DNA of 64,000 nucleotides from a virus. Position 1 is the first letter of the stretch, and each line of letters begins with the position of its first letter. The translations under genes and the position numbers were made by a program. Where the stretch lies: the IMG/VR virus record IMGVR_UViG_3300023178_001963; one strand, written 5' to 3'. Positions 1-64,000 of the stretch are shown piece by piece. The notes beneath the pieces were generated by a model that worked only from the letters and a program-made list of their open reading frames with translations, ran no database searches and was not told where the DNA came from.

Positions 1-948
1 AATTCCTTGATATCCACTGTTACAACTCCATCCTTCAAAATTATTAAAGTTAAAAGCATTGAAACGTTCTGCTTGGTCCATATACCACTTCTTACCTTTT
101 GAATCAGTGAACTCTACCTGCATATGCCATGGAACGCTTTTATCATTTTCACCAATAGCGTACTGTGGCATTTCAAATGTAGGCTTCGGTCTACCCTCCC
201 ATTTTCTTTTTACTTCAGTATAAGCCATTTGAGGCATACCATTCCACAAACGCTTCATTTGTTCTTCTGTATATCCTTCAACAACTTTTGACGCTGTTGG
301 GTCACTTTGGGGTTTGAGGGTAACGTTGATTCCTTGCTCGTGGAAGAAAAGAGCATTTTCCCAATCTTTTTCAAACCACTCGGGAACCATGACCATGTTG
401 ATTGTAATCTGTACATCGTGTTCCTGACACAGGATTAATTTGTCTGCAAATTCCTGCATCTTCTCCTTCGTGTCTAAATGCTCTGTATGTAAACTTGCTG
501 TAATACTTGCTCTATGAAAAGGTTTCGCTCTTTCCACATAATCCTCAAACCACTTAAGTGGGCGAGAACAATTACTAGTCATATGTATACTAGTATAGTT
601 AGTATTAGGAACATCATCAGCCAAATGGCCCAGTATGTCCAAGTATCCAGGGTGGAAGGTAGGCTCGCCCCCACTAAGACTAAAGTGAAAACTATTAAAT
701 CCATTATCACGTGCTTGCCTCTTTATTTCATCTACTGTTGCTAGACACAACTCTGTTGGTCTGTGATCTTTTCTGTCACTTCTGGCATAGGGCCAGCAAT
801 AACTACATCTATAGTTACAGAAGCGTCCAAGTAACCATGACACTGTAAATAAGTCACGGTAAAGTAATGTACGCTGTCCTACTTGTACTAAATCATCAAA
901 AGGTATTTTAGTAAAGTCATACTCACTCCATTTTAAGTCTTCACTCAT
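1..948 (-). CDS. Radical SAM protein (C-terminal auxiliary Cys domain type), 3'-truncated by the window edge
   Basis: Not in the ORF track. Manual translation from ATG at 948 (ATGA overlap with the upstream stop): MSEDLKWSEYDFTKIPF...VSWLLGRFCNYRCSYCWPY...SLSGGEPTFHP...FNNFEGWSCNSG; CxxxCxxC and GGEP motifs; frame open to position 1. Confidence 0.9.
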   Translation of the reverse strand, partial: MSEDLKWSEYDFTKIPFDDLVQVGQRTLLYRDLFTVSWLLGRFCNYRCSYCWPYARSDRKDHRPTELCLATVDEIKRQARDNGFNSFHFSLSGGEPTFHPGYLDILGHLADDVPNTNYTSIHMTSNCSRPLKWFEDYVERAKPFHRASITASLHTEHLDTKEKMQEFADKLILCQEHDVQITINMVMVPEWFEKDWENALFFHEQGINVTLKPQSDPTASKVVEGYTEEQMKRLWNGMPQMAYTEVKRKWEGRPKPTFEMPQYAIGENDKSVPWHMQVEFTDSKGKKWYMDQAERFNAFNFNNFEGWSCNSGYQGI

Positions 949-1571
949 AGTCGTCCAAATCCCCATTGTCTTTCTTCACACCACCAACAATAACCACACT
1001 GTTCTACTGTAGGATCAATGTCTGGTAGATGTTTCATCGTGTCATCCATCCATTCACAACTACTAGTTAACTCAAACAAATCTAATAAGTTATGTTTTCT
1101 ATATAAATTAGCAATACCACGTTTATCTATATTAGCAAATGGTAATCTAACTTTACCATCAAACAGAATTTCAGGGCGATTACCGTCTGGTGTTCTATCA
1201 TCTACTGGACCATCTTTACTAATGAAACTCTCAACGACATCTGCCGGCGGATTAGCTGTAGCACCATTATAAAAACAACTTATAGTATTACTATCTAATA
1301 ATGAACTAAGATCCTCGTTCAAGTTTTCTAATGTCTGATGTGGTATATGTCTTAATCTATGGTCATAGTTTGTAAATCCAGTAGCATTGCTACAGTACTC
1401 TATGATAGAAGGAGTTCTTTTTGCATTACGTTCAAATTTATCTGCTGCTGCTACTGTACATATGTACATTTTATTTTTATGTACAGACATCAGTAAGTAC
1501 AATAGAAGTGCGCTATCTGCACCTCCACTGACTGATACTCCTATAGGTTCATTCGGTGTTTCTATAATCAT
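945..1571 (-). CDS. QueC-like PP-loop ATP pyrophosphatase (7-cyano-7-deazaguanine synthase-like family)
   Basis: VSVSGGADS PP-loop; C-terminal SSC...CGYCWWCEER Zn-type motif as in the QueC family. Confidence 0.75.
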   Translation of the reverse strand: MIIETPNEPIGVSVSGGADSALLLYLLMSVHKNKMYICTVAAADKFERNAKRTPSIIEYCSNATGFTNYDHRLRHIPHQTLENLNEDLSSLLDSNTISCFYNGATANPPADVVESFISKDGPVDDRTPDGNRPEILFDGKVRLPFANIDKRGIANLYRKHNLLDLFELTSSCEWMDDTMKHLPDIDPTVEQCGYCWWCEERQWGFGRL

Positions 1572-2521
1572 AATTCTTCTTTTATAAATGTATCACGCTT
1601 CATTTGCTTACATACTTGCATACAGCGAGGAACAGGATTATCCCCATCCCAACTATCAATAATGCCCTTCCACACTTTACTGTTTATGGCATCTTCAATA
1701 CTTGCGTTTTCTAAATTTATCGTATTTTTATAATCGTTTTCTTCTAGTAGTGTTTCAAATTCATCTTTGTGAATACCTGTTACATTATATTCCATCATTT
1801 TACTATTTAAATGACAACAAGGTATTACGTTACCAGTATGATTAATAAAGATACGCTTTTGATTTCCATATTTACAACTCACATATGGTATCTCTACTGC
1901 GTTATCTATGTCTTCAGTCTTTGCCGCTTTCACACCTTTAGTGTCTTTACGATGACTAATAATAGTTTTAAAATTTTTAAACCCTTCGTCAGATGCTTTT
2001 TGTTTTGCTTCTTCCATCTGATGTTCGTTATGTTCAAAAACAATGAACTGCCAATTACTTCGACCACCTGCTGCGTTAAATGCTTTATAGTTTTGTTCTA
2101 CTTTTTTAAAGCTACTGCCTTCTCTATAAACTTCACTTAGTTCATCACTTCCATCGATTCCCCAGGTAACTGCGTGGCTCTCTGGTAGTAGTCCTGCTAA
2201 GTCTGTCCACCATTGTGGGTGACGCAAACTGCCATTAGTAGCAATGTTAATATGCGCACCCCAATCAGCAAAGTGTCTTATGATATCAAAGAATTGTGGG
2301 TGCGATGTGGGTTCGTCTACACTGCCACAAAAATTTATAATCTTAATACTTGGAAACATATCTTTTTGAAATCGTTCACGTATTGTATCAATTGTAATAT
2401 ATTCTTTGTTTAATATTTTATCAGCATGTTTAGATATAACTCTAAAACATCCTTTACATTGGATGTTACAAAAACTTGTTAGTTCTATATCTAACCATTC
2501 TATTGTTTTCATATCCCACAT
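1568..2521 (-). CDS. Radical SAM protein with C-terminal SPASM/twitch-like domain
   Basis: ELTSFCNIQCKGC; TNG; WQFIVFEHNEHQ; C-terminal C...PCC...CxxxC. Confidence 0.9.
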   Translation of the reverse strand: MWDMKTIEWLDIELTSFCNIQCKGCFRVISKHADKILNKEYITIDTIRERFQKDMFPSIKIINFCGSVDEPTSHPQFFDIIRHFADWGAHINIATNGSLRHPQWWTDLAGLLPESHAVTWGIDGSDELSEVYREGSSFKKVEQNYKAFNAAGGRSNWQFIVFEHNEHQMEEAKQKASDEGFKNFKTIISHRKDTKGVKAAKTEDIDNAVEIPYVSCKYGNQKRIFINHTGNVIPCCHLNSKMMEYNVTGIHKDEFETLLEENDYKNTINLENASIEDAINSKVWKGIIDSWDGDNPVPRCMQVCKQMKRDTFIKEEL

Positions 2522-2533
2522 TATGTATTCTCT

Positions 2534-3163
2534 TTATATTACATATGTTTTTATAGATTTACTATGAGAAACTATATTTCTAAAAACAGTACCATCATCA
2601 TTTAGTACAGTATTCCACGTATGTTCTTTATTAGGAAAACCTATACCCAATTGATAGTGTGGTTTTGAAAAAAATTCAATATCTGTTTCGCCTGTAACTT
2701 CTGTTACTAATTCAGCAATATCTTTTGAATCAAAACATTGATTGTATCCGGTACGGTATCCTAAAGCATTCGCTGCAAATGCTACAGCGCCACTGCTAAT
2801 TCCCATAGCAGTTCTGGCATTTAATAACCATGGATCAAAAAATCCTTGAGTGTTTTTCCAATCTCCAATGCCTTCTTTTTTAAGTTCAAACCAAGTAAAC
2901 ACCACAGGTGCATCAACTTGTGCGTTTCTACCTACAGTTTGTTGATTATCTGGATCTTCTGCCAATTCATAAAATTTACGATTTAAATCTCTATCGGTTG
3001 ATACTACTAATCTGTAAAATTCATCATTAGATTTAGTAGGCATGTTTATTGCTATATCAATTAGCGCATGTACATGTTCTTCTGGAACCGATTGTGTATG
3101 ATCCCAGTTACGTTGGCAATGTTCAGCGTTTTTGCTTGCTTCAATTAATTCATTTACATTCAT
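2534..3163 (-). CDS. Nitroreductase-family flavoprotein
   Basis: N-terminal QRNWD, MPTKSN (aligns with the APSxxN motif), AxAANALGYRTG and LGIGFP motifs typical of the nitroreductase fold. Confidence 0.7.
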   Translation of the reverse strand: MNVNELIEASKNAEHCQRNWDHTQSVPEEHVHALIDIAINMPTKSNDEFYRLVVSTDRDLNRKFYELAEDPDNQQTVGRNAQVDAPVVFTWFELKKEGIGDWKNTQGFFDPWLLNARTAMGISSGAVAFAANALGYRTGYNQCFDSKDIAELVTEVTGETDIEFFSKPHYQLGIGFPNKEHTWNTVLNDDGTVFRNIVSHSKSIKTYVI

Positions 3164-4374
3164 TTTGTGTTCTCAAATATACTCATGTCTTCAATGTGTT
3201 GAGGTAAAATACTCATTAGTTCATCACGTTCAATACTCTTAGGTGTACACATACCGCATCCACAATGCTTTCCAGGACCTAGAGGGCATGTTATAATAGG
3301 CATTGTTTTATTTTCTATATTAGTACGGAACTCTTCTATAATCTTATCGCATTCTGAAATAGATCCAATTGGACCACGTGTACCATCAAAACGTGCTTGA
3401 CAAGTTTGGTGATGCCAGATAGTATCTGTTTGTTGTTCAATATGTAAAAAGAACCAGTTGACACTACATTGCCAGTTTCGAAACTTAGCAAACTCTAAAA
3501 ATGTGCTTTTACTCCAGCAACCATCTGTACCGCAAGTTTCCATTGTGCGACTACCACAACACGGTCTACCCAACTGTCTAGCAAATTTCTTTTCTTCTGT
3601 TTTTTCGACTTGTACAGCACCAGCTTCGTGTCCTACTTCTGCTTCTGCTTCTTCCGTAGTTTTATCTTTATTAAGTGCTGCATTTTTATCTGCCCAATAA
3701 TCTTTCATCCACTGTAATTGTTCTTCAGTATATTTATGGGCATAACTATTTTTACTATCTTCGTGTTCACCAATCATACGCGGAACGTAACCGATACCAT
3801 CACGTTCGAAACGCATACATAATTCTTTACATTCATCCCAATATTCAGCATGGAACATAACATTAATTTTGATTGGGAATCCTTTTTCAGTTAGATAGTA
3901 AATGTTATTAACAACTTGTTTTTTTAAACTTGAATGTGCTTCCGCATGGTAACTGATAGTCATAAAGCCATAGTTTTCGCAAACACTGTCTGCCATCTTT
4001 TTACCGAAAGCACCGTTACTAGTAATAGTCAAGTTTAGTCTATAATCATCTTTATAATTTTCACGCCATGTTTGCTGTAGCCATTCGCCAAACTCTAAAA
4101 AGTTTGGATTGTTTGTAGGTTCACCACCAGTAAAATTGATGTTTATACCTTTATTTTTTTTATAAGGCATCATTAAATTTGCGTAATCAAAAATAAATCT
4201 GCCAGTCTTTTTTAAAGTTTCTAAATTAGCATGTGGTGAAAAGTTATCGTGTCTATGTGGTGGACAATATGTACAGTCATAGTTACAACGTCTACCCACA
4301 TCCCACGTTACAGTAAGATTGTCACCATCCAGCAAATTGATTGCTGTAAAATCAGTGTATTCTAAATCTTTCAT
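3160..4374 (-). CDS. Radical SAM protein with C-terminal Cys-rich auxiliary domain
   Basis: VTWDVGRRCNYDCTYC, FTGGEPT, TSNG; C-terminal PCC, WQC, CPLGPGKHCGCGMC. Confidence 0.92.
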   Translation of the reverse strand: MKDLEYTDFTAINLLDGDNLTVTWDVGRRCNYDCTYCPPHRHDNFSPHANLETLKKTGRFIFDYANLMMPYKKNKGININFTGGEPTNNPNFLEFGEWLQQTWRENYKDDYRLNLTITSNGAFGKKMADSVCENYGFMTISYHAEAHSSLKKQVVNNIYYLTEKGFPIKINVMFHAEYWDECKELCMRFERDGIGYVPRMIGEHEDSKNSYAHKYTEEQLQWMKDYWADKNAALNKDKTTEEAEAEVGHEAGAVQVEKTEEKKFARQLGRPCCGSRTMETCGTDGCWSKSTFLEFAKFRNWQCSVNWFFLHIEQQTDTIWHHQTCQARFDGTRGPIGSISECDKIIEEFRTNIENKTMPIITCPLGPGKHCGCGMCTPKSIERDELMSILPQHIEDMSIFENTK

Positions 4375-5822
4375 TTTATTGGAGTCTCCAAAAATTCTAT
4401 TATGTCCGGATGAATGTAATCATTATAACATTGATTTCTACTCATGTCAAACACTTTTATTTCTTTTAGCATATTCAATCTATGTTGTTCTGTTATTTCT
4501 AAATCTAAGTTTGCTTCTAAGAAAGAAATACCACTTGTCATATTAGTATGATAATAATCATTATTATGACTATAATTTTCTTTGATATTTTTAAATTTTT
4601 CTATCAAGTCTAACTTTATATGTTTAGGTAAAAACTTAACATTTATGTATTTTTCTTCGGGCCAAAGCAAGTCTAAAAAGAATACAGCAAATTCATTTGA
4701 TTTTCTACCATACTCTTTATGTAAACTATAATGAAACTCTACTAAATCCTCTAAGTAATGTGCATTTAGCACACTAAGAACGACATTGAAACTAAAGTTT
4801 TTTATGAATCCATATGGTGTTCTTTTATAATTAATATCTTTGACAGATTCTAAAATATTTCTTAAACTCTTTTCTAATACTGAAAATTTCATAGGGTATC
4901 TTATATATTCATAATTTTTCCCATATCCATCGATACTACAATTTAATACAAGACCGTCAAACTTTTTTAACTTTTCTATATTTTCATTTGAAAACTTAGT
5001 AGCATTAGTATGGAACTCTAACATAATATTTTTTGAGGCTCCAGTTTCAATAGCCGTATCTAAAAACTGTATAAAAGGTTTACTCATAAGAGTTTCACCA
5101 CCAGTTGCTTTTATATGTTTTAAATTATGTATATTGTCTAATATATTTTCCCACTGTTTTCCGTCTTTCCAGTTGTATACTTGGTATTCGCCACCTATGT
5201 ATAATTCTTGATCCGTTCTCTTTTGTTCTTCTAACGATAATTCAGTAAGAGAATTTTCTTTTATGATAGTATCTCTGCGTTTCTGCCAATCAAATCCTTG
5301 AATACCACTTGTGTCCACATTGTTATCGGCAAAATATTGATAGTCTAATCTAAGTTTATTACTTAAACCTGGTTGACACATACGACATCTCAAATTACAG
5401 TTTTCACCAAACGCAAAATCAATAGAACTTAATTTTGGATTTTCTATAAGATCATCTAATTCGTCTTCGTCTGTTATTTTTAATAAGCCAGGAGGCATGC
5501 TGTCTAATCTATAACTATAAACGTCATCTCCATTTCCGTTTTCTTCCATCTTCCAACACGTAGCACATGAAGGATGTCTTCTGTTAGTTAACGCATACTC
5601 TCTTATTTCATTCATCGTCTTGCCATGAAATATTTCTTCTGCGGTAATAGTATCAGGATTAGATATCAGTTCTATGTGGTTATTTAACGGATCAGGCATA
5701 TCAGGACGTATCGAATTACAGCACGGCGCAGCATTCGTAATGCCATACTTGTAATGCCAAGTCTTTAACGCCAGTAATGAAAATGGAAACCAGCAAAAAG
5801 TATTATCTTTAGTTGGTTTCAC
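4371..5822 (-). CDS. Radical SAM protein with N-terminal twitch-like Cys domain
   Basis: N-terminal CWFPF...PCC...CATCW; CNLRCRMC; TGGET; YIRYP. Confidence 0.92.
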   Translation of the reverse strand: MKPTKDNTFCWFPFSLLALKTWHYKYGITNAAPCCNSIRPDMPDPLNNHIELISNPDTITAEEIFHGKTMNEIREYALTNRRHPSCATCWKMEENGNGDDVYSYRLDSMPPGLLKITDEDELDDLIENPKLSSIDFAFGENCNLRCRMCQPGLSNKLRLDYQYFADNNVDTSGIQGFDWQKRRDTIIKENSLTELSLEEQKRTDQELYIGGEYQVYNWKDGKQWENILDNIHNLKHIKATGGETLMSKPFIQFLDTAIETGASKNIMLEFHTNATKFSNENIEKLKKFDGLVLNCSIDGYGKNYEYIRYPMKFSVLEKSLRNILESVKDINYKRTPYGFIKNFSFNVVLSVLNAHYLEDLVEFHYSLHKEYGRKSNEFAVFFLDLLWPEEKYINVKFLPKHIKLDLIEKFKNIKENYSHNNDYYHTNMTSGISFLEANLDLEITEQHRLNMLKEIKVFDMSRNQCYNDYIHPDIIEFLETPIK

Positions 5823-6687
5823 CTAACTTTTCCTTTGCTGTTGCTTTTGCCCATTCACGTTCGGCACACCAATAACAGCCTCTATTAGGATCATCTGATA
5901 ACTGATCGCACGTGGGTAGTGGTGTTTCGCCATGTACATATTTGGTGTGATCCACAAAATCATCTGGGAATATAACTTTATCACCTTCACAACTACGAGT
6001 AGTGTTAAGTAAATCTTCCCAACCACGTCTATAATATTGTGCCATAATAAAGTCTTTGGTGATAAGTTTCCAAGGATGAACCAGTACTGGATCTCTGAAG
6101 GCTGTATCATCTTTTTCAATATATTGTGGACATACGCTGGTAGTTGATAATCTTTCTTCATTCCATACTCTATCCCATGGACCTTTGGTATGATTTACCA
6201 CATCAGGTGCTGGATTATTTGTAATAAAATTATATACAGCATCTAACTTATATGTGTGAACAGCAAAACTATTGAAACTCTGTGTACATTGCCTATCACC
6301 GGTTGTCCCTAGTTTCTCTATAATACCAATAGCGCCTTCTTCTAACTCTGGTGGAATAAAATTCTGAATACGTTCCATACAAACATTTGGGAACATTTCA
6401 CGTATTTTATTATATACTTCTACACTAATAGGTGCTGCCCAAGGTCTATTATTCCAAACTCTTACGTTTGTTAAAAAATAGATTGCTGTGTTGTTTCCAT
6501 GTTTTTCAATTAACTCTGCTAGTATCGCTGTGCCAACAGCACTATCTGCGCCGCCACTAACATTTACACCAACACGTTTCCAAGTCGGATCATACGGATA
6601 TAATGCCTCGTCTACTTGATGTAATACATCAGTACTGATATTGTGCATTTCATAACTTTTATTACTTAAACTAACATCAAATGCCAT
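5809..6687 (-). CDS. QueC-like PP-loop ATP pyrophosphatase, second paralog
   Basis: VNVSGGADS; TRSCEG...C...GCYWCAEREWA. Confidence 0.72.
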   Translation of the reverse strand: MAFDVSLSNKSYEMHNISTDVLHQVDEALYPYDPTWKRVGVNVSGGADSAVGTAILAELIEKHGNNTAIYFLTNVRVWNNRPWAAPISVEVYNKIREMFPNVCMERIQNFIPPELEEGAIGIIEKLGTTGDRQCTQSFNSFAVHTYKLDAVYNFITNNPAPDVVNHTKGPWDRVWNEERLSTTSVCPQYIEKDDTAFRDPVLVHPWKLITKDFIMAQYYRRGWEDLLNTTRSCEGDKVIFPDDFVDHTKYVHGETPLPTCDQLSDDPNRGCYWCAEREWAKATAKEKLGETN

Positions 6688-8077
6688 CGAATATTCCTTT
6701 CATATCTTTAAATACTTCGTAAAAATTTAAGTTTCTTTGTTTGTCACACAGCATTAAATATTCTTTTAATTCGGGAAGGCGAATACTCCAATCCTCACTC
6801 TCCATAAATTTGAGCATCCCTTCTAATCTATCAATACCATAACTTGCGCTACGCCATTCATCATAATTTACTTTACCCTTGTGCCAGCCAGGAATACCTT
6901 TTTCCCAGTTAGCCTCCCACCATGGATAAAACTCTTCGTATTTTTTTCTACATTTTTCTTTAAATTCAGTAGGTAGAACTTTAACATTTAAATGTGGTGG
7001 ATGGTATACAAAGTGATAATTAATACCACCAGCTCCAAACGGCCACATATTAATCTTTTTAAATCCTTGTTCTAATTTCCAACGAATAAAGTCTGGCAAA
7101 TAGTAGATATTAAGTGCTTGTACAGCACACGCAACTGTAATCTCAACATTATCAGTTGTTTCATTATCTAGTATATGAAAAACTTCTTCAGTACGCTTCC
7201 ACTCACTAGGATAACGAATATAACTATTCATTTCACCAATACTATCTACACTATAATGGAAACGAACTAGTTTAAATTCTTTCCACAAGTCAAATAAGTC
7301 ATCACGCCACTCAACTCCGTTTGAATTATAACGTAGTTCTAAGTTTTTAGCATGACCCTGACGTATGCATTCTTCTAATATCTCATAGTGTTCTTCAATA
7401 ATAAGACTTTCGCCACCAGCAAAATAAATCTGCTGCATATTCGGTATCTGTGAATAGAATTGTTCCCAAAATACTGGATTTTGTTTATGCCAGTTGTAAG
7501 AACTACCATTTGTGCTGCCCTTATCAGCCCATTGCATTGTTTCCTTCAATGAATTATTCTGAACAAGTGGGAATATCTTTGAATGGTCTTTAATCCAACC
7601 TGAACTATCGTGTGGCGAACACATAACACATGCTAACTGACATTTTGTACCAAATCGCAAATCAATATACGTCAACTCTGGTGGGACTTCACCATCTTCA
7701 GTTGTATTATCTAGTAATCTGTCAACATCTACACGTTGACTCCAGTAATTAGTCTCCCACATACGTTTTGAATTGTGTCCAGCAGCCTCTTCTTTAAAAC
7801 ATTTTACACAACTCGGTGGGACTTCACTGTTCATCATCTGTCTGCGTACATTCTTCATGTACTTACTATTCCAAGCAGTTTGAAAATCAGTTACATTCAG
7901 ATTGTTGGGTCTACCTTCATCATCTTTTAGAATACCTACCATACCACCGTGTTCTTTATCATTAGTTGGTCCAACACTGGATGCATTAGCAGTACAACAT
8001 ACACGCATTGAACCATCTGGTCTTGTACTCAGATGTACCCACGGTAAAATACAGAATGTATCACTTTTCTTTGTCAT
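6677..8077 (-). CDS. Radical SAM protein with N-terminal twitch-like Cys domain
   Basis: FCILPW...VCC...CVKC; DLRFGTKCQLACVMC; FAGGES; YIRYP. Confidence 0.93.
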   Translation of the reverse strand: MTKKSDTFCILPWVHLSTRPDGSMRVCCTANASSVGPTNDKEHGGMVGILKDDEGRPNNLNVTDFQTAWNSKYMKNVRRQMMNSEVPPSCVKCFKEEAAGHNSKRMWETNYWSQRVDVDRLLDNTTEDGEVPPELTYIDLRFGTKCQLACVMCSPHDSSGWIKDHSKIFPLVQNNSLKETMQWADKGSTNGSSYNWHKQNPVFWEQFYSQIPNMQQIYFAGGESLIIEEHYEILEECIRQGHAKNLELRYNSNGVEWRDDLFDLWKEFKLVRFHYSVDSIGEMNSYIRYPSEWKRTEEVFHILDNETTDNVEITVACAVQALNIYYLPDFIRWKLEQGFKKINMWPFGAGGINYHFVYHPPHLNVKVLPTEFKEKCRKKYEEFYPWWEANWEKGIPGWHKGKVNYDEWRSASYGIDRLEGMLKFMESEDWSIRLPELKEYLMLCDKQRNLNFYEVFKDMKGIFDGI

Positions 8078-9441
8078 AATATATGTCTTTCTATTTGTAT
8101 TATGTCTTTAATATTTTCTTTTCTATGCCTATCCAGTTGTTTTGTATAAGCAATAAATTCATCTTTTAATGTTTGTTCAGCATATTTTATATCATCAGAC
8201 CAATCTAACTCTGGATTATGTATTTCTTTTTTTGATTTGCTATTAACGTATACTAACCCAAGCTCTTTAGCAATACTTAATATTCTAAGTCTGACTTCTT
8301 CGATTTCTTTCCATTTCCATCTATCATTTTCATCATAGTCTTCTATGTTGTCTATGATACTTTTTAGTTTTGTATTAGTTGGCACAAACACATCATAGTA
8401 CCATTCTTTTCTAGCACTCTTATTTATTAAATACATACTTAAGTAATTTGGATCATATAATTTGTTAAGCATCAACTGTACGTTATTCAGCCCTGATGTA
8501 TTTTGTGTTAATTTTTCAATATACCAATCAACTAAGTTACCCAAATCAAATAAGTTATATACTTGAACAACTGTACTAATATTTAAAAGTATGGTATCAC
8601 TATTCAATTCTAGTATTCGATTCATATTTCTACCAATCGTTTCCCAGTCACTTGGATTTCTTATATACTCTTGTACTTTACCAACACCATCAATACTACA
8701 ATCTAATGTTACCTTTTTAAATTGAGGTAGATACTCTAATAATCGTTCTTGTAGATTTGTTAGATTTGTAGTAATCTTTAATCTTATATTTTTTGATGTA
8801 CCATCATCAGTAACTTGTTTTAAAAAATCATACATTTCTTCGTGTAGAGTAGGTTCACCTCCAACAAATGTAATCTCTTCTATATCAACTCTGTTTTTAC
8901 TTATAAAATCCCAAAACTCTTGTGTTGCCCAATTTTCATTTATATCTTTAAAATTACTGTACCAAAGTTTATCACCACTCTGTTCAAACTTAGTATGCTC
9001 TTTTACAATTTGACTGCTAAACTGAGGCCAGCACATACGACATTTTAAATTACATAGATTACCAAGTCTTATGTCATAGTATTTTATTTTTGGATTGTTT
9101 ATTACAGTATCATCAAACTCATTTTTCTGTACCCATTTTTGATTTTCTCTACGTCTTTTGCTGGGATAAATTTCAGAACCAGATGTATAATATTTGTCTT
9201 CCTCATCAAAACATATATCACATTCAGGTAATCTCTCATCATTTAAAATGCGCTGTCTTCTATTTTTCATATGTGTACTATTCCATATTTCATCTACACT
9301 ATGTGTATTGATGTTATATGGAATCCCATCGTTATCACGTATGACATTATGCTTTGATACTTTACAACACAGACGGCAATTACCTTCTGTTGTAGTCGCA
9401 AGATGTATGAAAGGTAGAATACAAAAGTTTTTATGTGACAT
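8074..9441 (-). CDS. Radical SAM protein with N-terminal twitch-like Cys domain
   Basis: Start reassigned to ATG 9441 (MSHKNFCILPF), matching paralog N-termini and avoiding overlap with the divergent gene; LCC, CDIC, CNLKCRMC, VGGEPT. Confidence 0.9.
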   Translation of the reverse strand: MSHKNFCILPFIHLATTTEGNCRLCCKVSKHNVIRDNDGIPYNINTHSVDEIWNSTHMKNRRQRILNDERLPECDICFDEEDKYYTSGSEIYPSKRRRENQKWVQKNEFDDTVINNPKIKYYDIRLGNLCNLKCRMCWPQFSSQIVKEHTKFEQSGDKLWYSNFKDINENWATQEFWDFISKNRVDIEEITFVGGEPTLHEEMYDFLKQVTDDGTSKNIRLKITTNLTNLQERLLEYLPQFKKVTLDCSIDGVGKVQEYIRNPSDWETIGRNMNRILELNSDTILLNISTVVQVYNLFDLGNLVDWYIEKLTQNTSGLNNVQLMLNKLYDPNYLSMYLINKSARKEWYYDVFVPTNTKLKSIIDNIEDYDENDRWKWKEIEEVRLRILSIAKELGLVYVNSKSKKEIHNPELDWSDDIKYAEQTLKDEFIAYTKQLDRHRKENIKDIIQIERHIL

Positions 9442-9446
9442 GCTTA

Positions 9447-9476
9447 TATTTATCTTATTAACTACGAACATAAATA
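9447..9476. promoter_or_regulatory. Back-to-back late-promoter-like motifs (GATAAATA on minus 9447-9454; AACTACGAACATAAATA on plus 9460-9476)
   Basis: 40-bp divergent intergenic gap with an ATAAATA motif (cf. T4 late TATAAATA) 5 nt before each ATG. Confidence 0.6.
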
Positions 9477-9481
9477 ACAGT

Positions 9482-10756
9482 ATGAAACACAGAACATATT
9501 GCACTTTCCCATTTGATAGTATTGCACCCAAGTCTTGGTACAAAGGAAAACCACACCGTATAACCCCATGCTGTAATATGAAAACTAATGATGATGACCC
9601 AATGGGAGTATCAGAACTGATATCAGAAGGCAAATCATTAAAAGATATATTTTTAAGTGAACAGTTTGACAATCTACGTTCCGATATTTTAAATGGTATT
9701 AAAAATGAAGCGTGTAACTATTGCTGGAACTTAGAAGACAAAACAGGACATAGTCCTCGTATTACTGCTATAGAGGCAATAGAGAAACCTATCGATACTA
9801 AACTCACTAGAATAGATTCTATGTTAGATGAAAATTGTAATTTACGTTGTCGTATGTGTTCTCCCAGTGTCAGTAACAGTCTAAGACAAGACTACAATAA
9901 GATATTAGAACTTGGCTTACCTTTACCAGAGTATTATAACATAAAAGAAGAAGAAAGTAAAGACGACACAAATGGAACACAAACTTTCTTTGGAATAGGT
10001 GAGCAATATGTAAACGAAATTATAGAATTGTCTGATGAAATAACAGAATTAAAATTTACCGGCGGTGAACCTACTACTAGTAAAATATTCTGGGATATCG
10101 TTGATAATATTAATCCAGAAAATATAAAACTACACCTTACAACAAACGGAACTAAGTTCAACAATAGATTGTTTGAAACAATTAATAAGTTCAATAAAAC
10201 TCACTTTACTATTTCAGTTGATGCGACCCGTAGTACATATGAATATATAAGATATCCATTTAGTTGGAGAAAATTAGAGAAGAACATTGAAGATTTATGT
10301 GAGAATACAGATCCAGAAAAATTAGAAATACACGTGTGTTCTGTTTTAACAATATATAATATGATTAATATTCGTAATCTAGTAGATTGGGTACACCAAC
10401 ATAACTGGTTTGCAGAGCATAAAATTACTTGGAAATGTATACCAGACCCTCATCCATATGAAAGCTGTTTAGATGTCAAATGGGCATCACAAGAGTTATT
10501 AGAAACTGCATGGATGAATATGTGTGTTGCCTTAGAAGATGCTAACTCATATACAAGACCAGCATTGCAAAAGACATGTGCGTATCTCAGAGATTGTATA
10601 GACGCTGAGATGGATGAAGAGATGGTGCTTAAAAAGCGGGCAAAACTAAAACTAGATACGCTAACACTAGATAAAGTAAGAGAACAAGATTACACTGAAA
10701 TGCTATATCCACAAATAGCAGATTTTATTTCAGATATTCAAATGAAGGATCAATAG
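9482..10756 (+). CDS. Radical SAM protein with N-terminal twitch-like Cys domain (inverted relative to neighbours)
   Basis: Start reassigned to ATG 9482 (MKHRTYCTFPF); PCC, CNYCW, CNLRCRMC, FTGGEPT, YIRYP. Confidence 0.9.
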   Translation: MKHRTYCTFPFDSIAPKSWYKGKPHRITPCCNMKTNDDDPMGVSELISEGKSLKDIFLSEQFDNLRSDILNGIKNEACNYCWNLEDKTGHSPRITAIEAIEKPIDTKLTRIDSMLDENCNLRCRMCSPSVSNSLRQDYNKILELGLPLPEYYNIKEEESKDDTNGTQTFFGIGEQYVNEIIELSDEITELKFTGGEPTTSKIFWDIVDNINPENIKLHLTTNGTKFNNRLFETINKFNKTHFTISVDATRSTYEYIRYPFSWRKLEKNIEDLCENTDPEKLEIHVCSVLTIYNMINIRNLVDWVHQHNWFAEHKITWKCIPDPHPYESCLDVKWASQELLETAWMNMCVALEDANSYTRPALQKTCAYLRDCIDAEMDEEMVLKKRAKLKLDTLTLDKVREQDYTEMLYPQIADFISDIQMKDQ

Positions 10757-11834
10757 ACCAAACATCGATGTTTCTTATTCGACCTATGTCTTCTGTATAC
10801 TTAATTAACTTTTTATGATATTTTACATCATAAGTTTTACCTGTTACAATTTTATAAAGTTCATCACACTTATCTTGTAAATTACTATAGTTGCTTCTTA
10901 TATAGTCTATACCTTCTACAGAACGCTCTCTGGCTCTCTCAGACATTGCCCTGGTACTAAAGTGTTTTGGGTTACTACATTCTAAAAATACTATTTTAGT
11001 TCTAGGCACACGTTCTTTAAATTCAGAGAACCATGGTGCCCAACTACTAAATGATATTAAATTATAAGGTTGTGTAACTATATTGATATTCATATCATCA
11101 CATAATTCTTCTTCGATAGCCGAGTCTATATTTGATTGTATAATATTCCAATCTGCAGGATAACGTATAAATTCAACAATAGGACCAGACGCATCTAAAC
11201 TTAGTGTAACACATAATCTTTTAAATAATGGTTTATATTTGCGTAAGAACGGTAACATGCGTGTAGCATTTGTTGTAACCCACAATTCAACATTACTAGC
11301 GTCATGTTCTGCTATAAAGCTATCTAAAAATTCTATACATTTTGGATCAATTGTAGGTTCACCACCTGCAACTTTAAGAACTCTTAATTTTCCTAAATCT
11401 GCTACTGGAACATTCACTGTACTATTTTGATATCCCGGTGAAACGTCTTTGAAATACTCTTCCATTTCTGGATTAGTTTTAATAAAACTTTCTATCTTAC
11501 TACTGTCTAATGGTGAACACATATTACATTGTAGATTACAATAATTACTTGTGCGTATATCCGCATATACTGGCATAAAACTGTGACCATCCCAATCACT
11601 TGCGAATGATTCACGGTATCGATCAAAACTTTTTCTTAGTGTACTCTTACCATAACGTTCACGTTCCCAACATGTTTCACAGTTAGGCGTTTGTTCTTGT
11701 TCTTCTATATCCTGTACAGCGTCTTTATAATCATACTCCATTGGATCATATGTTGTTCTATATTGACAACACGGAGAGATACGATTATTATTAGTACGAT
11801 AGAATATACCTATATATGGCGCGGCACATTTCAT
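10725..11834 (-). CDS. Radical SAM protein with N-terminal twitch-like Cys domain
   Basis: MKCAAPY...PCC...CETCW; CNLQCNMC; AGGEPT; FIRYP. Confidence 0.92.
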   Translation of the reverse strand: MKCAAPYIGIFYRTNNNRISPCCQYRTTYDPMEYDYKDAVQDIEEQEQTPNCETCWERERYGKSTLRKSFDRYRESFASDWDGHSFMPVYADIRTSNYCNLQCNMCSPLDSSKIESFIKTNPEMEEYFKDVSPGYQNSTVNVPVADLGKLRVLKVAGGEPTIDPKCIEFLDSFIAEHDASNVELWVTTNATRMLPFLRKYKPLFKRLCVTLSLDASGPIVEFIRYPADWNIIQSNIDSAIEEELCDDMNINIVTQPYNLISFSSWAPWFSEFKERVPRTKIVFLECSNPKHFSTRAMSERARERSVEGIDYIRSNYSNLQDKCDELYKIVTGKTYDVKYHKKLIKYTEDIGRIRNIDVWSIDPSFEYLK

Positions 11835-12547
11835 ACTAGACCTCTAGGTTTTAAAAAATCCTTTTCGATCCAATCTGCTACTCGTAAACAACCTTCTACT
11901 GTAAAGTGACTAGCTGAATCAGCAGAATATTTTTTAAAGTCATCACCAAACATTGTTTCTATACAATGTATTGGCTCTGCACTGTTATATTGATGTTCTG
12001 CTCCGCTTACACTGTCTTTGTGTTCAAAGCATAAATCTACTTCACGGTTAATTCTATCTGCTAGTGGTTGAAAATTAATCTTATGCTGATGACTATTTAC
12101 ATTTTCAAAATATGATTGTACCCATTCTATATAATCAGGAGCGATACCAGGTAAGTTTGTTAAGTCTTTTGGTCTATTACCCGTAAATATACCATGAGTA
12201 GTTAACCAGGCGCTACTAGCAAATACACAATCTTTTTCTAATAAATCGTTATCAAAGAATGTATAGTTATCTGAACGTTTTACAGTATACTTTTTCCAGT
12301 CAAACACTTCTGGCCATAAAGTAATTCTGAATGGAGTAGTAAGTTGAAATATCACAGCGTCTGGATTCATTTCTTGTAATAATATACTGTATAAGAAATA
12401 TTGAAATTGTACACTACTACCGCCTTTACTCAAATCTATAAAATTTAAGTGTGGATGTCTTTTGCTTAGTTGCCAACTCCAGCTTTCTTCGTATGGAGCT
12501 TTAAACCCTTGTGTGTAGCTACAGCCAAAAACTAATATATCAGGCAT
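11831..12547 (-). CDS. SGNH/GDSL-like hydrolase or acyltransferase
   Basis: ILVFGCSYTQG (block I variant), LSKGGSS (block II), IFQLT, C-terminal SHF. Confidence 0.6.
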   Translation of the reverse strand: MPDILVFGCSYTQGFKAPYEESWSWQLSKRHPHLNFIDLSKGGSSVQFQYFLYSILLQEMNPDAVIFQLTTPFRITLWPEVFDWKKYTVKRSDNYTFFDNDLLEKDCVFASSAWLTTHGIFTGNRPKDLTNLPGIAPDYIEWVQSYFENVNSHQHKINFQPLADRINREVDLCFEHKDSVSGAEHQYNSAEPIHCIETMFGDDFKKYSADSASHFTVEGCLRVADWIEKDFLKPRGLV

Positions 12548-13634
12548 AATTTATCTCATTATGATACGCACGATTTTTGGCACAAGTTCTAATACAACGA
12601 CTAATATGTTTATTATGTCTTGGATCAAAACTGTCTGCTAGTGTCTGTAGATAGTAATCAGTGTTTAATACTTCTTCAATACTATGTTTATTTAAATCGT
12701 TCCAACCTTCAGGGAAAGAACTATACTTATCTAGTATACCATCTTTATTTTTAAAAGCACTATCCCACAAGAAACAACAAGGCCATAGAGTACTATTAGC
12801 ACTTACAAATATTTCTTTATCATGGTAAAACTTACAGTTAATACTATCAACAACTTCTTTTAGTTTTTGTTCATCTATACTCTTTGGTTCTTCTGTATAC
12901 GCTTCAATAAATTTGTCAAGTTCTTTTACAACAGCCACTTTACTGTGTTCTTTAGCACCAGTAGTCGTAATTGTCTTTTCTTCTGTAACAACTTTCTTTT
13001 TTTCATGGTCTTTCTTTTTAATTTTTGCAACCCAATCATGGTAAGTATTTCTCATACCTGTACGAGTGGCAAATCTAAAGTCAAGTTCTTCAGCACGTTT
13101 CTTTGCTGCTTCTACTTCATGTTCATTGTGGTCAAATACGATATAGATCCAACTAGCTTCAGCACGACCACCCGTACTGTGTCCACCATCGCTATATGCC
13201 TGCATATTTCTATCTATAACATCGTAGACTGTATTGACACGATAGATGTAATTTGTTTCCATTCCGTCTACACAGAAATGAACCTTAAGCCTGTCTCGGT
13301 CATACGTACCACCTAGCACACCTAGCTCATACCACCAGTCTGCGCTATTACGCCCACCGTTTGTAGAATAGTGTACATAACCGCCATTTTCTAATAACCA
13401 TTTAGTTATAGCCATACAATCTGGGTTTACAATAGGATCACCCAATACACCGCACAATTTAAATATCTTGTTTTCAATATGTCTACGATCTGGAAACCAA
13501 GTTTTAATTTGTTCAATTGACAGATTTCGCGGTTGTAATATATCTAAGTTTTGTGTTCTAGCACAACCCGGACATGCTGCGTTACAGTCACTAGTAATCT
13601 CTAACTCAACTCTTTTTATTTCATCTATATTCAT
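12540..13634 (-). CDS. Radical SAM protein with C-terminal SPASM/twitch-like domain
   Basis: ELEITSDCNAACPGCAR; CGVLGDP; WIYIVFDHNEHE; C...WPCC...CIRTC. Confidence 0.92.
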   Translation of the reverse strand: MNIDEIKRVELEITSDCNAACPGCARTQNLDILQPRNLSIEQIKTWFPDRRHIENKIFKLCGVLGDPIVNPDCMAITKWLLENGGYVHYSTNGGRNSADWWYELGVLGGTYDRDRLKVHFCVDGMETNYIYRVNTVYDVIDRNMQAYSDGGHSTGGRAEASWIYIVFDHNEHEVEAAKKRAEELDFRFATRTGMRNTYHDWVAKIKKKDHEKKKVVTEEKTITTTGAKEHSKVAVVKELDKFIEAYTEEPKSIDEQKLKEVVDSINCKFYHDKEIFVSANSTLWPCCFLWDSAFKNKDGILDKYSSFPEGWNDLNKHSIEEVLNTDYYLQTLADSFDPRHNKHISRCIRTCAKNRAYHNEINYA

Positions 13635-13659
13635 TGTATTATATACTCACTTAATTATG

Positions 13660-13673
13660 ATAAATATATTTAT
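13660..13673. promoter_or_regulatory. Perfect palindrome ATAAATATATTTAT, a bidirectional late-promoter-like site
   Basis: Two ATAAATA motifs on opposite strands, between divergent radical SAM genes; the last two bases overlap the plus-strand ATG. Confidence 0.55.
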
Positions 13674-14997
13674 GCAAAAGTCAATTGATAAAAGATACGA
13701 ACAGCACGTAGAAGTAACAAAAAAGTACGGTAGTAATTTTTGTGCTAGTCCTTGGAATAGTTTCCACGAGGGACCACAAGGATTGGTTAGTACATGCTGT
13801 AAATCAAGGGTTCCAATAGGTTGGAGTACAAAAGAGACATTTGAAGAAATGTACAATAGTGACCACGCTAAAAGTGTACGTGCTGCATTCTTACAAAACA
13901 AAAGACATCCACAATGCAAAGCATGTTGGTTACAAGAACAAAAAGGCGATCCAGCTCTTAACAGAATAATGGGCAATGCTAACGCAGAGTTAGATGATTT
14001 AGAAACTCTAATTAATGCGACAGATGAGGATGGCACACTACATGAGCATAAGCCGTATTGGTTAGATTTTTTATGGACAAATAAATGTAACTTTGCGTGT
14101 TTAGGTTGTACACCGGAACTTAGTACTACTATTAACAACAACTACAAAAAAGAATTTGCTATCTTAAACGGTAATGATCCAGAAAACTATTTTAGTCATA
14201 TGGACAATTGGAAAAATGACGGTAAAAAGAAAGTACAGTATGTACTGGATCATGCTGATACTATAAAAGATATACACTTAAATGGCGGTGAACCATGGTT
14301 AGCTGAAGAAACATATGAATTATTGGATGCTCTTCTAAAACGTGGACTACACAAGAAAATATTCATATGGAGTCATACAAACGGTAGTATTACAAAAAGC
14401 TACAAAGGTGTTGATATTATTTCAGAATACTTAGTACATTGGGGCGATAACGCCAAAGTTATAATGAGTAGTGATGGCCACGGAGAAAAGGGTGAATATA
14501 TTCGTTGGGGATATAAAGACAATAAATGGTTAGAAACCTATAATAAAGTCCGTGATGCAGGTTTAGTACTCAATATACAAACATGTTGGAATGTATATAA
14601 TGCTCTTACAATAGATGAATTAGGCGAATGGTATATAGATAATTGCCCACCAGACGATAATGAAAATAGACTTAAAATTGTTGATGGTAGTTTAACTATA
14701 TGGAATAACTTAACAACATCACCCGACATGCTTTTATACATTCCTGAATTGGCAGAGAAGGCAAAGGATGCCGCCGAAAGATCATTGAAATCAGGTAAAC
14801 ATCCATCATCATGGAAGTATACATTGCCTAGATGGATTGATTGGCTTAATAAAGATGACCCCGAACACACAACTAATACAAAAAATCTTAAATCTTGGTA
14901 TGATGGTACAGTATTAATAGATAATAAACGTAGAACAGATTTGTGTAAAACATTCCCTGAATTAACTCCGCTTTATGATAAAGCAAAGTCTATTTAA
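13672..14997 (+). CDS. Radical SAM protein with N-terminal twitch-like Cys domain (inverted relative to neighbours)
   Basis: Start reassigned to ATG 13672 (MQKSIDKRY); FCASPW...TCC...CKACW; CNFACLGC; LNGGEP; YIRWG. Confidence 0.9.
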   Translation: MQKSIDKRYEQHVEVTKKYGSNFCASPWNSFHEGPQGLVSTCCKSRVPIGWSTKETFEEMYNSDHAKSVRAAFLQNKRHPQCKACWLQEQKGDPALNRIMGNANAELDDLETLINATDEDGTLHEHKPYWLDFLWTNKCNFACLGCTPELSTTINNNYKKEFAILNGNDPENYFSHMDNWKNDGKKKVQYVLDHADTIKDIHLNGGEPWLAEETYELLDALLKRGLHKKIFIWSHTNGSITKSYKGVDIISEYLVHWGDNAKVIMSSDGHGEKGEYIRWGYKDNKWLETYNKVRDAGLVLNIQTCWNVYNALTIDELGEWYIDNCPPDDNENRLKIVDGSLTIWNNLTTSPDMLLYIPELAEKAKDAAERSLKSGKHPSSWKYTLPRWIDWLNKDDPEHTTNTKNLKSWYDGTVLIDNKRRTDLCKTFPELTPLYDKAKSI

Positions 14998-16075
14998 ATT
15001 GCTCACCAAATGGATCAAATTCACTTCCACATTTCATAGAACATACACCCAGTTTACCATCTGATAAGCTGGGTTTATTCCAACTGTCTACGATACCATC
15101 AAGTAATTTACCGTTCATTACTTCTTCTATAGAATTATCTAGTAAACTGATAGCATCTTTACCTCCAGATGCATCAATATGATCCCAAATTTGTTCTACA
15201 CGATAGTCTTTATGCCACCACTTGTACATACGCCCAGCAGTCCAACAACAAGGCATCAGTAAGCCTTCCGCAGTGACAAAGATTTCTTTCTTTTCAATTG
15301 CTTTACAATTTATACTACACTTATCATAGTAATCACGCATACTGCCGTATGACTTTTCTATTTCTTTTTGTTTTAGAAGTGCTAGATTCTGATTTTCTTC
15401 GCTAGTAGGTTTTTTGATTTCAGTAGTTTTTTCACCTTTACGATTTTGTGCTTGATGTGAATCTTTTTGTGTTTCACCACTTGCTACAATAAATCTACCA
15501 GACTTTTTCTTTTGAAATCTTTCACATCCCCACTCATTAGCAAGTGCTTCAGCTTCTTCTACTTGATGTTCATTGTGAGCAAATATTATATAGTCCCATC
15601 TTGCTCTACCTCCGGCGTCTATGAACGCCTTCATGTTGCGTTCTACGTTAGGCCAGACAACATTCTGCCTGTATAGATGATTAGTGTCACTAAGACCATC
15701 CACGCTGAAAATAACAGTGCCCATTCTACCAAAGACTTGGGCAAGTTCACGCCACCACGTTTCATCTTTTGCTCCTGCATTTGTATTCATTGAGAGCCAC
15801 ATGTCTTTGTTGTGTTCTCTAAAGTATTTAAATATTTCAAGTGTATCTCTAGCAACAATAGGATCTCCTAAGTTGCCACACATATACATAGTATCTAATT
15901 GTTGAATAAATTCAATTGGAAAAATACGCTTACAATCTTCTAAACTTAGTTCAGCATTAGTGATGTGTTTATTATCAGGTCCGCCGTTTTCGTTACGGTC
16001 ACACATAGGACATGCTGCTTGACAACGTTGTGTAACTTCTAAGTGTACCATTTTTATATCATCATAGTTATACAT
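14990..16075 (-). CDS. Radical SAM protein with C-terminal SPASM/twitch-like domain
   Basis: HLEVTQRCQAACPMCDR; CGNLGDP; WDYIIFAHNEHQ; C...MPCC...CSMKC. Confidence 0.93.
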   Translation of the reverse strand: MYNYDDIKMVHLEVTQRCQAACPMCDRNENGGPDNKHITNAELSLEDCKRIFPIEFIQQLDTMYMCGNLGDPIVARDTLEIFKYFREHNKDMWLSMNTNAGAKDETWWRELAQVFGRMGTVIFSVDGLSDTNHLYRQNVVWPNVERNMKAFIDAGGRARWDYIIFAHNEHQVEEAEALANEWGCERFQKKKSGRFIVASGETQKDSHQAQNRKGEKTTEIKKPTSEENQNLALLKQKEIEKSYGSMRDYYDKCSINCKAIEKKEIFVTAEGLLMPCCWTAGRMYKWWHKDYRVEQIWDHIDASGGKDAISLLDNSIEEVMNGKLLDGIVDSWNKPSLSDGKLGVCSMKCGSEFDPFGEQFK

Positions 16076-16884
16076 TATGTTAATACTTTCATTATATCAT
16101 CTACTAAGTAATTATCAATTATATTTTTCTGACCGGTAATACCTAAATGACAACCATCATCTGTCCAATGGTTATCTAATATTCCTTCTTTTTTTACAGA
16201 AAAATCAAAAGTATCAAGTGTTTCACAATCATCATATCCAAACCATTCAAAGATTTTAAAAGGCACTTTACTTTTTTCTAATAACTTACGAGAATATAAT
16301 AATAACGATAAATTAGATTGTACAGAATACCAATTTCCGATGTCTCCGACATGACATGACATATATTCTGAATATGTTTCTGTCACCCATTTAAGCAAAT
16401 TATTATTGTTTTCAATCATGTGATATATCATTCCTGCATTTAGCCAAACACCGCCCAAATCTTTATCTATTTTTCCGAAAACATCTTCACCGTTATTTTT
16501 TCCTCTTAGTGTAAAGTAGTTTCTTTTAGTTCTATCATCTCCCCTAGTAAGATTTTCATCAATTATCATTCCAATATTAGATATTGCATACATAAACTTT
16601 TCAATATCTGTTATTAAACCAATTCTATTTGGTACAGTTGCTTGAAAAACTACATAATCTACTCTTTCGTGTTTTAGATGTTGTTCTATCATCATACACT
16701 GTGTAGGTACACTATTACAGAAAAAAGATGTATCATATATATTAAAATCTTTTAATCCTCTTTCTGTCAATGTATCATACAACAAATGACCAAATCTCAA
16801 GTCTAATATATTTGGATCTAGTTCATCGTCTGAATATACTCCTCTAATAAAACTACATCCAACGAGTAGTATATTTTTATTCAT
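16075..16884 (-). CDS. SGNH/GDSL-like hydrolase or acyltransferase
   Basis: ILLVGCSFIRG; VVFQAT; C-terminal DDGCH (DxxH). Confidence 0.55.
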   Translation of the reverse strand: MNKNILLVGCSFIRGVYSDDELDPNILDLRFGHLLYDTLTERGLKDFNIYDTSFFCNSVPTQCMMIEQHLKHERVDYVVFQATVPNRIGLITDIEKFMYAISNIGMIIDENLTRGDDRTKRNYFTLRGKNNGEDVFGKIDKDLGGVWLNAGMIYHMIENNNNLLKWVTETYSEYMSCHVGDIGNWYSVQSNLSLLLYSRKLLEKSKVPFKIFEWFGYDDCETLDTFDFSVKKEGILDNHWTDDGCHLGITGQKNIIDNYLVDDIMKVLT

Positions 16885-18191
16885 TACTTGTAACCTATTT
16901 TCATAAATCTCTTATATTGTGGTAATACTAATTCACCTTCGAATAGAGTTTCTTTCATTTTTACGCTTTTACTAAACTGCTTTAGTGTTTTAAAAGAATT
17001 TACATGTTCTTCAATATCTACAAAATTATTATTCTGAAGTATAATTAATTTTCCATCTGGTATATTATTATACCATTCATCAAAGTTTTCAATATGTTCA
17101 CTACTTGTGTTAATTATAGTATCAGGATTGTCTTTAAGTTTTACAACAGCATCATTTGCAATCGTTTCATAATACATATTACCGATAGAACCGTCGCTAG
17201 GTGCTGGGTTTTTTGACCATTTGAATTTCATAATATCTAATGTACTTGCCTTAAAACGCCAATCTTCTAATAACCATTTCTTATTAAATGTCTCTGCTAT
17301 GTTAGCACAAGTAGGATCAATATCAAAACTTCTTATCTTTTCAATCTTAATTCCGCTTTCAAATAACATTGTAGCAAGCGTACCATACCATCCTGCGCAT
17401 AGGAATACTATTCCTAAATCTACATCTAATTTAGAAACTTCTTCAACTAACCACATCTTACTTTTTATCTGACCTCTACTCAAACAATCAGTATTGATTT
17501 CTATATCATTCAAATAAAAATATTTTAAAGCATCCACAAATTGTACGTCTTTATATCTTTTGATAATATCCCACAATTTGTTGGTATTATCTTCTAAAAG
17601 TAATTTACGCAAATCATGGTCTTCTAATAATCTAAAGACACTATGTAAGTTTTTTTCTAATACTGCTTTTCTTAAATCATCTGTTTTTCTATCATCAGTA
17701 TCTACAAATCTAAAAATACTATGTACATTCTTATCACACACGCTGTTTTTTAAACCAGAATAATAGTCAGGTAATAATCTAAACAAACTATATAAATTGT
17801 CCTCTGCCACCGCCTTTTTTAAATCTTCTAGTTTATTATAATGTTTTTCTTCTTCTAATAGTCTGAAAATACTTCTTATATTTTTTTCAATAACTGCTTT
17901 TCTAAGTTCATCGAACTGCGCAGGTAATAGTCTAAAAATACTGTGTCTATTTTCTTCTACAACTGCTTTACGCAGGTCATCATAATCATCTGGAAGTAAT
18001 CTAAAAATACTATGCAGATTTTCTTCAATAACAGCTTTGCGCAATTCGTCTGCATATAAGTTAGTTTTTTCTAATAGTTTGAATATACTAGACATATCTT
18101 TATCAATATATGCCCGTCTAAGTAGAGGAAATTCTTCTACTTCAGGATATAGTATTTCAAATCTATCTAATAATTCAAAAGTTTCTAACAT
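16884..18191 (-). CDS. Class I SAM-dependent methyltransferase-like protein with N-terminal helical tandem repeats
   Basis: About 8 repeats of LRKAVxExNxHSIFRLL, then FLCAGWYG (motif I-like), IRSFDIDP (acidic motif II) and INTSSEH. Confidence 0.65.
   Translation of the reverse strand: MLETFELLDRFEILYPEVEEFPLLRRAYIDKDMSSIFKLLEKTNLYADELRKAVIEENLHSIFRLLPDDYDDLRKAVVEENRHSIFRLLPAQFDELRKAVIEKNIRSIFRLLEEEKHYNKLEDLKKAVAEDNLYSLFRLLPDYYSGLKNSVCDKNVHSIFRFVDTDDRKTDDLRKAVLEKNLHSVFRLLEDHDLRKLLLEDNTNKLWDIIKRYKDVQFVDALKYFYLNDIEINTDCLSRGQIKSKMWLVEEVSKLDVDLGIVFLCAGWYGTLATMLFESGIKIEKIRSFDIDPTCANIAETFNKKWLLEDWRFKASTLDIMKFKWSKNPAPSDGSIGNMYYETIANDAVVKLKDNPDTIINTSSEHIENFDEWYNNIPDGKLIILQNNNFVDIEEHVNSFKTLKQFSKSVKMKETLFEGELVLPQYKRFMKIGYK
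17560..18122 (-). repeat. Coding tandem repeat, ~8 x 20-28 aa (D/E-LRKAV-x-E-x-N-x-HSIFRLL)
   Basis: Directly visible in the translation; boundaries approximate. Confidence 0.85.
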
Positions 18192-19132
18192 TATTTGTAT
18201 CCTATTTTCATAAAGTAATATTTTTTATCGACTTGTATAACACCAGTATATACTTCGTAGTTCATTTCAAACTTACGATTGAATGCTTGTGAGCTGGAGA
18301 ATGGTCTTGGTACATCACCAGTTTCACCGACTACAACTACTCTGCGCATATCTGGTATCATATCCCACCATGCTTCATATTTTTCTAAGTAACTAATATT
18401 AGGATTGATCAAAGTTCCAGGTATTTCTTTGAATGGGTTAGATATAGTACCGTCTGGAAGAACAGTAGAGAATACATTTTCATCATAACCAATATTAAAT
18501 ATATCTTGTGTTGTTGCCTTAAATCTCCAATCTTGTAATAATTCATTTGACATCATTTCATCAGCCAAAAACTGTCCAGATCCGTGAATATCAAAAGAAC
18601 GAATATTTTCAAACCTAAGTTTCGTGTCTAGCATCATGGCACCCAGTAACCCCATGCCGCCGCCTAATAGATACACAGTACCGATATACTTTTCTCCAAA
18701 TGAATGGAACAAATGTTGAATAATCCATGTGTTAATTCTAGCACTTTCTTTTGTTAAGAAAGAACCCATATCGACATTGGGGAAGTGATAGATAATCTTT
18801 TTTAATCTATCCGAAAGATTATCTTTATCTTGTGGCGTATAATAAGTTAAAAAGTCCATAGCACTACGATAGTTACCTAATTGTTGAGCAACATTAACTT
18901 GTGAATACTGTTCTACCATTTCTTGGTAATTATAATGTTCTAAAAGCGGAGTACCGATAACTTCAGGAAAATTTTCTGCTATAGTTATTGTAGCTCCTGC
19001 TGCTGCACTCTCTGTTTCATCTTCTATAGTAAGCGTTGGATCTACTCCTACACTATCATATAGGTCTTGATTTGATTTGACTGATGTTTTTCTACGTCTG
19101 TTTTTATCAATCATTCTAATTTTTTTAACCAT
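18191..19132 (-). CDS. Methyltransferase-like protein, paralog of the downstream gene
   Basis: YLLGGGMG, IRSFDIHG, DWRFKATT; both paralogs end in FMKIGYK. Confidence 0.6.
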   Translation of the reverse strand: MVKKIRMIDKNRRRKTSVKSNQDLYDSVGVDPTLTIEDETESAAAGATITIAENFPEVIGTPLLEHYNYQEMVEQYSQVNVAQQLGNYRSAMDFLTYYTPQDKDNLSDRLKKIIYHFPNVDMGSFLTKESARINTWIIQHLFHSFGEKYIGTVYLLGGGMGLLGAMMLDTKLRFENIRSFDIHGSGQFLADEMMSNELLQDWRFKATTQDIFNIGYDENVFSTVLPDGTISNPFKEIPGTLINPNISYLEKYEAWWDMIPDMRRVVVVGETGDVPRPFSSSQAFNRKFEMNYEVYTGVIQVDKKYYFMKIGYK

Positions 19133-20225
19133 TGTTTTCTTCCTTGAACTTTGTTTTTAACCAATCAAAATCATTTATAAGATTTAATTTATCTTGTTGG
19201 TTGTGAAATTTCTCACCATATTGTTTTCCAGAGTTTGCTCCCAATAAAGCAAATTCGCCCATGTGTCTGTCTTTTCCCACAGTACACCAAGTATCTAATC
19301 TAGTATTATTTTCTTCTTCTACACTACGATTAATAATATTACTACTTAGCTTAACACATTCTCTAAAAGCACTCTTCCAAGTATTAAACGGATCAGTGTT
19401 AAATGTAGTATAGTTGGATACTGCATCCATAATTCTGAATTTATCTGATATTGACGTAGTAAAATCTATGTTCCAATGGGTTGCTTGACGTAACAATTTA
19501 GTTGGAAATAGTTTCACGCCGCCATAACCATATTCTAAATCATTGATCGGATTACGAGATTTCCAAACATGTACTGTTTCTCTATCCCATGGATCAGCAT
19601 AATAATCAAATTCAAAATCCTCTACTATCTCAGCGTCTGCATCTACGACATAAAACATATCAGTTTCTACTATCTCAGATGCTACCTTGTGAGCATTAAA
19701 AATACCCTTAACACCACGAACTCTTTTTGCGTCTGGTTCCTTTTCTAAAAGTTTATGGTAATTTTCATCAGCAAAAGGTTCATTATAACTCAAATAAACA
19801 ATATCATATTTTTTATCAACTGTAACATAATGAACATTACTTTTGTGTTCTTTGTAATGTCCTTTTTTAAAATACAAACTGTTATCAAAATCATCTAAGT
19901 CATAATTTTTGTGTATAAGTTTAACCCCAATAGACATTGAATAGTTATTTCTTAGATCCGTATACCAAACATGTGATAACTTATTATCCCAAACTTCAGG
20001 GATCATGTTCCAATTAAAATCATCGTTGACTTGTGTTTCAGGATCAATCACCCACATATATTCTGTATTACTCAACTTTTGTATTTTGGTCACTGCTTCT
20101 TTTATTTGATTGTTATCTGAAATTTTAACCATGCGAACATTAGGCATTTTTTCCCTAATACGTTTGTACTTTGAAAATTCTTCTTTGCAATAATCAAGTG
20201 TTATAAAAAAACAATCGTAAGCCAT
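19125..20225 (-). CDS. GT-A-like glycosyltransferase with an internally duplicated domain
   Basis: YDIVYLSYNEP, GVKGIFNAH, FYVVDADA (DxD), YGYGGVKL, AFRECVKL; degenerate N-terminal copy (MWVIDPET...HVW). Confidence 0.65.
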   Translation of the reverse strand: MAYDCFFITLDYCKEEFSKYKRIREKMPNVRMVKISDNNQIKEAVTKIQKLSNTEYMWVIDPETQVNDDFNWNMIPEVWDNKLSHVWYTDLRNNYSMSIGVKLIHKNYDLDDFDNSLYFKKGHYKEHKSNVHYVTVDKKYDIVYLSYNEPFADENYHKLLEKEPDAKRVRGVKGIFNAHKVASEIVETDMFYVVDADAEIVEDFEFDYYADPWDRETVHVWKSRNPINDLEYGYGGVKLFPTKLLRQATHWNIDFTTSISDKFRIMDAVSNYTTFNTDPFNTWKSAFRECVKLSSNIINRSVEEENNTRLDTWCTVGKDRHMGEFALLGANSGKQYGEKFHNQQDKLNLINDFDWLKTKFKEENNG

Positions 20226-20248
20226 AATTATCCATATATCTTTAACGT

Positions 20249-20277
20249 ATTATAACATATTAATCGTCACTTGTAAA
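20249..20277 (-). promoter_or_regulatory. Sigma70-type promoter TTTACA-N17-TATAAT (extended -10 TG)
   Basis: Near-consensus hexamers with 17-bp spacing, 24 nt upstream of the ATG at 20225. Confidence 0.65.
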
Positions 20278-21795
20278 CACCGAAATACCATAATGTTTGG
20301 CAAAATCTTCAGCATCCTTTTCATCATTTACTATTGGTTGTCCCTTTATGTTTAATGATGTATTGACTAACATCGGACATCCTGTTTCTTTTTTGAACTT
20401 ATATAGTAATTCATATAGCTCAGGATGTTGGTCATGTCTTACAGTCTGTACACGTGATGTTCCGTCTTTGTGAATGATAGCAGGTAATTCATCAGGATAT
20501 TTACATTCAGCAACAAACTGCATATATGGGCTTTCTGTCACATTTTTTGGCATGTAAAAATAATCATTTACGTCTTCTTCTAAAATCATCGGTGCAAAAG
20601 GTCTAAACTTTTGTCTGCGTTTGATTTCATTCATACGGTCTTTAATATCATCACCACGTGGGTCTGCTGTTAATGTACGATTGCCTAGCGCACGTGGACC
20701 GAACTCTGCTCTTCCGTTTGCTATACCAACAATCTCACCACGTAATAATGCTGCTAATGCTTTCTCTACTGGATATGATCCTTTAATCTCATGTCCTAAA
20801 TAAGGTGTTTCCCAATGAATACGATTATTAAAATATTTTTGTGTAGCGCCGATACAAGAACCTGCATCACCTGGGTTAGGCATGATCCATATATTTCTAA
20901 ATGCTGCTGTGATTTTAGAGTTAGCACTACAGTTTAGCGCACAGCCTCCCATAATTATTATGTTTGTACTAAGAGACATATTTCTAGCTGTATATACAAT
21001 ACGCTCCAACATATGTTCATACACCAATTGAGTTGCGGCAGCTATATCAAACAAGTCTTGTTCTTCTTGTAGTTCTTCTAAAAACCAACGACAACCTCTA
21101 TGTAGATTTTCTTTAAATGATATTAATTTGAATACTTCTCCGCTGCGGTCTTCTAACTTAATACCAAAATCATCCATTAAATGTTGTACTAAAGTTTTTC
21201 CATTATGTCTGCGATACGGATCACCATACGCTGCCATACCCATAAGAATGTATTCGTCTTCTTGTGGCTTTAGTCCTAGTCGCTGTGTCATAGCTGAATA
21301 GAAAAGACCTACACTGTTAGGATAATCCTGAGAATATAGTTTTTCCAGTTTGTCTCCTCGACCACGCCAGATACTAAGAGTTTCAAATTCACCTATAGAA
21401 TCAATAACAACGACAGCCGCTTCCGCAAGTTTACTTGTGTAATAACCAGAGGCAGCATGTGTGTAATGATGCGATTGATATTCAATTTTGATACCTGCTA
21501 ACTGTGGGAACTTTTTCTTAATATAACGCTTGGGCATTTCGTCCCAATCAAATACAAAATCCCATTGTTGTGCTGTTGCTTGTCTAAATTTCTTTAGTAG
21601 AGGTTTTTCATACCAAGCAATAACATCTGGTTTACCATACGATAACGCAGCATTTATAATCGCATCATTTAGCAGTGGATCGTTTTTAATCTTACTGTAG
21701 CGTTCACTATGTGAAGCATATAATATGCGACCATCTTCAACAACTGATACTGCCGCATCGTGGTTTAACGCACCGCTAATTCCCATAACTCTCAT
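20260..21795 (-). CDS. O-carbamoyltransferase (NodU/CmcH/TobZ family)
   Basis: HDAAV, ERYSKIKND, HHYTHA, DSIGE, EYILMGMAAYG, GGCALN, PGDAG, EFGPRALGNR, FRPFAP, DGTSRVQTV, NTSLN. Confidence 0.95.
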   Translation of the reverse strand: MRVMGISGALNHDAAVSVVEDGRILYASHSERYSKIKNDPLLNDAIINAALSYGKPDVIAWYEKPLLKKFRQATAQQWDFVFDWDEMPKRYIKKKFPQLAGIKIEYQSHHYTHAASGYYTSKLAEAAVVVIDSIGEFETLSIWRGRGDKLEKLYSQDYPNSVGLFYSAMTQRLGLKPQEDEYILMGMAAYGDPYRRHNGKTLVQHLMDDFGIKLEDRSGEVFKLISFKENLHRGCRWFLEELQEEQDLFDIAAATQLVYEHMLERIVYTARNMSLSTNIIIMGGCALNCSANSKITAAFRNIWIMPNPGDAGSCIGATQKYFNNRIHWETPYLGHEIKGSYPVEKALAALLRGEIVGIANGRAEFGPRALGNRTLTADPRGDDIKDRMNEIKRRQKFRPFAPMILEEDVNDYFYMPKNVTESPYMQFVAECKYPDELPAIIHKDGTSRVQTVRHDQHPELYELLYKFKKETGCPMLVNTSLNIKGQPIVNDEKDAEDFAKHYGISVFTSDD

Positions 21796-21804
21796 AGGTA
21801 ACTC

Positions 21805-21918
21805 CTATTTGTAAATGAAAGGATCTCTCTTACGAAGTTCTTCCATTTTCTTCTTTAGCTGCTTTTTTCTTTTATACTCGACAAAAGGCCAAGTTATGAT
21901 TTCCCAAAGTGTTTTCAT
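21805..21918 (-). CDS. 37-aa basic microprotein upstream of the carbamoyltransferase
   Basis: Manual translation MKTLWEIITWPFVEYKRKKQLKKKMEELRKRDPFIYK*; start overlaps the upstream stop (TAATG); fills the intergenic gap. Confidence 0.75.
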   Translation of the reverse strand: MKTLWEIITWPFVEYKRKKQLKKKMEELRKRDPFIYK

Positions 21919-22649
21919 TATCCGTTTCCTGATCTTGTTCTTTCTATATCATCAAATAATATTTTTGCCCAACCATTATGTGCTTCTTTGTTTGGATGCA
22001 TATACCTTTCGTCGCCCTCTTTATCATAGTATAACTCATTATCATACATATATGTAAAGAATGTTTGTTGTTCATATAATCTAGTCATATCTATTTGCGC
22101 CATAACATTTGTCATTTCTGTTTGCTCACAAATTTCTGAAAAGATTGTAGGATCAATCAAGTTAGGTGTAAGATTTAGTGAATTAAAAATTACATATTCT
22201 AAATCAGCATTCTTAAAAAAGTTTTGAAGTGTTAAAACATTTATAAGATATTGATGGAAGTCATATGTTGGACTCCAAAAATGCTTCATGTATAAAGAAT
22301 TTAACAATGCCAATTCTTTATTAGTTTCTTCTTCGAGTCTAATGTTACCATGATATTCCGGTGACGGTATATTATGAACTAGTAGATTTTTATCTTCTAT
22401 AAAATGCTCTCTTCTGCTAGGAGCAGTCATACCTATAGCACAAAAAGGCTTCTTACCTTCTTGTAGAAAATCACTCACAGTTTTAATTGTTGTTCTTACA
22501 ATATATGTATTAGAAACGCCTCTGTCTGCTTCTGTGACAGTTTCATCTCTATCAAACCCTAACATCTCTGCTAGTTCATAAGGCCATGCAGTTTCTTTAT
22601 CTGCTAGTCCAGTTCCATATGTAAAGCTACATCCATTTGCGTATAACAT
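21918..22649 (-). CDS. SGNH/GDSL-like hydrolase or acyltransferase
   Basis: LYANGCSFTYG, GVSN, IGMTAPSRRE, C-terminal MHPNKEAH. Confidence 0.65.
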   Translation of the reverse strand: MLYANGCSFTYGTGLADKETAWPYELAEMLGFDRDETVTEADRGVSNTYIVRTTIKTVSDFLQEGKKPFCAIGMTAPSRREHFIEDKNLLVHNIPSPEYHGNIRLEEETNKELALLNSLYMKHFWSPTYDFHQYLINVLTLQNFFKNADLEYVIFNSLNLTPNLIDPTIFSEICEQTEMTNVMAQIDMTRLYEQQTFFTYMYDNELYYDKEGDERYMHPNKEAHNGWAKILFDDIERTRSGNG

Positions 22650-22675
22650 TCAAGTATCCTTTTTAACTTCGTACT

Positions 22676-22683
22676 TATTTATC
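22676..22683 (-). promoter_or_regulatory. Late-promoter-like GATAAATA heading the left enzyme operon
   Basis: Same octamer lies upstream of structural genes (41780, 56630). Confidence 0.55.
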
Positions 22684-22687
22684 TTTA

Positions 22688-22731
22688 AAAACTTGACATA
22701 TCCACGAATCATGCTATATTAATTATGTAAT
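22688..22731 (+). promoter_or_regulatory. Early sigma70-type promoter, copy 1 (TTGACA...CGAATCA...TATATT...GTAAT)
   Basis: TTGACA 22693-98, CGAATCA 22705-11, TATATT 22715-20; conserved in three copies. Confidence 0.8.
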
Positions 22732-22750
22732 CAAAGAGAAGGACTTAGTT

Positions 22751-23050
22751 ATGCAAGCAGTAGAACATAAAACATATGAAGCATATGTAGCGTACAATAC
22801 AGCACGTGGTTACGGTTATATTCCCGAAAACTTATACAATGCCATTAAAGAGCAAGAGTTAAGCACATTCAATCAGTTCTATAACGATATGATCTGGACT
22901 GCTACTGAGCCTGCTAACAAGAACAAAGACGGTACTATTAACTGGAACTTTGTTGATAGCGATATGTACATGAAATGGGGAGTGTTGCTTGACGGTGAAC
23001 TGTATACTGAATACTTTGAAAAAGCTGCAGACATTATAGAAGGTAAATAA
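22751..23050 (+). CDS. Small hypothetical phage protein (early type)
   Basis: AAGGA RBS, downstream of promoter copy 1; DGTINWNFVDSD motif. Confidence 0.75.
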   Translation: MQAVEHKTYEAYVAYNTARGYGYIPENLYNAIKEQELSTFNQFYNDMIWTATEPANKNKDGTINWNFVDSDMYMKWGVLLDGELYTEYFEKAADIIEGK

Positions 23051-23052
23051 AC

Positions 23053-24027
23053 ATGAAAAAATTCGTAGCATTAAGTTTATTAAGTCTTAGTGTATTAGGT
23101 TGTTCGCCTGATACTTCTACCATACAACAAGAAAAGCCAACAGGTGTTAATCAAAATATAGGACAAATACTTATGGCAGATAGCAAGTATGGCAACATAT
23201 TTGTTGAGAGAAATGTTGCCAAAAGTAAAGCATTTAAAATGGTAGAACATCAGGGTGAAATTGCTGCTAGAATACATCTTAGTACCTCTATGGGAGGTGC
23301 ACGTGATGATTGGTATCGTAATGGTGTAGGCGGTTTTGGACAACGTTTTGAATATGGACAACGAAAAGAAACGGCACAGCGTTTTAATAAAGAGATTTGG
23401 ACACGAATTGTTTTTTGGTTACCCAAAGGTACTGTAGCAGACGCACCTGCTACAATCTTTGATTTAAAAGAAATACGAAATAATCAAACATTCGGTCCCC
23501 TATTAAATCTTTCAGTTCGAGGTGAAGGTCTTACTATAAAACATCAGTTTAAAGAAAATGACTGTATTATTGGACGTGACGGTGACGGCGAGAATTCATT
23601 CTGTGATAAGACAGATACAATGGTATTCTTGGGTGGAACACAGCGTTATACTGGACGTTGGGTAGAATATGTAAGCCGTGCTGTTTGGTCAAATGATACT
23701 AATGGTGTATACGATGCTTGGATAGATGGTAGAAAGGTTATCGGTTATCGTGGCAATACATCATTTGGTGCTGATAGAATTGCATTTAAGTTTGGTCTAT
23801 ATCGTATTCGTATGAATGAATTTAATACCGTAAGAGACCTAGAAATATACTTTAGCAAAGTAGGCACAGCAGGTACATGTGAAACATTAGAAATAACAAA
23901 CTGTGACTCATTATATAGAACTCAAAATGTAATGGGATACCCATCAGCTACTAAAGTTTTTGAATTCGAAATGAACCAAAAAACAGATTTCATTAACAGT
24001 GGCGGGCGTGTATTAAAACGGTTTTAA
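23053..24027 (+). CDS. Predicted lipoprotein, polysaccharide lyase-like (jelly-roll) domain
   Basis: Signal peptide with lipobox VLG-C; RFE, GVYDAWIDG and FKFGLYR motifs resembling heparin lyase I/polysaccharide-lyase-like folds. Confidence 0.6.
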   Translation: MKKFVALSLLSLSVLGCSPDTSTIQQEKPTGVNQNIGQILMADSKYGNIFVERNVAKSKAFKMVEHQGEIAARIHLSTSMGGARDDWYRNGVGGFGQRFEYGQRKETAQRFNKEIWTRIVFWLPKGTVADAPATIFDLKEIRNNQTFGPLLNLSVRGEGLTIKHQFKENDCIIGRDGDGENSFCDKTDTMVFLGGTQRYTGRWVEYVSRAVWSNDTNGVYDAWIDGRKVIGYRGNTSFGADRIAFKFGLYRIRMNEFNTVRDLEIYFSKVGTAGTCETLEITNCDSLYRTQNVMGYPSATKVFEFEMNQKTDFINSGGRVLKRF

Positions 24028-24070
24028 AACTTGACAGATCCTGCGAATCACTATATATTATATATGTAAT
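24026..24070 (+). promoter_or_regulatory. Early sigma70-type promoter, copy 2
   Basis: TTGACA 24031-36, CGAATCA 24044-50, TATATT 24054-59, GTAAT 24066-70. Confidence 0.8.
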
Positions 24071-24088
24071 TGAGAGAAAGGTGACAAT

Positions 24089-24340
24089 ATGTTTCGTATC
24101 CCAGCTTTTAACAAATTTGATATGACTTTTGAAGAAGCAAAAGTGACTATGACACATTATGGTCGTGGCGACTTGCTTGAAGGCATGATGGCTATGGATC
24201 GTGTTTGGGAAGAACACTGCGCAAGTTATGGCAGTGACAATGCTCGTTTTGATAGTGACAGTGACTTCTACGAATGGTATGAAGCAGAAGTGAATGCTTA
24301 CAACAAAGTGTTCGAAACAATGAAACCTTTATTCGCATAA
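24089..24340 (+). CDS. Small acidic hypothetical phage protein
   Basis: AAAGGTG RBS; follows promoter copy 2. Confidence 0.75.
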   Translation: MFRIPAFNKFDMTFEEAKVTMTHYGRGDLLEGMMAMDRVWEEHCASYGSDNARFDSDSDFYEWYEAEVNAYNKVFETMKPLFA

Positions 24341-24350
24341 GGAGAGAGAT

Positions 24351-24545
24351 ATGCAGACAATTTATCGGGATTCACCAAACGGAAACGCTTTCTACATCTT
24401 AGGTGTAGCAGTTCAGTTGATGAAAGATTTAGGTTATGCTTCGCAAGATGCCGAAGCTGTGCTTGACGAAATGAAGTCAGGTGACTATGAGGATCTTGTT
24501 TCTGTTTTTAATCAAACATTCTGTGACTATGCGGAGGTAGTGTAA
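24351..24545 (+). CDS. Small hypothetical phage protein (xPxGNAF motif)
   Basis: AAGGAG RBS; SPNGNAFYILG...EMKSGDYEDLV. Confidence 0.75.
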   Translation: MQTIYRDSPNGNAFYILGVAVQLMKDLGYASQDAEAVLDEMKSGDYEDLVSVFNQTFCDYAEVV

Positions 24546-24736
24546 TGAATATAGACTTTAATAAAATTGATAATGTAGAAGTAGCATGTATTGACATGGC
24601 AGACTATCCTGACTTCTGCGATGCGTATATCGAAAGCTGTGACATTGATGGTGTTCCTGCTACTGAGGAAGAACTAGATGCTATCAATGATAATGGTGAC
24701 TTTGTTGCTGAGTGTGTATGGGATGCAATCTACTAA
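24545..24736 (+). CDS. Small acidic hypothetical phage protein
   Basis: GGAGG RBS, TAATG coupling; DYPDFCDAYI motif. Confidence 0.75.
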   Translation: MNIDFNKIDNVEVACIDMADYPDFCDAYIESCDIDGVPATEEELDAINDNGDFVAECVWDAIY

Positions 24737-24778
24737 AACTTGACAAGATAGCGAATCGTGCTATATTAATAGAGTAAT
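24735..24778 (+). promoter_or_regulatory. Early sigma70-type promoter, copy 3
   Basis: TTGACA 24740-45, CGAATCG 24752-58, TATATT 24762-67, GTAAT 24774-78. Confidence 0.8.
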
Positions 24779-24796
24779 CACAGAGAGGACTTAAAC

Positions 24797-25537
24797 ATGA
24801 TTAATGCTCGTTCATTTGCTGATGAAACTTTAAAACTAAAACCATCAGTTTTCTACGATAATCCTGTTACTAAAACTGAGTTACTTGCGCTTGCTATCGT
24901 TGCTCAAAAGATTAACGGTGAGTATATCAAACGTGGCGGCCATTCGGACTTCATAGAAGATGAAGACGGAAACAGTCAATATGTATTAGTCAAGCAAAGT
25001 AACCGCTTTGTTATGGAAACCATCCAACAGTTAGACGGCGATGCTCTTTCTACTGATGTTATGATAGAAGCTGAAGAAATGATGAAGAATCTAGAACTTG
25101 ACTACATGTTCAAAGTTTTAGGAGATCAATTGAATGACTTTGAAACAAGCATTCAGCAGTTTCTTTCCGATGATGAAGAACTTTCTCCTCGCCATCATAT
25201 TGGTGTTGTTGCTTACATCCCAGCATATGTTGAGCGTGAAGAAACACAGAAGCGTTTGGCAGAACGTTCAGTTGGTTCTGAGCATATCGGTTCTAAAGGT
25301 GATACTGTGTCTACTGAAATTGAAATTATTTCTAAGCGTCCAGCAACAGCATGGGCAGGATATAATATTAATGCTATTACGACTGATGGTAATCGTGTTT
25401 CATTCTTTACTACAAAAGATTATATAGCAAATAAAAAAGGTTCTTTTAAAATTACAGGAAAAGTAAAAGATTTGGGACGTGTTTGGAACAATGAGACAAT
25501 CAAAGAGACTCGACTGAACTACGTTAAGATTGTCTAA
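24797..25537 (+). CDS. Hypothetical phage protein with probable C-terminal OB-fold
   Basis: GAGGA RBS; C-terminal beta-rich HIGSKGD...ITGKVK...ETRLNYVK. Confidence 0.6.
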   Translation: MINARSFADETLKLKPSVFYDNPVTKTELLALAIVAQKINGEYIKRGGHSDFIEDEDGNSQYVLVKQSNRFVMETIQQLDGDALSTDVMIEAEEMMKNLELDYMFKVLGDQLNDFETSIQQFLSDDEELSPRHHIGVVAYIPAYVEREETQKRLAERSVGSEHIGSKGDTVSTEIEIISKRPATAWAGYNINAITTDGNRVSFFTTKDYIANKKGSFKITGKVKDLGRVWNNETIKETRLNYVKIV

Positions 25538-26519
25538 GAAAGTTATTATACATGTGTTCTCCTACTTTTTTATGAAATATAGGGCTAGGATGGCTGATAA
25601 ATTTCTTATAAAAGTTTTGTTGAAAATTTTCTGGACTGTGAACGTGTTCATTAAAGATTAAATCACTATCTAAAATATCAAGGGATTTACTTATATCAGC
25701 TGGCTGTAAATCCCTTGCAAAACCATATGTATGTGTAGTTATTTTTGGTAAATCTAAAAACCATGGTTCTTCAAAATAATATTTTATGTTATATTCTTTA
25801 CAGATATCTAATATACTATTCTTATAAAAATCGTATCTCAATATTTCATCATAAAAAAACTTTTCTATTTGTTTAAGAGTATAACCGTGTTCCATTTCTT
25901 TGAACCTCTCTACACCCATATTTTTGTTTCTGTTTTTTAAATCATCTAATATAGTCAACATTAAGGGCCTGTAAAAAGTATTACCTTCAAATGTTCTTTT
26001 CTGTTCTGCTCTACCTTCAAAAAAACCAAGCATTATAATATGGCTAGGAGGATGTTCTACAAACTTTACCCAATTCAAAAAAATTCTATAGGCTGTGTTT
26101 ATACCAGTACCACTAAGTCCATAGTTGATAATTTTTTGATCTGTGAAATTTTGTAGAATACTGGTCCATCTTCGACTCTCTGGGACTCCTATCCCTTCAG
26201 TATAGCTACAACCAAAACACCAGATTTCATTTTTAGTATTTTTATCAGTATAGTTGTGTTTGCTTCTAAAATCGTAATTGTTATATTTGTACGTCCAATT
26301 ACAGAATTCTTCTATAGTATAATCATCTATACCAATGGTAAAAAGTTTACTTAATAGTTCTGGTTGTGATTTACTATATTTTTTTACTATTTCGACGGTT
26401 CTATCTTCAGCACAATTGTCATTGCCAAACTTTCCATGGTCAGTAAATTCTTCTACTAACTTACTTTTTATTTCTCTACCGTAAGATGGATAAATTCCAC
26501 GCCCATATAATTCTATCAT
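25524..26519 (-). CDS. SGNH/GDSL-like hydrolase or acyltransferase
   Basis: YNNYDFRS...IWCFGCSYTEGIG, NYGLSGTG, C-terminal SHPSPIFH. Confidence 0.6.
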   Translation of the reverse strand: MIELYGRGIYPSYGREIKSKLVEEFTDHGKFGNDNCAEDRTVEIVKKYSKSQPELLSKLFTIGIDDYTIEEFCNWTYKYNNYDFRSKHNYTDKNTKNEIWCFGCSYTEGIGVPESRRWTSILQNFTDQKIINYGLSGTGINTAYRIFLNWVKFVEHPPSHIIMLGFFEGRAEQKRTFEGNTFYRPLMLTILDDLKNRNKNMGVERFKEMEHGYTLKQIEKFFYDEILRYDFYKNSILDICKEYNIKYYFEEPWFLDLPKITTHTYGFARDLQPADISKSLDILDSDLIFNEHVHSPENFQQNFYKKFISHPSPIFHKKVGEHMYNNFLRQS

Positions 26520-26523
26520 AGGA

Positions 26524-27168
26524 TTATTTATAATGACTATACAATGCCTGTGCTAATTCAAACTCTTCCAATTCATCAATATCGATAGCTTCGAATTGAT
26601 TCATATTAAAATATTCGAACTCCATTGGTATCATGTATTTTGCTTCTCTTAAATCTTTCATCTTACAGACTGTACCTGCATATGGAAACATATATACTGG
26701 ATCTATTCCTTGACTGTATGGATGCCAAAGACCGAATGTAAAATTAATAGGTCTTTTATTAACATCCAAATAATAATGTGAACTATTGTGTACAGCAATA
26801 TGGTTCTTTCCTGTATTCTTATATACATTATATAATTCATCATATCTTTTAAACAGAGGACAACAAACAAATGTATAAATTACATCTTGGTCATCTTCAA
26901 CTGGTACACCGTTATATATCTGTTCTAATACATATGTAAATCTAGTTACATTGTTACAATATTCAGAATCACGTTGAACATACGTGACATTTTCTGTATT
27001 AGATACTTCTGTATCATCTGTGCTAATATAAACGTGTTCTGCTCCGGCTGCAAACAATTGTTCTAGTTTTACATCTACAAGAGATTTACCATCGTAAAAC
27101 TCCATATGATGTTTACCGGGTAATCTTTCACTACTCTTTTTATAATTAGTTACACCTACAAATCCCAT
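26524..27168 (-). CDS. Acylneuraminate/KDO cytidylyltransferase-like (CMP-sugar synthetase) protein
   Basis: KKSSERLPGK (cf. RxGSKRxPxK), YISTDD, CCPL, IDIDELEEFELA. Confidence 0.8.
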   Translation of the reverse strand: MGFVGVTNYKKSSERLPGKHHMEFYDGKSLVDVKLEQLFAAGAEHVYISTDDTEVSNTENVTYVQRDSEYCNNVTRFTYVLEQIYNGVPVEDDQDVIYTFVCCPLFKRYDELYNVYKNTGKNHIAVHNSSHYYLDVNKRPINFTFGLWHPYSQGIDPVYMFPYAGTVCKMKDLREAKYMIPMEFEYFNMNQFEAIDIDELEEFELAQALYSHYK

Positions 27169-27180
27169 ATTATACCTTTC

Positions 27181-28056
27181 TTAAATGAAACATTCTTTCT
27201 TTCCGTAAATGAATGCTTGTTTTATTAAATCTGAATCGTTTGTTACTTTAAATGTTAAATCTGTTGTCATCCTTGGTAATCGTACGGTTACACTTTCACA
27301 TGTATCTGGAAAGTTATCATTACAATATTTTAAAAATTTCACAGCATCAAACTTTGGGTATTCTACATAACCTCTATCATCAGGTTTTTCCCAAGATGAA
27401 TGATAACTGTAAAGATGTAAATGTTTTATTCTTCCTGCTATTCTTTCTATGAAGCCAAGAAGATTTCCTTCATATGATTTTTCTAAATCTTCTAAAGTTG
27501 AAATATACTTGTTTACTTTTAATATGTTAACAGGGATTTCAATTCTACTTTCATCTTTAGGTTTCATTAAGATTATACGCAGAGGCTTATCGATTATTTG
27601 ATGAGATTGGCTTATTGTACTTCCTGGATGAATTGTATTTCTATGAACGTTGCTTAATACAGGAGGCGACTTAACATCTCCTTCTATCAAATCACTACAT
27701 AATACTAGCATACGATAGAATCTTGCGAATAGATTATCAAAGTCTGCTTCATCGTTTTTGTCTATAAGCTGTAAGTCTTTTAAAAAATCTAGACCTTTTA
27801 AAACGCCACTACCATATGGTATACTATGATATTTTTCTGAAAGGTTGCCATCTAACCACAGTTGACTCATGTTATGTTCCCTTGTGTCTATAAAACAATC
27901 TATCAAACTAAATTCTTTTAATACGTCTTTCCAATCTTCGTATGTTGGTTGTGCTATCGTACGCCATGAGTGAGATGGATGAGTCAATAACGCATAGTTT
28001 ACATCATCATCTCTATTATCTAAAAATATCTTTTTAAATAATTCATGTTCATTCAT
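27181..28056 (-). CDS. Hypothetical protein
   Basis: 291-aa ORF within the operon; no family recognised. Confidence 0.7.
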   Translation of the reverse strand: MNEHELFKKIFLDNRDDDVNYALLTHPSHSWRTIAQPTYEDWKDVLKEFSLIDCFIDTREHNMSQLWLDGNLSEKYHSIPYGSGVLKGLDFLKDLQLIDKNDEADFDNLFARFYRMLVLCSDLIEGDVKSPPVLSNVHRNTIHPGSTISQSHQIIDKPLRIILMKPKDESRIEIPVNILKVNKYISTLEDLEKSYEGNLLGFIERIAGRIKHLHLYSYHSSWEKPDDRGYVEYPKFDAVKFLKYCNDNFPDTCESVTVRLPRMTTDLTFKVTNDSDLIKQAFIYGKKECFI

Positions 28057-30187
28057 TTATAAATTCAACTCCATCGAACTCTGATACGTTTCCTGTTAGT
28101 TCAAAATACTGTTTATCAAAAGACATATCTTCTCTTTTTAGTTCATGTTCTTCTACTGACCTGTCTTCGTTTTGTGCTACATGCTCAAATTCATACCAGC
28201 ATTTAAAGCTATAGTCGCCGTTGTCATCAACTTCCCACTCTGCTTCGCCTGATAGCATAGTGGCAAGGCTCACACCAAACTCCTGCATATCTAGTTCCGG
28301 ATCCCAAGTCATTTTAAATTTATGTCCACTGAACGCTTGATACATAATCCACATATGTGGTAAGTTTTCATTTGCCAATGTAGCAGCTAAATTATTTTGG
28401 GCGGTATCACCACTAAAAATATTAAAATTTTGATTTGAACGTTGTGGTATGTAATCCTTATATTCTCCGGGATTATTCTGTTCAAATTCTACAAATTTAC
28501 TCATTCCCGGACGACTCTGAGAATTAATTATAGTTCCTTCTGCTTCGTTGATACACATAGACAACCATTGATTCATGTACTTCAATCGTAATGCCCTATG
28601 TAGAATAGTATTCTCATAATTTTCTGTATACCAATTACTCATAAACTTATTATCCCATGGAGTTTCACTCCATTGAATTTTATAGTTTTTCCAGTTCTTG
28701 TTCATATCACTCAGTGGAGCATCACCGCATGTCATGCCCGGCGAGATAACCGTGGCCCAATTTCGTATATTATACAAAACGTGTAAACTATGACACCATT
28801 CAGCAGGTCCTTCAGTTGGGAATCCGACGACCCAGTTAATATGATTTTCTATTCCTGCTATTTTAGCATCACGTAAGTTGTCTTCTATTTCCCAAACTTT
28901 AATTTTCTTTTTCATATCAAGTAGAACCTTTTCACTTCCACTTTCAACTCCAAAACTTAACAAGCTACAACCACTCGCTTTGATTTTATGAAAGAATTCT
29001 AAATCCATACGTCCATCACATCTAGCATAGCTATTCCATCTGATGTCCATACTACGTTCAATTATCTGATCTACTAAATCTCTAAACGCTTTTATATTAC
29101 CATTTACTAAACTATCAACAAACCAAAATCGTCTTGTACCATAAGTATCAATCTGATGCTGCATTTCATCTATAACATTTGTACTTTCACGGGATCTAAA
29201 CTTCCAAAAGTGTGTCTCGGAACAGAAACTACATAGAGCAATACAACCTCTACTAGTTTCAATACTAACACCGCCTTGGTGAGAATATAGAGACAAATCA
29301 TAATCTGAATAATCTGGAAAAGGCATTTGGTTTAAATCAAGTCTGCTATTTGCTCCTCCGAAAACATGAGGACCATCTTCTTTTGAATATTCACTATAGT
29401 TTTCCAAGTAACCCAATAACATTTCTTCGCCTTCACCTATAATTCTAACATCATAGTTTTCTATTATATCTGCCAAAGGATATGGATGTCTTTTATGAGG
29501 ATTGGGTTCTTCATAATCATCTAACCAGTCTTGGAACGCTTCTGGGCCACCTATTAATATTGTGATATCGGGCGCAAGACGCTTTAATTCTTTTATCATA
29601 TACGCACTAGGAACAGTATTTGTAGCATACAAACTGAAGCCAACAAATCTAGCACCATCGTTAATAATACGCTGTACTGTTTCGTCTAATAGTGGAGTTA
29701 ACGCAGGTTTTATTTTAGTATCATAGTTTGGAACAATCCAATGATCCCAGTATATTGCGTCCCATGGATCATAATCTAACTTATCTTTAAGATAATGATA
29801 AGATTCAATATTAGTATCATATACTGTTACTTCATAACCATTTTCTCTCAGCAATGATGATATACGTGCTGCGTTATATGGAGGAAATATAATACCCCAA
29901 CTAGGACAAACAACAAAAGATATTTTATCATTTTTTCTAGGAGGATTTAAACTAGACCAATACTCATATCCAGTATCCTCTCTTTGACTCCAATATGTAT
30001 AATTTTTAGAAACAGAAGAAACAGGATCTGTTCCTAAATGACTGTTGGCATGACGCATTTCTTCTTCATGCTGAATAACAGTTAGAACAATTTGATCTCT
30101 GTCTTCGCTTTTAAAATCATACTTTGGTTTTGACTTTTTTTGAGAGGTCAGCGAGTTTTGTTCTTTGCTTTCGTTTCTCTGCGTCAT
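28049..30187 (-). CDS. Cobalamin (B12)-binding radical SAM enzyme (class B methyltransferase-like)
   Basis: N-terminal B12-binding-like region (VGFSLYATN, ILIGGP, IIGEGE); ETSRGCIALCSFC; FGVESGS; VGFPTE. Confidence 0.9.
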   Translation of the reverse strand: MTQRNESKEQNSLTSQKKSKPKYDFKSEDRDQIVLTVIQHEEEMRHANSHLGTDPVSSVSKNYTYWSQREDTGYEYWSSLNPPRKNDKISFVVCPSWGIIFPPYNAARISSLLRENGYEVTVYDTNIESYHYLKDKLDYDPWDAIYWDHWIVPNYDTKIKPALTPLLDETVQRIINDGARFVGFSLYATNTVPSAYMIKELKRLAPDITILIGGPEAFQDWLDDYEEPNPHKRHPYPLADIIENYDVRIIGEGEEMLLGYLENYSEYSKEDGPHVFGGANSRLDLNQMPFPDYSDYDLSLYSHQGGVSIETSRGCIALCSFCSETHFWKFRSRESTNVIDEMQHQIDTYGTRRFWFVDSLVNGNIKAFRDLVDQIIERSMDIRWNSYARCDGRMDLEFFHKIKASGCSLLSFGVESGSEKVLLDMKKKIKVWEIEDNLRDAKIAGIENHINWVVGFPTEGPAEWCHSLHVLYNIRNWATVISPGMTCGDAPLSDMNKNWKNYKIQWSETPWDNKFMSNWYTENYENTILHRALRLKYMNQWLSMCINEAEGTIINSQSRPGMSKFVEFEQNNPGEYKDYIPQRSNQNFNIFSGDTAQNNLAATLANENLPHMWIMYQAFSGHKFKMTWDPELDMQEFGVSLATMLSGEAEWEVDDNGDYSFKCWYEFEHVAQNEDRSVEEHELKREDMSFDKQYFELTGNVSEFDGVEFINE

Positions 30188-31805
30188 TCATTCTTCCTAT
30201 TGCTGCCGCTAAATCTGGTAGACTTTCTTTCCAGTCTTCTTTTCTTATTTTATCAAGTCTAATTGTGTCTCTTTTAAATTTTTCCCACATATTAGGGTCT
30301 TGTTCTTTTGCCCACATTTGTCCTAACGCTTGCTTTAAAGCAGTTTCAGTAATACCTGCCCATATCATATCATGTTGTGTACAAGTGTCGATTGGCCATC
30401 TTTTCCAGATATGAGTTATAAATCTATTATATAGATCCTCTACTTCTTTTTTAAGATATGTAGGTAAATTTTGTATACAATATTGCTCTGGACCAAATAC
30501 TAAATGTATATGCATTTCATTACTAAGACGCTTAAAGTTTTGTTCTTTTATCCAATACATAAAGTCTGGTACATGAAACACATTCATAATACTAAGAGTT
30601 AAAGTAACTTTAGCTTCTAAATTATCAAGTCTGGGATCAGTATCTAACTCTTTTAGTAATCTTTCAGTCTTACTCCATTTTCCAGGATTTCGTATGTATT
30701 CAAAATGACTATCCATACCATCAAGACTCATCCCTATTACTACTTTTTTGAATTGTGCCCAAAGATCGAAAAAGCTCTTACTACTCGCAGCCATATTACT
30801 ATTATATTCTAACTCTATATTTTTCGATAAACCTTTTTCAACAATCATTTCTAACAATTCTCTATGCTTATGATTGATAGTAGGTTCACCTCCTGTAAAA
30901 TATAATCTTTCTATATACTTTAAGTTTTTTGTAATATCAGTCCATAGTTGTGAACCTTCATACCAACTTTTCATATGAGGTATCTCAACCTGACCTTTAG
31001 AATTTGTTATGATTTCAGCATGTTCTCCGTCTAAATCAATTGTAAATGGTTTATCAGATTTTTTACTGTCTACCATTTCCATATAATCTTTATACCACAA
31101 ATCACTATTTGATGGACCACAAGACCTGCATTTTAAATTACATTTATTACCAAAACGTAGATCCCACCATCTAATAGGAAAATCTTTGTTTTTAATTTTT
31201 CCATCTTTTTTAGTTTTTTCATATGCATTTAGTACTACATCTGGAAAATGTTTATTGGCATATTTTCTTCTTGACATGCCATACGGCACAGCATCTTCTT
31301 CGTCAAAACATAATTTACACGCAGATGGTCTTTTACCTTTCAACATATCACTTCGCAACATCTTCCAAAATTTTGCGTTTCTGTTTCTGCTTATCTTATC
31401 ATTATAATTCAATAACGTACCATCATCTTTTTCAATAAGTCCTACATTAGATGACTCATCCGTGTATATCATTTGACAACAAGCACGAATACTACCATTC
31501 GCATTAGTACCAGCATGGATCCATGGAATAGTACAGAATGAACTTTGGTCTGCTTCTCTTAGTAATTTAGATTCTAATAAATCATTGTAAACCTCACCGA
31601 GTCTATCTTTTACAATATCTATTATATCATCATCTATTATTGGTGATCTAAGTACGCTAAGTAATACATCTTGGTCTTCATCAAATGTTGCTACAATTTC
31701 AAGTACCTCACGTGGACAATCTGGATCTAGAATCATGTCTATACGTTGCTCAGGCGTTCTGTATATGTCTGGATTCAGATCAAATCTACTATCTACATCA
31801 CTCAT
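30117..31805 (-). CDS. Radical SAM protein with N-terminal helical extension and twitch-like Cys domain
   Basis: FCTIPW...ACC...CKLC; DLRFGNKCNLKCRSC; FTGGEPT; YIRNP. Confidence 0.92.
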   Translation of the reverse strand: MSDVDSRFDLNPDIYRTPEQRIDMILDPDCPREVLEIVATFDEDQDVLLSVLRSPIIDDDIIDIVKDRLGEVYNDLLESKLLREADQSSFCTIPWIHAGTNANGSIRACCQMIYTDESSNVGLIEKDDGTLLNYNDKISRNRNAKFWKMLRSDMLKGKRPSACKLCFDEEDAVPYGMSRRKYANKHFPDVVLNAYEKTKKDGKIKNKDFPIRWWDLRFGNKCNLKCRSCGPSNSDLWYKDYMEMVDSKKSDKPFTIDLDGEHAEIITNSKGQVEIPHMKSWYEGSQLWTDITKNLKYIERLYFTGGEPTINHKHRELLEMIVEKGLSKNIELEYNSNMAASSKSFFDLWAQFKKVVIGMSLDGMDSHFEYIRNPGKWSKTERLLKELDTDPRLDNLEAKVTLTLSIMNVFHVPDFMYWIKEQNFKRLSNEMHIHLVFGPEQYCIQNLPTYLKKEVEDLYNRFITHIWKRWPIDTCTQHDMIWAGITETALKQALGQMWAKEQDPNMWEKFKRDTIRLDKIRKEDWKESLPDLAAAIGRMNDAEKRKQRTKLADLSKKVKTKV

Positions 31806-31807
31806 TC

Positions 31808-33202
31808 TTACTGTTCCTTAAAAAATTCTATTTCGTTATCACTATATTTTACAAGACTACTAGCATCATTTATATCTCTGATTGGTACCAAACTAAGAGT
31901 ACCTTTCATTCTTCCATTTGCACCATTGGTATGCCATTGTGGTATGTTTAAAATTCTATCTCTTAGTTTTTGCGCTCTATCTAAAAATCCTGGAGGGGTC
32001 ATAAGTTTAATTTCTAACCATAGATCATCATCAACATCATCATGGTGCTGCATGATTATTTTACAATTTTCGATAAATCTGTCTTCGTTTCCACGGTATA
32101 AATCCATACTAGCAAAATGTGCGCTCATATTGACACTATTTATATACTGTGTTGCCTCACGCCAAAACTTAGTACTGCGACTACCATTTGTAGTTACCAG
32201 CGTCCATTGATTTTTAGATTTCAAATGCTTTAAGATATCAATAAATTGAGGATGCATTGTAGGCTCTCCTCCACCAAAGTTCCATCTGATTTGATCTCCG
32301 CCGCTCCAATGTTCAATAATCATATCTATCGTTTCGATAACTGATTCATATGTAGGAAATCTTTCTGTGTTACTATGAACTGCTGGCCAGCAATAATCAC
32401 AAGCATAATTACATCTTCTACCAATATCCCATAATATCTGATATGGTATAGGAAAGTTCATTTCTACAGCGACTCCTTTGTCAATAGATTGTGCTGTGTA
32501 ATCATCGCCACCTCGTTCCGTTCCAGAATAACCGTTATGAGTCACATCTAAAAACTTTATATGCTTTTTTGTTTTTGCTTTACTTAATATAACATCAGCA
32601 CCGCAGCCACAATTATTAAATGGACATACTACATACTCTTCGGGTATATCTATACCTTCACGGATATTACCTAATAGACCCCAATTGTCTGGTATATCAT
32701 CTAGTGTACTTTCCCATTTCCAAGCACTAGCAGTTGTATCTATTTTTTCTTTTATCATATTTCTACCTAAATTACTAAAGAATGCTTCTTCAGTTTCTTT
32801 TAGGGTCTGCTGTAATTTTACGTGTTGTTCACAAGTTTCCCAGCCTATTTTTGGAAGAGGCCAACCCCCTTCTGTATTTTCATTATACCATTCAATATGA
32901 GGATATGGACCAAAAACACGTTCACGTTCAAGTCTCCATTCTTCTACAACTGTATTATAATGTGCGCTACTATTTCTGTGGCTACTAGCACAGTTTGCAT
33001 TCCATATGTTACCGTCGTAATCAATATAAAGTCCTCGGACACCCGCACTACACTTCCATCCCTTCCAAGAGTTATGACCTCTAGCAATCGCTTCGTCTAC
33101 ACTCATTCTAATGAACTTGCCATCCGAACCATACAAACGCAATTGCTTATTGTCTAGTGGGATGCTTGGATCTTCTTTAATCGGCATCTTCCAAAACCTC
33201 AT
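31808..33202 (-). CDS. Radical SAM protein with the auxiliary Cys domain at the N-terminus (start may be 33187)
   Basis: WKCSAG...NC...CPFNNCGCGAD precedes ILWDIGRRCNYACDYC and FGGGEPT. Confidence 0.9.
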   Translation of the reverse strand: MRFWKMPIKEDPSIPLDNKQLRLYGSDGKFIRMSVDEAIARGHNSWKGWKCSAGVRGLYIDYDGNIWNANCASSHRNSSAHYNTVVEEWRLERERVFGPYPHIEWYNENTEGGWPLPKIGWETCEQHVKLQQTLKETEEAFFSNLGRNMIKEKIDTTASAWKWESTLDDIPDNWGLLGNIREGIDIPEEYVVCPFNNCGCGADVILSKAKTKKHIKFLDVTHNGYSGTERGGDDYTAQSIDKGVAVEMNFPIPYQILWDIGRRCNYACDYCWPAVHSNTERFPTYESVIETIDMIIEHWSGGDQIRWNFGGGEPTMHPQFIDILKHLKSKNQWTLVTTNGSRSTKFWREATQYINSVNMSAHFASMDLYRGNEDRFIENCKIIMQHHDDVDDDLWLEIKLMTPPGFLDRAQKLRDRILNIPQWHTNGANGRMKGTLSLVPIRDINDASSLVKYSDNEIEFFKEQ

Positions 33203-34184
33203 AACAATCAGCAGGTAATACTTTTTTACTCATAATGTCAAAGTTACAATGACACATACTTTTTGTACACATAGTAGGTTTTCTAGGCCACTTGATATTC
33301 TTAGGGTCTTTCATATTACCAAATGCACCACCAACTCTACACCAGCCGATCATAACACTTCCGTCAAAATCTACAACAATCTGTTCTATGCCACTCCAGC
33401 AATACCAGCCTTCCCAGTCATTTGTTTTATCGTTAATAAATCTATGTGCGCTGCTGTTCTGCTTTAAATCATTCACATCGTCACACATATCCATACTACC
33501 GCGGTATATCTTCCACTGCTTATCATACTTGATTTTACTACCCAACAGTTTCCATTGGTCATCGATATATTTGATTTGTTCTTCACTGTAAGAGTAAAGA
33601 GTTTCACCAAAATCAATAATCAACGGCTGTAGTGCTAATGAGATATTAGGTATTTCAATAACTTTTTCGGCAACGTCTACACAAGTAGGCCAGATTTCAG
33701 GATTGTAATGCATCATAATATTAACATGTGTTCTACACTGTTGACTCATAATTTTAACAACTTCTAAAAAGTGTTCTGGATTTCCTTCTTCTGGATGAAA
33801 ACTTAAACACACGTGGTCGAACTTTTCTTTATTCTTCTCCCACCATCTTATAGTTCTACTACTGTTACTGATAAATCCTATATCATGTCCTATTTCTTTA
33901 ATGTATTCAGCACACTTAACAAAGTCTTTCCATAGTGTAACTTCACCGCCTGTAAATTCAAAATATACAGTTCTAGGAGAGTAATGCTCAACAACTTCAT
34001 CGATAAAACCTTTAACTACGTCAAAATCATTCCATCCAAAGCTACCGTCGTTAAGAATACTAGGACAATAAGAACATGTAAAGTTACACATGTTGCCTAA
34101 ATTCCAATTAACTACGACCCAATCTTTACATTCTTCATGGTGATGATCTAGTCTATTATAAAAGTTCTGTGGTCCTAATGGCAT
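33177..34184 (-). CDS. Radical SAM protein with C-terminal auxiliary Cys domain
   Basis: VNWNLGNMCNFTCSYC; FTGGEVT; WYCWSG...WC...CTKSMCHC. Confidence 0.92.
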   Translation of the reverse strand: MPLGPQNFYNRLDHHHEECKDWVVVNWNLGNMCNFTCSYCPSILNDGSFGWNDFDVVKGFIDEVVEHYSPRTVYFEFTGGEVTLWKDFVKCAEYIKEIGHDIGFISNSSRTIRWWEKNKEKFDHVCLSFHPEEGNPEHFLEVVKIMSQQCRTHVNIMMHYNPEIWPTCVDVAEKVIEIPNISLALQPLIIDFGETLYSYSEEQIKYIDDQWKLLGSKIKYDKQWKIYRGSMDMCDDVNDLKQNSSAHRFINDKTNDWEGWYCWSGIEQIVVDFDGSVMIGWCRVGGAFGNMKDPKNIKWPRKPTMCTKSMCHCNFDIMSKKVLPADCYEVLEDAD

Positions 34185-34192
34185 AATAGCTC

Positions 34193-35170
34193 CTATCTAT
34201 CCCAACCAGTCGATTTTTCTGTTGCTAGTGGATTAGCAACACGTTTTGGATTTGTATATACCTTCTTAAAGAATTGAGCAACCTCTGGGGTTGGATCACA
34301 AATCTCCATACCGATATCGTCTGCTAGTGTATCGCCTACTCTTAATACATCTTCGTATAATGTATCATAGTCCCATGTTAATCTAGTTGAAGTGCAAATC
34401 TCATCTCCACCTTCATACTGTGGGAATATCTCATTATAAAAATAATCATTAAACCAATCATAGCTAGATATACATTCTAACACAAAGTCATCTTTAAAAC
34501 AAACATCATGACATCCCAATCTAGCACCATATAAAGCCCAAAGCCCGTTTTCAACATCGGCGCCTATATTACACCATGTCAAAAGACGTTCATAATTCTT
34601 TGGCCATAACCTGTCTTTGAACTCTTCTGGCTTTACACGATTACCTTCATCAAGTGACATTTTAACACCTTCACGGAAACCGGCACGAAATGCTTGGAAA
34701 GGTGAACCTGCGTTAAACACCATTGAATATACGTTGTTCATATGAACATAATCTAAGTCCCAACAGAAGTCAACTTTCTTTGTTTCGTCTTCTGCGTTTT
34801 CGTGGGTTTTCATTTCTAGTACCAAGTCTACTGGCCAACATTTGATTCCGCCGTTACCGTAAACTAAACCATTAACAACATTCTTCGCACCCCAAGAAAT
34901 AATAGAACGTGAAATATTTGTTTTTTCAGGAAAGACTAGTTCTAAATCAAAGAACTTTTTGTCAACTATATTATCACCATCAATTGTGATAAATCTATCG
35001 GTTTCGCTTGCCCTAGCACATGCTTTATGTGCGTTATCAAATCCTTTAACGCCATCTACTCTTTTTGCCCATGGGCATTTACGCAAAACATCTGCCCAAT
35101 GTTCTTCTTTGTTGGGTTCATCATAGCTTAGATAAAAAACATCTGTCTCAGCTACCCGCAAAATTGTCAT
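34193..35170 (-). CDS. GT-A-like glycosyltransferase (paralog of 19125..20225)
   Basis: DVFYLSYDEP, GVKGFDNAH, FITIDGDN (DxD), YGNGGIKCW, AGFREGVKM. Confidence 0.65.
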   Translation of the reverse strand: MTILRVAETDVFYLSYDEPNKEEHWADVLRKCPWAKRVDGVKGFDNAHKACARASETDRFITIDGDNIVDKKFFDLELVFPEKTNISRSIISWGAKNVVNGLVYGNGGIKCWPVDLVLEMKTHENAEDETKKVDFCWDLDYVHMNNVYSMVFNAGSPFQAFRAGFREGVKMSLDEGNRVKPEEFKDRLWPKNYERLLTWCNIGADVENGLWALYGARLGCHDVCFKDDFVLECISSYDWFNDYFYNEIFPQYEGGDEICTSTRLTWDYDTLYEDVLRVGDTLADDIGMEICDPTPEVAQFFKKVYTNPKRVANPLATEKSTGWDR

Positions 35171-35171
35171 T

Positions 35172-35756
35172 TTAATCTCCTAATGAATATGTACTGAAAA
35201 CATAACGTGTATAAACACTTATGTCATATTTATGTTCGTAGTTAATGTGTATCTCTTTGCCTGTTAGAATCTCTGAAAACTTAATTTTCAAATCTTCTAC
35301 TATAAACTCAGGTTCGTCTTTTAATGTGATGTAAAAACGGTGATCTAATTTACCACCTATTTTTACTTTTTCAGAAGCGTCTGGTACAAAATAATCACGC
35401 AATAAATCTGTGGCACGTATTGTTATGCCGTCATCCACAATCTTTACGATTACTTCTGGATTGTCAGTACGTTCTATCTTCTTAACATATGTTGTCAAGT
35501 TATTAGACTTGTATTCTTCACTTGTTAATTTTTTTAGATGATGATTCAAAGTTTTACTATCGTAGAATACTTTATAGTCACGCAATCTTTCCGTGCCTAC
35601 AACTAACCCCATAATATCTTTAATTTCAAAATATGCGTGTTGTACACCAGGTTCTTCTGAAATTCTATTATCGATTGAAAGTATAACCCCTCGGTCATCA
35701 AAGTGGATGATTTTGAACTCAGTATTCCAATCTATTTCTTTAATACTCTTAATCAT
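35172..35756 (-). CDS. Hypothetical protein
   Basis: 194-aa ORF tightly packed in the operon. Confidence 0.7.
   Translation of the reverse strand: MIKSIKEIDWNTEFKIIHFDDRGVILSIDNRISEEPGVQHAYFEIKDIMGLVVGTERLRDYKVFYDSKTLNHHLKKLTSEEYKSNNLTTYVKKIERTDNPEVIVKIVDDGITIRATDLLRDYFVPDASEKVKIGGKLDHRFYITLKDEPEFIVEDLKIKFSEILTGKEIHINYEHKYDISVYTRYVFSTYSLGD
35227..35246 (-). promoter_or_regulatory. Intragenic copy of ATTAACTACGAACATAAATA (putative late promoter)
   Basis: 20/20 identity with 9457-9476(+); ~57 nt upstream of the ATG at 35170. Confidence 0.6.
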
Positions 35757-36610
35757 AGTACCACACCTTCATACTTTTTTATGATACTATGTGTTAGCCA
35801 ATCTTTTTCAACATAATGAAATGGATAAATTTGTTCAAAATTTCCAACAGTTAATGTTAAATCGTCTGCTACGTTAGAAAATATATCAGTATTCCAAATG
35901 TTAGATATTTTATGCTTGGGTATATTTTGTATATGACTCTTCATATGCACAAATGTTGGGTATGATTTAATACTGTAGTCGCACACTAACTCTTCAATAT
36001 CCATAAACTTTACTGCTAACGCATATGCGATATCAGCACTCATCCAATCTTGTCCGCTTCCACGTAGATGCTGTTCATACACATCTTCCCAGTTTGTCAT
36101 AATTTTTTCTACAGTTTTGAAAAAATCATATGCAAACTCTGATTTATTGAAGTATGAGAAATTACTGTAAACATTTGGCAAATCAAGTGACGTAAACTTT
36201 TTTCTATAGAAGTCGCTTGTTACTTCTTCATTTCTAAATGTCTTTACATTTGTACACAACCAAACATCTTTTTGCGCTAGATAATCCCACCAATGATCAA
36301 CACTATGAGTGAATATCATATCACTATCTAGTATAATAGTTTCATCATATGGAGACATGTGAATATACTTCCACTTGTTTTCTATCTTCCAAGTAGATTC
36401 ATCTGCTTCATCTTCCCACGGAATATCTACAATATGGTCAAACACTTTTCTATGTTTATCAGTAATTAAAGTTTTTGTGTATTCATCTACACATACACAA
36501 ATAGAGTTTTCACGTTGTGTTGCTTTAAGACTTAATGCTAACGCATATGTCATTCTTAGATAGTCATGCTTTTTGTTATTTTGAACTATAACAATATACC
36601 CTCTACTCAT
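35753..36610 (-). CDS. GT-A glycosyltransferase (GT8/mannosyltransferase-like)
   Basis: RGYIVIVQN, SPYDETIILDSD (DxD), FVHMKS, PFHY. Confidence 0.75.
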   Translation of the reverse strand: MSRGYIVIVQNNKKHDYLRMTYALALSLKATQRENSICVCVDEYTKTLITDKHRKVFDHIVDIPWEDEADESTWKIENKWKYIHMSPYDETIILDSDMIFTHSVDHWWDYLAQKDVWLCTNVKTFRNEEVTSDFYRKKFTSLDLPNVYSNFSYFNKSEFAYDFFKTVEKIMTNWEDVYEQHLRGSGQDWMSADIAYALAVKFMDIEELVCDYSIKSYPTFVHMKSHIQNIPKHKISNIWNTDIFSNVADDLTLTVGNFEQIYPFHYVEKDWLTHSIIKKYEGVVL

Positions 36611-37476
36611 GCCAAGCCTCCAAATTCCAATAAGCTATCCATATGTCTTTCAATAGAACGCTTATTCATAATATGAAGGTCACAATTTTTAAATCTACTT
36701 AGTACACATTCTTTAGACTTCTTAAGAGTAGATGTTGTAAGAACCATTTCCTTTTCGCTGCTAACCTTGTATATGTCATTTGTATCATAGCTATTCATAA
36801 GATATTTTATAGGTAGTTCTGGAACTGTATACTTTACATTACCATTTAAAATATGAAGAGCAATTGAAAACGCATAATCATTTCTGAATAGTGCGCCTTC
36901 ACAATTGTATAAGTTGTAGTAATACATATAATGTTCTTTAACATTATGTATCATACTGAATAGACTTTCAGTAAATACTGTTTTTCTAAAATAGAACACA
37001 GTCGCCCAATACATATCAATTGAATAATCGTCTATTTTTACCACGTTATTATCTTTATCTTCTCCGCCGGATATATCCCTATAACTTTTTGTAATCATAA
37101 AATCATTATGACTATCCCAAACACCGTCTAGTGCGTTACTCATTACAAAATAATCACAATCTATTACTAGTGTTTGTGCGTATGGAGAGATATCAAAAAC
37201 AGAACTTCTACTTGCGTTTATAAATTTAGCATATTCTGTATCATCTGCTGTATCACGGTATAGTCTATTTGTATAAAACCCACGATTGTCTAATGTGATA
37301 ACTCTATCAAACGCACGACTTACCAATTCTTCATCATACTCAGAATGTACATCAGTGACTAAGCAAATTTCATCAAATCCAGACAAATTCTTTCTAGCAT
37401 AGCCAGCACTTGCGCAAGCTATCTTTACGTAGTCAACGTAATCATTGTTTTGTGCAAATAATAAAATACCCTTCAT
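36607..37476 (-). CDS. GT-A glycosyltransferase (paralog of the downstream gene)
   Basis: KGILLFAQN, SPYAQTLVIDCDY (DxD), WATVFYF, FRNDYAFSIA, HIMNK. Confidence 0.75.
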   Translation of the reverse strand: MKGILLFAQNNDYVDYVKIACASAGYARKNLSGFDEICLVTDVHSEYDEELVSRAFDRVITLDNRGFYTNRLYRDTADDTEYAKFINASRSSVFDISPYAQTLVIDCDYFVMSNALDGVWDSHNDFMITKSYRDISGGEDKDNNVVKIDDYSIDMYWATVFYFRKTVFTESLFSMIHNVKEHYMYYYNLYNCEGALFRNDYAFSIALHILNGNVKYTVPELPIKYLMNSYDTNDIYKVSSEKEMVLTTSTLKKSKECVLSRFKNCDLHIMNKRSIERHMDSLLEFGGLA

Positions 37477-37868
37477 TATAATTCTAGTGCCACATCAATC
37501 CTTCTGGAGCTTCTTAATTGCTCGTATTCCAAGTAATACTCATTTACAGCAAAAAAGTATACATCTGAAATTTTATCTAAAAATTCTTTTGTGTTATTAA
37601 TGATTATAGGTAGTCTATTCTTGTCAAGTATAATAGCCTCTTCTCTACCAGATGAAACTATAAAGTTAACAAAACCTATAAGTTCAGGCGATACTTCAAA
37701 TGTACCTCCATTCATACTGTATGACAATAAATTATCTACTTTAGCTTTGATGTTTTCTTTATTCAAGTTAAAGGTCTTCATAGCGTTTTTCATATGAAGA
37801 GCATTTTCGATTTTTTCTTTTTGTAAGTTTCTATTTAAATCATCATTCGATGGTTTTCTCTTAGCCAT
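37476..37868 (-). CDS. Hypothetical protein, first gene of the enzyme operon
   Basis: AGGAG RBS; downstream of a consensus sigma70 promoter; TAATG coupling to the next gene. Confidence 0.75.
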   Translation of the reverse strand: MAKRKPSNDDLNRNLQKEKIENALHMKNAMKTFNLNKENIKAKVDNLLSYSMNGGTFEVSPELIGFVNFIVSSGREEAIILDKNRLPIIINNTKEFLDKISDVYFFAVNEYYLEYEQLRSSRRIDVALEL

Positions 37869-37894
37869 ACGTGTACTCCTGATATAATACTACA

Positions 37895-37923
37895 ATTATA
37901 CACTATATGATTTTTGTTGTCAA
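37895..37923 (-). promoter_or_regulatory. Perfect sigma70 consensus promoter TTGACA-N17-TATAAT
   Basis: Minus strand reads TTGACAACAAAAATCATATAGTGTATAAT. Confidence 0.85.
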
Positions 37924-37926
37924 CTA

Positions 37927-39957
37927 CTATATTACTTCATCGTAAATAGTATAGTCTGTTGTTGGAGAATATGATATAGATGAGTCAGTAACACCAGTGA
38001 TTTGGCCTATTGTACCATTTGCAAATGCTACGACCCCACCCACTAAACTTAATGTAGATATATCTAATCCATTATCACTAAAGTATGTTCCTGAACCGAC
38101 ATTGTTTGTATTGCTTGAATACGCACTAGTTGTGTTAAGAGTAGGAAGACCGTTTAGTAGATTTGTTTCTTCTATACCAGACTGGAATAGCCCTACTACT
38201 TGAACTCCGCTACCAGCACCTGTACCACCATTAACAGAATTTATGATAATGTTTTGTTCTTCGTTTAGTATTCTAGTAGCATTGAATGTTGCACCAACGG
38301 ATGTACCAAGATAAACAATTTCTGTTTCTTTAACAATAAATCTTTGTCCGTTCGCTGGATTTGTAACCTTTCTAGTGTAACCGATTTCGTCTTGTATTGT
38401 TCTGCCGCTATCAACCCAAGAAGACCCATTCCATTCATAAACGATACCAGTCTGTGCGTCAATAAGAATATTAGCATCAAGACCACCTGTAAAATTAATA
38501 TCAGCATATGTACTACCACCTTGAGAGTGGCTATAATACCCATATGGGGCTTCGCCTTTAAATACTGCCAATCGTGGATCGCTATCTAAATCTACAGTTA
38601 TCTCTGAAGAGATTTGATAGTTTTCCAGATCGTTCCAATGTGTTGTATAAAACTTAAATGTGTCACCTTGTCTTTGTACTTTTATTCGTGCTTGATCTGG
38701 ATACCAAGCATTAGAAACTGTTGAACCAGTTGTAAATGATATATTTGCTATTACATACTGAGGCAACCATGGTCCATTTTCAGTATAAAATACCCCCCAA
38801 TGCCCAGTTGGTTGTTGACCACCTTTTGTACGAGCAGCAACTAGTGCTTTGTTGGTCGTACCGTCTCTCACAAAAGCAGCAATAAGACCGATAGTATCGT
38901 CATCCCATGTAGCTACAGAATATACTGTACCTTCAAAAGTAAAATCGCTGTGAGTTGTTGGTGAAATGAACCCGCCACCCAGAGAAGTATTTGTAGGTTG
39001 AACAAAACTTTCAGTATTAGTATCATAATACCAATCAGCAGCTTGCCCTCCAGGAGTTGTACCGCCAGGATAATAATTTCCTCCATCAAATCTGTCCCAA
39101 CTGTTGAAAATGTCTTGTTGTGTTGGTGGAACAAGTGTTTGTGTAGCAGCAGTAGCATCACCGGAATCCCTATAGATATAAGACTCTTGTTCCGGTAGAG
39201 GGGTAATGTTTATATAAACATTTCCTGTTTGTGTTTCTGTTCCATTAGTAACAGTGTATTGAAATCCGGCTGGTTGACCAGAAAGCCCTGTCGAAACAAA
39301 CTCAATAGTAGTACCATTTAAACTTAATGTACCATTAGTTGGATTTTGAACAGATGATACACTTAGTGATAAACCCTGTCCATCAATATCGTTTGATACT
39401 AGGTCAGAAGAACTTAGTAAAAGAGTTTCAGCTTGTCTCAAATCATATGTATCAGATACAGCAATAATAGGCGGTATCGCTACAACATTCATTGTTACAG
39501 TGCCTTGTTTTGTAATATTAGATGAGTTTCTAGCTGTATATGTAAAACTTGCTGCTACACCAACTCCACCAGTACTTGTAAATTCAATGTTAGAACCACT
39601 AAGAACAACCGTACCATTAACTGCGTTAGAAACAGATATGATTGTCAAAGGGTCTTGATTATTACTATATTCATCAACTGCGCCATTTAAAATATCTGCG
39701 ATTGGTATAGTAGCAGTATATGTTGTGTATACTTCAAATGAATTAGTAGGAAGAATAATTTGATAATTAGATAAACCGTAAAAATCACTAAAAGACACAG
39801 GATCACCTGTATTCTTTCCTAATACATCACCGATAGATGCTAAAAATTGTGAAGACGCAATTGCGGTAGCAGAAGGCCTTGCAGCTTCCGGAAGTCGTGT
39901 ACTAAATTCTGTTCTGATGTCGGACATAGAAATAGGTCCGGTACTTTGTAGTGGCAA
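37927..39957 (-). CDS. Tail-associated adhesin/receptor-binding protein with two cadherin/Ig-like domains and a lectin-like domain
   Basis: TTG start after AGGAGAG; N-terminus PLQSTGPISMSDIRTEF...VSFSDFYG; two repeats of L.I.SV.N..NGT..L.G..IEF.STG..G..A.F.YT; WDDDTIG (thrombospondin C-terminal-like). Confidence 0.7.
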   Translation of the reverse strand: MPLQSTGPISMSDIRTEFSTRLPEAARPSATAIASSQFLASIGDVLGKNTGDPVSFSDFYGLSNYQIILPTNSFEVYTTYTATIPIADILNGAVDEYSNNQDPLTIISVSNAVNGTVVLSGSNIEFTSTGGVGVAASFTYTARNSSNITKQGTVTMNVVAIPPIIAVSDTYDLRQAETLLLSSSDLVSNDIDGQGLSLSVSSVQNPTNGTLSLNGTTIEFVSTGLSGQPAGFQYTVTNGTETQTGNVYINITPLPEQESYIYRDSGDATAATQTLVPPTQQDIFNSWDRFDGGNYYPGGTTPGGQAADWYYDTNTESFVQPTNTSLGGGFISPTTHSDFTFEGTVYSVATWDDDTIGLIAAFVRDGTTNKALVAARTKGGQQPTGHWGVFYTENGPWLPQYVIANISFTTGSTVSNAWYPDQARIKVQRQGDTFKFYTTHWNDLENYQISSEITVDLDSDPRLAVFKGEAPYGYYSHSQGGSTYADINFTGGLDANILIDAQTGIVYEWNGSSWVDSGRTIQDEIGYTRKVTNPANGQRFIVKETEIVYLGTSVGATFNATRILNEEQNIIINSVNGGTGAGSGVQVVGLFQSGIEETNLLNGLPTLNTTSAYSSNTNNVGSGTYFSDNGLDISTLSLVGGVVAFANGTIGQITGVTDSSISYSPTTDYTIYDEVI

Positions 39958-39982
39958 AGCTCTCTCCTAATATTACTATTAG

Positions 39983-39990
39983 TATTTATT
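39983..39990 (-). promoter_or_regulatory. Late-promoter-like AATAAATA
   Basis: Upstream of the adhesin gene. Confidence 0.45.
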
Positions 39991-41062
39991 AATTATTAGG
40001 ACTATTTGGATTATAAAGAGTGCCTTCCATATCGTGTAGAATTTGATATGTTGGAGAAGGTGAAATAACACCTAAGCGTGATGGATGAGGGTCGTCTGCT
40101 CTTTGCTGTGAAACGTTCATACTAAGAACACCTTGGATTTGACCTGTTATATAGTTACTGTATCCACCGTAGCCACCATAACCACTATAACCACTGTATC
40201 CTGTATAACCACAGTATCCACCATAAGTATTTAAATGTTCATTATTTAAGAAATATACTGCTACATCAATTTGATGATCTGAATGTAGTTTCGCCCATAC
40301 TTCATAAGCGTTATTAGGCAGACCTATATAATTGGCTCTTTTTGTGTAAACATTTTGATAGCTACCAATAAGACCGGTATATCCTAAACCAGGAGTACCT
40401 GCGCCCTTACTTGATACTGTTTCGCTGTGTTGAATTTTCACTACCCCAATATCAAACAATAGTCTATGCCATCCTTCAGATGTATCAAAGTGATAACCTT
40501 CAGGTATATCAGGAAGGTTAGGATCTAATTCTGATTCAATTCTAATTTCACCGCCGGCATTAAAGAAGTGTCTCATTGAGTCTGCGTCAACAAAATTAAC
40601 TCTAAATTCGTACCATTGATTTTCTTGTCCCCACTGTTCATCTGTGGGGTCTGGTTCGCATACGACAAATTCATTCATAGAACTTACTAGGTTACTTTGA
40701 ATGCTCATTTTAGATAAAGTATAATTTAGTTTGTTTGCTCTTAGCTCTTCTATGTCATCCATAATCTTTGCCATATGAGCAACAACTTCAGCTTTAGTTC
40801 TAAAGTCACCGTTAAGTAATGTCGTAGGAGTAGTTAACAAAGTTCCCTGATGAACTGCTGCAAACTTCATAGCATCAAATAATCTAAGCCAGTGTCTTCT
40901 ACTTATTCGTGTCCCACTTGTTATCAAATTCACAAACAATTGATCTTGTCCGTATCCAGCATCTCCTGATCCTAGCGCAACGACTTCGTTAATATCGTTA
41001 GCTAGTTGGTTATAATCTTTTGCTTTAAAGTAACTTACAATCGGATAACTTTGCGGCGACAT
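39989..41062 (-). CDS. Tail/virion structural protein containing a (Tyr-x-Gly)n tract
   Basis: DYNQL...GYGQ N-terminus and RHFFNAGGEIRI; position in the tail module; YGGYCGYTGYSGYSGYGGYGGYSNY. Confidence 0.6.
   Translation of the reverse strand: MSPQSYPIVSYFKAKDYNQLANDINEVVALGSGDAGYGQDQLFVNLITSGTRISRRHWLRLFDAMKFAAVHQGTLLTTPTTLLNGDFRTKAEVVAHMAKIMDDIEELRANKLNYTLSKMSIQSNLVSSMNEFVVCEPDPTDEQWGQENQWYEFRVNFVDADSMRHFFNAGGEIRIESELDPNLPDIPEGYHFDTSEGWHRLLFDIGVVKIQHSETVSSKGAGTPGLGYTGLIGSYQNVYTKRANYIGLPNNAYEVWAKLHSDHQIDVAVYFLNNEHLNTYGGYCGYTGYSGYSGYGGYGGYSNYITGQIQGVLSMNVSQQRADDPHPSRLGVISPSPTYQILHDMEGTLYNPNSPNN
40151..40225 (-). repeat. 9-bp-period coding repeat encoding (YxG)7-YSN-Y
   Basis: Nine Tyr codons at every third codon, with mixed synonymous codons. 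Confidence 0.9.
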
Positions 41063-41072
41063 TCACTCTTCC

Positions 41073-41747
41073 TTAGTTTACTTGTATTGTTATTGTATAA
41101 TCTATCACTATCGTTCTATTTGCTGAAAGTAAAACTGGATGGAATGTTACATGTGTCAGCATTATTGTCTTGTCTTCGTCAAGTTCATTGCCGTTCTTAA
41201 CACCACTTAATAGTCCAATCTCATCAAATGTAAATGCTCTAACACTATCCATATCAGGTGAACTATCCGATACAGGCAAAGAAAGATTAGGGTCTACTGC
41301 CTGTACAGCAGCCTCATAATCTGTATGAGATATTTCAACTGAACATAGTATCTTTGCTGTATTCGCTGGAACAACTTCACCATTTCCCATGTCTTGTCCA
41401 GCATGAAATACTGTATTTACAGTCTCTTGTTCATATGTTTTAGCATATAATGTTGAGTTACTAGAAGTTATAGGAAGTTGATCGTATGTACCAAATACTC
41501 TTGGCGCACGATAAGAAAGCGCAGTTGTTGAATTAGAGCCGCCGTTACCGAATGCTAACCAATTAACAACGGGTGGGGCACCATTACTATTAACGCTTGT
41601 TGGATGACCGCCTAAGGCAGAAGCAAGAGCATATGCCATATTACCAGGATGAATGGCATTCTTCTTTTGAAGAAGAACTTTTCCACTATCCTTGTCATAA
41701 ATTTTTATTGTCCCTATGATTTGGGACTTTACATCATCTTTAAACAT
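41073..41747 (-). CDS. Baseplate/tail structural protein
   Basis: KKNAIH, FGNGG, FDEIGL, THVTFHPV...IDYTITI; position in the baseplate module. Confidence 0.6.
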   Translation of the reverse strand: MFKDDVKSQIIGTIKIYDKDSGKVLLQKKNAIHPGNMAYALASALGGHPTSVNSNGAPPVVNWLAFGNGGSNSTTALSYRAPRVFGTYDQLPITSSNSTLYAKTYEQETVNTVFHAGQDMGNGEVVPANTAKILCSVEISHTDYEAAVQAVDPNLSLPVSDSSPDMDSVRAFTFDEIGLLSGVKNGNELDEDKTIMLTHVTFHPVLLSANRTIVIDYTITIQVN

Positions 41748-41779
41748 TCTAGTCTCTCTTAAAAAGTTTTTATTCTATA

Positions 41780-41787
41780 TATTTATC
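41780..41787 (-). promoter_or_regulatory. Late-promoter-like GATAAATA
   Basis: Intergenic, upstream of the structural gene starting at 41747. Confidence 0.6.
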
Positions 41788-41803
41788 ATTTTAACAAATT
41801 ATG

Positions 41804-44800
41804 CTATAATAACCTTTTGTCTGGTTCTTCTAACAAGAATACCATAGTCTCAGGAGATGAGAAAATATATATTTTATCTCCTTGTAGCCCGTTTACAGCT
41901 ATTCCATTAAACAACGCACGGTCTTTTATTCTAAGTTCAGCGCCTTCTTTTCTGTCATAATGTAAGAATTCAATGTTTCCATTTTGATCTTCTATACCTA
42001 TGATTTGTACACTTTCTGCTTTAGCATTTCTAAATTTAGTTTCATCGGTGACGGTCAAAATGTTATTATTCCACGAATCGATACTATCAGTTTCGACTAC
42101 ATGCATCATATGACCTCTACCAAGATTATCATACACTATAAATGATTTTTTATCAAGTGTTAATCTTGTTTCATCTGTAAAATTATCAAGTCTGATGATA
42201 GCAGAGTCTAGTATACGTGACTCAACTAGTCCAGTATCATATCCACCTTCATCTGCTGTTGTTTGATAAAAACGTCTTAGTAGACCACCTTGTTCATATG
42301 TACCATCTTCCATTTCAGGGAAATCTTCTGGCTCAACTGATGGGTGCATTTCTATTCCACCATCATATGTATTAATTTTGTATCTACTATTTCTACCAAA
42401 GTCAATATGTAAGTTCATGTAGTTTAATGCGTCAACATCTGCTTCCACAATCTCTTCTGGTTCATAAATTCTCTTTATGTCTCGTAACTTAACATGATAT
42501 GGTTTAGCTTCCATTAAGTATTCAATAGTATCATTGTATGAATCACGTTGATATATTGCGTGTTGTCTTAGTGGTTTATTATAAAGATTAACATCAATGT
42601 AACTTGTTTTAAACAACCAGTCTGGATATGTTTTTTCAGTATACATATAATCTAACATACCAAAGAATAATTCTTTGATGTATGACAAATCAGAATACTC
42701 ATATATCATATTAATAAATTCATGTAGTTGAACTTTAATAATGTTTTCATAATATTTTGGAACACCTGTTTCTAGTGTTTGACCAGGTAGTTCTATGTCG
42801 TTAAATGTTAGACTTAGTGCGCCTTTTACTTTGTTCACTAATCTAATTTCTTTTGGTTCACCAAAACCAAAGTAATACTCTTCGTAATTTTCATTTTTAA
42901 TTTTGAAACTACGTGTACCATTTTCAAACATTGTTATCATATCAATATTTCTAGTTCTGCTTAAGAATTCATAACTAGTAATATCCTTATAGTCTTCGTT
43001 TATATACCAATTAACTGCTTCAAAAATATAGTGATCCAATTCCACATAATCTTTATAGAATGGATATCTAGCTTCAATAAGAGTTTTATTAAAGTGGTCG
43101 TTGATTATAGATTTAAAGTTGTCTCTCGCCGAGTCTAAATCTGAGAACCAATTATTAGTGATCGCTCCTACTTGATAAACTCTAACAACATCACCAACTA
43201 TAACATCATAGTTGTTATTAATTCTAAGTGAAGTTCCGTCAATTGAGAAATCTTCTAAATCTATAAAATGATTATTAACTGATACTGCGATATCATCTTC
43301 AGTTAAATCTGTTAAGAAATCAACTTCTAATAGAATGCCTTCATCATCAATATCATATATACCAGCAGTTAGGTGAACACTATTTTCAATCTTACTGTCA
43401 GCAATACTATTTTGTAAATCACTTAAGTATTCAGGCATGATTGCTACTTTTGATTCACGTGACAACAGTTCCCAATCTGAGTGACGATACTGTTTATTTT
43501 CGTCGGAACTATATTGTGTTGTAACCCACCACCATCTGTTTTTAGCTTGTGTTTTATTAGAAACAACAATAGTATTTTCATCGATAGGTATGAACTTATC
43601 TTTGATATCGCCAGTTTCAATAATCATTTTTATTTCATCTGTGCTATACTCTTTGTTGTATCTTGGTAATGTACCTAAATCAGTCCAATAGTAATACTTC
43701 GTAACTTCTTTCTGTCTAGCTTCGTCCCAATATATTTCTTGGTTAAACCATGTAATACCATCTGGTAGAACTTCATTTTCAACCCATTGTTTTATGACAA
43801 TTTGAGAACCGTCGACTACTTTGCCCCAATGTCTTTTTACATAATCAATTTCGATGTTTCCGTTAGCATCCCCATAATCATTATATCTATAGAAACGAGC
43901 AAGATTAGTATCCCACCAAATCTCACCAAGATGCTCATCTAACCATAAGTCTTGTGAATAGTACTCATCATACTTTGCAGGGTCTTGCCAATCCACAAAG
44001 TCGATATCTTTCATAATTGTTCCTGGTAATTTTAGATTTAGTGGATCAAATAATTGGTGTTGAATATAATCTGTCCCATCACGTATAATCATTCGTTTAA
44101 CTAAATCTACATTTACTTCACGTGCTTTTCTATTTTTAACAGTTAGGTTTCCGACATTACTTCTGTCAAGTACTGCCCAACCTCTGTCATTATGTTCATC
44201 TGCCCAAATTGTTGTTTGATCGTTTAGTCCTAGATTTACATAGAAGCTATCAAAGTTATCACCGTTGTATCCAGGTGTGTATCTTACCGACTTCCAACGC
44301 ATAACTTTAAAGTTTGCGTTACTTTGAATACTTGTGTAGTCTCTATACAACCCTAATTTTTCAAGTAGCAGTTCACTTGTTCCGCTGAAACTTATAGCAA
44401 GTGTAGAACTAGATATAATAAATCTACCATCTGAAGTTATAGATGCTGTATATATAGAAGACTGATCATTTATTTGGTCTCTAAATTCAATCAGCGATGT
44501 ACTTAATGATTGTGTATTAACATATTCACCTGCTGCTATACCAAAGTCATCTAACGGATTACCTGTCAGGTTACTTATAGATACACTACTATCATTACCG
44601 CTTATAAGTAGTCTTCTGTCAACTTCTGTAGCTGTCATATCTGTATTAGATAGCACTGAGTTTATATCAGAAATGATATTATCTAATGACCTTGAAACTT
44701 CTGTAGTGTTTAAGAAACCTAATCTTCCCATAGCACCAGTAGTTACTTCTGTTACTGTGAGTGTAGGATTCAATGATCCTATTTTTAATCTACCAGACAC

Positions 44801-47800
44801 AGTTGTAGCACTGACACCTGAAATTCCAGCTTGGTTTATCTGTTGTGCTACACTAGAAGATGTAGGCTCTGTAGTAGAGTTATAAGTAGATCCTGGGAAT
44901 CCAAACGAGTTGAAACCGCTGCCACTTAAAATCATTTGTGAACCATTTGCTGCGATTACAAGTCTATTACTTGAATTAATGTAAGATGTAACATTAGTTT
45001 TTGTATTAACATCAGCAGCAAAATTACTTAACTTAGAATCTGAATATACAGATGATGTACTAATTCCTAAATCTTGTAGAACACCACCTCTCAATTCTAA
45101 TTCTGGCAGTGAAGATGTTAATCTTAGCGCACCGCCATTGTTTGAAGCCACAACATCAACTGTTCCATTATTGATTGTATCAATTATTTCTTGTAGACTT
45201 GGAGGTTGAGATACCGGTTGGGCTTCTAAATTAATTATAAATGATACTAAACCGTCTTGGTCAACATCTGGTGTTAGTGGATCTCCGTCATCATCAACTT
45301 GCCCATCTTGTATTGGACTAGTAAATGTTATAACACCATTAGAGTACGTATACGCAGTTGTAGTAAACGGAGCATCAACTCCATTATCAACTGTTATAGC
45401 TCCTGGTAAGAAATTTGTCATATCAGTGCTTAAAGTCAGACTTGTCACAGGAGTTGATACGTTTGTTTGTTGTTCTGTTGTATCAGATCCAGTAATCGAA
45501 GGAACTGTAAACTGAATATTTGTTCCATTGATTTGAATTGATTTAGTTTCTGATATCACAGGATTTACAGAACCATCAACAACAATATCTTCGATAACAT
45601 GTGTTGTTACATCACCATCTAGGTTAATTCCCAACTGTGTACCAGTAGCAATACTCGTAGATGTTGTTATACTAGATATAGCTTCTATGTTTTGTGTTGA
45701 ACTAAAGTCAACTGTAATATTAGTGCCATTGATAGAGAATACATCTCCCTGATTTGATGTAATACTGTTTACAGCTTCGATATTGTTTCCACCAAATGTC
45801 ACAACTGTATTTGCGTTTCTAATCAAACCTGCATCATCATAAACAACTAATCTTATCTGTTCACCCTCTGATACAATTGGATCAGGTGTTGCTGTTGTGC
45901 CACCTATGATAATACCAGAACTAGAACCACCTGTTCCTTCTTCGTACACAAAACTTGTACCATCAATTACAAGAGTTTCACCATCGATTAGTATTGGATT
46001 ACTGTTAGAACCGATTGCTTCAACACCAATGTTTTGCGATGTCGGTACATATATAGAATTTGTTGTTGTGCTATCAATCTCAACTGTTACCGGTTCATAG
46101 TCTGTATCAAAAACAAGATACTTGTGAACTGTAACATCATCGAATGCTTCTGTTCCATCATTGACTAGATAATAGTATCCATTAATTTCTGGATCAATGT
46201 CATCATTTGTAATTTTTAAGTAAACTGTATCTGCGATATCCACCTGATTTGTTAATGCCACATATAATTGACTATCACTTGTTTCTCCAACGTATGATAT
46301 TTCAGCAATTTCACTTAGTCTGCGAACATCCCAATCACGTTCACTATCGAACTGAATCCATGCTAAGTCACCTTCATAGTAACTATCACTAACTGTAGTT
46401 TCAAGTACAGCAGCATTTCTAACAATGTAATTAACATCCTTAGAATCAACATATCCTGTTGTTTTTATAGGTGTAGTTCTTGCTGTCTCTCTGTATTTGA
46501 ATGGTGTTTCACCAGTATATTCAACCGAGTATGGATCACTAAAGATTAATTTTGTATCAATACGTTTTGATGATGAAATATCTTTGTTAAAGTTACCATA
46601 CTCTCCTAACTTAAATGCCCACATGTCTTCGTGTTTGATATCTTTAAAGTTAGAATTTTTGTTTACAATTCTGTTTACACTTGAGTCTGTGCCTTTACCT
46701 GCTAGGAAGCCTTTGTAGAATTCTAGTTGTGACTCTCTTTCCATAAGGTGATTGTTTAGATATAGACGTTTTGTGTAACCTATTTGATTTGCTTTTAAGA
46801 TATTGACATTCTTAAGTGACTGATCTACAATAGTATCTCTGTGATATTTTGTATCAGCTACCATTGTTTCTAAGTTAGGTATCATCACGTTATCATACAT
46901 AATGTAACCATCAGCACTTAGTGTGCCGTCCCAATCACTAGTTCTATTACAGTCAATAATCATTCTTAGATTTCTATTATGGTGTAGTGGATCATAAATT
47001 ACGTCACCATATGAATCTACTCTATCAATCACATAAGCATGTTCTACATCAGTGATATCAATCTTCATTCCGTATACAGGTATCGTTGATTCCCATGTAA
47101 TAGCATCACCTTCTGAATAGAATTTGATTGCTGTGTTTGGTATTTGTCTACCTGATGAATCTACTACTCTGTAGAAGTTTTTATTTGTTTCTTTCTGAAC
47201 TGTAGCAACACCATATGGTGTAGAGAATCTACCCGATAGCAGGATAGGAGTTAGAGTTATAAACTCTCCTATATCATGTTTTTCAGCAGACCAATCTAAG
47301 AACTTGATTAGTAAACTTTCAAAGTCTATGTTTTCACCCTCACTGTTTATATCAGTAAAGTCCCATCCAACTGCTCTTAAGTAATCTTGGTAACCAATAA
47401 TTAAGTGAGCCACTTCGTCTAAACTATAAAGAACGTCACCGTAGTTATAGGATTTGATTTGGTCTTGTAGAGTCTTCTTATAACCATTTGCTCTGATTTG
47501 ATTAACACGTGGCCACTCTTTTAGTAATTTCCAGTTGTCTTGTAAATCATCGTTGAATAAACTAGACGCTGTGTGATCAGACAAAGAAATATATGGGCTA
47601 CCTTCATACATAACATATGTGTCATTCTTATAGAAAGTACCCGGCGTCCAAACGTTTAGTGTTGCTTCGTCGCCTCTTGTTGCCCAATCTTTTTCACCGC
47701 TAGTTCTATCCCAATCCATAGCAAAGAATGTAGGATTAAAATCATCATATCCATAAATTCTGTAACCAAAGTTTCTAATCTTAGGCTGTGATATTAATGT

Positions 47801-50800
47801 CCAAGCAGTATAGTCAAAGTTTATAGTTCCAGCAGTTTCACGTTCTGTTGGAGTTTCAACTTTTCTTCTATAATATTTTTCATCAGAAGGATTAAAGATA
47901 ACAGTTCCTTGAGTGTAATCAGATACGTTGTTTATCGAATATGTAGGATGCTTATCGTCAAGTGAAACTTTTTCTAGTACGATAGCACTGAAACTCTCAC
48001 TGCGATTAGGCTCACCTGTGTGAATGAACAAATCATAATTATCTGTTGGAATTTCAGTATATTGACTGTTAGCTAACGAACTATTTTCACTTGATAGTTT
48101 AAAGTTGTTAACAAAGCCACCTAACTTACTACCTAGCTTAAACTGATAACTATCTTTTTGTCTTCTAATTTCTGTAACATCTGAACTTTCACGCTTATGA
48201 TAGATAGAAATAATAGCATCAAGTTCATCTGACCAGTTATCAATAACTTCAAACGGTTTCATAATCATTGAACATAAGAATTCAATGAATGGGAATTCAC
48301 TACTACGTCTCCAAGCCATTTCGATAGGAGATCCGTCACCGAACTCCCAGTCTTGGTCTAAGAATTGAATGTCATCTGTTGATATTTGTGATCCAAAGAA
48401 TAGTTCTTCTACTGTTAACAGATTATTATCAGTGTCTAGTGGAATTGGCCAGTAAGCATTGTAATCTGTTTTTAGCTTCGACCAGAATTCATATGTAGTA
48501 TAACGCTGTTCATCTAGCTCAAACCCCTCAGGAGGTCTACTAAAGCCTACTGTTACCCAAGGTTCTTTTAATGGATTTTCAGTTCTGTAAACATAATGCA
48601 TCAATCCACGCCAATTACCCGGAGTATTATCGTTTACACCTCTATAGTTCCAAGTCTTCCAGTTATCAGGATCAAAATCAGTATTAAAAATATTGTCAAT
48701 ACTATTTCTTACCATCCACTTTTTAAAGAATGGGAACATTGTATATTTTTTCTCATTAAATGAATACTCAATAGTAGCATCACGGTAAATACCATACTTG
48801 ATATTTTTCATTGTTAGATTATCTGTAGTTTTGTCTATACGATTATAGATTAACTTTTCAAACATAAGCATGATACTATCTGTTCTGTCACCCCATATAG
48901 GCATTTTAGAACCATCGTGCCCAACTAAGAATGTTGTAGCGGTTTCAAACTCTGTATCTTCTTCGAATCTAGGATCATACAACGTATGTATACCTAACTT
49001 AGTAGCACTTGGAGGAATAAATGATTCTTTAATAAGTTTATAATATCTTACTTCGATTTCATCATCTGCTGTCATTTCACGTTCAAAACTTATTTCAACG
49101 CCGTTTAGAACTGTATAGTTTTTCTCAAGTACACCGTTAATGAATACGCTGATATTTTCATCGTAAACCACTTCAGTTGCGATACTATCTGGAATAAACT
49201 GAATTTTAGATCCAACTGATACTGGAGATACATTAGCTGTAATGTAGTGATTTGGTGTATCACCGATATTAATCATATCGCTTCCGCCAAACACATTGAT
49301 ACTTTCACGTTTCGCTAACGCAATCTCTGCTATTGCTTGTTCTAAAATTATTTCATCTGTTTTAGAATCAGAGTCTGGATCATTAAGAATTTCTCTAATG
49401 TTCGTTACAAGTTTGTTTTTATAACCGCCATACGCTAATGAAATATATTCTAATGATGCGAAAGGATCATAGTCATCACGTGTGATTGAAAAATATGCTT
49501 TAGTGATATCAATAGAATTCTTAACCATAACACTACCAAACTTGTTAAATCTTAACTTGTCTGTATTATCACCTATTTTTCTATAAGTGTTTGAAGCGTT
49601 AGGGTTACCTTCAATGCCTTCTGTTGTCTCAACAATTCTTAACAAGTGTTCGTACACTGTTGAGAATGACATTTCAACATTGTTATGGTCTAAATTATCT
49701 GGATTAAATTCAATAGATGGATCGATACGCTGCCAAGTTCCATCACCGTCAACGATAACGTTTTCACGTGTTGTGAAGTCAACGTACACATAGCCTTCTA
49801 CTGGCTTATTGAATGTAATGACGTTATCGTTGTAGGTATAATTTCCTATTTGTTTTATACCTTCCAGATAAACGTCAATGGTATAAAAGTTTTTAGGTTC
49901 TTGTAATAACTCTAATTTTTCATGTGTTCCGAAACCATACTCATGTCTTAAGTTTCTATAATCGAACTCAGAAAGAATATAAAGAGGTTGATATGTTTCG
50001 TCAATTTTATATGACATATTAATTGGCATATCAATGTTAAATAAGAATTCACTTACATAATCACCTGCTTGTAGTTTTGCTTTGATTCCAAGAAATGGAT
50101 CTTGTAAAACATCGTCATCTTCTACATAATGAAAAATTTTATAATCTGATTGATACTGTTCTTCATCATTATAAAGTCTAAATGTAGGCACAGCAAAATC
50201 TGTTGCTGTAGCACTTTCATCACTAAGTTCTAGTCTCTTATCAAATTCAATGATCGGTCTTTTTGCTTGTTCAATAAAGTTTTTATTTTGACTTGTGATA
50301 TATTTTCTAATATCATCATAATGATACCATGAGTTTCTATCACTCCACCAGTTAGTAATCGTGGAGTAGTCAGTATCTTTATCTATAGTAATATAATGTA
50401 TGTCTTCTGAATTACCAAGAATAAAAATATTTTCTAATAATAGATACTGTTCCCAATCCGGAGTTGTAAATTCTGAGTTTGTTTTGTATTCAATTACATG
50501 TAGTATACCTTCATCTGGTTTTACAAAACGTAAAGCATATGGGTTAACTTCTACATTATATGGATCAAATACTTTATCTGTTAACTGATATGTATTATTT
50601 CCTATATTAAGTGTAACACGTAATTCGTCTGTGTCAACAAATGTATCACCTACTAATGGATTTTTAGGTCTATCAGCTCCTTGTGAGAAATCCCTAGCTC
50701 TATATTTTCCATCTTCTATTCCCAAGTTAGAAAAACCTGTCAGATTTACAACTGAGTTGATGGAACCATCATTAAATATATTGACATATCCATCGTCTAG

Positions 50801-51913
50801 TGTTGCTGATATTCCAATAGAAGCACCTAGTAGATTTAATTCATCTACAAACTCTTGTAGGTTAGCATATTTTGAATTTCCAAGACCATCAACTGTAGAG
50901 AATTCTAGTTCGTCCTGTCTCTCTACAATACCGCCATCTTCATAAGCACTAAATGCCGTACCATCAACAGGAGATGACATTGCTGGATCATTATATAATT
51001 CATAAACATCTTTAGAAATTTCTTTTACATAAAACATTTGGTCATTAAGTTGTGTTAGCCCACGTGCTAATGTCAGTTTTATTTTATTTCCATCTAAAAT
51101 AATATGGTCATCATGTATATGCGTATCATCATTGTGAACATGCAATCTGACCGGAGATGTTTGTGTTAAATTTGAAATTCTAGCTGTTGCTTTATTACCC
51201 AATGTAAATTTAACATTACCGTCAGGTAATGATGGATTTTGAGTTGATGTTGCGACAGGCCAGTTTTTATGCCAGTCTGGAGAACCTAGAACAACCCATT
51301 CGTTTTCTAATCTTACCCAATATACGATTTCATTATTAGATATTACAACCGCATAATCACCAGTTGACCCATACGTATCAATAGGCTTTGCGTTAGCATC
51401 AAGTAGCCCCGTGCCCGGTTCATCTCTGATTATAGCAGGTAGTTCTCTTCTCCAATAAACACCATCAATATCCTGATAGAATGAATATAGTGCGAAATCT
51501 GTAGTGAAGCCTGGTTTAACCCAATAGTATAGTTCCCAGTTTATGAACTTATCATTATCTATAGGTAAGTTTACAGTGTAAGTGTCAGACTTGAATAGTC
51601 TTCTATGGTCATTAATTAACGCACCTTTATTATAAAGTGAGTTTAGTAAGTCATCATAAAATATATTGTCACCAATGTCTACATTAGAGAAAACAGGTTC
51701 TAGTCCATAGTTGTCTCGTTGAAAAAGATGTTCAGGGAAAGAAACATAAGCATCGTCTTCTTTATAGATACCTTTTTCTTTTCTACCAATAAACGCTCTT
51801 ACTTTATCAACTTGTCCTTTAGAAAATGCCCTGTCTAAAGTACTGTCGAACATAGTCTGCAGTTCTTTATTTCTTAAATGTACCGGTAAAAGGTCATATA
51901 TTTTATTCGCCAT
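41804..51913 (-). CDS. Giant (3369 aa) baseplate wedge/tail structural protein
   Basis: Follows the gp6-like gene; N-terminal YDLLP; C-terminal EAKPYHVKLR (cf. the HPAG-type motif of gp7-like wedges); internal beta-rich repeats and a CBM-like module. Confidence 0.7.
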   Translation of the reverse strand: MANKIYDLLPVHLRNKELQTMFDSTLDRAFSKGQVDKVRAFIGRKEKGIYKEDDAYVSFPEHLFQRDNYGLEPVFSNVDIGDNIFYDDLLNSLYNKGALINDHRRLFKSDTYTVNLPIDNDKFINWELYYWVKPGFTTDFALYSFYQDIDGVYWRRELPAIIRDEPGTGLLDANAKPIDTYGSTGDYAVVISNNEIVYWVRLENEWVVLGSPDWHKNWPVATSTQNPSLPDGNVKFTLGNKATARISNLTQTSPVRLHVHNDDTHIHDDHIILDGNKIKLTLARGLTQLNDQMFYVKEISKDVYELYNDPAMSSPVDGTAFSAYEDGGIVERQDELEFSTVDGLGNSKYANLQEFVDELNLLGASIGISATLDDGYVNIFNDGSINSVVNLTGFSNLGIEDGKYRARDFSQGADRPKNPLVGDTFVDTDELRVTLNIGNNTYQLTDKVFDPYNVEVNPYALRFVKPDEGILHVIEYKTNSEFTTPDWEQYLLLENIFILGNSEDIHYITIDKDTDYSTITNWWSDRNSWYHYDDIRKYITSQNKNFIEQAKRPIIEFDKRLELSDESATATDFAVPTFRLYNDEEQYQSDYKIFHYVEDDDVLQDPFLGIKAKLQAGDYVSEFLFNIDMPINMSYKIDETYQPLYILSEFDYRNLRHEYGFGTHEKLELLQEPKNFYTIDVYLEGIKQIGNYTYNDNVITFNKPVEGYVYVDFTTRENVIVDGDGTWQRIDPSIEFNPDNLDHNNVEMSFSTVYEHLLRIVETTEGIEGNPNASNTYRKIGDNTDKLRFNKFGSVMVKNSIDITKAYFSITRDDYDPFASLEYISLAYGGYKNKLVTNIREILNDPDSDSKTDEIILEQAIAEIALAKRESINVFGGSDMINIGDTPNHYITANVSPVSVGSKIQFIPDSIATEVVYDENISVFINGVLEKNYTVLNGVEISFEREMTADDEIEVRYYKLIKESFIPPSATKLGIHTLYDPRFEEDTEFETATTFLVGHDGSKMPIWGDRTDSIMLMFEKLIYNRIDKTTDNLTMKNIKYGIYRDATIEYSFNEKKYTMFPFFKKWMVRNSIDNIFNTDFDPDNWKTWNYRGVNDNTPGNWRGLMHYVYRTENPLKEPWVTVGFSRPPEGFELDEQRYTTYEFWSKLKTDYNAYWPIPLDTDNNLLTVEELFFGSQISTDDIQFLDQDWEFGDGSPIEMAWRRSSEFPFIEFLCSMIMKPFEVIDNWSDELDAIISIYHKRESSDVTEIRRQKDSYQFKLGSKLGGFVNNFKLSSENSSLANSQYTEIPTDNYDLFIHTGEPNRSESFSAIVLEKVSLDDKHPTYSINNVSDYTQGTVIFNPSDEKYYRRKVETPTERETAGTINFDYTAWTLISQPKIRNFGYRIYGYDDFNPTFFAMDWDRTSGEKDWATRGDEATLNVWTPGTFYKNDTYVMYEGSPYISLSDHTASSLFNDDLQDNWKLLKEWPRVNQIRANGYKKTLQDQIKSYNYGDVLYSLDEVAHLIIGYQDYLRAVGWDFTDINSEGENIDFESLLIKFLDWSAEKHDIGEFITLTPILLSGRFSTPYGVATVQKETNKNFYRVVDSSGRQIPNTAIKFYSEGDAITWESTIPVYGMKIDITDVEHAYVIDRVDSYGDVIYDPLHHNRNLRMIIDCNRTSDWDGTLSADGYIMYDNVMIPNLETMVADTKYHRDTIVDQSLKNVNILKANQIGYTKRLYLNNHLMERESQLEFYKGFLAGKGTDSSVNRIVNKNSNFKDIKHEDMWAFKLGEYGNFNKDISSSKRIDTKLIFSDPYSVEYTGETPFKYRETARTTPIKTTGYVDSKDVNYIVRNAAVLETTVSDSYYEGDLAWIQFDSERDWDVRRLSEIAEISYVGETSDSQLYVALTNQVDIADTVYLKITNDDIDPEINGYYYLVNDGTEAFDDVTVHKYLVFDTDYEPVTVEIDSTTTNSIYVPTSQNIGVEAIGSNSNPILIDGETLVIDGTSFVYEEGTGGSSSGIIIGGTTATPDPIVSEGEQIRLVVYDDAGLIRNANTVVTFGGNNIEAVNSITSNQGDVFSINGTNITVDFSSTQNIEAISSITTSTSIATGTQLGINLDGDVTTHVIEDIVVDGSVNPVISETKSIQINGTNIQFTVPSITGSDTTEQQTNVSTPVTSLTLSTDMTNFLPGAITVDNGVDAPFTTTAYTYSNGVITFTSPIQDGQVDDDGDPLTPDVDQDGLVSFIINLEAQPVSQPPSLQEIIDTINNGTVDVVASNNGGALRLTSSLPELELRGGVLQDLGISTSSVYSDSKLSNFAADVNTKTNVTSYINSSNRLVIAANGSQMILSGSGFNSFGFPGSTYNSTTEPTSSSVAQQINQAGISGVSATTVSGRLKIGSLNPTLTVTEVTTGAMGRLGFLNTTEVSRSLDNIISDINSVLSNTDMTATEVDRRLLISGNDSSVSISNLTGNPLDDFGIAAGEYVNTQSLSTSLIEFRDQINDQSSIYTASITSDGRFIISSSTLAISFSGTSELLLEKLGLYRDYTSIQSNANFKVMRWKSVRYTPGYNGDNFDSFYVNLGLNDQTTIWADEHNDRGWAVLDRSNVGNLTVKNRKAREVNVDLVKRMIIRDGTDYIQHQLFDPLNLKLPGTIMKDIDFVDWQDPAKYDEYYSQDLWLDEHLGEIWWDTNLARFYRYNDYGDANGNIEIDYVKRHWGKVVDGSQIVIKQWVENEVLPDGITWFNQEIYWDEARQKEVTKYYYWTDLGTLPRYNKEYSTDEIKMIIETGDIKDKFIPIDENTIVVSNKTQAKNRWWWVTTQYSSDENKQYRHSDWELLSRESKVAIMPEYLSDLQNSIADSKIENSVHLTAGIYDIDDEGILLEVDFLTDLTEDDIAVSVNNHFIDLEDFSIDGTSLRINNNYDVIVGDVVRVYQVGAITNNWFSDLDSARDNFKSIINDHFNKTLIEARYPFYKDYVELDHYIFEAVNWYINEDYKDITSYEFLSRTRNIDMITMFENGTRSFKIKNENYEEYYFGFGEPKEIRLVNKVKGALSLTFNDIELPGQTLETGVPKYYENIIKVQLHEFINMIYEYSDLSYIKELFFGMLDYMYTEKTYPDWLFKTSYIDVNLYNKPLRQHAIYQRDSYNDTIEYLMEAKPYHVKLRDIKRIYEPEEIVEADVDALNYMNLHIDFGRNSRYKINTYDGGIEMHPSVEPEDFPEMEDGTYEQGGLLRRFYQTTADEGGYDTGLVESRILDSAIIRLDNFTDETRLTLDKKSFIVYDNLGRGHMMHVVETDSIDSWNNNILTVTDETKFRNAKAESVQIIGIEDQNGNIEFLHYDRKEGAELRIKDRALFNGIAVNGLQGDKIYIFSSPETMVFLLEEPDKRLL

Positions 51914-51915
51914 TA

Positions 51916-54900
51916 TTATTCACCTACTAGTTCGTCTGATACGATATTTGAAATGATTTTTACGTCTTCTGATGTTGTGACGCTTAAGAATATTTCTGTT
52001 GGTTCACTACTAATACTTAGTAAGTTTGTAAACTGTGTAGTTTCGTATTTAGGAGTGATAACAACTGAACTGATATGATTTGGTAGCTTATTATGAATAT
52101 AAGAAGCTAATTCTGAGTAGTAGAATGTTTCACCAAAGTCCCAGTTGTCAATATCAAAGAATTCGTTAACTGCTGCTGAAACTGCTGTTTTGATTTCACT
52201 ATCTGTGAACGCAGTTTCAGGTTTCTTAACTACTTTGAATACAGCTTGATTTTCTGGATGTGCGTACTTACCAAACAGATATTTAAATTTAACTGGTATG
52301 TAAGATATGTGATCAGAAATCATTGCTTTAGGTTCAATTGATTCCATCATTTTTCTTAGTTCGTAATTGTTTGGTGCTTGTGGTATAACTTCACTAAAGC
52401 CGTTAGAAATCCAAGTATTTACTCTGCGAACATAGTCAGCAGAAAGAACATAGATATCAACAATGTTACTTGTACTTGGATCAATTCTCTTGTCTTCGTC
52501 AGCAAAATGATCCCATCTGAAGCTCATAAATTTGTCTTCTACATATGAACGACCGTTAACTACTCTGTACTTGACACCATCATATTCAATTTTACCAGGT
52601 GCGATATCAACATAATCAAAGTTTGTTGTCCAAACACCTGCGACACGCTTCTGCCAAATACCATCTTCTAAGTCTGTAGCTGTTGGTTCAATTAAGAAAC
52701 GTATTAGTGCTGTTTTTGGTATTTCATCATTTGTATTTTCATCATATGCTATTACAGAATCAGAAACTCTTTCATATGTTTTACCATCGACCATATATGT
52801 TTCAAGTACAATATGTGTAAATTCTAGTATAGAAACATCACCTATGTCACTTAAAGAATTACTACTATCAACGTTAACAAATACTTGTAGAACACCATGA
52901 GGATCACGTGATGTGTCAGAAGCATATAGTTTTACTTTATGATAGTCCACATAACCTTCATTTGTTATGAACTCATCGTAGATATAGCTTTCAATCTCAT
53001 CATATGTCTCAACTGCTGTTTGTATTGTAGAAACTTCTTCAACTGTTCTTTCGACACGCACCGTGAATGTTGTTAAATCAGCATCACCAGAACCTGCTAT
53101 GAATATATCTAGCACTGATCCGATACCTGGATTAATAGTCCAGAATATAATTTTATGATCGTTACCATTTTTTCTAAATTCGGTATGAGCATTGTCTATA
53201 ATAGTACCGCTAGGATCTTTAATGATGATGTTATCTGCAGTTATTGATTGTGTACTAGAAAAGTTTGCTTCTCCATAAGCAAACTGTTTCCATCTAATAT
53301 CACCGTCTAGGTTGTCGATGGTCCAACCATCTTGTACCATATCTGGGAATGTAAATGTATATACGCCACCGTTGTTTTGAATGAAGTATTCGGTTTGTAC
53401 ACCAACCATTGGAGCAACTGCGGTGTCTAATGTTTCACCTGTTGGTAGATGGTTTTCATCAATCCAAACAAAATTATTAGATGATTGTGCTTGATTGAAA
53501 TACTGTGTACTAACTTTACCTTTGAAAGAGTTATCTGTTAGTTGTACTTCATTATATGTTGTTGTATAACTTTTGGCAGATGTACATGAATCGATTTCTT
53601 CACTTATTACTGCTGGATTTATAGAATAAACATATTCATTTGTAGTTTCTACAGCAGGATTCTCTCCGGTATCAATAACTGTTCCAACTATTTCAGAAGC
53701 ATTGTCTAACTCATAAGAAACCGTGTAAGATGGCGAGTTACCTATAACTGTAGTACTGCTTGGTGACGTAGGTGTTACTGGATATTCAAGGCCCACAGGT
53801 GACACTAATACATGTCGTGTAGATGTTGGGTTATAACAATTCATATTTTCAACAAAGTCATTTGTCAATTCAGCGCCTGTATTTTTGTATACGCCGTCGA
53901 ATGTTATAGTTCCATTATTATCTACAACATTTGTCACTGGTGCTGTACCGATATTAACTATCATATCTTCGCCGGTAGTTTGTGCTTGACCACCAGATGT
54001 TATAGTATTATAATAGTTAAAAAGTATAATGTCACGTTCTATTAGATTAGTTTCGTTGTCAACAATAAACTTGTTGTTACTATAGAAGAACTTAACTTGG
54101 TCTTCACTCTCAAATACAACTTTCTTACCTGTAAACTTAGCAACATACTCTGCTTCATTCTGTCTTGCGCCTGCTTTATATGTGAATGTTATAAAAACAT
54201 CTTCACCATCAATTAATTCAGGTTCTGTAACATCATCATGTACATACCATGCCCATTTATTTGTATCTGGTTCTGGGATGTATTTAATTTTGAAAGAGTC
54301 AACTGATAAGTCTTCAATTTTTTCTTGTTTGATATTCTGAATTTCAATATCTTCAAAGCGTGTTCTGTAACCACGTACAACTTTAGATATACTACCAGAC
54401 ATTTCTGGGATAATATCATTAATAATAAATGTGTCAATACTATCACCAGTTTCTGAAACTGTAGTTCCATATATTGTTGTCCAAGTTTCTTCTAGTTCTT
54501 CAGTACCAACTGTAAGAATATGATCTCCAGGATACAATACAGTCTGAGATTCAGTATCAGTTGATATTACTTCGATAACTTTTTTATTTGTTGGACTTAC
54601 GTTAAAGTTTAATTTAGGTGTTGTGATAACACTATCAACATTAAACATATAATTGTAAAAGTAAAGATTAATCAAACTAGGATGTTTGATAACTTCTGAC
54701 ATGACATTACGAATAAAGTCATCACTGTTACCGTTTGCTCTGTTGAACGGTAAGTTCATTGTAATGATATCATCATCAATATAAACTGATCCATCTGTAC
54801 CAGTTACAGAAACATTTGAATGATGTCCTGTTGGATCATCCATTTCAAAGAAACGTGAATTACCTGCAAAACTTGTGTTAATTGCTTTTGCTTTTTCTAC

Positions 54901-56241
54901 AACATTTGTACCAAGTGTTAGTGGGAAAATATTATAGTCTTGTGCGTTTACCATTCTGTCTTGTGAATAATAAGCACGTGGAGCAATACGTCTTACACTT
55001 TCAAAAGTTTCGCCGGCATAGTTTTCGGAGAAATCTCTTGTAGTTGTTAGCGTAACTGTAAGTGCATAATTTCTACCATCTGCTCCAATATACGGGATAG
55101 TAACACTTGCTTCGGGTACATCATTTCCGTTTACAGTAAAGTTTTCATTGTCTGTTTTACGATACCAAACACGATAGTTACCAAAAGGAGCATTACCAAA
55201 GATGCCGTCAGGCCAGTTGATTTGAATAGAGTTATCTATGTTAGTTGTGACACTAGCTAGATCACCATTTCCGTTTCTTAGAGAATTATAAATTGCTGTT
55301 TCTCTACTGTCATTATCTACAACAGATACACTAGAAACATAATTATTTTCATTATCTAATCTTTGAATCCAAACATCTGAGTTACTAATATTCGTATCGT
55401 TTAAAATCTGAACACGATTAGATAGTCTTTTTGTATAACTTAAATTTTCAAAAGCAAGTTCGCCTAGTTTTGTGAAGATAAAGAAACCTGTTCTATCAGA
55501 AGCTGGACCAAGATTGTCATCTCTATTAACAATTGTAAAGTTTTTAGTAGGAATAGGTTCTGCTTCTATTACGTTGTCTCCGTCAAATTCAGCACGTACG
55601 GATTCAAATCTTCTACTCGCACCTGCTACATTTGCTGAGAATGGGTAAGTAATACTCTTAGCTATTCTGTTTTCATTAATTTCGTATAGACTATTCTCTA
55701 TACCAAACGCTGTCATATTCGCAATAGGGTCTTGAATTTTTGAATTCTTTGTGAAAGAAGCGTCTAAAATTGTAATAAAGTTTTCATACCAGTTAACGTC
55801 ATTAGCATCATTCCAGTTAACAGTAGTATTAGCAAGAGAATTCCCTTCATTATCAGTAACATCTTGTGATGTAGTAACACTTGTGATTTTCATATAACCA
55901 CGAGCATTGATAGGTCTTGTTTTAATATAGCCAAGATTTTTTGCTAGTCTTAGTACAGACTCACGGCGTTCTGCTAAATCTAAGAAGTTTTCACGGGTAT
56001 TCATATCAAGTCTAAATGATAGTGAATGTCCTAAATACGCAACAATATCTAAGATAGCAATAAATTCTGAACTAGCAATGTAGTCATTATATTTGTCAGG
56101 ATATGTTTCCTGTACATATAATAGTAATGCTTCTCTGATAGTATCAAAGTCATATGCTTTTAAACTAATGTTTGTAAATGCTGTATAAACAGCACTCCAA
56201 CTCTCGCCCGCAAATAAATTGTCAACTCTTTCCTGACCCAT
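51916..56241 (-). CDS. Baseplate wedge subunit, T4 gp6-like
   Basis: YDFDTIREAL, ENFLDLAERRESVLRLAKNLGY, DGIFGNAP, APRAYYSQDRMVNAQDY. Confidence 0.85.
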   Translation of the reverse strand: MGQERVDNLFAGESWSAVYTAFTNISLKAYDFDTIREALLLYVQETYPDKYNDYIASSEFIAILDIVAYLGHSLSFRLDMNTRENFLDLAERRESVLRLAKNLGYIKTRPINARGYMKITSVTTSQDVTDNEGNSLANTTVNWNDANDVNWYENFITILDASFTKNSKIQDPIANMTAFGIENSLYEINENRIAKSITYPFSANVAGASRRFESVRAEFDGDNVIEAEPIPTKNFTIVNRDDNLGPASDRTGFFIFTKLGELAFENLSYTKRLSNRVQILNDTNISNSDVWIQRLDNENNYVSSVSVVDNDSRETAIYNSLRNGNGDLASVTTNIDNSIQINWPDGIFGNAPFGNYRVWYRKTDNENFTVNGNDVPEASVTIPYIGADGRNYALTVTLTTTRDFSENYAGETFESVRRIAPRAYYSQDRMVNAQDYNIFPLTLGTNVVEKAKAINTSFAGNSRFFEMDDPTGHHSNVSVTGTDGSVYIDDDIITMNLPFNRANGNSDDFIRNVMSEVIKHPSLINLYFYNYMFNVDSVITTPKLNFNVSPTNKKVIEVISTDTESQTVLYPGDHILTVGTEELEETWTTIYGTTVSETGDSIDTFIINDIIPEMSGSISKVVRGYRTRFEDIEIQNIKQEKIEDLSVDSFKIKYIPEPDTNKWAWYVHDDVTEPELIDGEDVFITFTYKAGARQNEAEYVAKFTGKKVVFESEDQVKFFYSNNKFIVDNETNLIERDIILFNYYNTITSGGQAQTTGEDMIVNIGTAPVTNVVDNNGTITFDGVYKNTGAELTNDFVENMNCYNPTSTRHVLVSPVGLEYPVTPTSPSSTTVIGNSPSYTVSYELDNASEIVGTVIDTGENPAVETTNEYVYSINPAVISEEIDSCTSAKSYTTTYNEVQLTDNSFKGKVSTQYFNQAQSSNNFVWIDENHLPTGETLDTAVAPMVGVQTEYFIQNNGGVYTFTFPDMVQDGWTIDNLDGDIRWKQFAYGEANFSSTQSITADNIIIKDPSGTIIDNAHTEFRKNGNDHKIIFWTINPGIGSVLDIFIAGSGDADLTTFTVRVERTVEEVSTIQTAVETYDEIESYIYDEFITNEGYVDYHKVKLYASDTSRDPHGVLQVFVNVDSSNSLSDIGDVSILEFTHIVLETYMVDGKTYERVSDSVIAYDENTNDEIPKTALIRFLIEPTATDLEDGIWQKRVAGVWTTNFDYVDIAPGKIEYDGVKYRVVNGRSYVEDKFMSFRWDHFADEDKRIDPSTSNIVDIYVLSADYVRRVNTWISNGFSEVIPQAPNNYELRKMMESIEPKAMISDHISYIPVKFKYLFGKYAHPENQAVFKVVKKPETAFTDSEIKTAVSAAVNEFFDIDNWDFGETFYYSELASYIHNKLPNHISSVVITPKYETTQFTNLLSISSEPTEIFLSVTTSEDVKIISNIVSDELVGE

Positions 56242-56242
56242 A

Positions 56243-56602
56243 TTATTCTCTTTCTAAATTAACTGTTAATTCAACTTTTTCACTTGTTGGAATGATTGAA
56301 ACAAGTATTTGAATGTTTAATGTATGTTCTGATTCATCTATGATAATACTTTCTAAATTCACTCTAGGATCTTCATTTATAATTTCAGTCAAATCTTGTC
56401 TTATTATACCCTTAACATCTGGTGTTAATGGTTCAAAAATCATATCATGTACAATACTTCCATAAGTAGGCATCATCACACGTTCACCCTTACGAGTCAT
56501 AATATGATTCATTAAGTCTTCGATCACCAAGTCTTTATCAAAAAGACGGTGGTTGATTGCCTTTTTATTTTTTGTACTAAATCCTGTGAATCTAATTGCC
56601 AT
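56243..56602 (-). CDS. Baseplate wedge subunit, gp25/GpW-like
   Basis: TRKGERVMMPTYGS...IFEP...EDPRV. Confidence 0.9.
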   Translation of the reverse strand: MAIRFTGFSTKNKKAINHRLFDKDLVIEDLMNHIMTRKGERVMMPTYGSIVHDMIFEPLTPDVKGIIRQDLTEIINEDPRVNLESIIIDESEHTLNIQILVSIIPTSEKVELTVNLERE

Positions 56603-56629
56603 AGTTTTCTCTCTATTTTTGATTAAGAG

Positions 56630-56637
56630 TATTTATC
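56630..56637 (-). promoter_or_regulatory. Late-promoter-like GATAAATA upstream of gp25
   Basis: Intergenic; adjacent to AACTACGAAC (56646-56655). Confidence 0.6.
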
Positions 56638-56671
56638 TGCATATAAACTACGAACTTTTTGAAAAAAGATA

Positions 56672-56700
56672 TTGACAACAAAAGTTTTTTAGTATAGACT
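56672..56700 (+). promoter_or_regulatory. Sigma70-type promoter TTGACA-N17-TAGACT
   Basis: Shares TTGACAACAAAA with the 37895-37923 promoter; precedes the clpP cassette. Confidence 0.7.
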
Positions 56701-56727
56701 AAATATATCATCGTGAAGGAGATGAAC

Positions 56728-57069
56728 ATGCATCATAAACAACTTGAACTAGAATTTTTAGAAGAACTAGACTATTCAAACTATGAAGTAGATGTACAGT
56801 ACGAATTTGACTATGACGATTACCCGTCAATATCATTGGAAGAATTCGAATCTAATCTAATAAACTTCGACAAGTATGGAGTTGAGGTTAGTAGTAATGT
56901 TCTTTGGGAACCTTTTGAGGATACATCATCTGAAAAGATCAAAATTCTTGAAAATGAAGTATTCACATTACAGGGTCAGCTACAAACAGCATATAAAAGA
57001 ATAGCAGAACTTAACCAAGAACTAGATACTTTTAAAAGTATGGTAAAACCAAACTCAAGGACTTTTTAA
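56728..57069 (+). CDS. Acidic hypothetical protein with C-terminal coiled coil
   Basis: ATG 56728 lies 6 nt after AAGGAG (ORF track start 56713); TAATG coupling to clpP. Confidence 0.7.
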
Positions 57070-57668
57070 TGCCCAATCTTGTACCAATGGTCGTTGACCA
57101 AACTGCGAACGGTGAACGCAGTTATGATATCTTTTCCCGATTGTTAAAAGAACGTGTCATTTTTTTGACAGGCGAAGTTAATGATTACCAAGCAGATTTA
57201 CTATGCGCACAAATGCTATTCTTAGAAAGTGAAAACCCAGATAAGGATATACATTTTTACATCAACTCTCCCGGTGGCGTAGTAACTGCGGGAATGGCGA
57301 TCTATGACACTATGCAGTTTGTCAAACCAGATGTGTCAACTACTGTTATGGGGCAAGCATGTTCTATGGGATCGTTACTAGCACAAGCTGGTGCTGCTGG
57401 TAAAAGATATATTTTACCACACGCAAGACATATGATCCATCAACCGAGCGGTGGTGCAGGTGGTCAAGCGACTGACATGGAAATTCAAGTTAGAGAAATT
57501 CTGAAAATGAAACAAAGTTTAACTGAAATCTATGTCAAACATAACAGCACACATAAACAATACCAACAAATATTAGCTGATATGGAACGTGATAACTTTA
57601 TGAGCGCACATGAAGCAGTAGCTTATGGACTAGCAGATAAGGTTATTGACGAAAGACCGACTGATTAA
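57069..57668 (+). CDS. clpP: ATP-dependent Clp protease proteolytic subunit
   Basis: [32 protein letters not shown] (Ser), MIHQP (His), ERDNF (Asp). Confidence 0.97.
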
Positions 57669-58297
57669 AATCCAGGAACATAACTCCACATTTTAGCAGT
57701 TTCAATCCTTAGGGCGGCAAGACGTTCATCCGTTTTGTCGCCTCTTTTTATGTTTGTTTGTATTTCATCTGTTATTTCAAACCACTTCTCTCTATTGATT
57801 AATTTTATAATATTGTGATTTTCTATTTTGTCAACCCCCTCGTAGTAGAAGTAATGTATCAAAGCATCGAATTGCGGTTGACCTAACGGTTGTGTTACGA
57901 ACTTTTCAAGTACATTTCCAATAGCACGTAATTGTTTTTCTAATATAAATTTTGCGGCATCAATTGTTACTTTTTGTTCTGAAATGTCTACACGCTGTGA
58001 AGCAACTGTGATATATCCATACTTAAATTCAACATCAGGTATTTCATAATTGTAACCTATCATACCATTTCTTATTTCAAGTGAAGGTATAACATCGTTA
58101 ACAATAGCATCTTTGCTCATGTTACTGAATACTAGTTCATTTGCTGGGAATGTTTTAACACGTGTATACGAAAGTGTATACGAAGGTTGTTCATTGATAT
58201 CATAACCAGTACCTAGATATGTACCGTAAGGTGTTATAACATTCAACGGAAGCTGAATGTAATTTAACAATGATCCTTTTCGTTTATCATAAATCAT
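57665..58297 (-). CDS. Divergent GH24 lysozyme-like baseplate protein
   Basis: KYGY...ITID-like segment and [17 protein letters not shown] resemble the lysozyme IGYG and LxQxQFDALVSFxYNxG motifs; follows the spike gene. Confidence 0.5.
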
Positions 58298-58298
58298 A

Positions 58299-60335
58299 TT
58301 ACGCTGTCCTTATTTGTCTTAACCAACTTGGCGCTGTTGCTGAAGTATGTGATGATCCCCAAATTGCTGCTGGCGATGATGGAGCGATATCAACATGAAT
58401 ACCTACATTACCCATATAACCTGGACCTACACCAATACTTGTTGCTCCTGCACTGAAACATGCTTGGCAGAATTTTTTCATAATAGGCAAATCAGAGTTA
58501 CTAGTACAACTTAGTTTTTTACCATTACTATAAATCCAAACATCAGCAGCAAAGCCATTATCATGTCTTATACTACCAGTTCTACGTCCACCTGGCGTGC
58601 CTTTTGGATCTTGTCCTCCAGAGAAAATATCAACATCGACACCTGCAGATTCTGCTGCTCTTTCTAGTATACTAAACAGTCTATTTTGAATTGGTTTGTT
58701 TCTTGTTTGATTGGAGAAACCACTGATATATTTAACAGAACCAGAACCGTTACCTGTTTGCTCTTCTATAGATGTATCAGTAGTAAGTTGCTCTGCTGGC
58801 GGTTCAGATTCATCATTTCTAATTTTACTTAGTGGATCTTCTTTTACTGGAGGGATGCTACCAGAGTTTACCGTCGAACCACCATCACTCGAACTACTGG
58901 TATTAGCAGGAGCAGGTTTCTTTCTAAGCATAGGTTCATGTGATACCATTGTAGATAATACAGATTCGTCTATTTTTGTTGTTTCTAAGTTTTGAATATC
59001 AGCATGTGATACAGTAGATATACCAGGAGATATTGCTGCTTTTGGACCATTCAAATGTAAGATACCACCTGTTGTGACATACATATTTGTTTTTACATTT
59101 GTATGATTTGCACCACCACTAGTGAAGAATTGTGTTCCACCGCTTTTTACATGAAACTGGTCATCAGCATTAATGTGATAATCATTGCCTGCTTTCATGT
59201 TAATATTATTTCCTGCTTCAATGTTTATATTTTGGTCAGCACGTAAGTTGAAATCTTTTTCTGCTCTCATAGATATAGAGCCTTGCCCATATACCATTAC
59301 TTCACCTGCGGCGCCAATTTCAACCCAACCTGAACCAGTGGAATTAATCATATAAATCATATCGTTTGTACCATCTAAGATGACACTTGCGCCGCTGCCT
59401 GTTTGTATTCTAATCTGATTTGGATGTACAAAACCGTCATCACCTACACTACCGTCATCAATAGTAATAGCATTTGAACCAGGTGTTTTCCAACCATACA
59501 CAGAGTTTGGTTTAGGTTCTTTATAACTTGCGTTACGAGTTGGACTCGCTGTAGTTTGACCTCTTATTGAATCAGCATATATACCTTGAGTAGCAGTGTT
59601 TATATTTCTTGGATGATTTTCTGCTTCTTCGTTTCTCTTTGTTTTTGTGTTCTTATTGTTAGAAGTATTCTTTTGATTTCTACCAGTAGTAACCTCGTCT
59701 TCTGGTTTTTCTTTTCCTTCTTTAACACGAAATAATCCGTCTTTTCCATCTAGCTTATCAGAAAGACCAATATCTTTTGAATCTGTACCTACATTACGTC
59801 TTGCCGCTCTGGAGTCAGAGTCCATCTTCTTATCTATTACAGTAGTATCTTTACCTTGTGCTTTAGATAATTCAATGTGGTTCGATTTAGCAGCAGGTTG
59901 ATTTTTAAAACTTCCTTCACCCTGACCGGTACCGTCAGCTTTTGCTTTGCCAGCTGCACCACCAGCAGCAACGTCAGGTACTTCTTGCGCCACAGCAAAG
60001 TAATAACCTTCACTTAGTTCACCATCGTCAGCAAAGAATACCATAATAGTTACACCAGCATCGGGCGGCGTAGAAAAGAAACCATATGAACCGTTAGCAT
60101 TAGCTCCAGCAAATGGCGAAGCATACTGAAAAAATAACGGGTTATCAGGATCACCTCCTAATTTAGGAATATAAGCTGCGACTCTACCACGTCCCTCGGG
60201 ATCAGGCTTGCCACCAACAGTTATAGCATGATATATACCACTACTAACAGCATTAAGAGCCGGGTTCTCACCACGTTTTCTCTCTCTTTTTACACTTTTA
60301 GCAAAGTTGTTTGTATTTTCATTCTGTAAACTCAT
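58299..60335 (-). CDS. Baseplate central spike (gp5/VgrG-like) with C-terminal M15-type Zn peptidase domain
   Basis: N-terminal DPEGRGRV...PPDAGVTIMVFF OB-fold; beta-helix repeats (INIEAGNNINMKAG); C-terminal SIRHDNGFAADV...IHVD. Confidence 0.75.
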   Translation of the reverse strand: MSLQNENTNNFAKSVKRERKRGENPALNAVSSGIYHAITVGGKPDPEGRGRVAAYIPKLGGDPDNPLFFQYASPFAGANANGSYGFFSTPPDAGVTIMVFFADDGELSEGYYFAVAQEVPDVAAGGAAGKAKADGTGQGEGSFKNQPAAKSNHIELSKAQGKDTTVIDKKMDSDSRAARRNVGTDSKDIGLSDKLDGKDGLFRVKEGKEKPEDEVTTGRNQKNTSNNKNTKTKRNEEAENHPRNINTATQGIYADSIRGQTTASPTRNASYKEPKPNSVYGWKTPGSNAITIDDGSVGDDGFVHPNQIRIQTGSGASVILDGTNDMIYMINSTGSGWVEIGAAGEVMVYGQGSISMRAEKDFNLRADQNINIEAGNNINMKAGNDYHINADDQFHVKSGGTQFFTSGGANHTNVKTNMYVTTGGILHLNGPKAAISPGISTVSHADIQNLETTKIDESVLSTMVSHEPMLRKKPAPANTSSSSDGGSTVNSGSIPPVKEDPLSKIRNDESEPPAEQLTTDTSIEEQTGNGSGSVKYISGFSNQTRNKPIQNRLFSILERAAESAGVDVDIFSGGQDPKGTPGGRRTGSIRHDNGFAADVWIYSNGKKLSCTSNSDLPIMKKFCQACFSAGATSIGVGPGYMGNVGIHVDIAPSSPAAIWGSSHTSATAPSWLRQIRTA

Positions 60336-60336
60336 A

Positions 60337-63300
60337 TCATTCAGCCTCTTCTATTGGTGTAAATACGTCAAGTGAGCCTATCTCTGTTCTCAATGGCCCA
60401 CCTGCATTTTCAGGATCTAATTGTTTTCTTCTCGCTGTTGTTATGTTCGGAAATATATTTCCTATACGACTTATAAAATTGTTCATTACAGCTGGTGTTA
60501 GACCATGATTATCAGAAAATGAAGTTATTCCTAAATCTTCTGCTGTTAATACTTGTGTATTACCGTTTGCGTCTGTATATGGTATATCTGGAAATTCATC
60601 CCAAACTAGATACAATTCAGTAAACGTTTCTACATTTCCATCTCCAAAATCAAAAGTTTCCTGTACTTCTTTACGAGGTAAGTTTTCTATAGCTTTTCTT
60701 ACATCAGCCCATATATCATTTGCAGCTCTTAGCTCTTTAGAAACTTCTTCACTAACTGTTATTATATCACCAGTTGCTGTTGTAATTGGTACTGTTATTG
60801 TACCGTCTCCATTGTCTATAGCAGGCGAAGGTAACGCACCAGGAGGTTTAGGTATAATAACAGGTTGATCTATCAATGAAGGTTTGACTTGCACTCTTGT
60901 TTCCGTTTCACCTGTTTCTGGATTAGTCAGAACTGTCACAGTATCTAAAACAAACGGAGAAGTGTTGTTTTCTTCGATTAGTTTTTCTTCTTCTAATCTT
61001 TCTTTTTCTTTAATTCTTTCTTTTTCTACTTCTGGGTCTAATTCAAATACATCTAGTTCTTCTGTTACAGTTTCTAACTCTTCAGTTAAAGTTTCAACTT
61101 TTTTTACATTGTCAGTGTTATCTGTTATACTATCTAACTCTGGCGTAGAGTTTGATTCGGTAAATCCTAAATCAGTTATTGGAATTCCTGCTGAACCTGC
61201 TGCAGTTGTCATAAGTTCGGTGTATATAGAACGCAATTCGGGATCATCGGGTAATCCATCAACACCTTCTCCAAATTCAGCAACCATTGAATTAAGAAGA
61301 TATTGTGCATCTTCTGTGTTGATATTTGTTCCACCTAATGTACTAAGTAAGCCGCTAAGGTTACCAACAGTTGGATTTGACACCGCGGTATCTACCCCTT
61401 CCTGAAATGCTATAGAATCAAAACCATTACCATCACCACCACCGACGTTTGCATTGCCTCCAGCACCTTGTATGTTTCCATCTTCGTCAACAGCAAATAT
61501 ACCATTTCCACCTGTAACCCCATCAACTCCTATAGAAGTATCGCCAAATCCTCCGAAAGCATCCAACTCTTCTTCTATGTCTATTGCTTCCAGTCTAGGT
61601 ATATCCTTAAAGAATCTAGGTACAGGTATTCTTATAGCATCAAATGTTTGTGTAAACATTCCACCACTAAATGAACTTATAGTAGAACGAACTAGATATA
61701 TGAATATTTCTAATTCTTCTACCATAATGTTATCATGTTCATCGACCCCATCTGCTTTATTCACAACAAGAACAAAATAATTGTTACCATTTATATTAGT
61801 AAAAAATCCTTTATTATTATCATTTGTATTGTTTTGACCGAAATGCGTTCTCTGTTGTTCTTTAGTTAAATAATATTCCAACCAAAACGGATCGCCTTTA
61901 ATAGTCATACTAAGTTGATGCATACTTGTATCACCATCTAAAGATTCATAAAACTTCTGTCTTGCTAGTTCCATTTCTTCTTGATCTGGAACTTTGAATA
62001 CTCTGGGTTTCTTCTCCTCCATAAGTGATGGAATAATAGCACGTTTAAAGATTAAAGGGTTCAAAATCAAAGTATCAAGTAACGCACCAAAGGATTTACT
62101 ATCCATCTTACTAGATATCAAATCATCACCTAACTCTTCTGCTAGTATAAATCCACCATTTGAAAACTGTGAAAGTGTAGCAGATTGTTTAGCTGCCTGT
62201 GCTTGGAGTGCATCACCTAACTGTATACCTAATTGTTCCTCAAAACGTCTTTTTATGTTTGAGTCTATTTTATTTTGATTTGCCTGCTCTGTATTTCTTT
62301 GATTATTAATTTCTTTAAGTTGTTTGTCTAACTGTTGTAATCTGTTAAAACCTTCATTGTTTTTTAATTCAGCAAATTCTTCTGGAAATTCTCTTTGTAG
62401 TGCTGCTAAAGATACAGAGTCTCCATTATCTAATGCTTCTTGTAAAGTTTGGAATCTCTTTTCAAATTCATCTCGTGCACCAGGTGGTGCATTGGCAACC
62501 GTAGAACGTTTTTGACTTGCCATAATTGACAATAACTTAGATTTTTCACCAGCAATTTCCTCTTGTAACTTTGCGGCTTCTCCGTCTTTTTGGTCTATTA
62601 ATTTTTGTATGTCATTAGCTTGTTGCTGTAGTTCGTCCACCTTTTGCTGTTGTTTTTCACTTAACGCAATATGCAAATTAGAATTTGCTTTCAAAAAAGT
62701 AAACGCTGTAAATGAATCTTTGGGTGTATTATATGTTTTTATTAGTTGTCTATCTAATGAAACAGTCAAATCTAAAATCTGATCGTTCAAGCCAGTGTAG
62801 TGATAATAATAAACTTTTCTACATCTACCAGTGCCAAATATCTCATCTAGAGTTTTCCTAACTTCCTGCATTTTAGACAATTGGTTAGCAGCATTTTGGT
62901 CTATAAATTCACGTTTCATAATAATGTTATAGATTACAGTAGAACCTGTTTCACCTGTTATAACATTATACCCGCCGGGTTTAGGTATAACATCCGGTTC
63001 AATTCGTATAACATTATTAAATGTTTCAGATTCAACCAATATCTCTTTTTTAATTTCAGCAGATTGAATACATATGTCATGTAGAACGTCAATGACACTC
63101 AACCCAGGGGTTATATTACCAACTGTCTCACCGCTATTAATAGAGTTAGTTCTTTTTGAAACAGTATTATTACCTGCACTTGTATTAACATTTGTACTCG
63201 ATATCATTGAACTTGATTTAAATCTGTCCATAGATGAATCAAATCTTACTTCATATTCAGTTAAAAATCTTAACTGTTCAGCGGTATATGATGTATTTTC

Positions 63301-63999
63301 TGGAGAACTAACAACATCATTCAAATCATCTATAAAACTATTGATAGTTTCTTCAAGTGTGTCTTTGATCGTAAATTCGAATGGATACTCTGTTATATTA
63401 ACATTTGCCAAAGTTGCCATTTGTTGAATTATTGTACCTTCTAAGGTTATAATAGTTCCAGTTTCGTTAGTTGTAGTTGTGATATCTTTTAACTTGTTAA
63501 GTTTGAATGGTATAACTTTTGTAGTTGGTAATTGTGGGGCGTCAGTTGGATCATCTAAATTGTAACCATTAAAATTAATTTTCATATAATATGTAGCATC
63601 CGCAATAGATGCATAGCCCATAAGCATTACGATACCTATAAGTGTGTCATTTATACTAGTATTACCAACTTGTCTTAAGTCAAATGAAAGTGATACACCA
63701 GTACCTACCATTTTGTTTACATCACCTGACCCTGTTCCCATTGATCTTATTTGTAGATTATCTACTGTAAATTCTGTTGTTAACCCAGTTTTAGCAATAG
63801 TAACATAGTTAGAATTCTCTGCTGGCCACTGATTATTAATTATTTGTTCGAATGATACTGATTTAAAATTTAAAAAACTTTCTGACTCACCAACTGGAAC
63901 TACAAGAAATTCTAAATCATAACTATAGTTTTCATAAAAATCTAACTCATTTTCCCAAAATTGGTCTTCATCTTCTAACCAATTCAAAACTGATGTCAT
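60337..63999 (-). CDS. Baseplate hub-like tail protein (gp27-like, tentative) with coiled-coil and acidic insertions
   Basis: Directly upstream of the spike gene; YYYHYTGLNDQILD, MTIKGDPFWL and FSGGMFTQT motifs. Confidence 0.55.
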   Translation of the reverse strand: MTSVLNWLEDEDQFWENELDFYENYSYDLEFLVVPVGESESFLNFKSVSFEQIINNQWPAENSNYVTIAKTGLTTEFTVDNLQIRSMGTGSGDVNKMVGTGVSLSFDLRQVGNTSINDTLIGIVMLMGYASIADATYYMKINFNGYNLDDPTDAPQLPTTKVIPFKLNKLKDITTTTNETGTIITLEGTIIQQMATLANVNITEYPFEFTIKDTLEETINSFIDDLNDVVSSPENTSYTAEQLRFLTEYEVRFDSSMDRFKSSSMISSTNVNTSAGNNTVSKRTNSINSGETVGNITPGLSVIDVLHDICIQSAEIKKEILVESETFNNVIRIEPDVIPKPGGYNVITGETGSTVIYNIIMKREFIDQNAANQLSKMQEVRKTLDEIFGTGRCRKVYYYHYTGLNDQILDLTVSLDRQLIKTYNTPKDSFTAFTFLKANSNLHIALSEKQQQKVDELQQQANDIQKLIDQKDGEAAKLQEEIAGEKSKLLSIMASQKRSTVANAPPGARDEFEKRFQTLQEALDNGDSVSLAALQREFPEEFAELKNNEGFNRLQQLDKQLKEINNQRNTEQANQNKIDSNIKRRFEEQLGIQLGDALQAQAAKQSATLSQFSNGGFILAEELGDDLISSKMDSKSFGALLDTLILNPLIFKRAIIPSLMEEKKPRVFKVPDQEEMELARQKFYESLDGDTSMHQLSMTIKGDPFWLEYYLTKEQQRTHFGQNNTNDNNKGFFTNINGNNYFVLVVNKADGVDEHDNIMVEELEIFIYLVRSTISSFSGGMFTQTFDAIRIPVPRFFKDIPRLEAIDIEEELDAFGGFGDTSIGVDGVTGGNGIFAVDEDGNIQGAGGNANVGGGDGNGFDSIAFQEGVDTAVSNPTVGNLSGLLSTLGGTNINTEDAQYLLNSMVAEFGEGVDGLPDDPELRSIYTELMTTAAGSAGIPITDLGFTESNSTPELDSITDNTDNVKKVETLTEELETVTEELDVFELDPEVEKERIKEKERLEEEKLIEENNTSPFVLDTVTVLTNPETGETETRVQVKPSLIDQPVIIPKPPGALPSPAIDNGDGTITVPITTATGDIITVSEEVSKELRAANDIWADVRKAIENLPRKEVQETFDFGDGNVETFTELYLVWDEFPDIPYTDANGNTQVLTAEDLGITSFSDNHGLTPAVMNNFISRIGNIFPNITTARRKQLDPENAGGPLRTEIGSLDVFTPIEEAE

Positions 64000-64000
64000 A

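Follow-up and report, generated by a model that had tools for sequence, protein, structure and literature searches.

What does an uncultured marine giant phage build with a ~38-kb island of enzyme genes lying directly behind its tail-fibre genes, and on what is the product placed? The window analysed here is a stretch of 64,000 nucleotides of the IMG/VR record IMGVR_UViG_3300023178_001963. The phage origin proposed in a preliminary description was confirmed: the window encodes gp25, a wedge protein resembling gp6, a hub, and a virion protein of 3369 aa whose relatives occur in jumbo phages of the Rak2/PA5oct/Atu_ph07 type. The island begins 164 nt outside the left edge of the window and runs to position 37868 (Table 1), and most likely represents a hypervariable sugar-building and sugar-tailoring island of a Rak2/PA5oct-like jumbo myophage. 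It had been taken to continue past the left edge; its left-most ORF, a radical SAM (rSAM) gene, stops 164 nt past that edge, where the island ends against convergent genes for an Asp/Arg-hydroxylase-like protein, thymidylate synthase, DHFR and HNH. The enzyme set comprises 15 rSAM proteins, four sugar-transferase-like proteins, a carbamoyltransferase, two PP-loop proteins, a cytidylyltransferase-like protein and others, all of them soluble, with membrane segments found in none of the island proteins.

Table 1. Features of the island and of the adjoining tail module.
Positions	Strand	Feature	Evidence
1..966	-	rSAM, distal end of island	PF04055 55.9 bits; full ORF 376 aa, ends 164 nt left of window
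945..1571	-	PP-loop ATPase, QueC-like	ATP_bind_3; QueC 23.2 bits (cut-off 22); SGGADS motif
1568..2521	-	rSAM with C-terminal SPASM/twitch domain	PF04055 + PF13186
2534..3163	-	Nitroreductase-like, weak	PF00881 21 bits, below cut-off 23.5
3160..4374	-	rSAM, MoaA/viperin-like N-terminal group	
4371..5822	-	N-terminal-twitch rSAM	NF033640 234 bits (cut-off 170)
5809..6687	-	PP-loop paralogue	BLASTP to 945-1571 2.8e-6
6677..8077	-	N-terminal-twitch rSAM, clade-wide core gene	NF033640 412 bits
8074..9441	-	N-terminal-twitch rSAM, true start 9441	NF033640 314 bits
9447-9476		Back-to-back ATAAATA pair, similar to 13660..13673	
9482..10756	+	N-terminal-twitch rSAM	NF033640 209 bits; ATAAATA 5 nt upstream
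10725..11834	-	N-terminal-twitch rSAM	NF033640 190 bits
11831..12547	-	SGNH-like, GCSxxxG family	Motif and paralogy only
12540..13634	-	rSAM with SPASM-like C-terminus	CxxxCxxC; PF04055 25.5 bits (below cut-off)
13660..13673	.	Palindromic double ATAAATA between divergent rSAM genes	
13675..14997	+	N-terminal-twitch rSAM	NF033640 228 bits
14990..16075	-	rSAM, island core gene	PF04055
16075..16884	-	SGNH-like, GCSxxxG family	Motif and paralogy
16884..18191	-	Class-I-methyltransferase-like C-terminal domain	ESM Atlas lead 0.92; paralogue of 18191-19132
18191..19132	-	Methyltransferase-like paralogue	GGGMG / IRSFDI motifs
19125..20225	-	C-terminal domain paralogous to GT-A-like 34193-35170	35% identity over 241 aa; weak GT2 match
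20260..21795	-	O-carbamoyltransferase, NodU/CmcH/TobZ family	Carbam_trans_N + Carbam_trans_C; NovN 7.6e-62, GdmN, TobZ
21805..21918	-	Conserved 37-aa micro-ORF directly upstream of carbamoyltransferase	Same position, 62-70% identical in G002, G003
21918..22649	-	DUF6071 protein, in GCSxxxG (SGNH-like) set	PF19547 42.9 bits; ATAAATA 26 nt upstream
22751..25537	+	Opposite-strand insert of four ORFs: 99 aa, lipoprotein (23053-24027), 83 aa, 246 aa	
25524..26519	-	SGNH-like C-terminal domain protein	GDSL_2 E=0.29; motif
26524..27168	-	Cytidylyltransferase-like (CMP-sugar synthetase-like)	PF02348 25 bits (cut-off 22.6); weak PseF, KdsB similarity
27181..28056	-	291-aa protein of accessory cassette	Synteny in L120, L121
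28049..30187	-	B12-binding rSAM, class B, methylase-type	PF02310 + PF04055
30117..31805	-	N-terminal-twitch rSAM	NF033640 332 bits
31808..33202	-	rSAM, N-terminal extension ~250 aa	PF04055 49.3 bits
33177..34184	-	rSAM	PF04055 39.7 bits
34193..35170	-	GT-A-like transferase, very large Pfam-less phage family	AF2 pLDDT 87; invariant DGD
35172..35756	-	194-aa protein	Homologues 30-33% identical, same place in G002, L120, L121
35753..36610	-	GT8-fold glycosyltransferase-like	AF2 pLDDT 84; Foldseek match to glycogenin
36607..37476	-	GT8-fold paralogue	
37476..37868	-	Conserved 130-aa protein, tail-side border of island	Same-border homologues in G001, G002, G003, G005, L120, L121
37927..39957	-	Tail-fibre-like protein, Big_9 domain	Differs between relatives; ATAAATA 25 nt upstream
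39989..41747	-	Two tail-module proteins, 357 aa and 224 aa	phrog_11259; homologues flank island in G002, G003
41804..51913	-	3369-aa virion structural protein	26-27% identical to PA5oct, SCTP-2, Atu_ph07 virion structural proteins
51916..56602	-	Baseplate wedge (gp6-like) and gp25-like genes	phrog_10646 6.8e-240; PF04965

The rSAM genes were assessed by the CxxxCxxC motif, the Pfam PF04055 cut-off and the NCBIfam NF033640 cut-off of 170 bits. All 15 ORFs previously named as the rSAM members of a mega-cluster of at least 15 rSAM enzymes plus transferase-like genes are present, each with one CxxxCxxC, and a scan of the whole 92-kb record returned the same 15 and no more. PF04055 is passed by 13 of the 15. 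Of the remaining two, the ORF at 13468-14997(+), whose true start is at 13675, passes NF033640, and the ORF at 12540-13634 is a paralogue of 14990-16075, with which it shares 33% identity. NF033640, an uncharacterised NCBIfam family of rSAM proteins with an N-terminal twitch, accounts for 7/15. A single protein (1/15) is a B12-binding rSAM, confirmed by the two domains in 28049..30187; against the class-B NCBIfam families, it gives matches below the cut-offs only. The analogies drawn to BtrN, NeoN, GenK and others are not memberships, as every such NCBIfam match lies far below its cut-off. Three TTG-started ORFs were over-extended, with true starts at 9441(-), 9482(+) and 13675(+).

The comparison covered seven related viral contigs, five of them long relatives. 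In all seven, which are independent of each other, the island starts on the same tail-side genes and lies on that side of the structural module where the tail fibre is encoded, and no homologous cluster unlinked to structural genes was found among them; the baseplate and giant-protein genes themselves are seen beside the island in two. Because seven independent viral contigs share the same order, an assembly chimera of cellular and phage DNA is rejected. The islands hold 8-19 rSAM genes in five of the seven contigs. The conserved core contains GT8-fold transferases and GT-A-like proteins, two of each, together with a methyltransferase-like protein, a SPASM-type rSAM, an N-terminal-twitch rSAM and the terminal rSAM. 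Orthologues of 1..966 are 73-83% identical in G001-G005, those of 6677..8077 are 79-89% identical in the best 80 of 294 IMG/VR matches, and 14990..16075 has an orthologue at least 50% identical in 67/80 related loci. Exchangeable cassettes interleave with this core, which in the window are six further N-terminal-twitch rSAMs, the B12-rSAM with the cytidylyltransferase-like gene, the carbamoyltransferase with the DUF6071 gene and the 37-aa ORF, and the two PP-loop enzymes. Cassette content is very variable among close relatives, with 94 protein clusters in 111 non-rSAM proteins.

Four genes had been described as glycosyltransferase-like, and both paralogue pairs have support at the level of fold. 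The protein encoded by 35753-36610 matches glycogenin (Foldseek 1.7e-7, probability 1.0), further matches being LARGE1, UGGT and GlyE, and its DxD is invariant. The product of 34193-35170 reaches a VIA Z of 10.5 to GT-A glycosyltransferases, with which MobA-type nucleotidyltransferases tie, and among its structural matches are A64R, the PBCV-1 capsid glycosyltransferase, and a glycosyltransferase from mycobacteriophage Che8. The acceptor is not readable from the GT-A fold. The predicted carbamoyltransferase has strong support, with two matching Pfam domains and NovN as the best solved relative. Its closest solved relatives (NovN, GdmN and TobZ) are antibiotic-tailoring enzymes, which would suit a pathway to a free small molecule, an aminoglycoside- or nucleoside-like glycoside that acts on the host or on competitors in the course of infection and is unattached to macromolecules. 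The scale of the island and its rSAM and B12-rSAM content are also like those of secondary-metabolite clusters, and weak NCBIfam matches of AprD4, BlsE and PhpK type point the same way, but these all fall far below cut-offs. We regard this reading as improbable: the conserved core at the tail-module border consists of four transferases, a search for exporter or resistance genes found neither, and the strong cassette variation fits a surface structure that is being diversified by selection better than a fixed metabolite.

Classical NDP-sugar genes are scarce in the window, which holds only the weak cytidylyltransferase-like ORF. The relatives' islands encode nucleotidyltransferases, UDP-Glc/GDP-Man dehydrogenases and a 4,6-dehydratase/epimerase; a DegT aminotransferase, a sugar C-methyltransferase and an O-methyltransferase of the TylF type are also encoded there. 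Five bacterial neighbourhoods of NF033640 genes were examined. A bacterial chromosome contig (with dnaE and accA) carries four to five tandem NF033640 genes in an O-antigen-type locus, where they lie between genes for a WbsX glycosyltransferase, a TylF-type methyltransferase, RmlD, Wzm and Wzt (with Wzt_C). In two other bacteria, the distance from the NF033640 gene to a GT2 gene is 1.3-2 kb. The sugar theme is thus supported by the NDP-sugar enzymes of the relatives and by the bacterial O-antigen-type loci; the GT8 and GT-A folds and the O-carbamoyltransferase also fit the sugar or glycan reading put forward earlier, and we consider a sugar or glycan pathway of some kind probable. The least probable alternative is that the rSAM enzymes are RiPP-like maturases that introduce cross-links, epimerisations or methylations into a protein of the virion or into a small precursor, glycosylation being a side step. 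SPASM/twitch and B12-rSAM enzymes are typical of RiPP maturation, many of the sub-threshold NCBIfam matches are to peptide maturases, RiPP clusters too have nitroreductase-like and PP-loop proteins, and the island includes a conserved 37-aa ORF. However, this ORF accompanies the carbamoyltransferase and not the rSAM genes, the cut-off of no peptide-maturase family is reached, and the bacterial NF033640 neighbourhoods are polysaccharide, not peptide, loci; the NDP-sugar enzymes of the relatives' islands likewise speak against it.

The two PP-loop proteins, described as QueC-like, are true paralogues with an SGGxDS PP-loop, one of them scoring just above the Pfam QueC cut-off, a marginal match (23.2 vs 22). 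Homologues of 5809..6687 occur in 41/80 related loci. Such enzymes could link the island to deazaguanine genes and to hypermodification of phage DNA, with a complex group on 7-deazaguanine or a hydroxymethyl-pyrimidine. The relatives have FolE, QueD and a DSGGYQ DpdA-like ORF, without a clear QueC, and thymidylate synthase and DHFR, nucleotide-metabolism genes of the kind that the preliminary description did not see, abut the island immediately left of the window. The deazaguanine-type genes of these relatives, however, form a separate module in the replication region, 16-22 kb beyond the island; DNA modification is thus served by genes outside the island. In G001, a complete relative, the island is present without a homologue of either PP-loop protein, a PF01702 (TGT) search of G000-G004 gave no match, and the thymidylate synthase gives a canonical match over its full length (1.5e-110) and is located beside DHFR, convergent to the island. 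The promoter-like motifs, moreover, suggest expression with the tail genes late, once DNA replication is under way. This reading is accordingly judged very improbable, slightly more so than the small-molecule one.

The motif ATAAATA is three-fold depleted in the DNA (13 copies observed vs 44.8 +/- 5.9 expected), and nine of the 13 copies are followed by a start codon at a distance of 5-32 nt, more than chance would give. Seven enzyme genes have it upstream, as do gp25, the 41073 gene and the tail fibre, in agreement with the earlier observation that structural and enzyme genes share it. The motif is late-promoter-like and suggests late timing. The island is physically joined to the tail module, as had been claimed; transcriptionally, the connection is probable. 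The described co-orientation with the tail genes applies to most of the island, on the (-) strand, with two rSAM genes and the four-gene block 22751-25537 on the + strand.

Taken as a glycan pathway, the island genes would be transcribed late, with ATAAATA-type promoters serving them and the tail genes alike. The phage would make nucleotide-activated sugars or draw them from the host, and its rSAM enzymes would edit them through oxygen-independent radical chemistry (for example C-methylation, epimerisation, oxidation/deoxygenation or C-C coupling). Later steps would add acyl, carbamoyl and methyl groups and possibly amidate carboxylates, and the four GT-A-type transferases would then couple the product to an intracellular acceptor. 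For this acceptor we favour a protein of the virion that belongs to the adjoining tail-fibre/giant-protein module, and the outcome would be a variable glycan coat that influences adsorption or shielding. Judged from family, fold and neighbourhood, this acceptor is tentative, somewhat short of an even chance, and is ranked first, followed by a host surface glycan. The linkage to tail genes could simply mark an insertion-tolerant site of these genomes, which counts against a virion acceptor.

In the second-ranked and rather unlikely case, the same sugar pathway is directed at the host: at the inner face of the membrane, the soluble transferases would act on undecaprenyl-linked intermediates of O-antigen or capsule, and host exporters would display the altered glycan, so that superinfection is blocked or released progeny are kept from sticking to lysed cells. 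LPS synthesis is a common role of GT8 enzymes, and the bacterial NF033640 genes belong to O-antigen loci of the ABC-transporter type, for which polymer synthesis is completed in the cytoplasm. Pelagimyophages carry a hypervariable "host recognition cluster" beside their tail fibres, with rSAM cassettes and with GT8 as the commonest glycosyltransferase family, and its published reading is host O-chain modification, not virion glycosylation, which counts against a virion acceptor (PMC7029224). On the other hand, no flippase, ABC transporter, polymerase, ligase or polyprenyl-phosphate transferase was found, and the island proteins are without membrane segments. The island is always inside the structural module, and the promoter motifs common to it and the tail genes are of late type, whereas exclusion would be most useful early. 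A comparable island has already been described in pelagimyophages (PMC7029224), and a marine T4-like genome is reported to carry 12 rSAM genes (PMC5332604); we regard the present island as the equivalent, in jumbo phages, of the host recognition cluster of marine T4-like phages.

Several smaller assignments of the preliminary description stand in part. The CMP-sugar synthetase-like ORF exceeds the PF02348 cut-off with a match that covers the N-terminal part only. Of the four SGNH-like proteins, all share an N-terminal GCSxxxG and one matches DUF6071, while SGNH Pfam models are matched by none. The two methyltransferase-like proteins are candidates, based on a language-model lead and a GxGxG-type motif. 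Family and PDB searches with 27181..28056 gave no match. The nitroreductase-like gene remains below the PF00881 cut-off, and three nitroreductase-like proteins occur in the relatives' islands. In the opposite-strand insert, 23053-24027 has a lipobox N-terminus and a polysaccharide-lyase-like domain (PF14099), and only the 246-aa ORF recurs in relatives.

The enzyme cluster behind the tail-fibre-like gene is a conserved, probable sugar-tailoring island dominated by radical SAM enzymes (rSAMs). It belongs to a widespread lineage of uncultured jumbo phages and represents their variant of the host recognition cluster (HRC) known from the literature. Membership in the rSAM superfamily was assigned by the CxxxCxxC motif together with a PF04055 score above the Pfam gathering cut-off of 29.5 bits. 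The preliminary description counted at least 15 such enzymes, and Pfam and NCBIfam bear out 15: the motif is present in all 15 ORFs, 13 pass the PF04055 cut-off, and the remaining pair is supported in one case by NF033640 (228 bits) and in the other by clear paralogy. Scanning the full 92,010-bp record gave the same 15 and no extra. The groups into which they fall are listed in the table with the other features of the island and tail module.

Positions of island and tail-module features in the window, with strand where assigned
Feature	Position (strand)	Remarks
NF033640 (N_Twi_rSAM) group, seven ORFs including the core rSAM	6677-8077 (-), core rSAM	190-412 bits against a cut-off of 170; matches near full-length
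SPASM/twitch-type rSAM paralogues, three	1568-2521, 12540-13634, 14990-16075	
rSAMs with MoaA/viperin-like N-termini, four	1-966 (-), 3160-4374, 31808-33202, 33177-34184	
B12-binding rSAM, one	28049-30187	PF02310 40.2 bits against 32.1; PF04055 49.4 bits
GT-A-like C-terminal half	19125-20225	
Carbamoyltransferase	20260-21795 (-)	Domains at 136.6 and 183.3 bits; NovN 7.6e-62, TobZ 1e-39
37-aa ORF	21805-21918 (-)	Exactly fills the gap between the DUF6071 gene and the carbamoyltransferase
DUF6071 gene	21918-22649 (-)	
Lipoprotein	23053-24027 (+)	Lipobox LSVLGC; polysaccharide-lyase-like domain PF14099
GT-A-like protein	34193-35170	
GT8-like pair	35753-36610, 36607-37476	
130-aa ORF, right border of island	37476-37868	
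Tail-fibre-like gene	37927-39957	
Tail-module protein	39989-41062 (-)	Gly-Tyr-rich repeat (GYxGYxGY...), residues ~281-302, near C-terminus
Tail-module gene	41073-41747	
Giant protein	41804-51913 (-)	3369 aa
gp6-like wedge	51916-56241	1441 aa; phrog_10646 6.8e-240
ClpP-type protease	57069-57668 (+)	Full-length; PF00574 5e-81
Back-to-back ATAAATA elements	9447-9476, 13660-13673	In two 40-nt gaps between divergent rSAM genes
Identical 19-nt string	9458-9476 (+), 35227-35245 (-)	TTAACTACGAACATAAATA

The NF033640 family is defined by a whole-protein score of at least 170 bits and by a Cys-rich, twitch-like domain that precedes the rSAM core. Its seven members in the window share the invariant N-terminal cysteines C9, C27, C28, C90 and C93, followed by CxxxCxxC and GGE; their alignment is too divergent for a pattern scan. 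The family is catalogued without any characterised member, and no experimental work on it or on such an island was found in the literature. The B12-binding ORF combines an N-terminal B12-binding domain with the rSAM domain, as class B enzymes do, and reaches no subfamily cut-off in NCBIfam. None of the 15 rSAMs reaches the cut-off of a characterised family, the top scores being to BlsE (25 bits against 400) and AprD4 (25 against 500), and a PDB search with the core rSAM as single sequence returned nothing usable. In bringing together twitch-type rSAMs, B12-type rSAMs and sugar enzymes, the island resembles aminoglycoside tailoring; with respect to BtrN, GenK, AprD4 and BlsE, this is a likeness of kind and not family membership. 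We consider a sugar pathway of some kind likely. That the island makes a free metabolite is improbable, and it is highly improbable that the rSAMs perform peptide maturation.

Among the other enzymes, the carbamoyltransferase of the preliminary description is firm. The NodU/CmcH/TobZ O-carbamoyltransferases consist of a Kae1-like N domain and a YrdC-like C domain, and both exceed their cut-offs in this protein, which also matches GdmN and clearly belongs to the TobZ/NovN/NodU family; the NodU equivalog is not reached (153 vs 1000 bits). The adjoining 37-aa ORF has homologues of 62–70% identity at the same position in two related viral records (G002 188,962-189,072 and G003 175,234-175,344), with an invariant C-terminal ELRKRDPFIYK, and could serve the carbamoyltransferase as a small partner subunit.

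Four ORFs had been described as glycosyltransferase-like, and the predicted folds are compatible with this. Retaining GT8 enzymes are recognised by a GT-A fold, a DxD motif for metal and nucleotide sugar, and sequence membership in Pfam Glyco_transf_8. The AlphaFold model of the GT8-like pair (pLDDT 84) has an invariant DxD and matches the fold of glycogenin (1.7e-7, probability 1.0) as well as LARGE1, UGGT and GlyE; by sequence, the pair has no Pfam match at E<=0.01 and a language-model (ESM) lead of 0.95-0.96. The GT-A-like protein (model pLDDT 87), which has one domain in common with the ORF at 19125-20225, adopts a GT-A-type fold in its N-terminal 155 residues with an invariant DGD. The assignment of these two, which calls for a GT-A fold with DxD separable from nucleotidyltransferases, is tentative: glycosyltransferases give the GT-A-like protein its best Z value, 10.5, with MobA and IspD tying at 9.5, and Pfam GT2 is matched at E=0.08 only. 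Searches of PDB sequences with a profile of its family, or with 19125-20225, 16884-18191 and 27181-28056 as single sequences, yielded nothing usable.

The remaining assignments are of graded strength. The putative CMP-sugar synthetase passes PF02348 (25 bits vs 22.6), but over profile positions 9-84 of 217 only, an N-terminal part of the whole domain that defines such cytidylyltransferases, and scores 23 bits to PseF against a cut-off of 205.7. The nitroreductase-like gene scores under threshold, and the methyltransferase-like pair is supported by a lead from a language model plus a motif of Rossmann type. SGNH enzymes are recognised by blocks I–V with Ser-Gly-Asn-His and a Pfam Lipase_GDSL match; the four SGNH-like ORFs conserve an N-terminal, block-I-like GCSxxxG and one Asn, and nothing more of the blocks. 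Within this set, the ORF at 25524-26519 matches GDSL_2 at E=0.29, and one member matches DUF6071. Ten ORFs without assignment gave faint hints only in Pfam at E<=5.

The two ORFs described as QueC-like bear on whether the island modifies phage DNA. They are indeed paralogous PP-loop proteins, but the QueC cut-off is barely touched: where a QueC would match PF06508 or the QueC model of NCBIfam over its full length, we obtained 23.2 bits over the C-terminal part, with no single stretch passing, and E=0.0016, under the cut-off, in a genome scan. Their sole NCBIfam match is a sub-threshold one to the TilS N-domain. PP-loop genes are absent from the island of G001, a related 383-kb record rated complete, and are thus not obligatory QueC, which weighs against DNA modification. 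A 7-deazaguanine (DpdA) system is characterised by DpdA/TGT together with FolE, QueD and QueE within the locus, none of which lies within the island, and PF01702 (TGT) has no match in the 92-kb record or four relatives; motifs of a DpdA cassette are likewise missing from the 92-kb record. FolE and QueD are encoded by two relatives, in which FolE is found 16–17 kb outside the island; close to FolE, one relative has a DpdA-like ORF with DSGGYQ. The lineage thus appears to keep DNA modification in a module of its own within the replication region. Modification of DNA by the island itself is very improbable.

The source is a linear IMG/VR viral record of 92,010 bp, about 25% complete according to CheckV, of which the window spans bases 4610-68609 with an even GC content (0.29–0.38). 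The right half of the window is a myophage tail module with gp25-like, gp6-like wedge, hub and lysozyme genes. The wedge is 31–35% identical to its counterparts in Rak2, K64-1, Serratia BF and Atu_ph07, and the giant protein is akin to virion structural proteins of PA5oct, SCTP-2 and Atu_ph07; megablast with 20 kb detected no DNA-level relatives among cultured phages. Flanked by the lysozyme gene and the gp25 gene of the baseplate and encoded on the strand opposite to them, the ClpP-type protease is probably the prohead protease. The Gly-Tyr repeat at 39989-41062 was considered as a glycogenin-style Tyr acceptor and dropped, as it is absent from the orthologues of relatives.

Contrary to the preliminary description, the cluster does not run on past the left edge. 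The first rSAM ORF terminates 164 nt outside the window and is directly followed by a convergent plus-strand block of an Asp/Arg-hydroxylase-like gene, thymidylate synthase (1.5e-110), DHFR and HNH, so the island does not extend leftwards. The protein next to thymidylate synthase (positions 3819-4448 (+) of the 92-kb record) resembles Asp/Asn beta-hydroxylases, and such a hydroxylase is listed as a core gene of pelagimyophages (PMC7029224). On the right, the border ORF adjoins the tail-fibre-like gene. The opposite-strand lipoprotein in mid-island, which was not found in the five long relatives, could be a depolymerase or an exclusion lipoprotein.

The preliminary description asked whether the cluster stays beside tail genes, and it does: the island lies behind the same tail-side genes in seven related contigs. 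Five are long records with 8–19 rSAM genes each in a single cluster, mostly NF033640 (roughly 7–14 per genome), and two further contigs match the right half of the window gene for gene. In all five long relatives, the tail-side start of the island is made up of homologues of the border ORF, two GT8-like genes and the GT-A-like gene. Some of the five have counterparts of 39989-41062 and 41073-41747, the tail-module genes, next to the island, and baseplate and giant-protein genes lie beside it in G001 and G002. At the other end, the island closes with an orthologue of the first rSAM in three of the five, abutting thymidylate synthase in two of those three. The same order in seven independent contigs leads us to reject a chimera of cellular and phage DNA. 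With flanks conserved, the interior varies from ~22 to 58 kb, and the 111 non-rSAM proteins of the five islands form 94 distinct clusters. Both the site and the core of the island are thus conserved, and what fills the rest is highly variable.

The variable genes of the relatives' islands speak for a sugar role, as they include two UDP-glucose/GDP-mannose dehydrogenases, an SDR epimerase/4,6-dehydratase, a DegT aminotransferase, a TylF-type O-methyltransferase, a sugar C-methyltransferase, a mannose-6-P isomerase-type cupin and nucleotidyltransferases. Unexpected cassette families in the five islands are a RuBisCO-large-chain-like protein (3e-28), fatty-acid desaturases, a fatty-acid hydroxylase, TauD, S-adenosylmethionine decarboxylase and nitronate monooxygenase.

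The core rSAM has orthologues of 79–89% identity in the best 80 of 294 matching IMG/VR contigs and more than 2,000 homologues in a large protein collection; among cultured phages, it has only 23%-identical matches in three. Between the window and G001, the core rSAM is 83% identical and the wedge 32%, which suggests that this one gene is either very strongly constrained or has recently been exchanged between diverged phages. A scan of genome contigs with the core rSAM returned six MAG contigs from unrelated taxa, of which three, low in GC and syntenic with the island, are probably phage sequence binned in error. L099 and L101, which are contigs of Bdellovibrionales MAGs (GC 0.42 and 0.50), carry several NF033640 genes in an arrangement unlike that of the low-GC phage contigs, and may represent cellular copies or another phage lineage. 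A host-derived auxiliary gene was rejected as the origin of the core rSAM, since no close cellular homologue turned up outside likely phage contigs.

The HRC was described by Zaragoza-Solas et al. (2020) in pelagimyophages and cyanomyophages as a hypervariable cluster in the structural module, beside the giant protein and tail fibres, with GT8 enzymes, LPS-type sugar genes (e.g., UDP-glucose dehydrogenase) and rSAM cassettes (PMC7029224). That work contains neither a gene-level rSAM analysis nor experiment (PMC7029224). A hypervariable, non-syntenic island at this location with glycosyltransferase-like genes is what we find here, and the two have in common large size, GT8-like enzymes, LPS-type sugar genes, exchangeable rSAM cassettes and occurrence in uncultured marine myophages. 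They differ in that the HRC phages are T4-like with genomes of ~150 kb, whereas the present phage belongs to a jumbo lineage of ~380 kb with a Rak2/PA5oct/Atu_ph07-related baseplate; unlike the HRC, the island is dominated by rSAMs, seven from one expanded family. A comparably large set of 12 rSAM genes in an uncultured marine T4-like genome was presented as Fe-S-related gene content, without island structure or a sugar link (Nishimura et al., 2017; PMC5332604).

The GT-A-like protein also shows weak fold matches to PBCV-1 A64R, Mimivirus R699 and a Che8 glycosyltransferase. In such viruses, GT-A enzymes encoded beside structural genes modify capsid, tail or fibril proteins within the cytoplasm, and the clusters vary by clade. 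The Che8-type operons of mycobacteriophages reportedly direct virus-encoded virion glycosylation (Freeman et al., 2023). Unlike the island, such systems have a few transferases and no known rSAMs.

The ATAAATA motif occurs 13 times, against 44.8 ± 5.9 expected. Nine copies precede a start codon by 5–32 nt and a tenth does so by 56 nt, before structural and enzyme genes alike, as had been noted: three structural (gp25, the 41073 gene and the tail fibre) and seven enzyme genes (DUF6071, 12540, 8074-9441, 9482(+), 13675(+), 25524 and, at 56 nt, 34193-35170). The motif resembles the T4 late promoter, TATAAATA, from which it is reasonable to infer that the island genes would be transcribed late together with the tail genes. 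No membrane segment is predicted in any island protein, and the island contains no flippase, ABC exporter, polymerase or polyprenyl-phosphate transferase. This points to an acceptor in the cytoplasm. Considering also where the island lies and which promoter motif it has, we tentatively propose that virion proteins are the acceptor. A host-surface target, in line with the O-chain modification suggested by the HRC authors (PMC7029224), would involve action on host lipid-linked intermediates exported by the host machinery, and seems unlikely.

With virion proteins as acceptor, a glycan whose sugars are rewritten by at least a dozen rSAMs could be attached by the GT8-type enzymes to tail-fibre or other virion proteins, a scheme that is possible but doubtful. 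If correct, this would be the first case of a virus particle bearing a radical-SAM-tailored glycan, NF033640 would be a new phage-expanded class of sugar-modifying radical enzymes, and its exchangeable cassettes would diversify the virion surface much as O-antigen loci do for bacteria. The lineage is abundant in aquatic metagenomes and devotes about a tenth of its genome to oxygen-sensitive radical enzymes. Finding the product would open new enzymology and settle whether the hypervariable island beside marine myophage tail fibres serves the virion coat, host surface conversion or another role, which matters for host range, for superinfection and for the arms races between phages and their hosts in the ocean.

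In bacteria, NF033640 is rare, occurring in ~1% of 802 genomes searched (3–4 of 401 Pseudomonadota and 4–5 of 401 Bacteroidota) and in none of 14 control genomes; phage genomes hold roughly 7–14 paralogues each. Five bacterial neighbourhoods were covered. A chromosomal contig with dnaE and accA carries four to five tandem copies among polysaccharide genes, namely RmlD, Wzm, Wzt with a carbohydrate-binding Wzt_C, a TylF-type and a class I methyltransferase, and a WbsX glycosyltransferase. At two other loci, a GT2 gene lies 1.3–2 kb from NF033640, one with an epimerase as well; at the fourth, GT2 genes are 14–19 kb away, and the fifth contig has none. The link to O-antigen loci suggests sugar modifications of a new kind there too.

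Four ATAAATA copies are only 5–8 nt from the ATG, which suggests that these genes may give near-leaderless late mRNAs. The back-to-back pair at 13660-13673 forms the palindrome ATAAATATATTTAT. Because the identical 19-nt string precedes two different genes, the late-type signal may extend upstream of ATAAATA.
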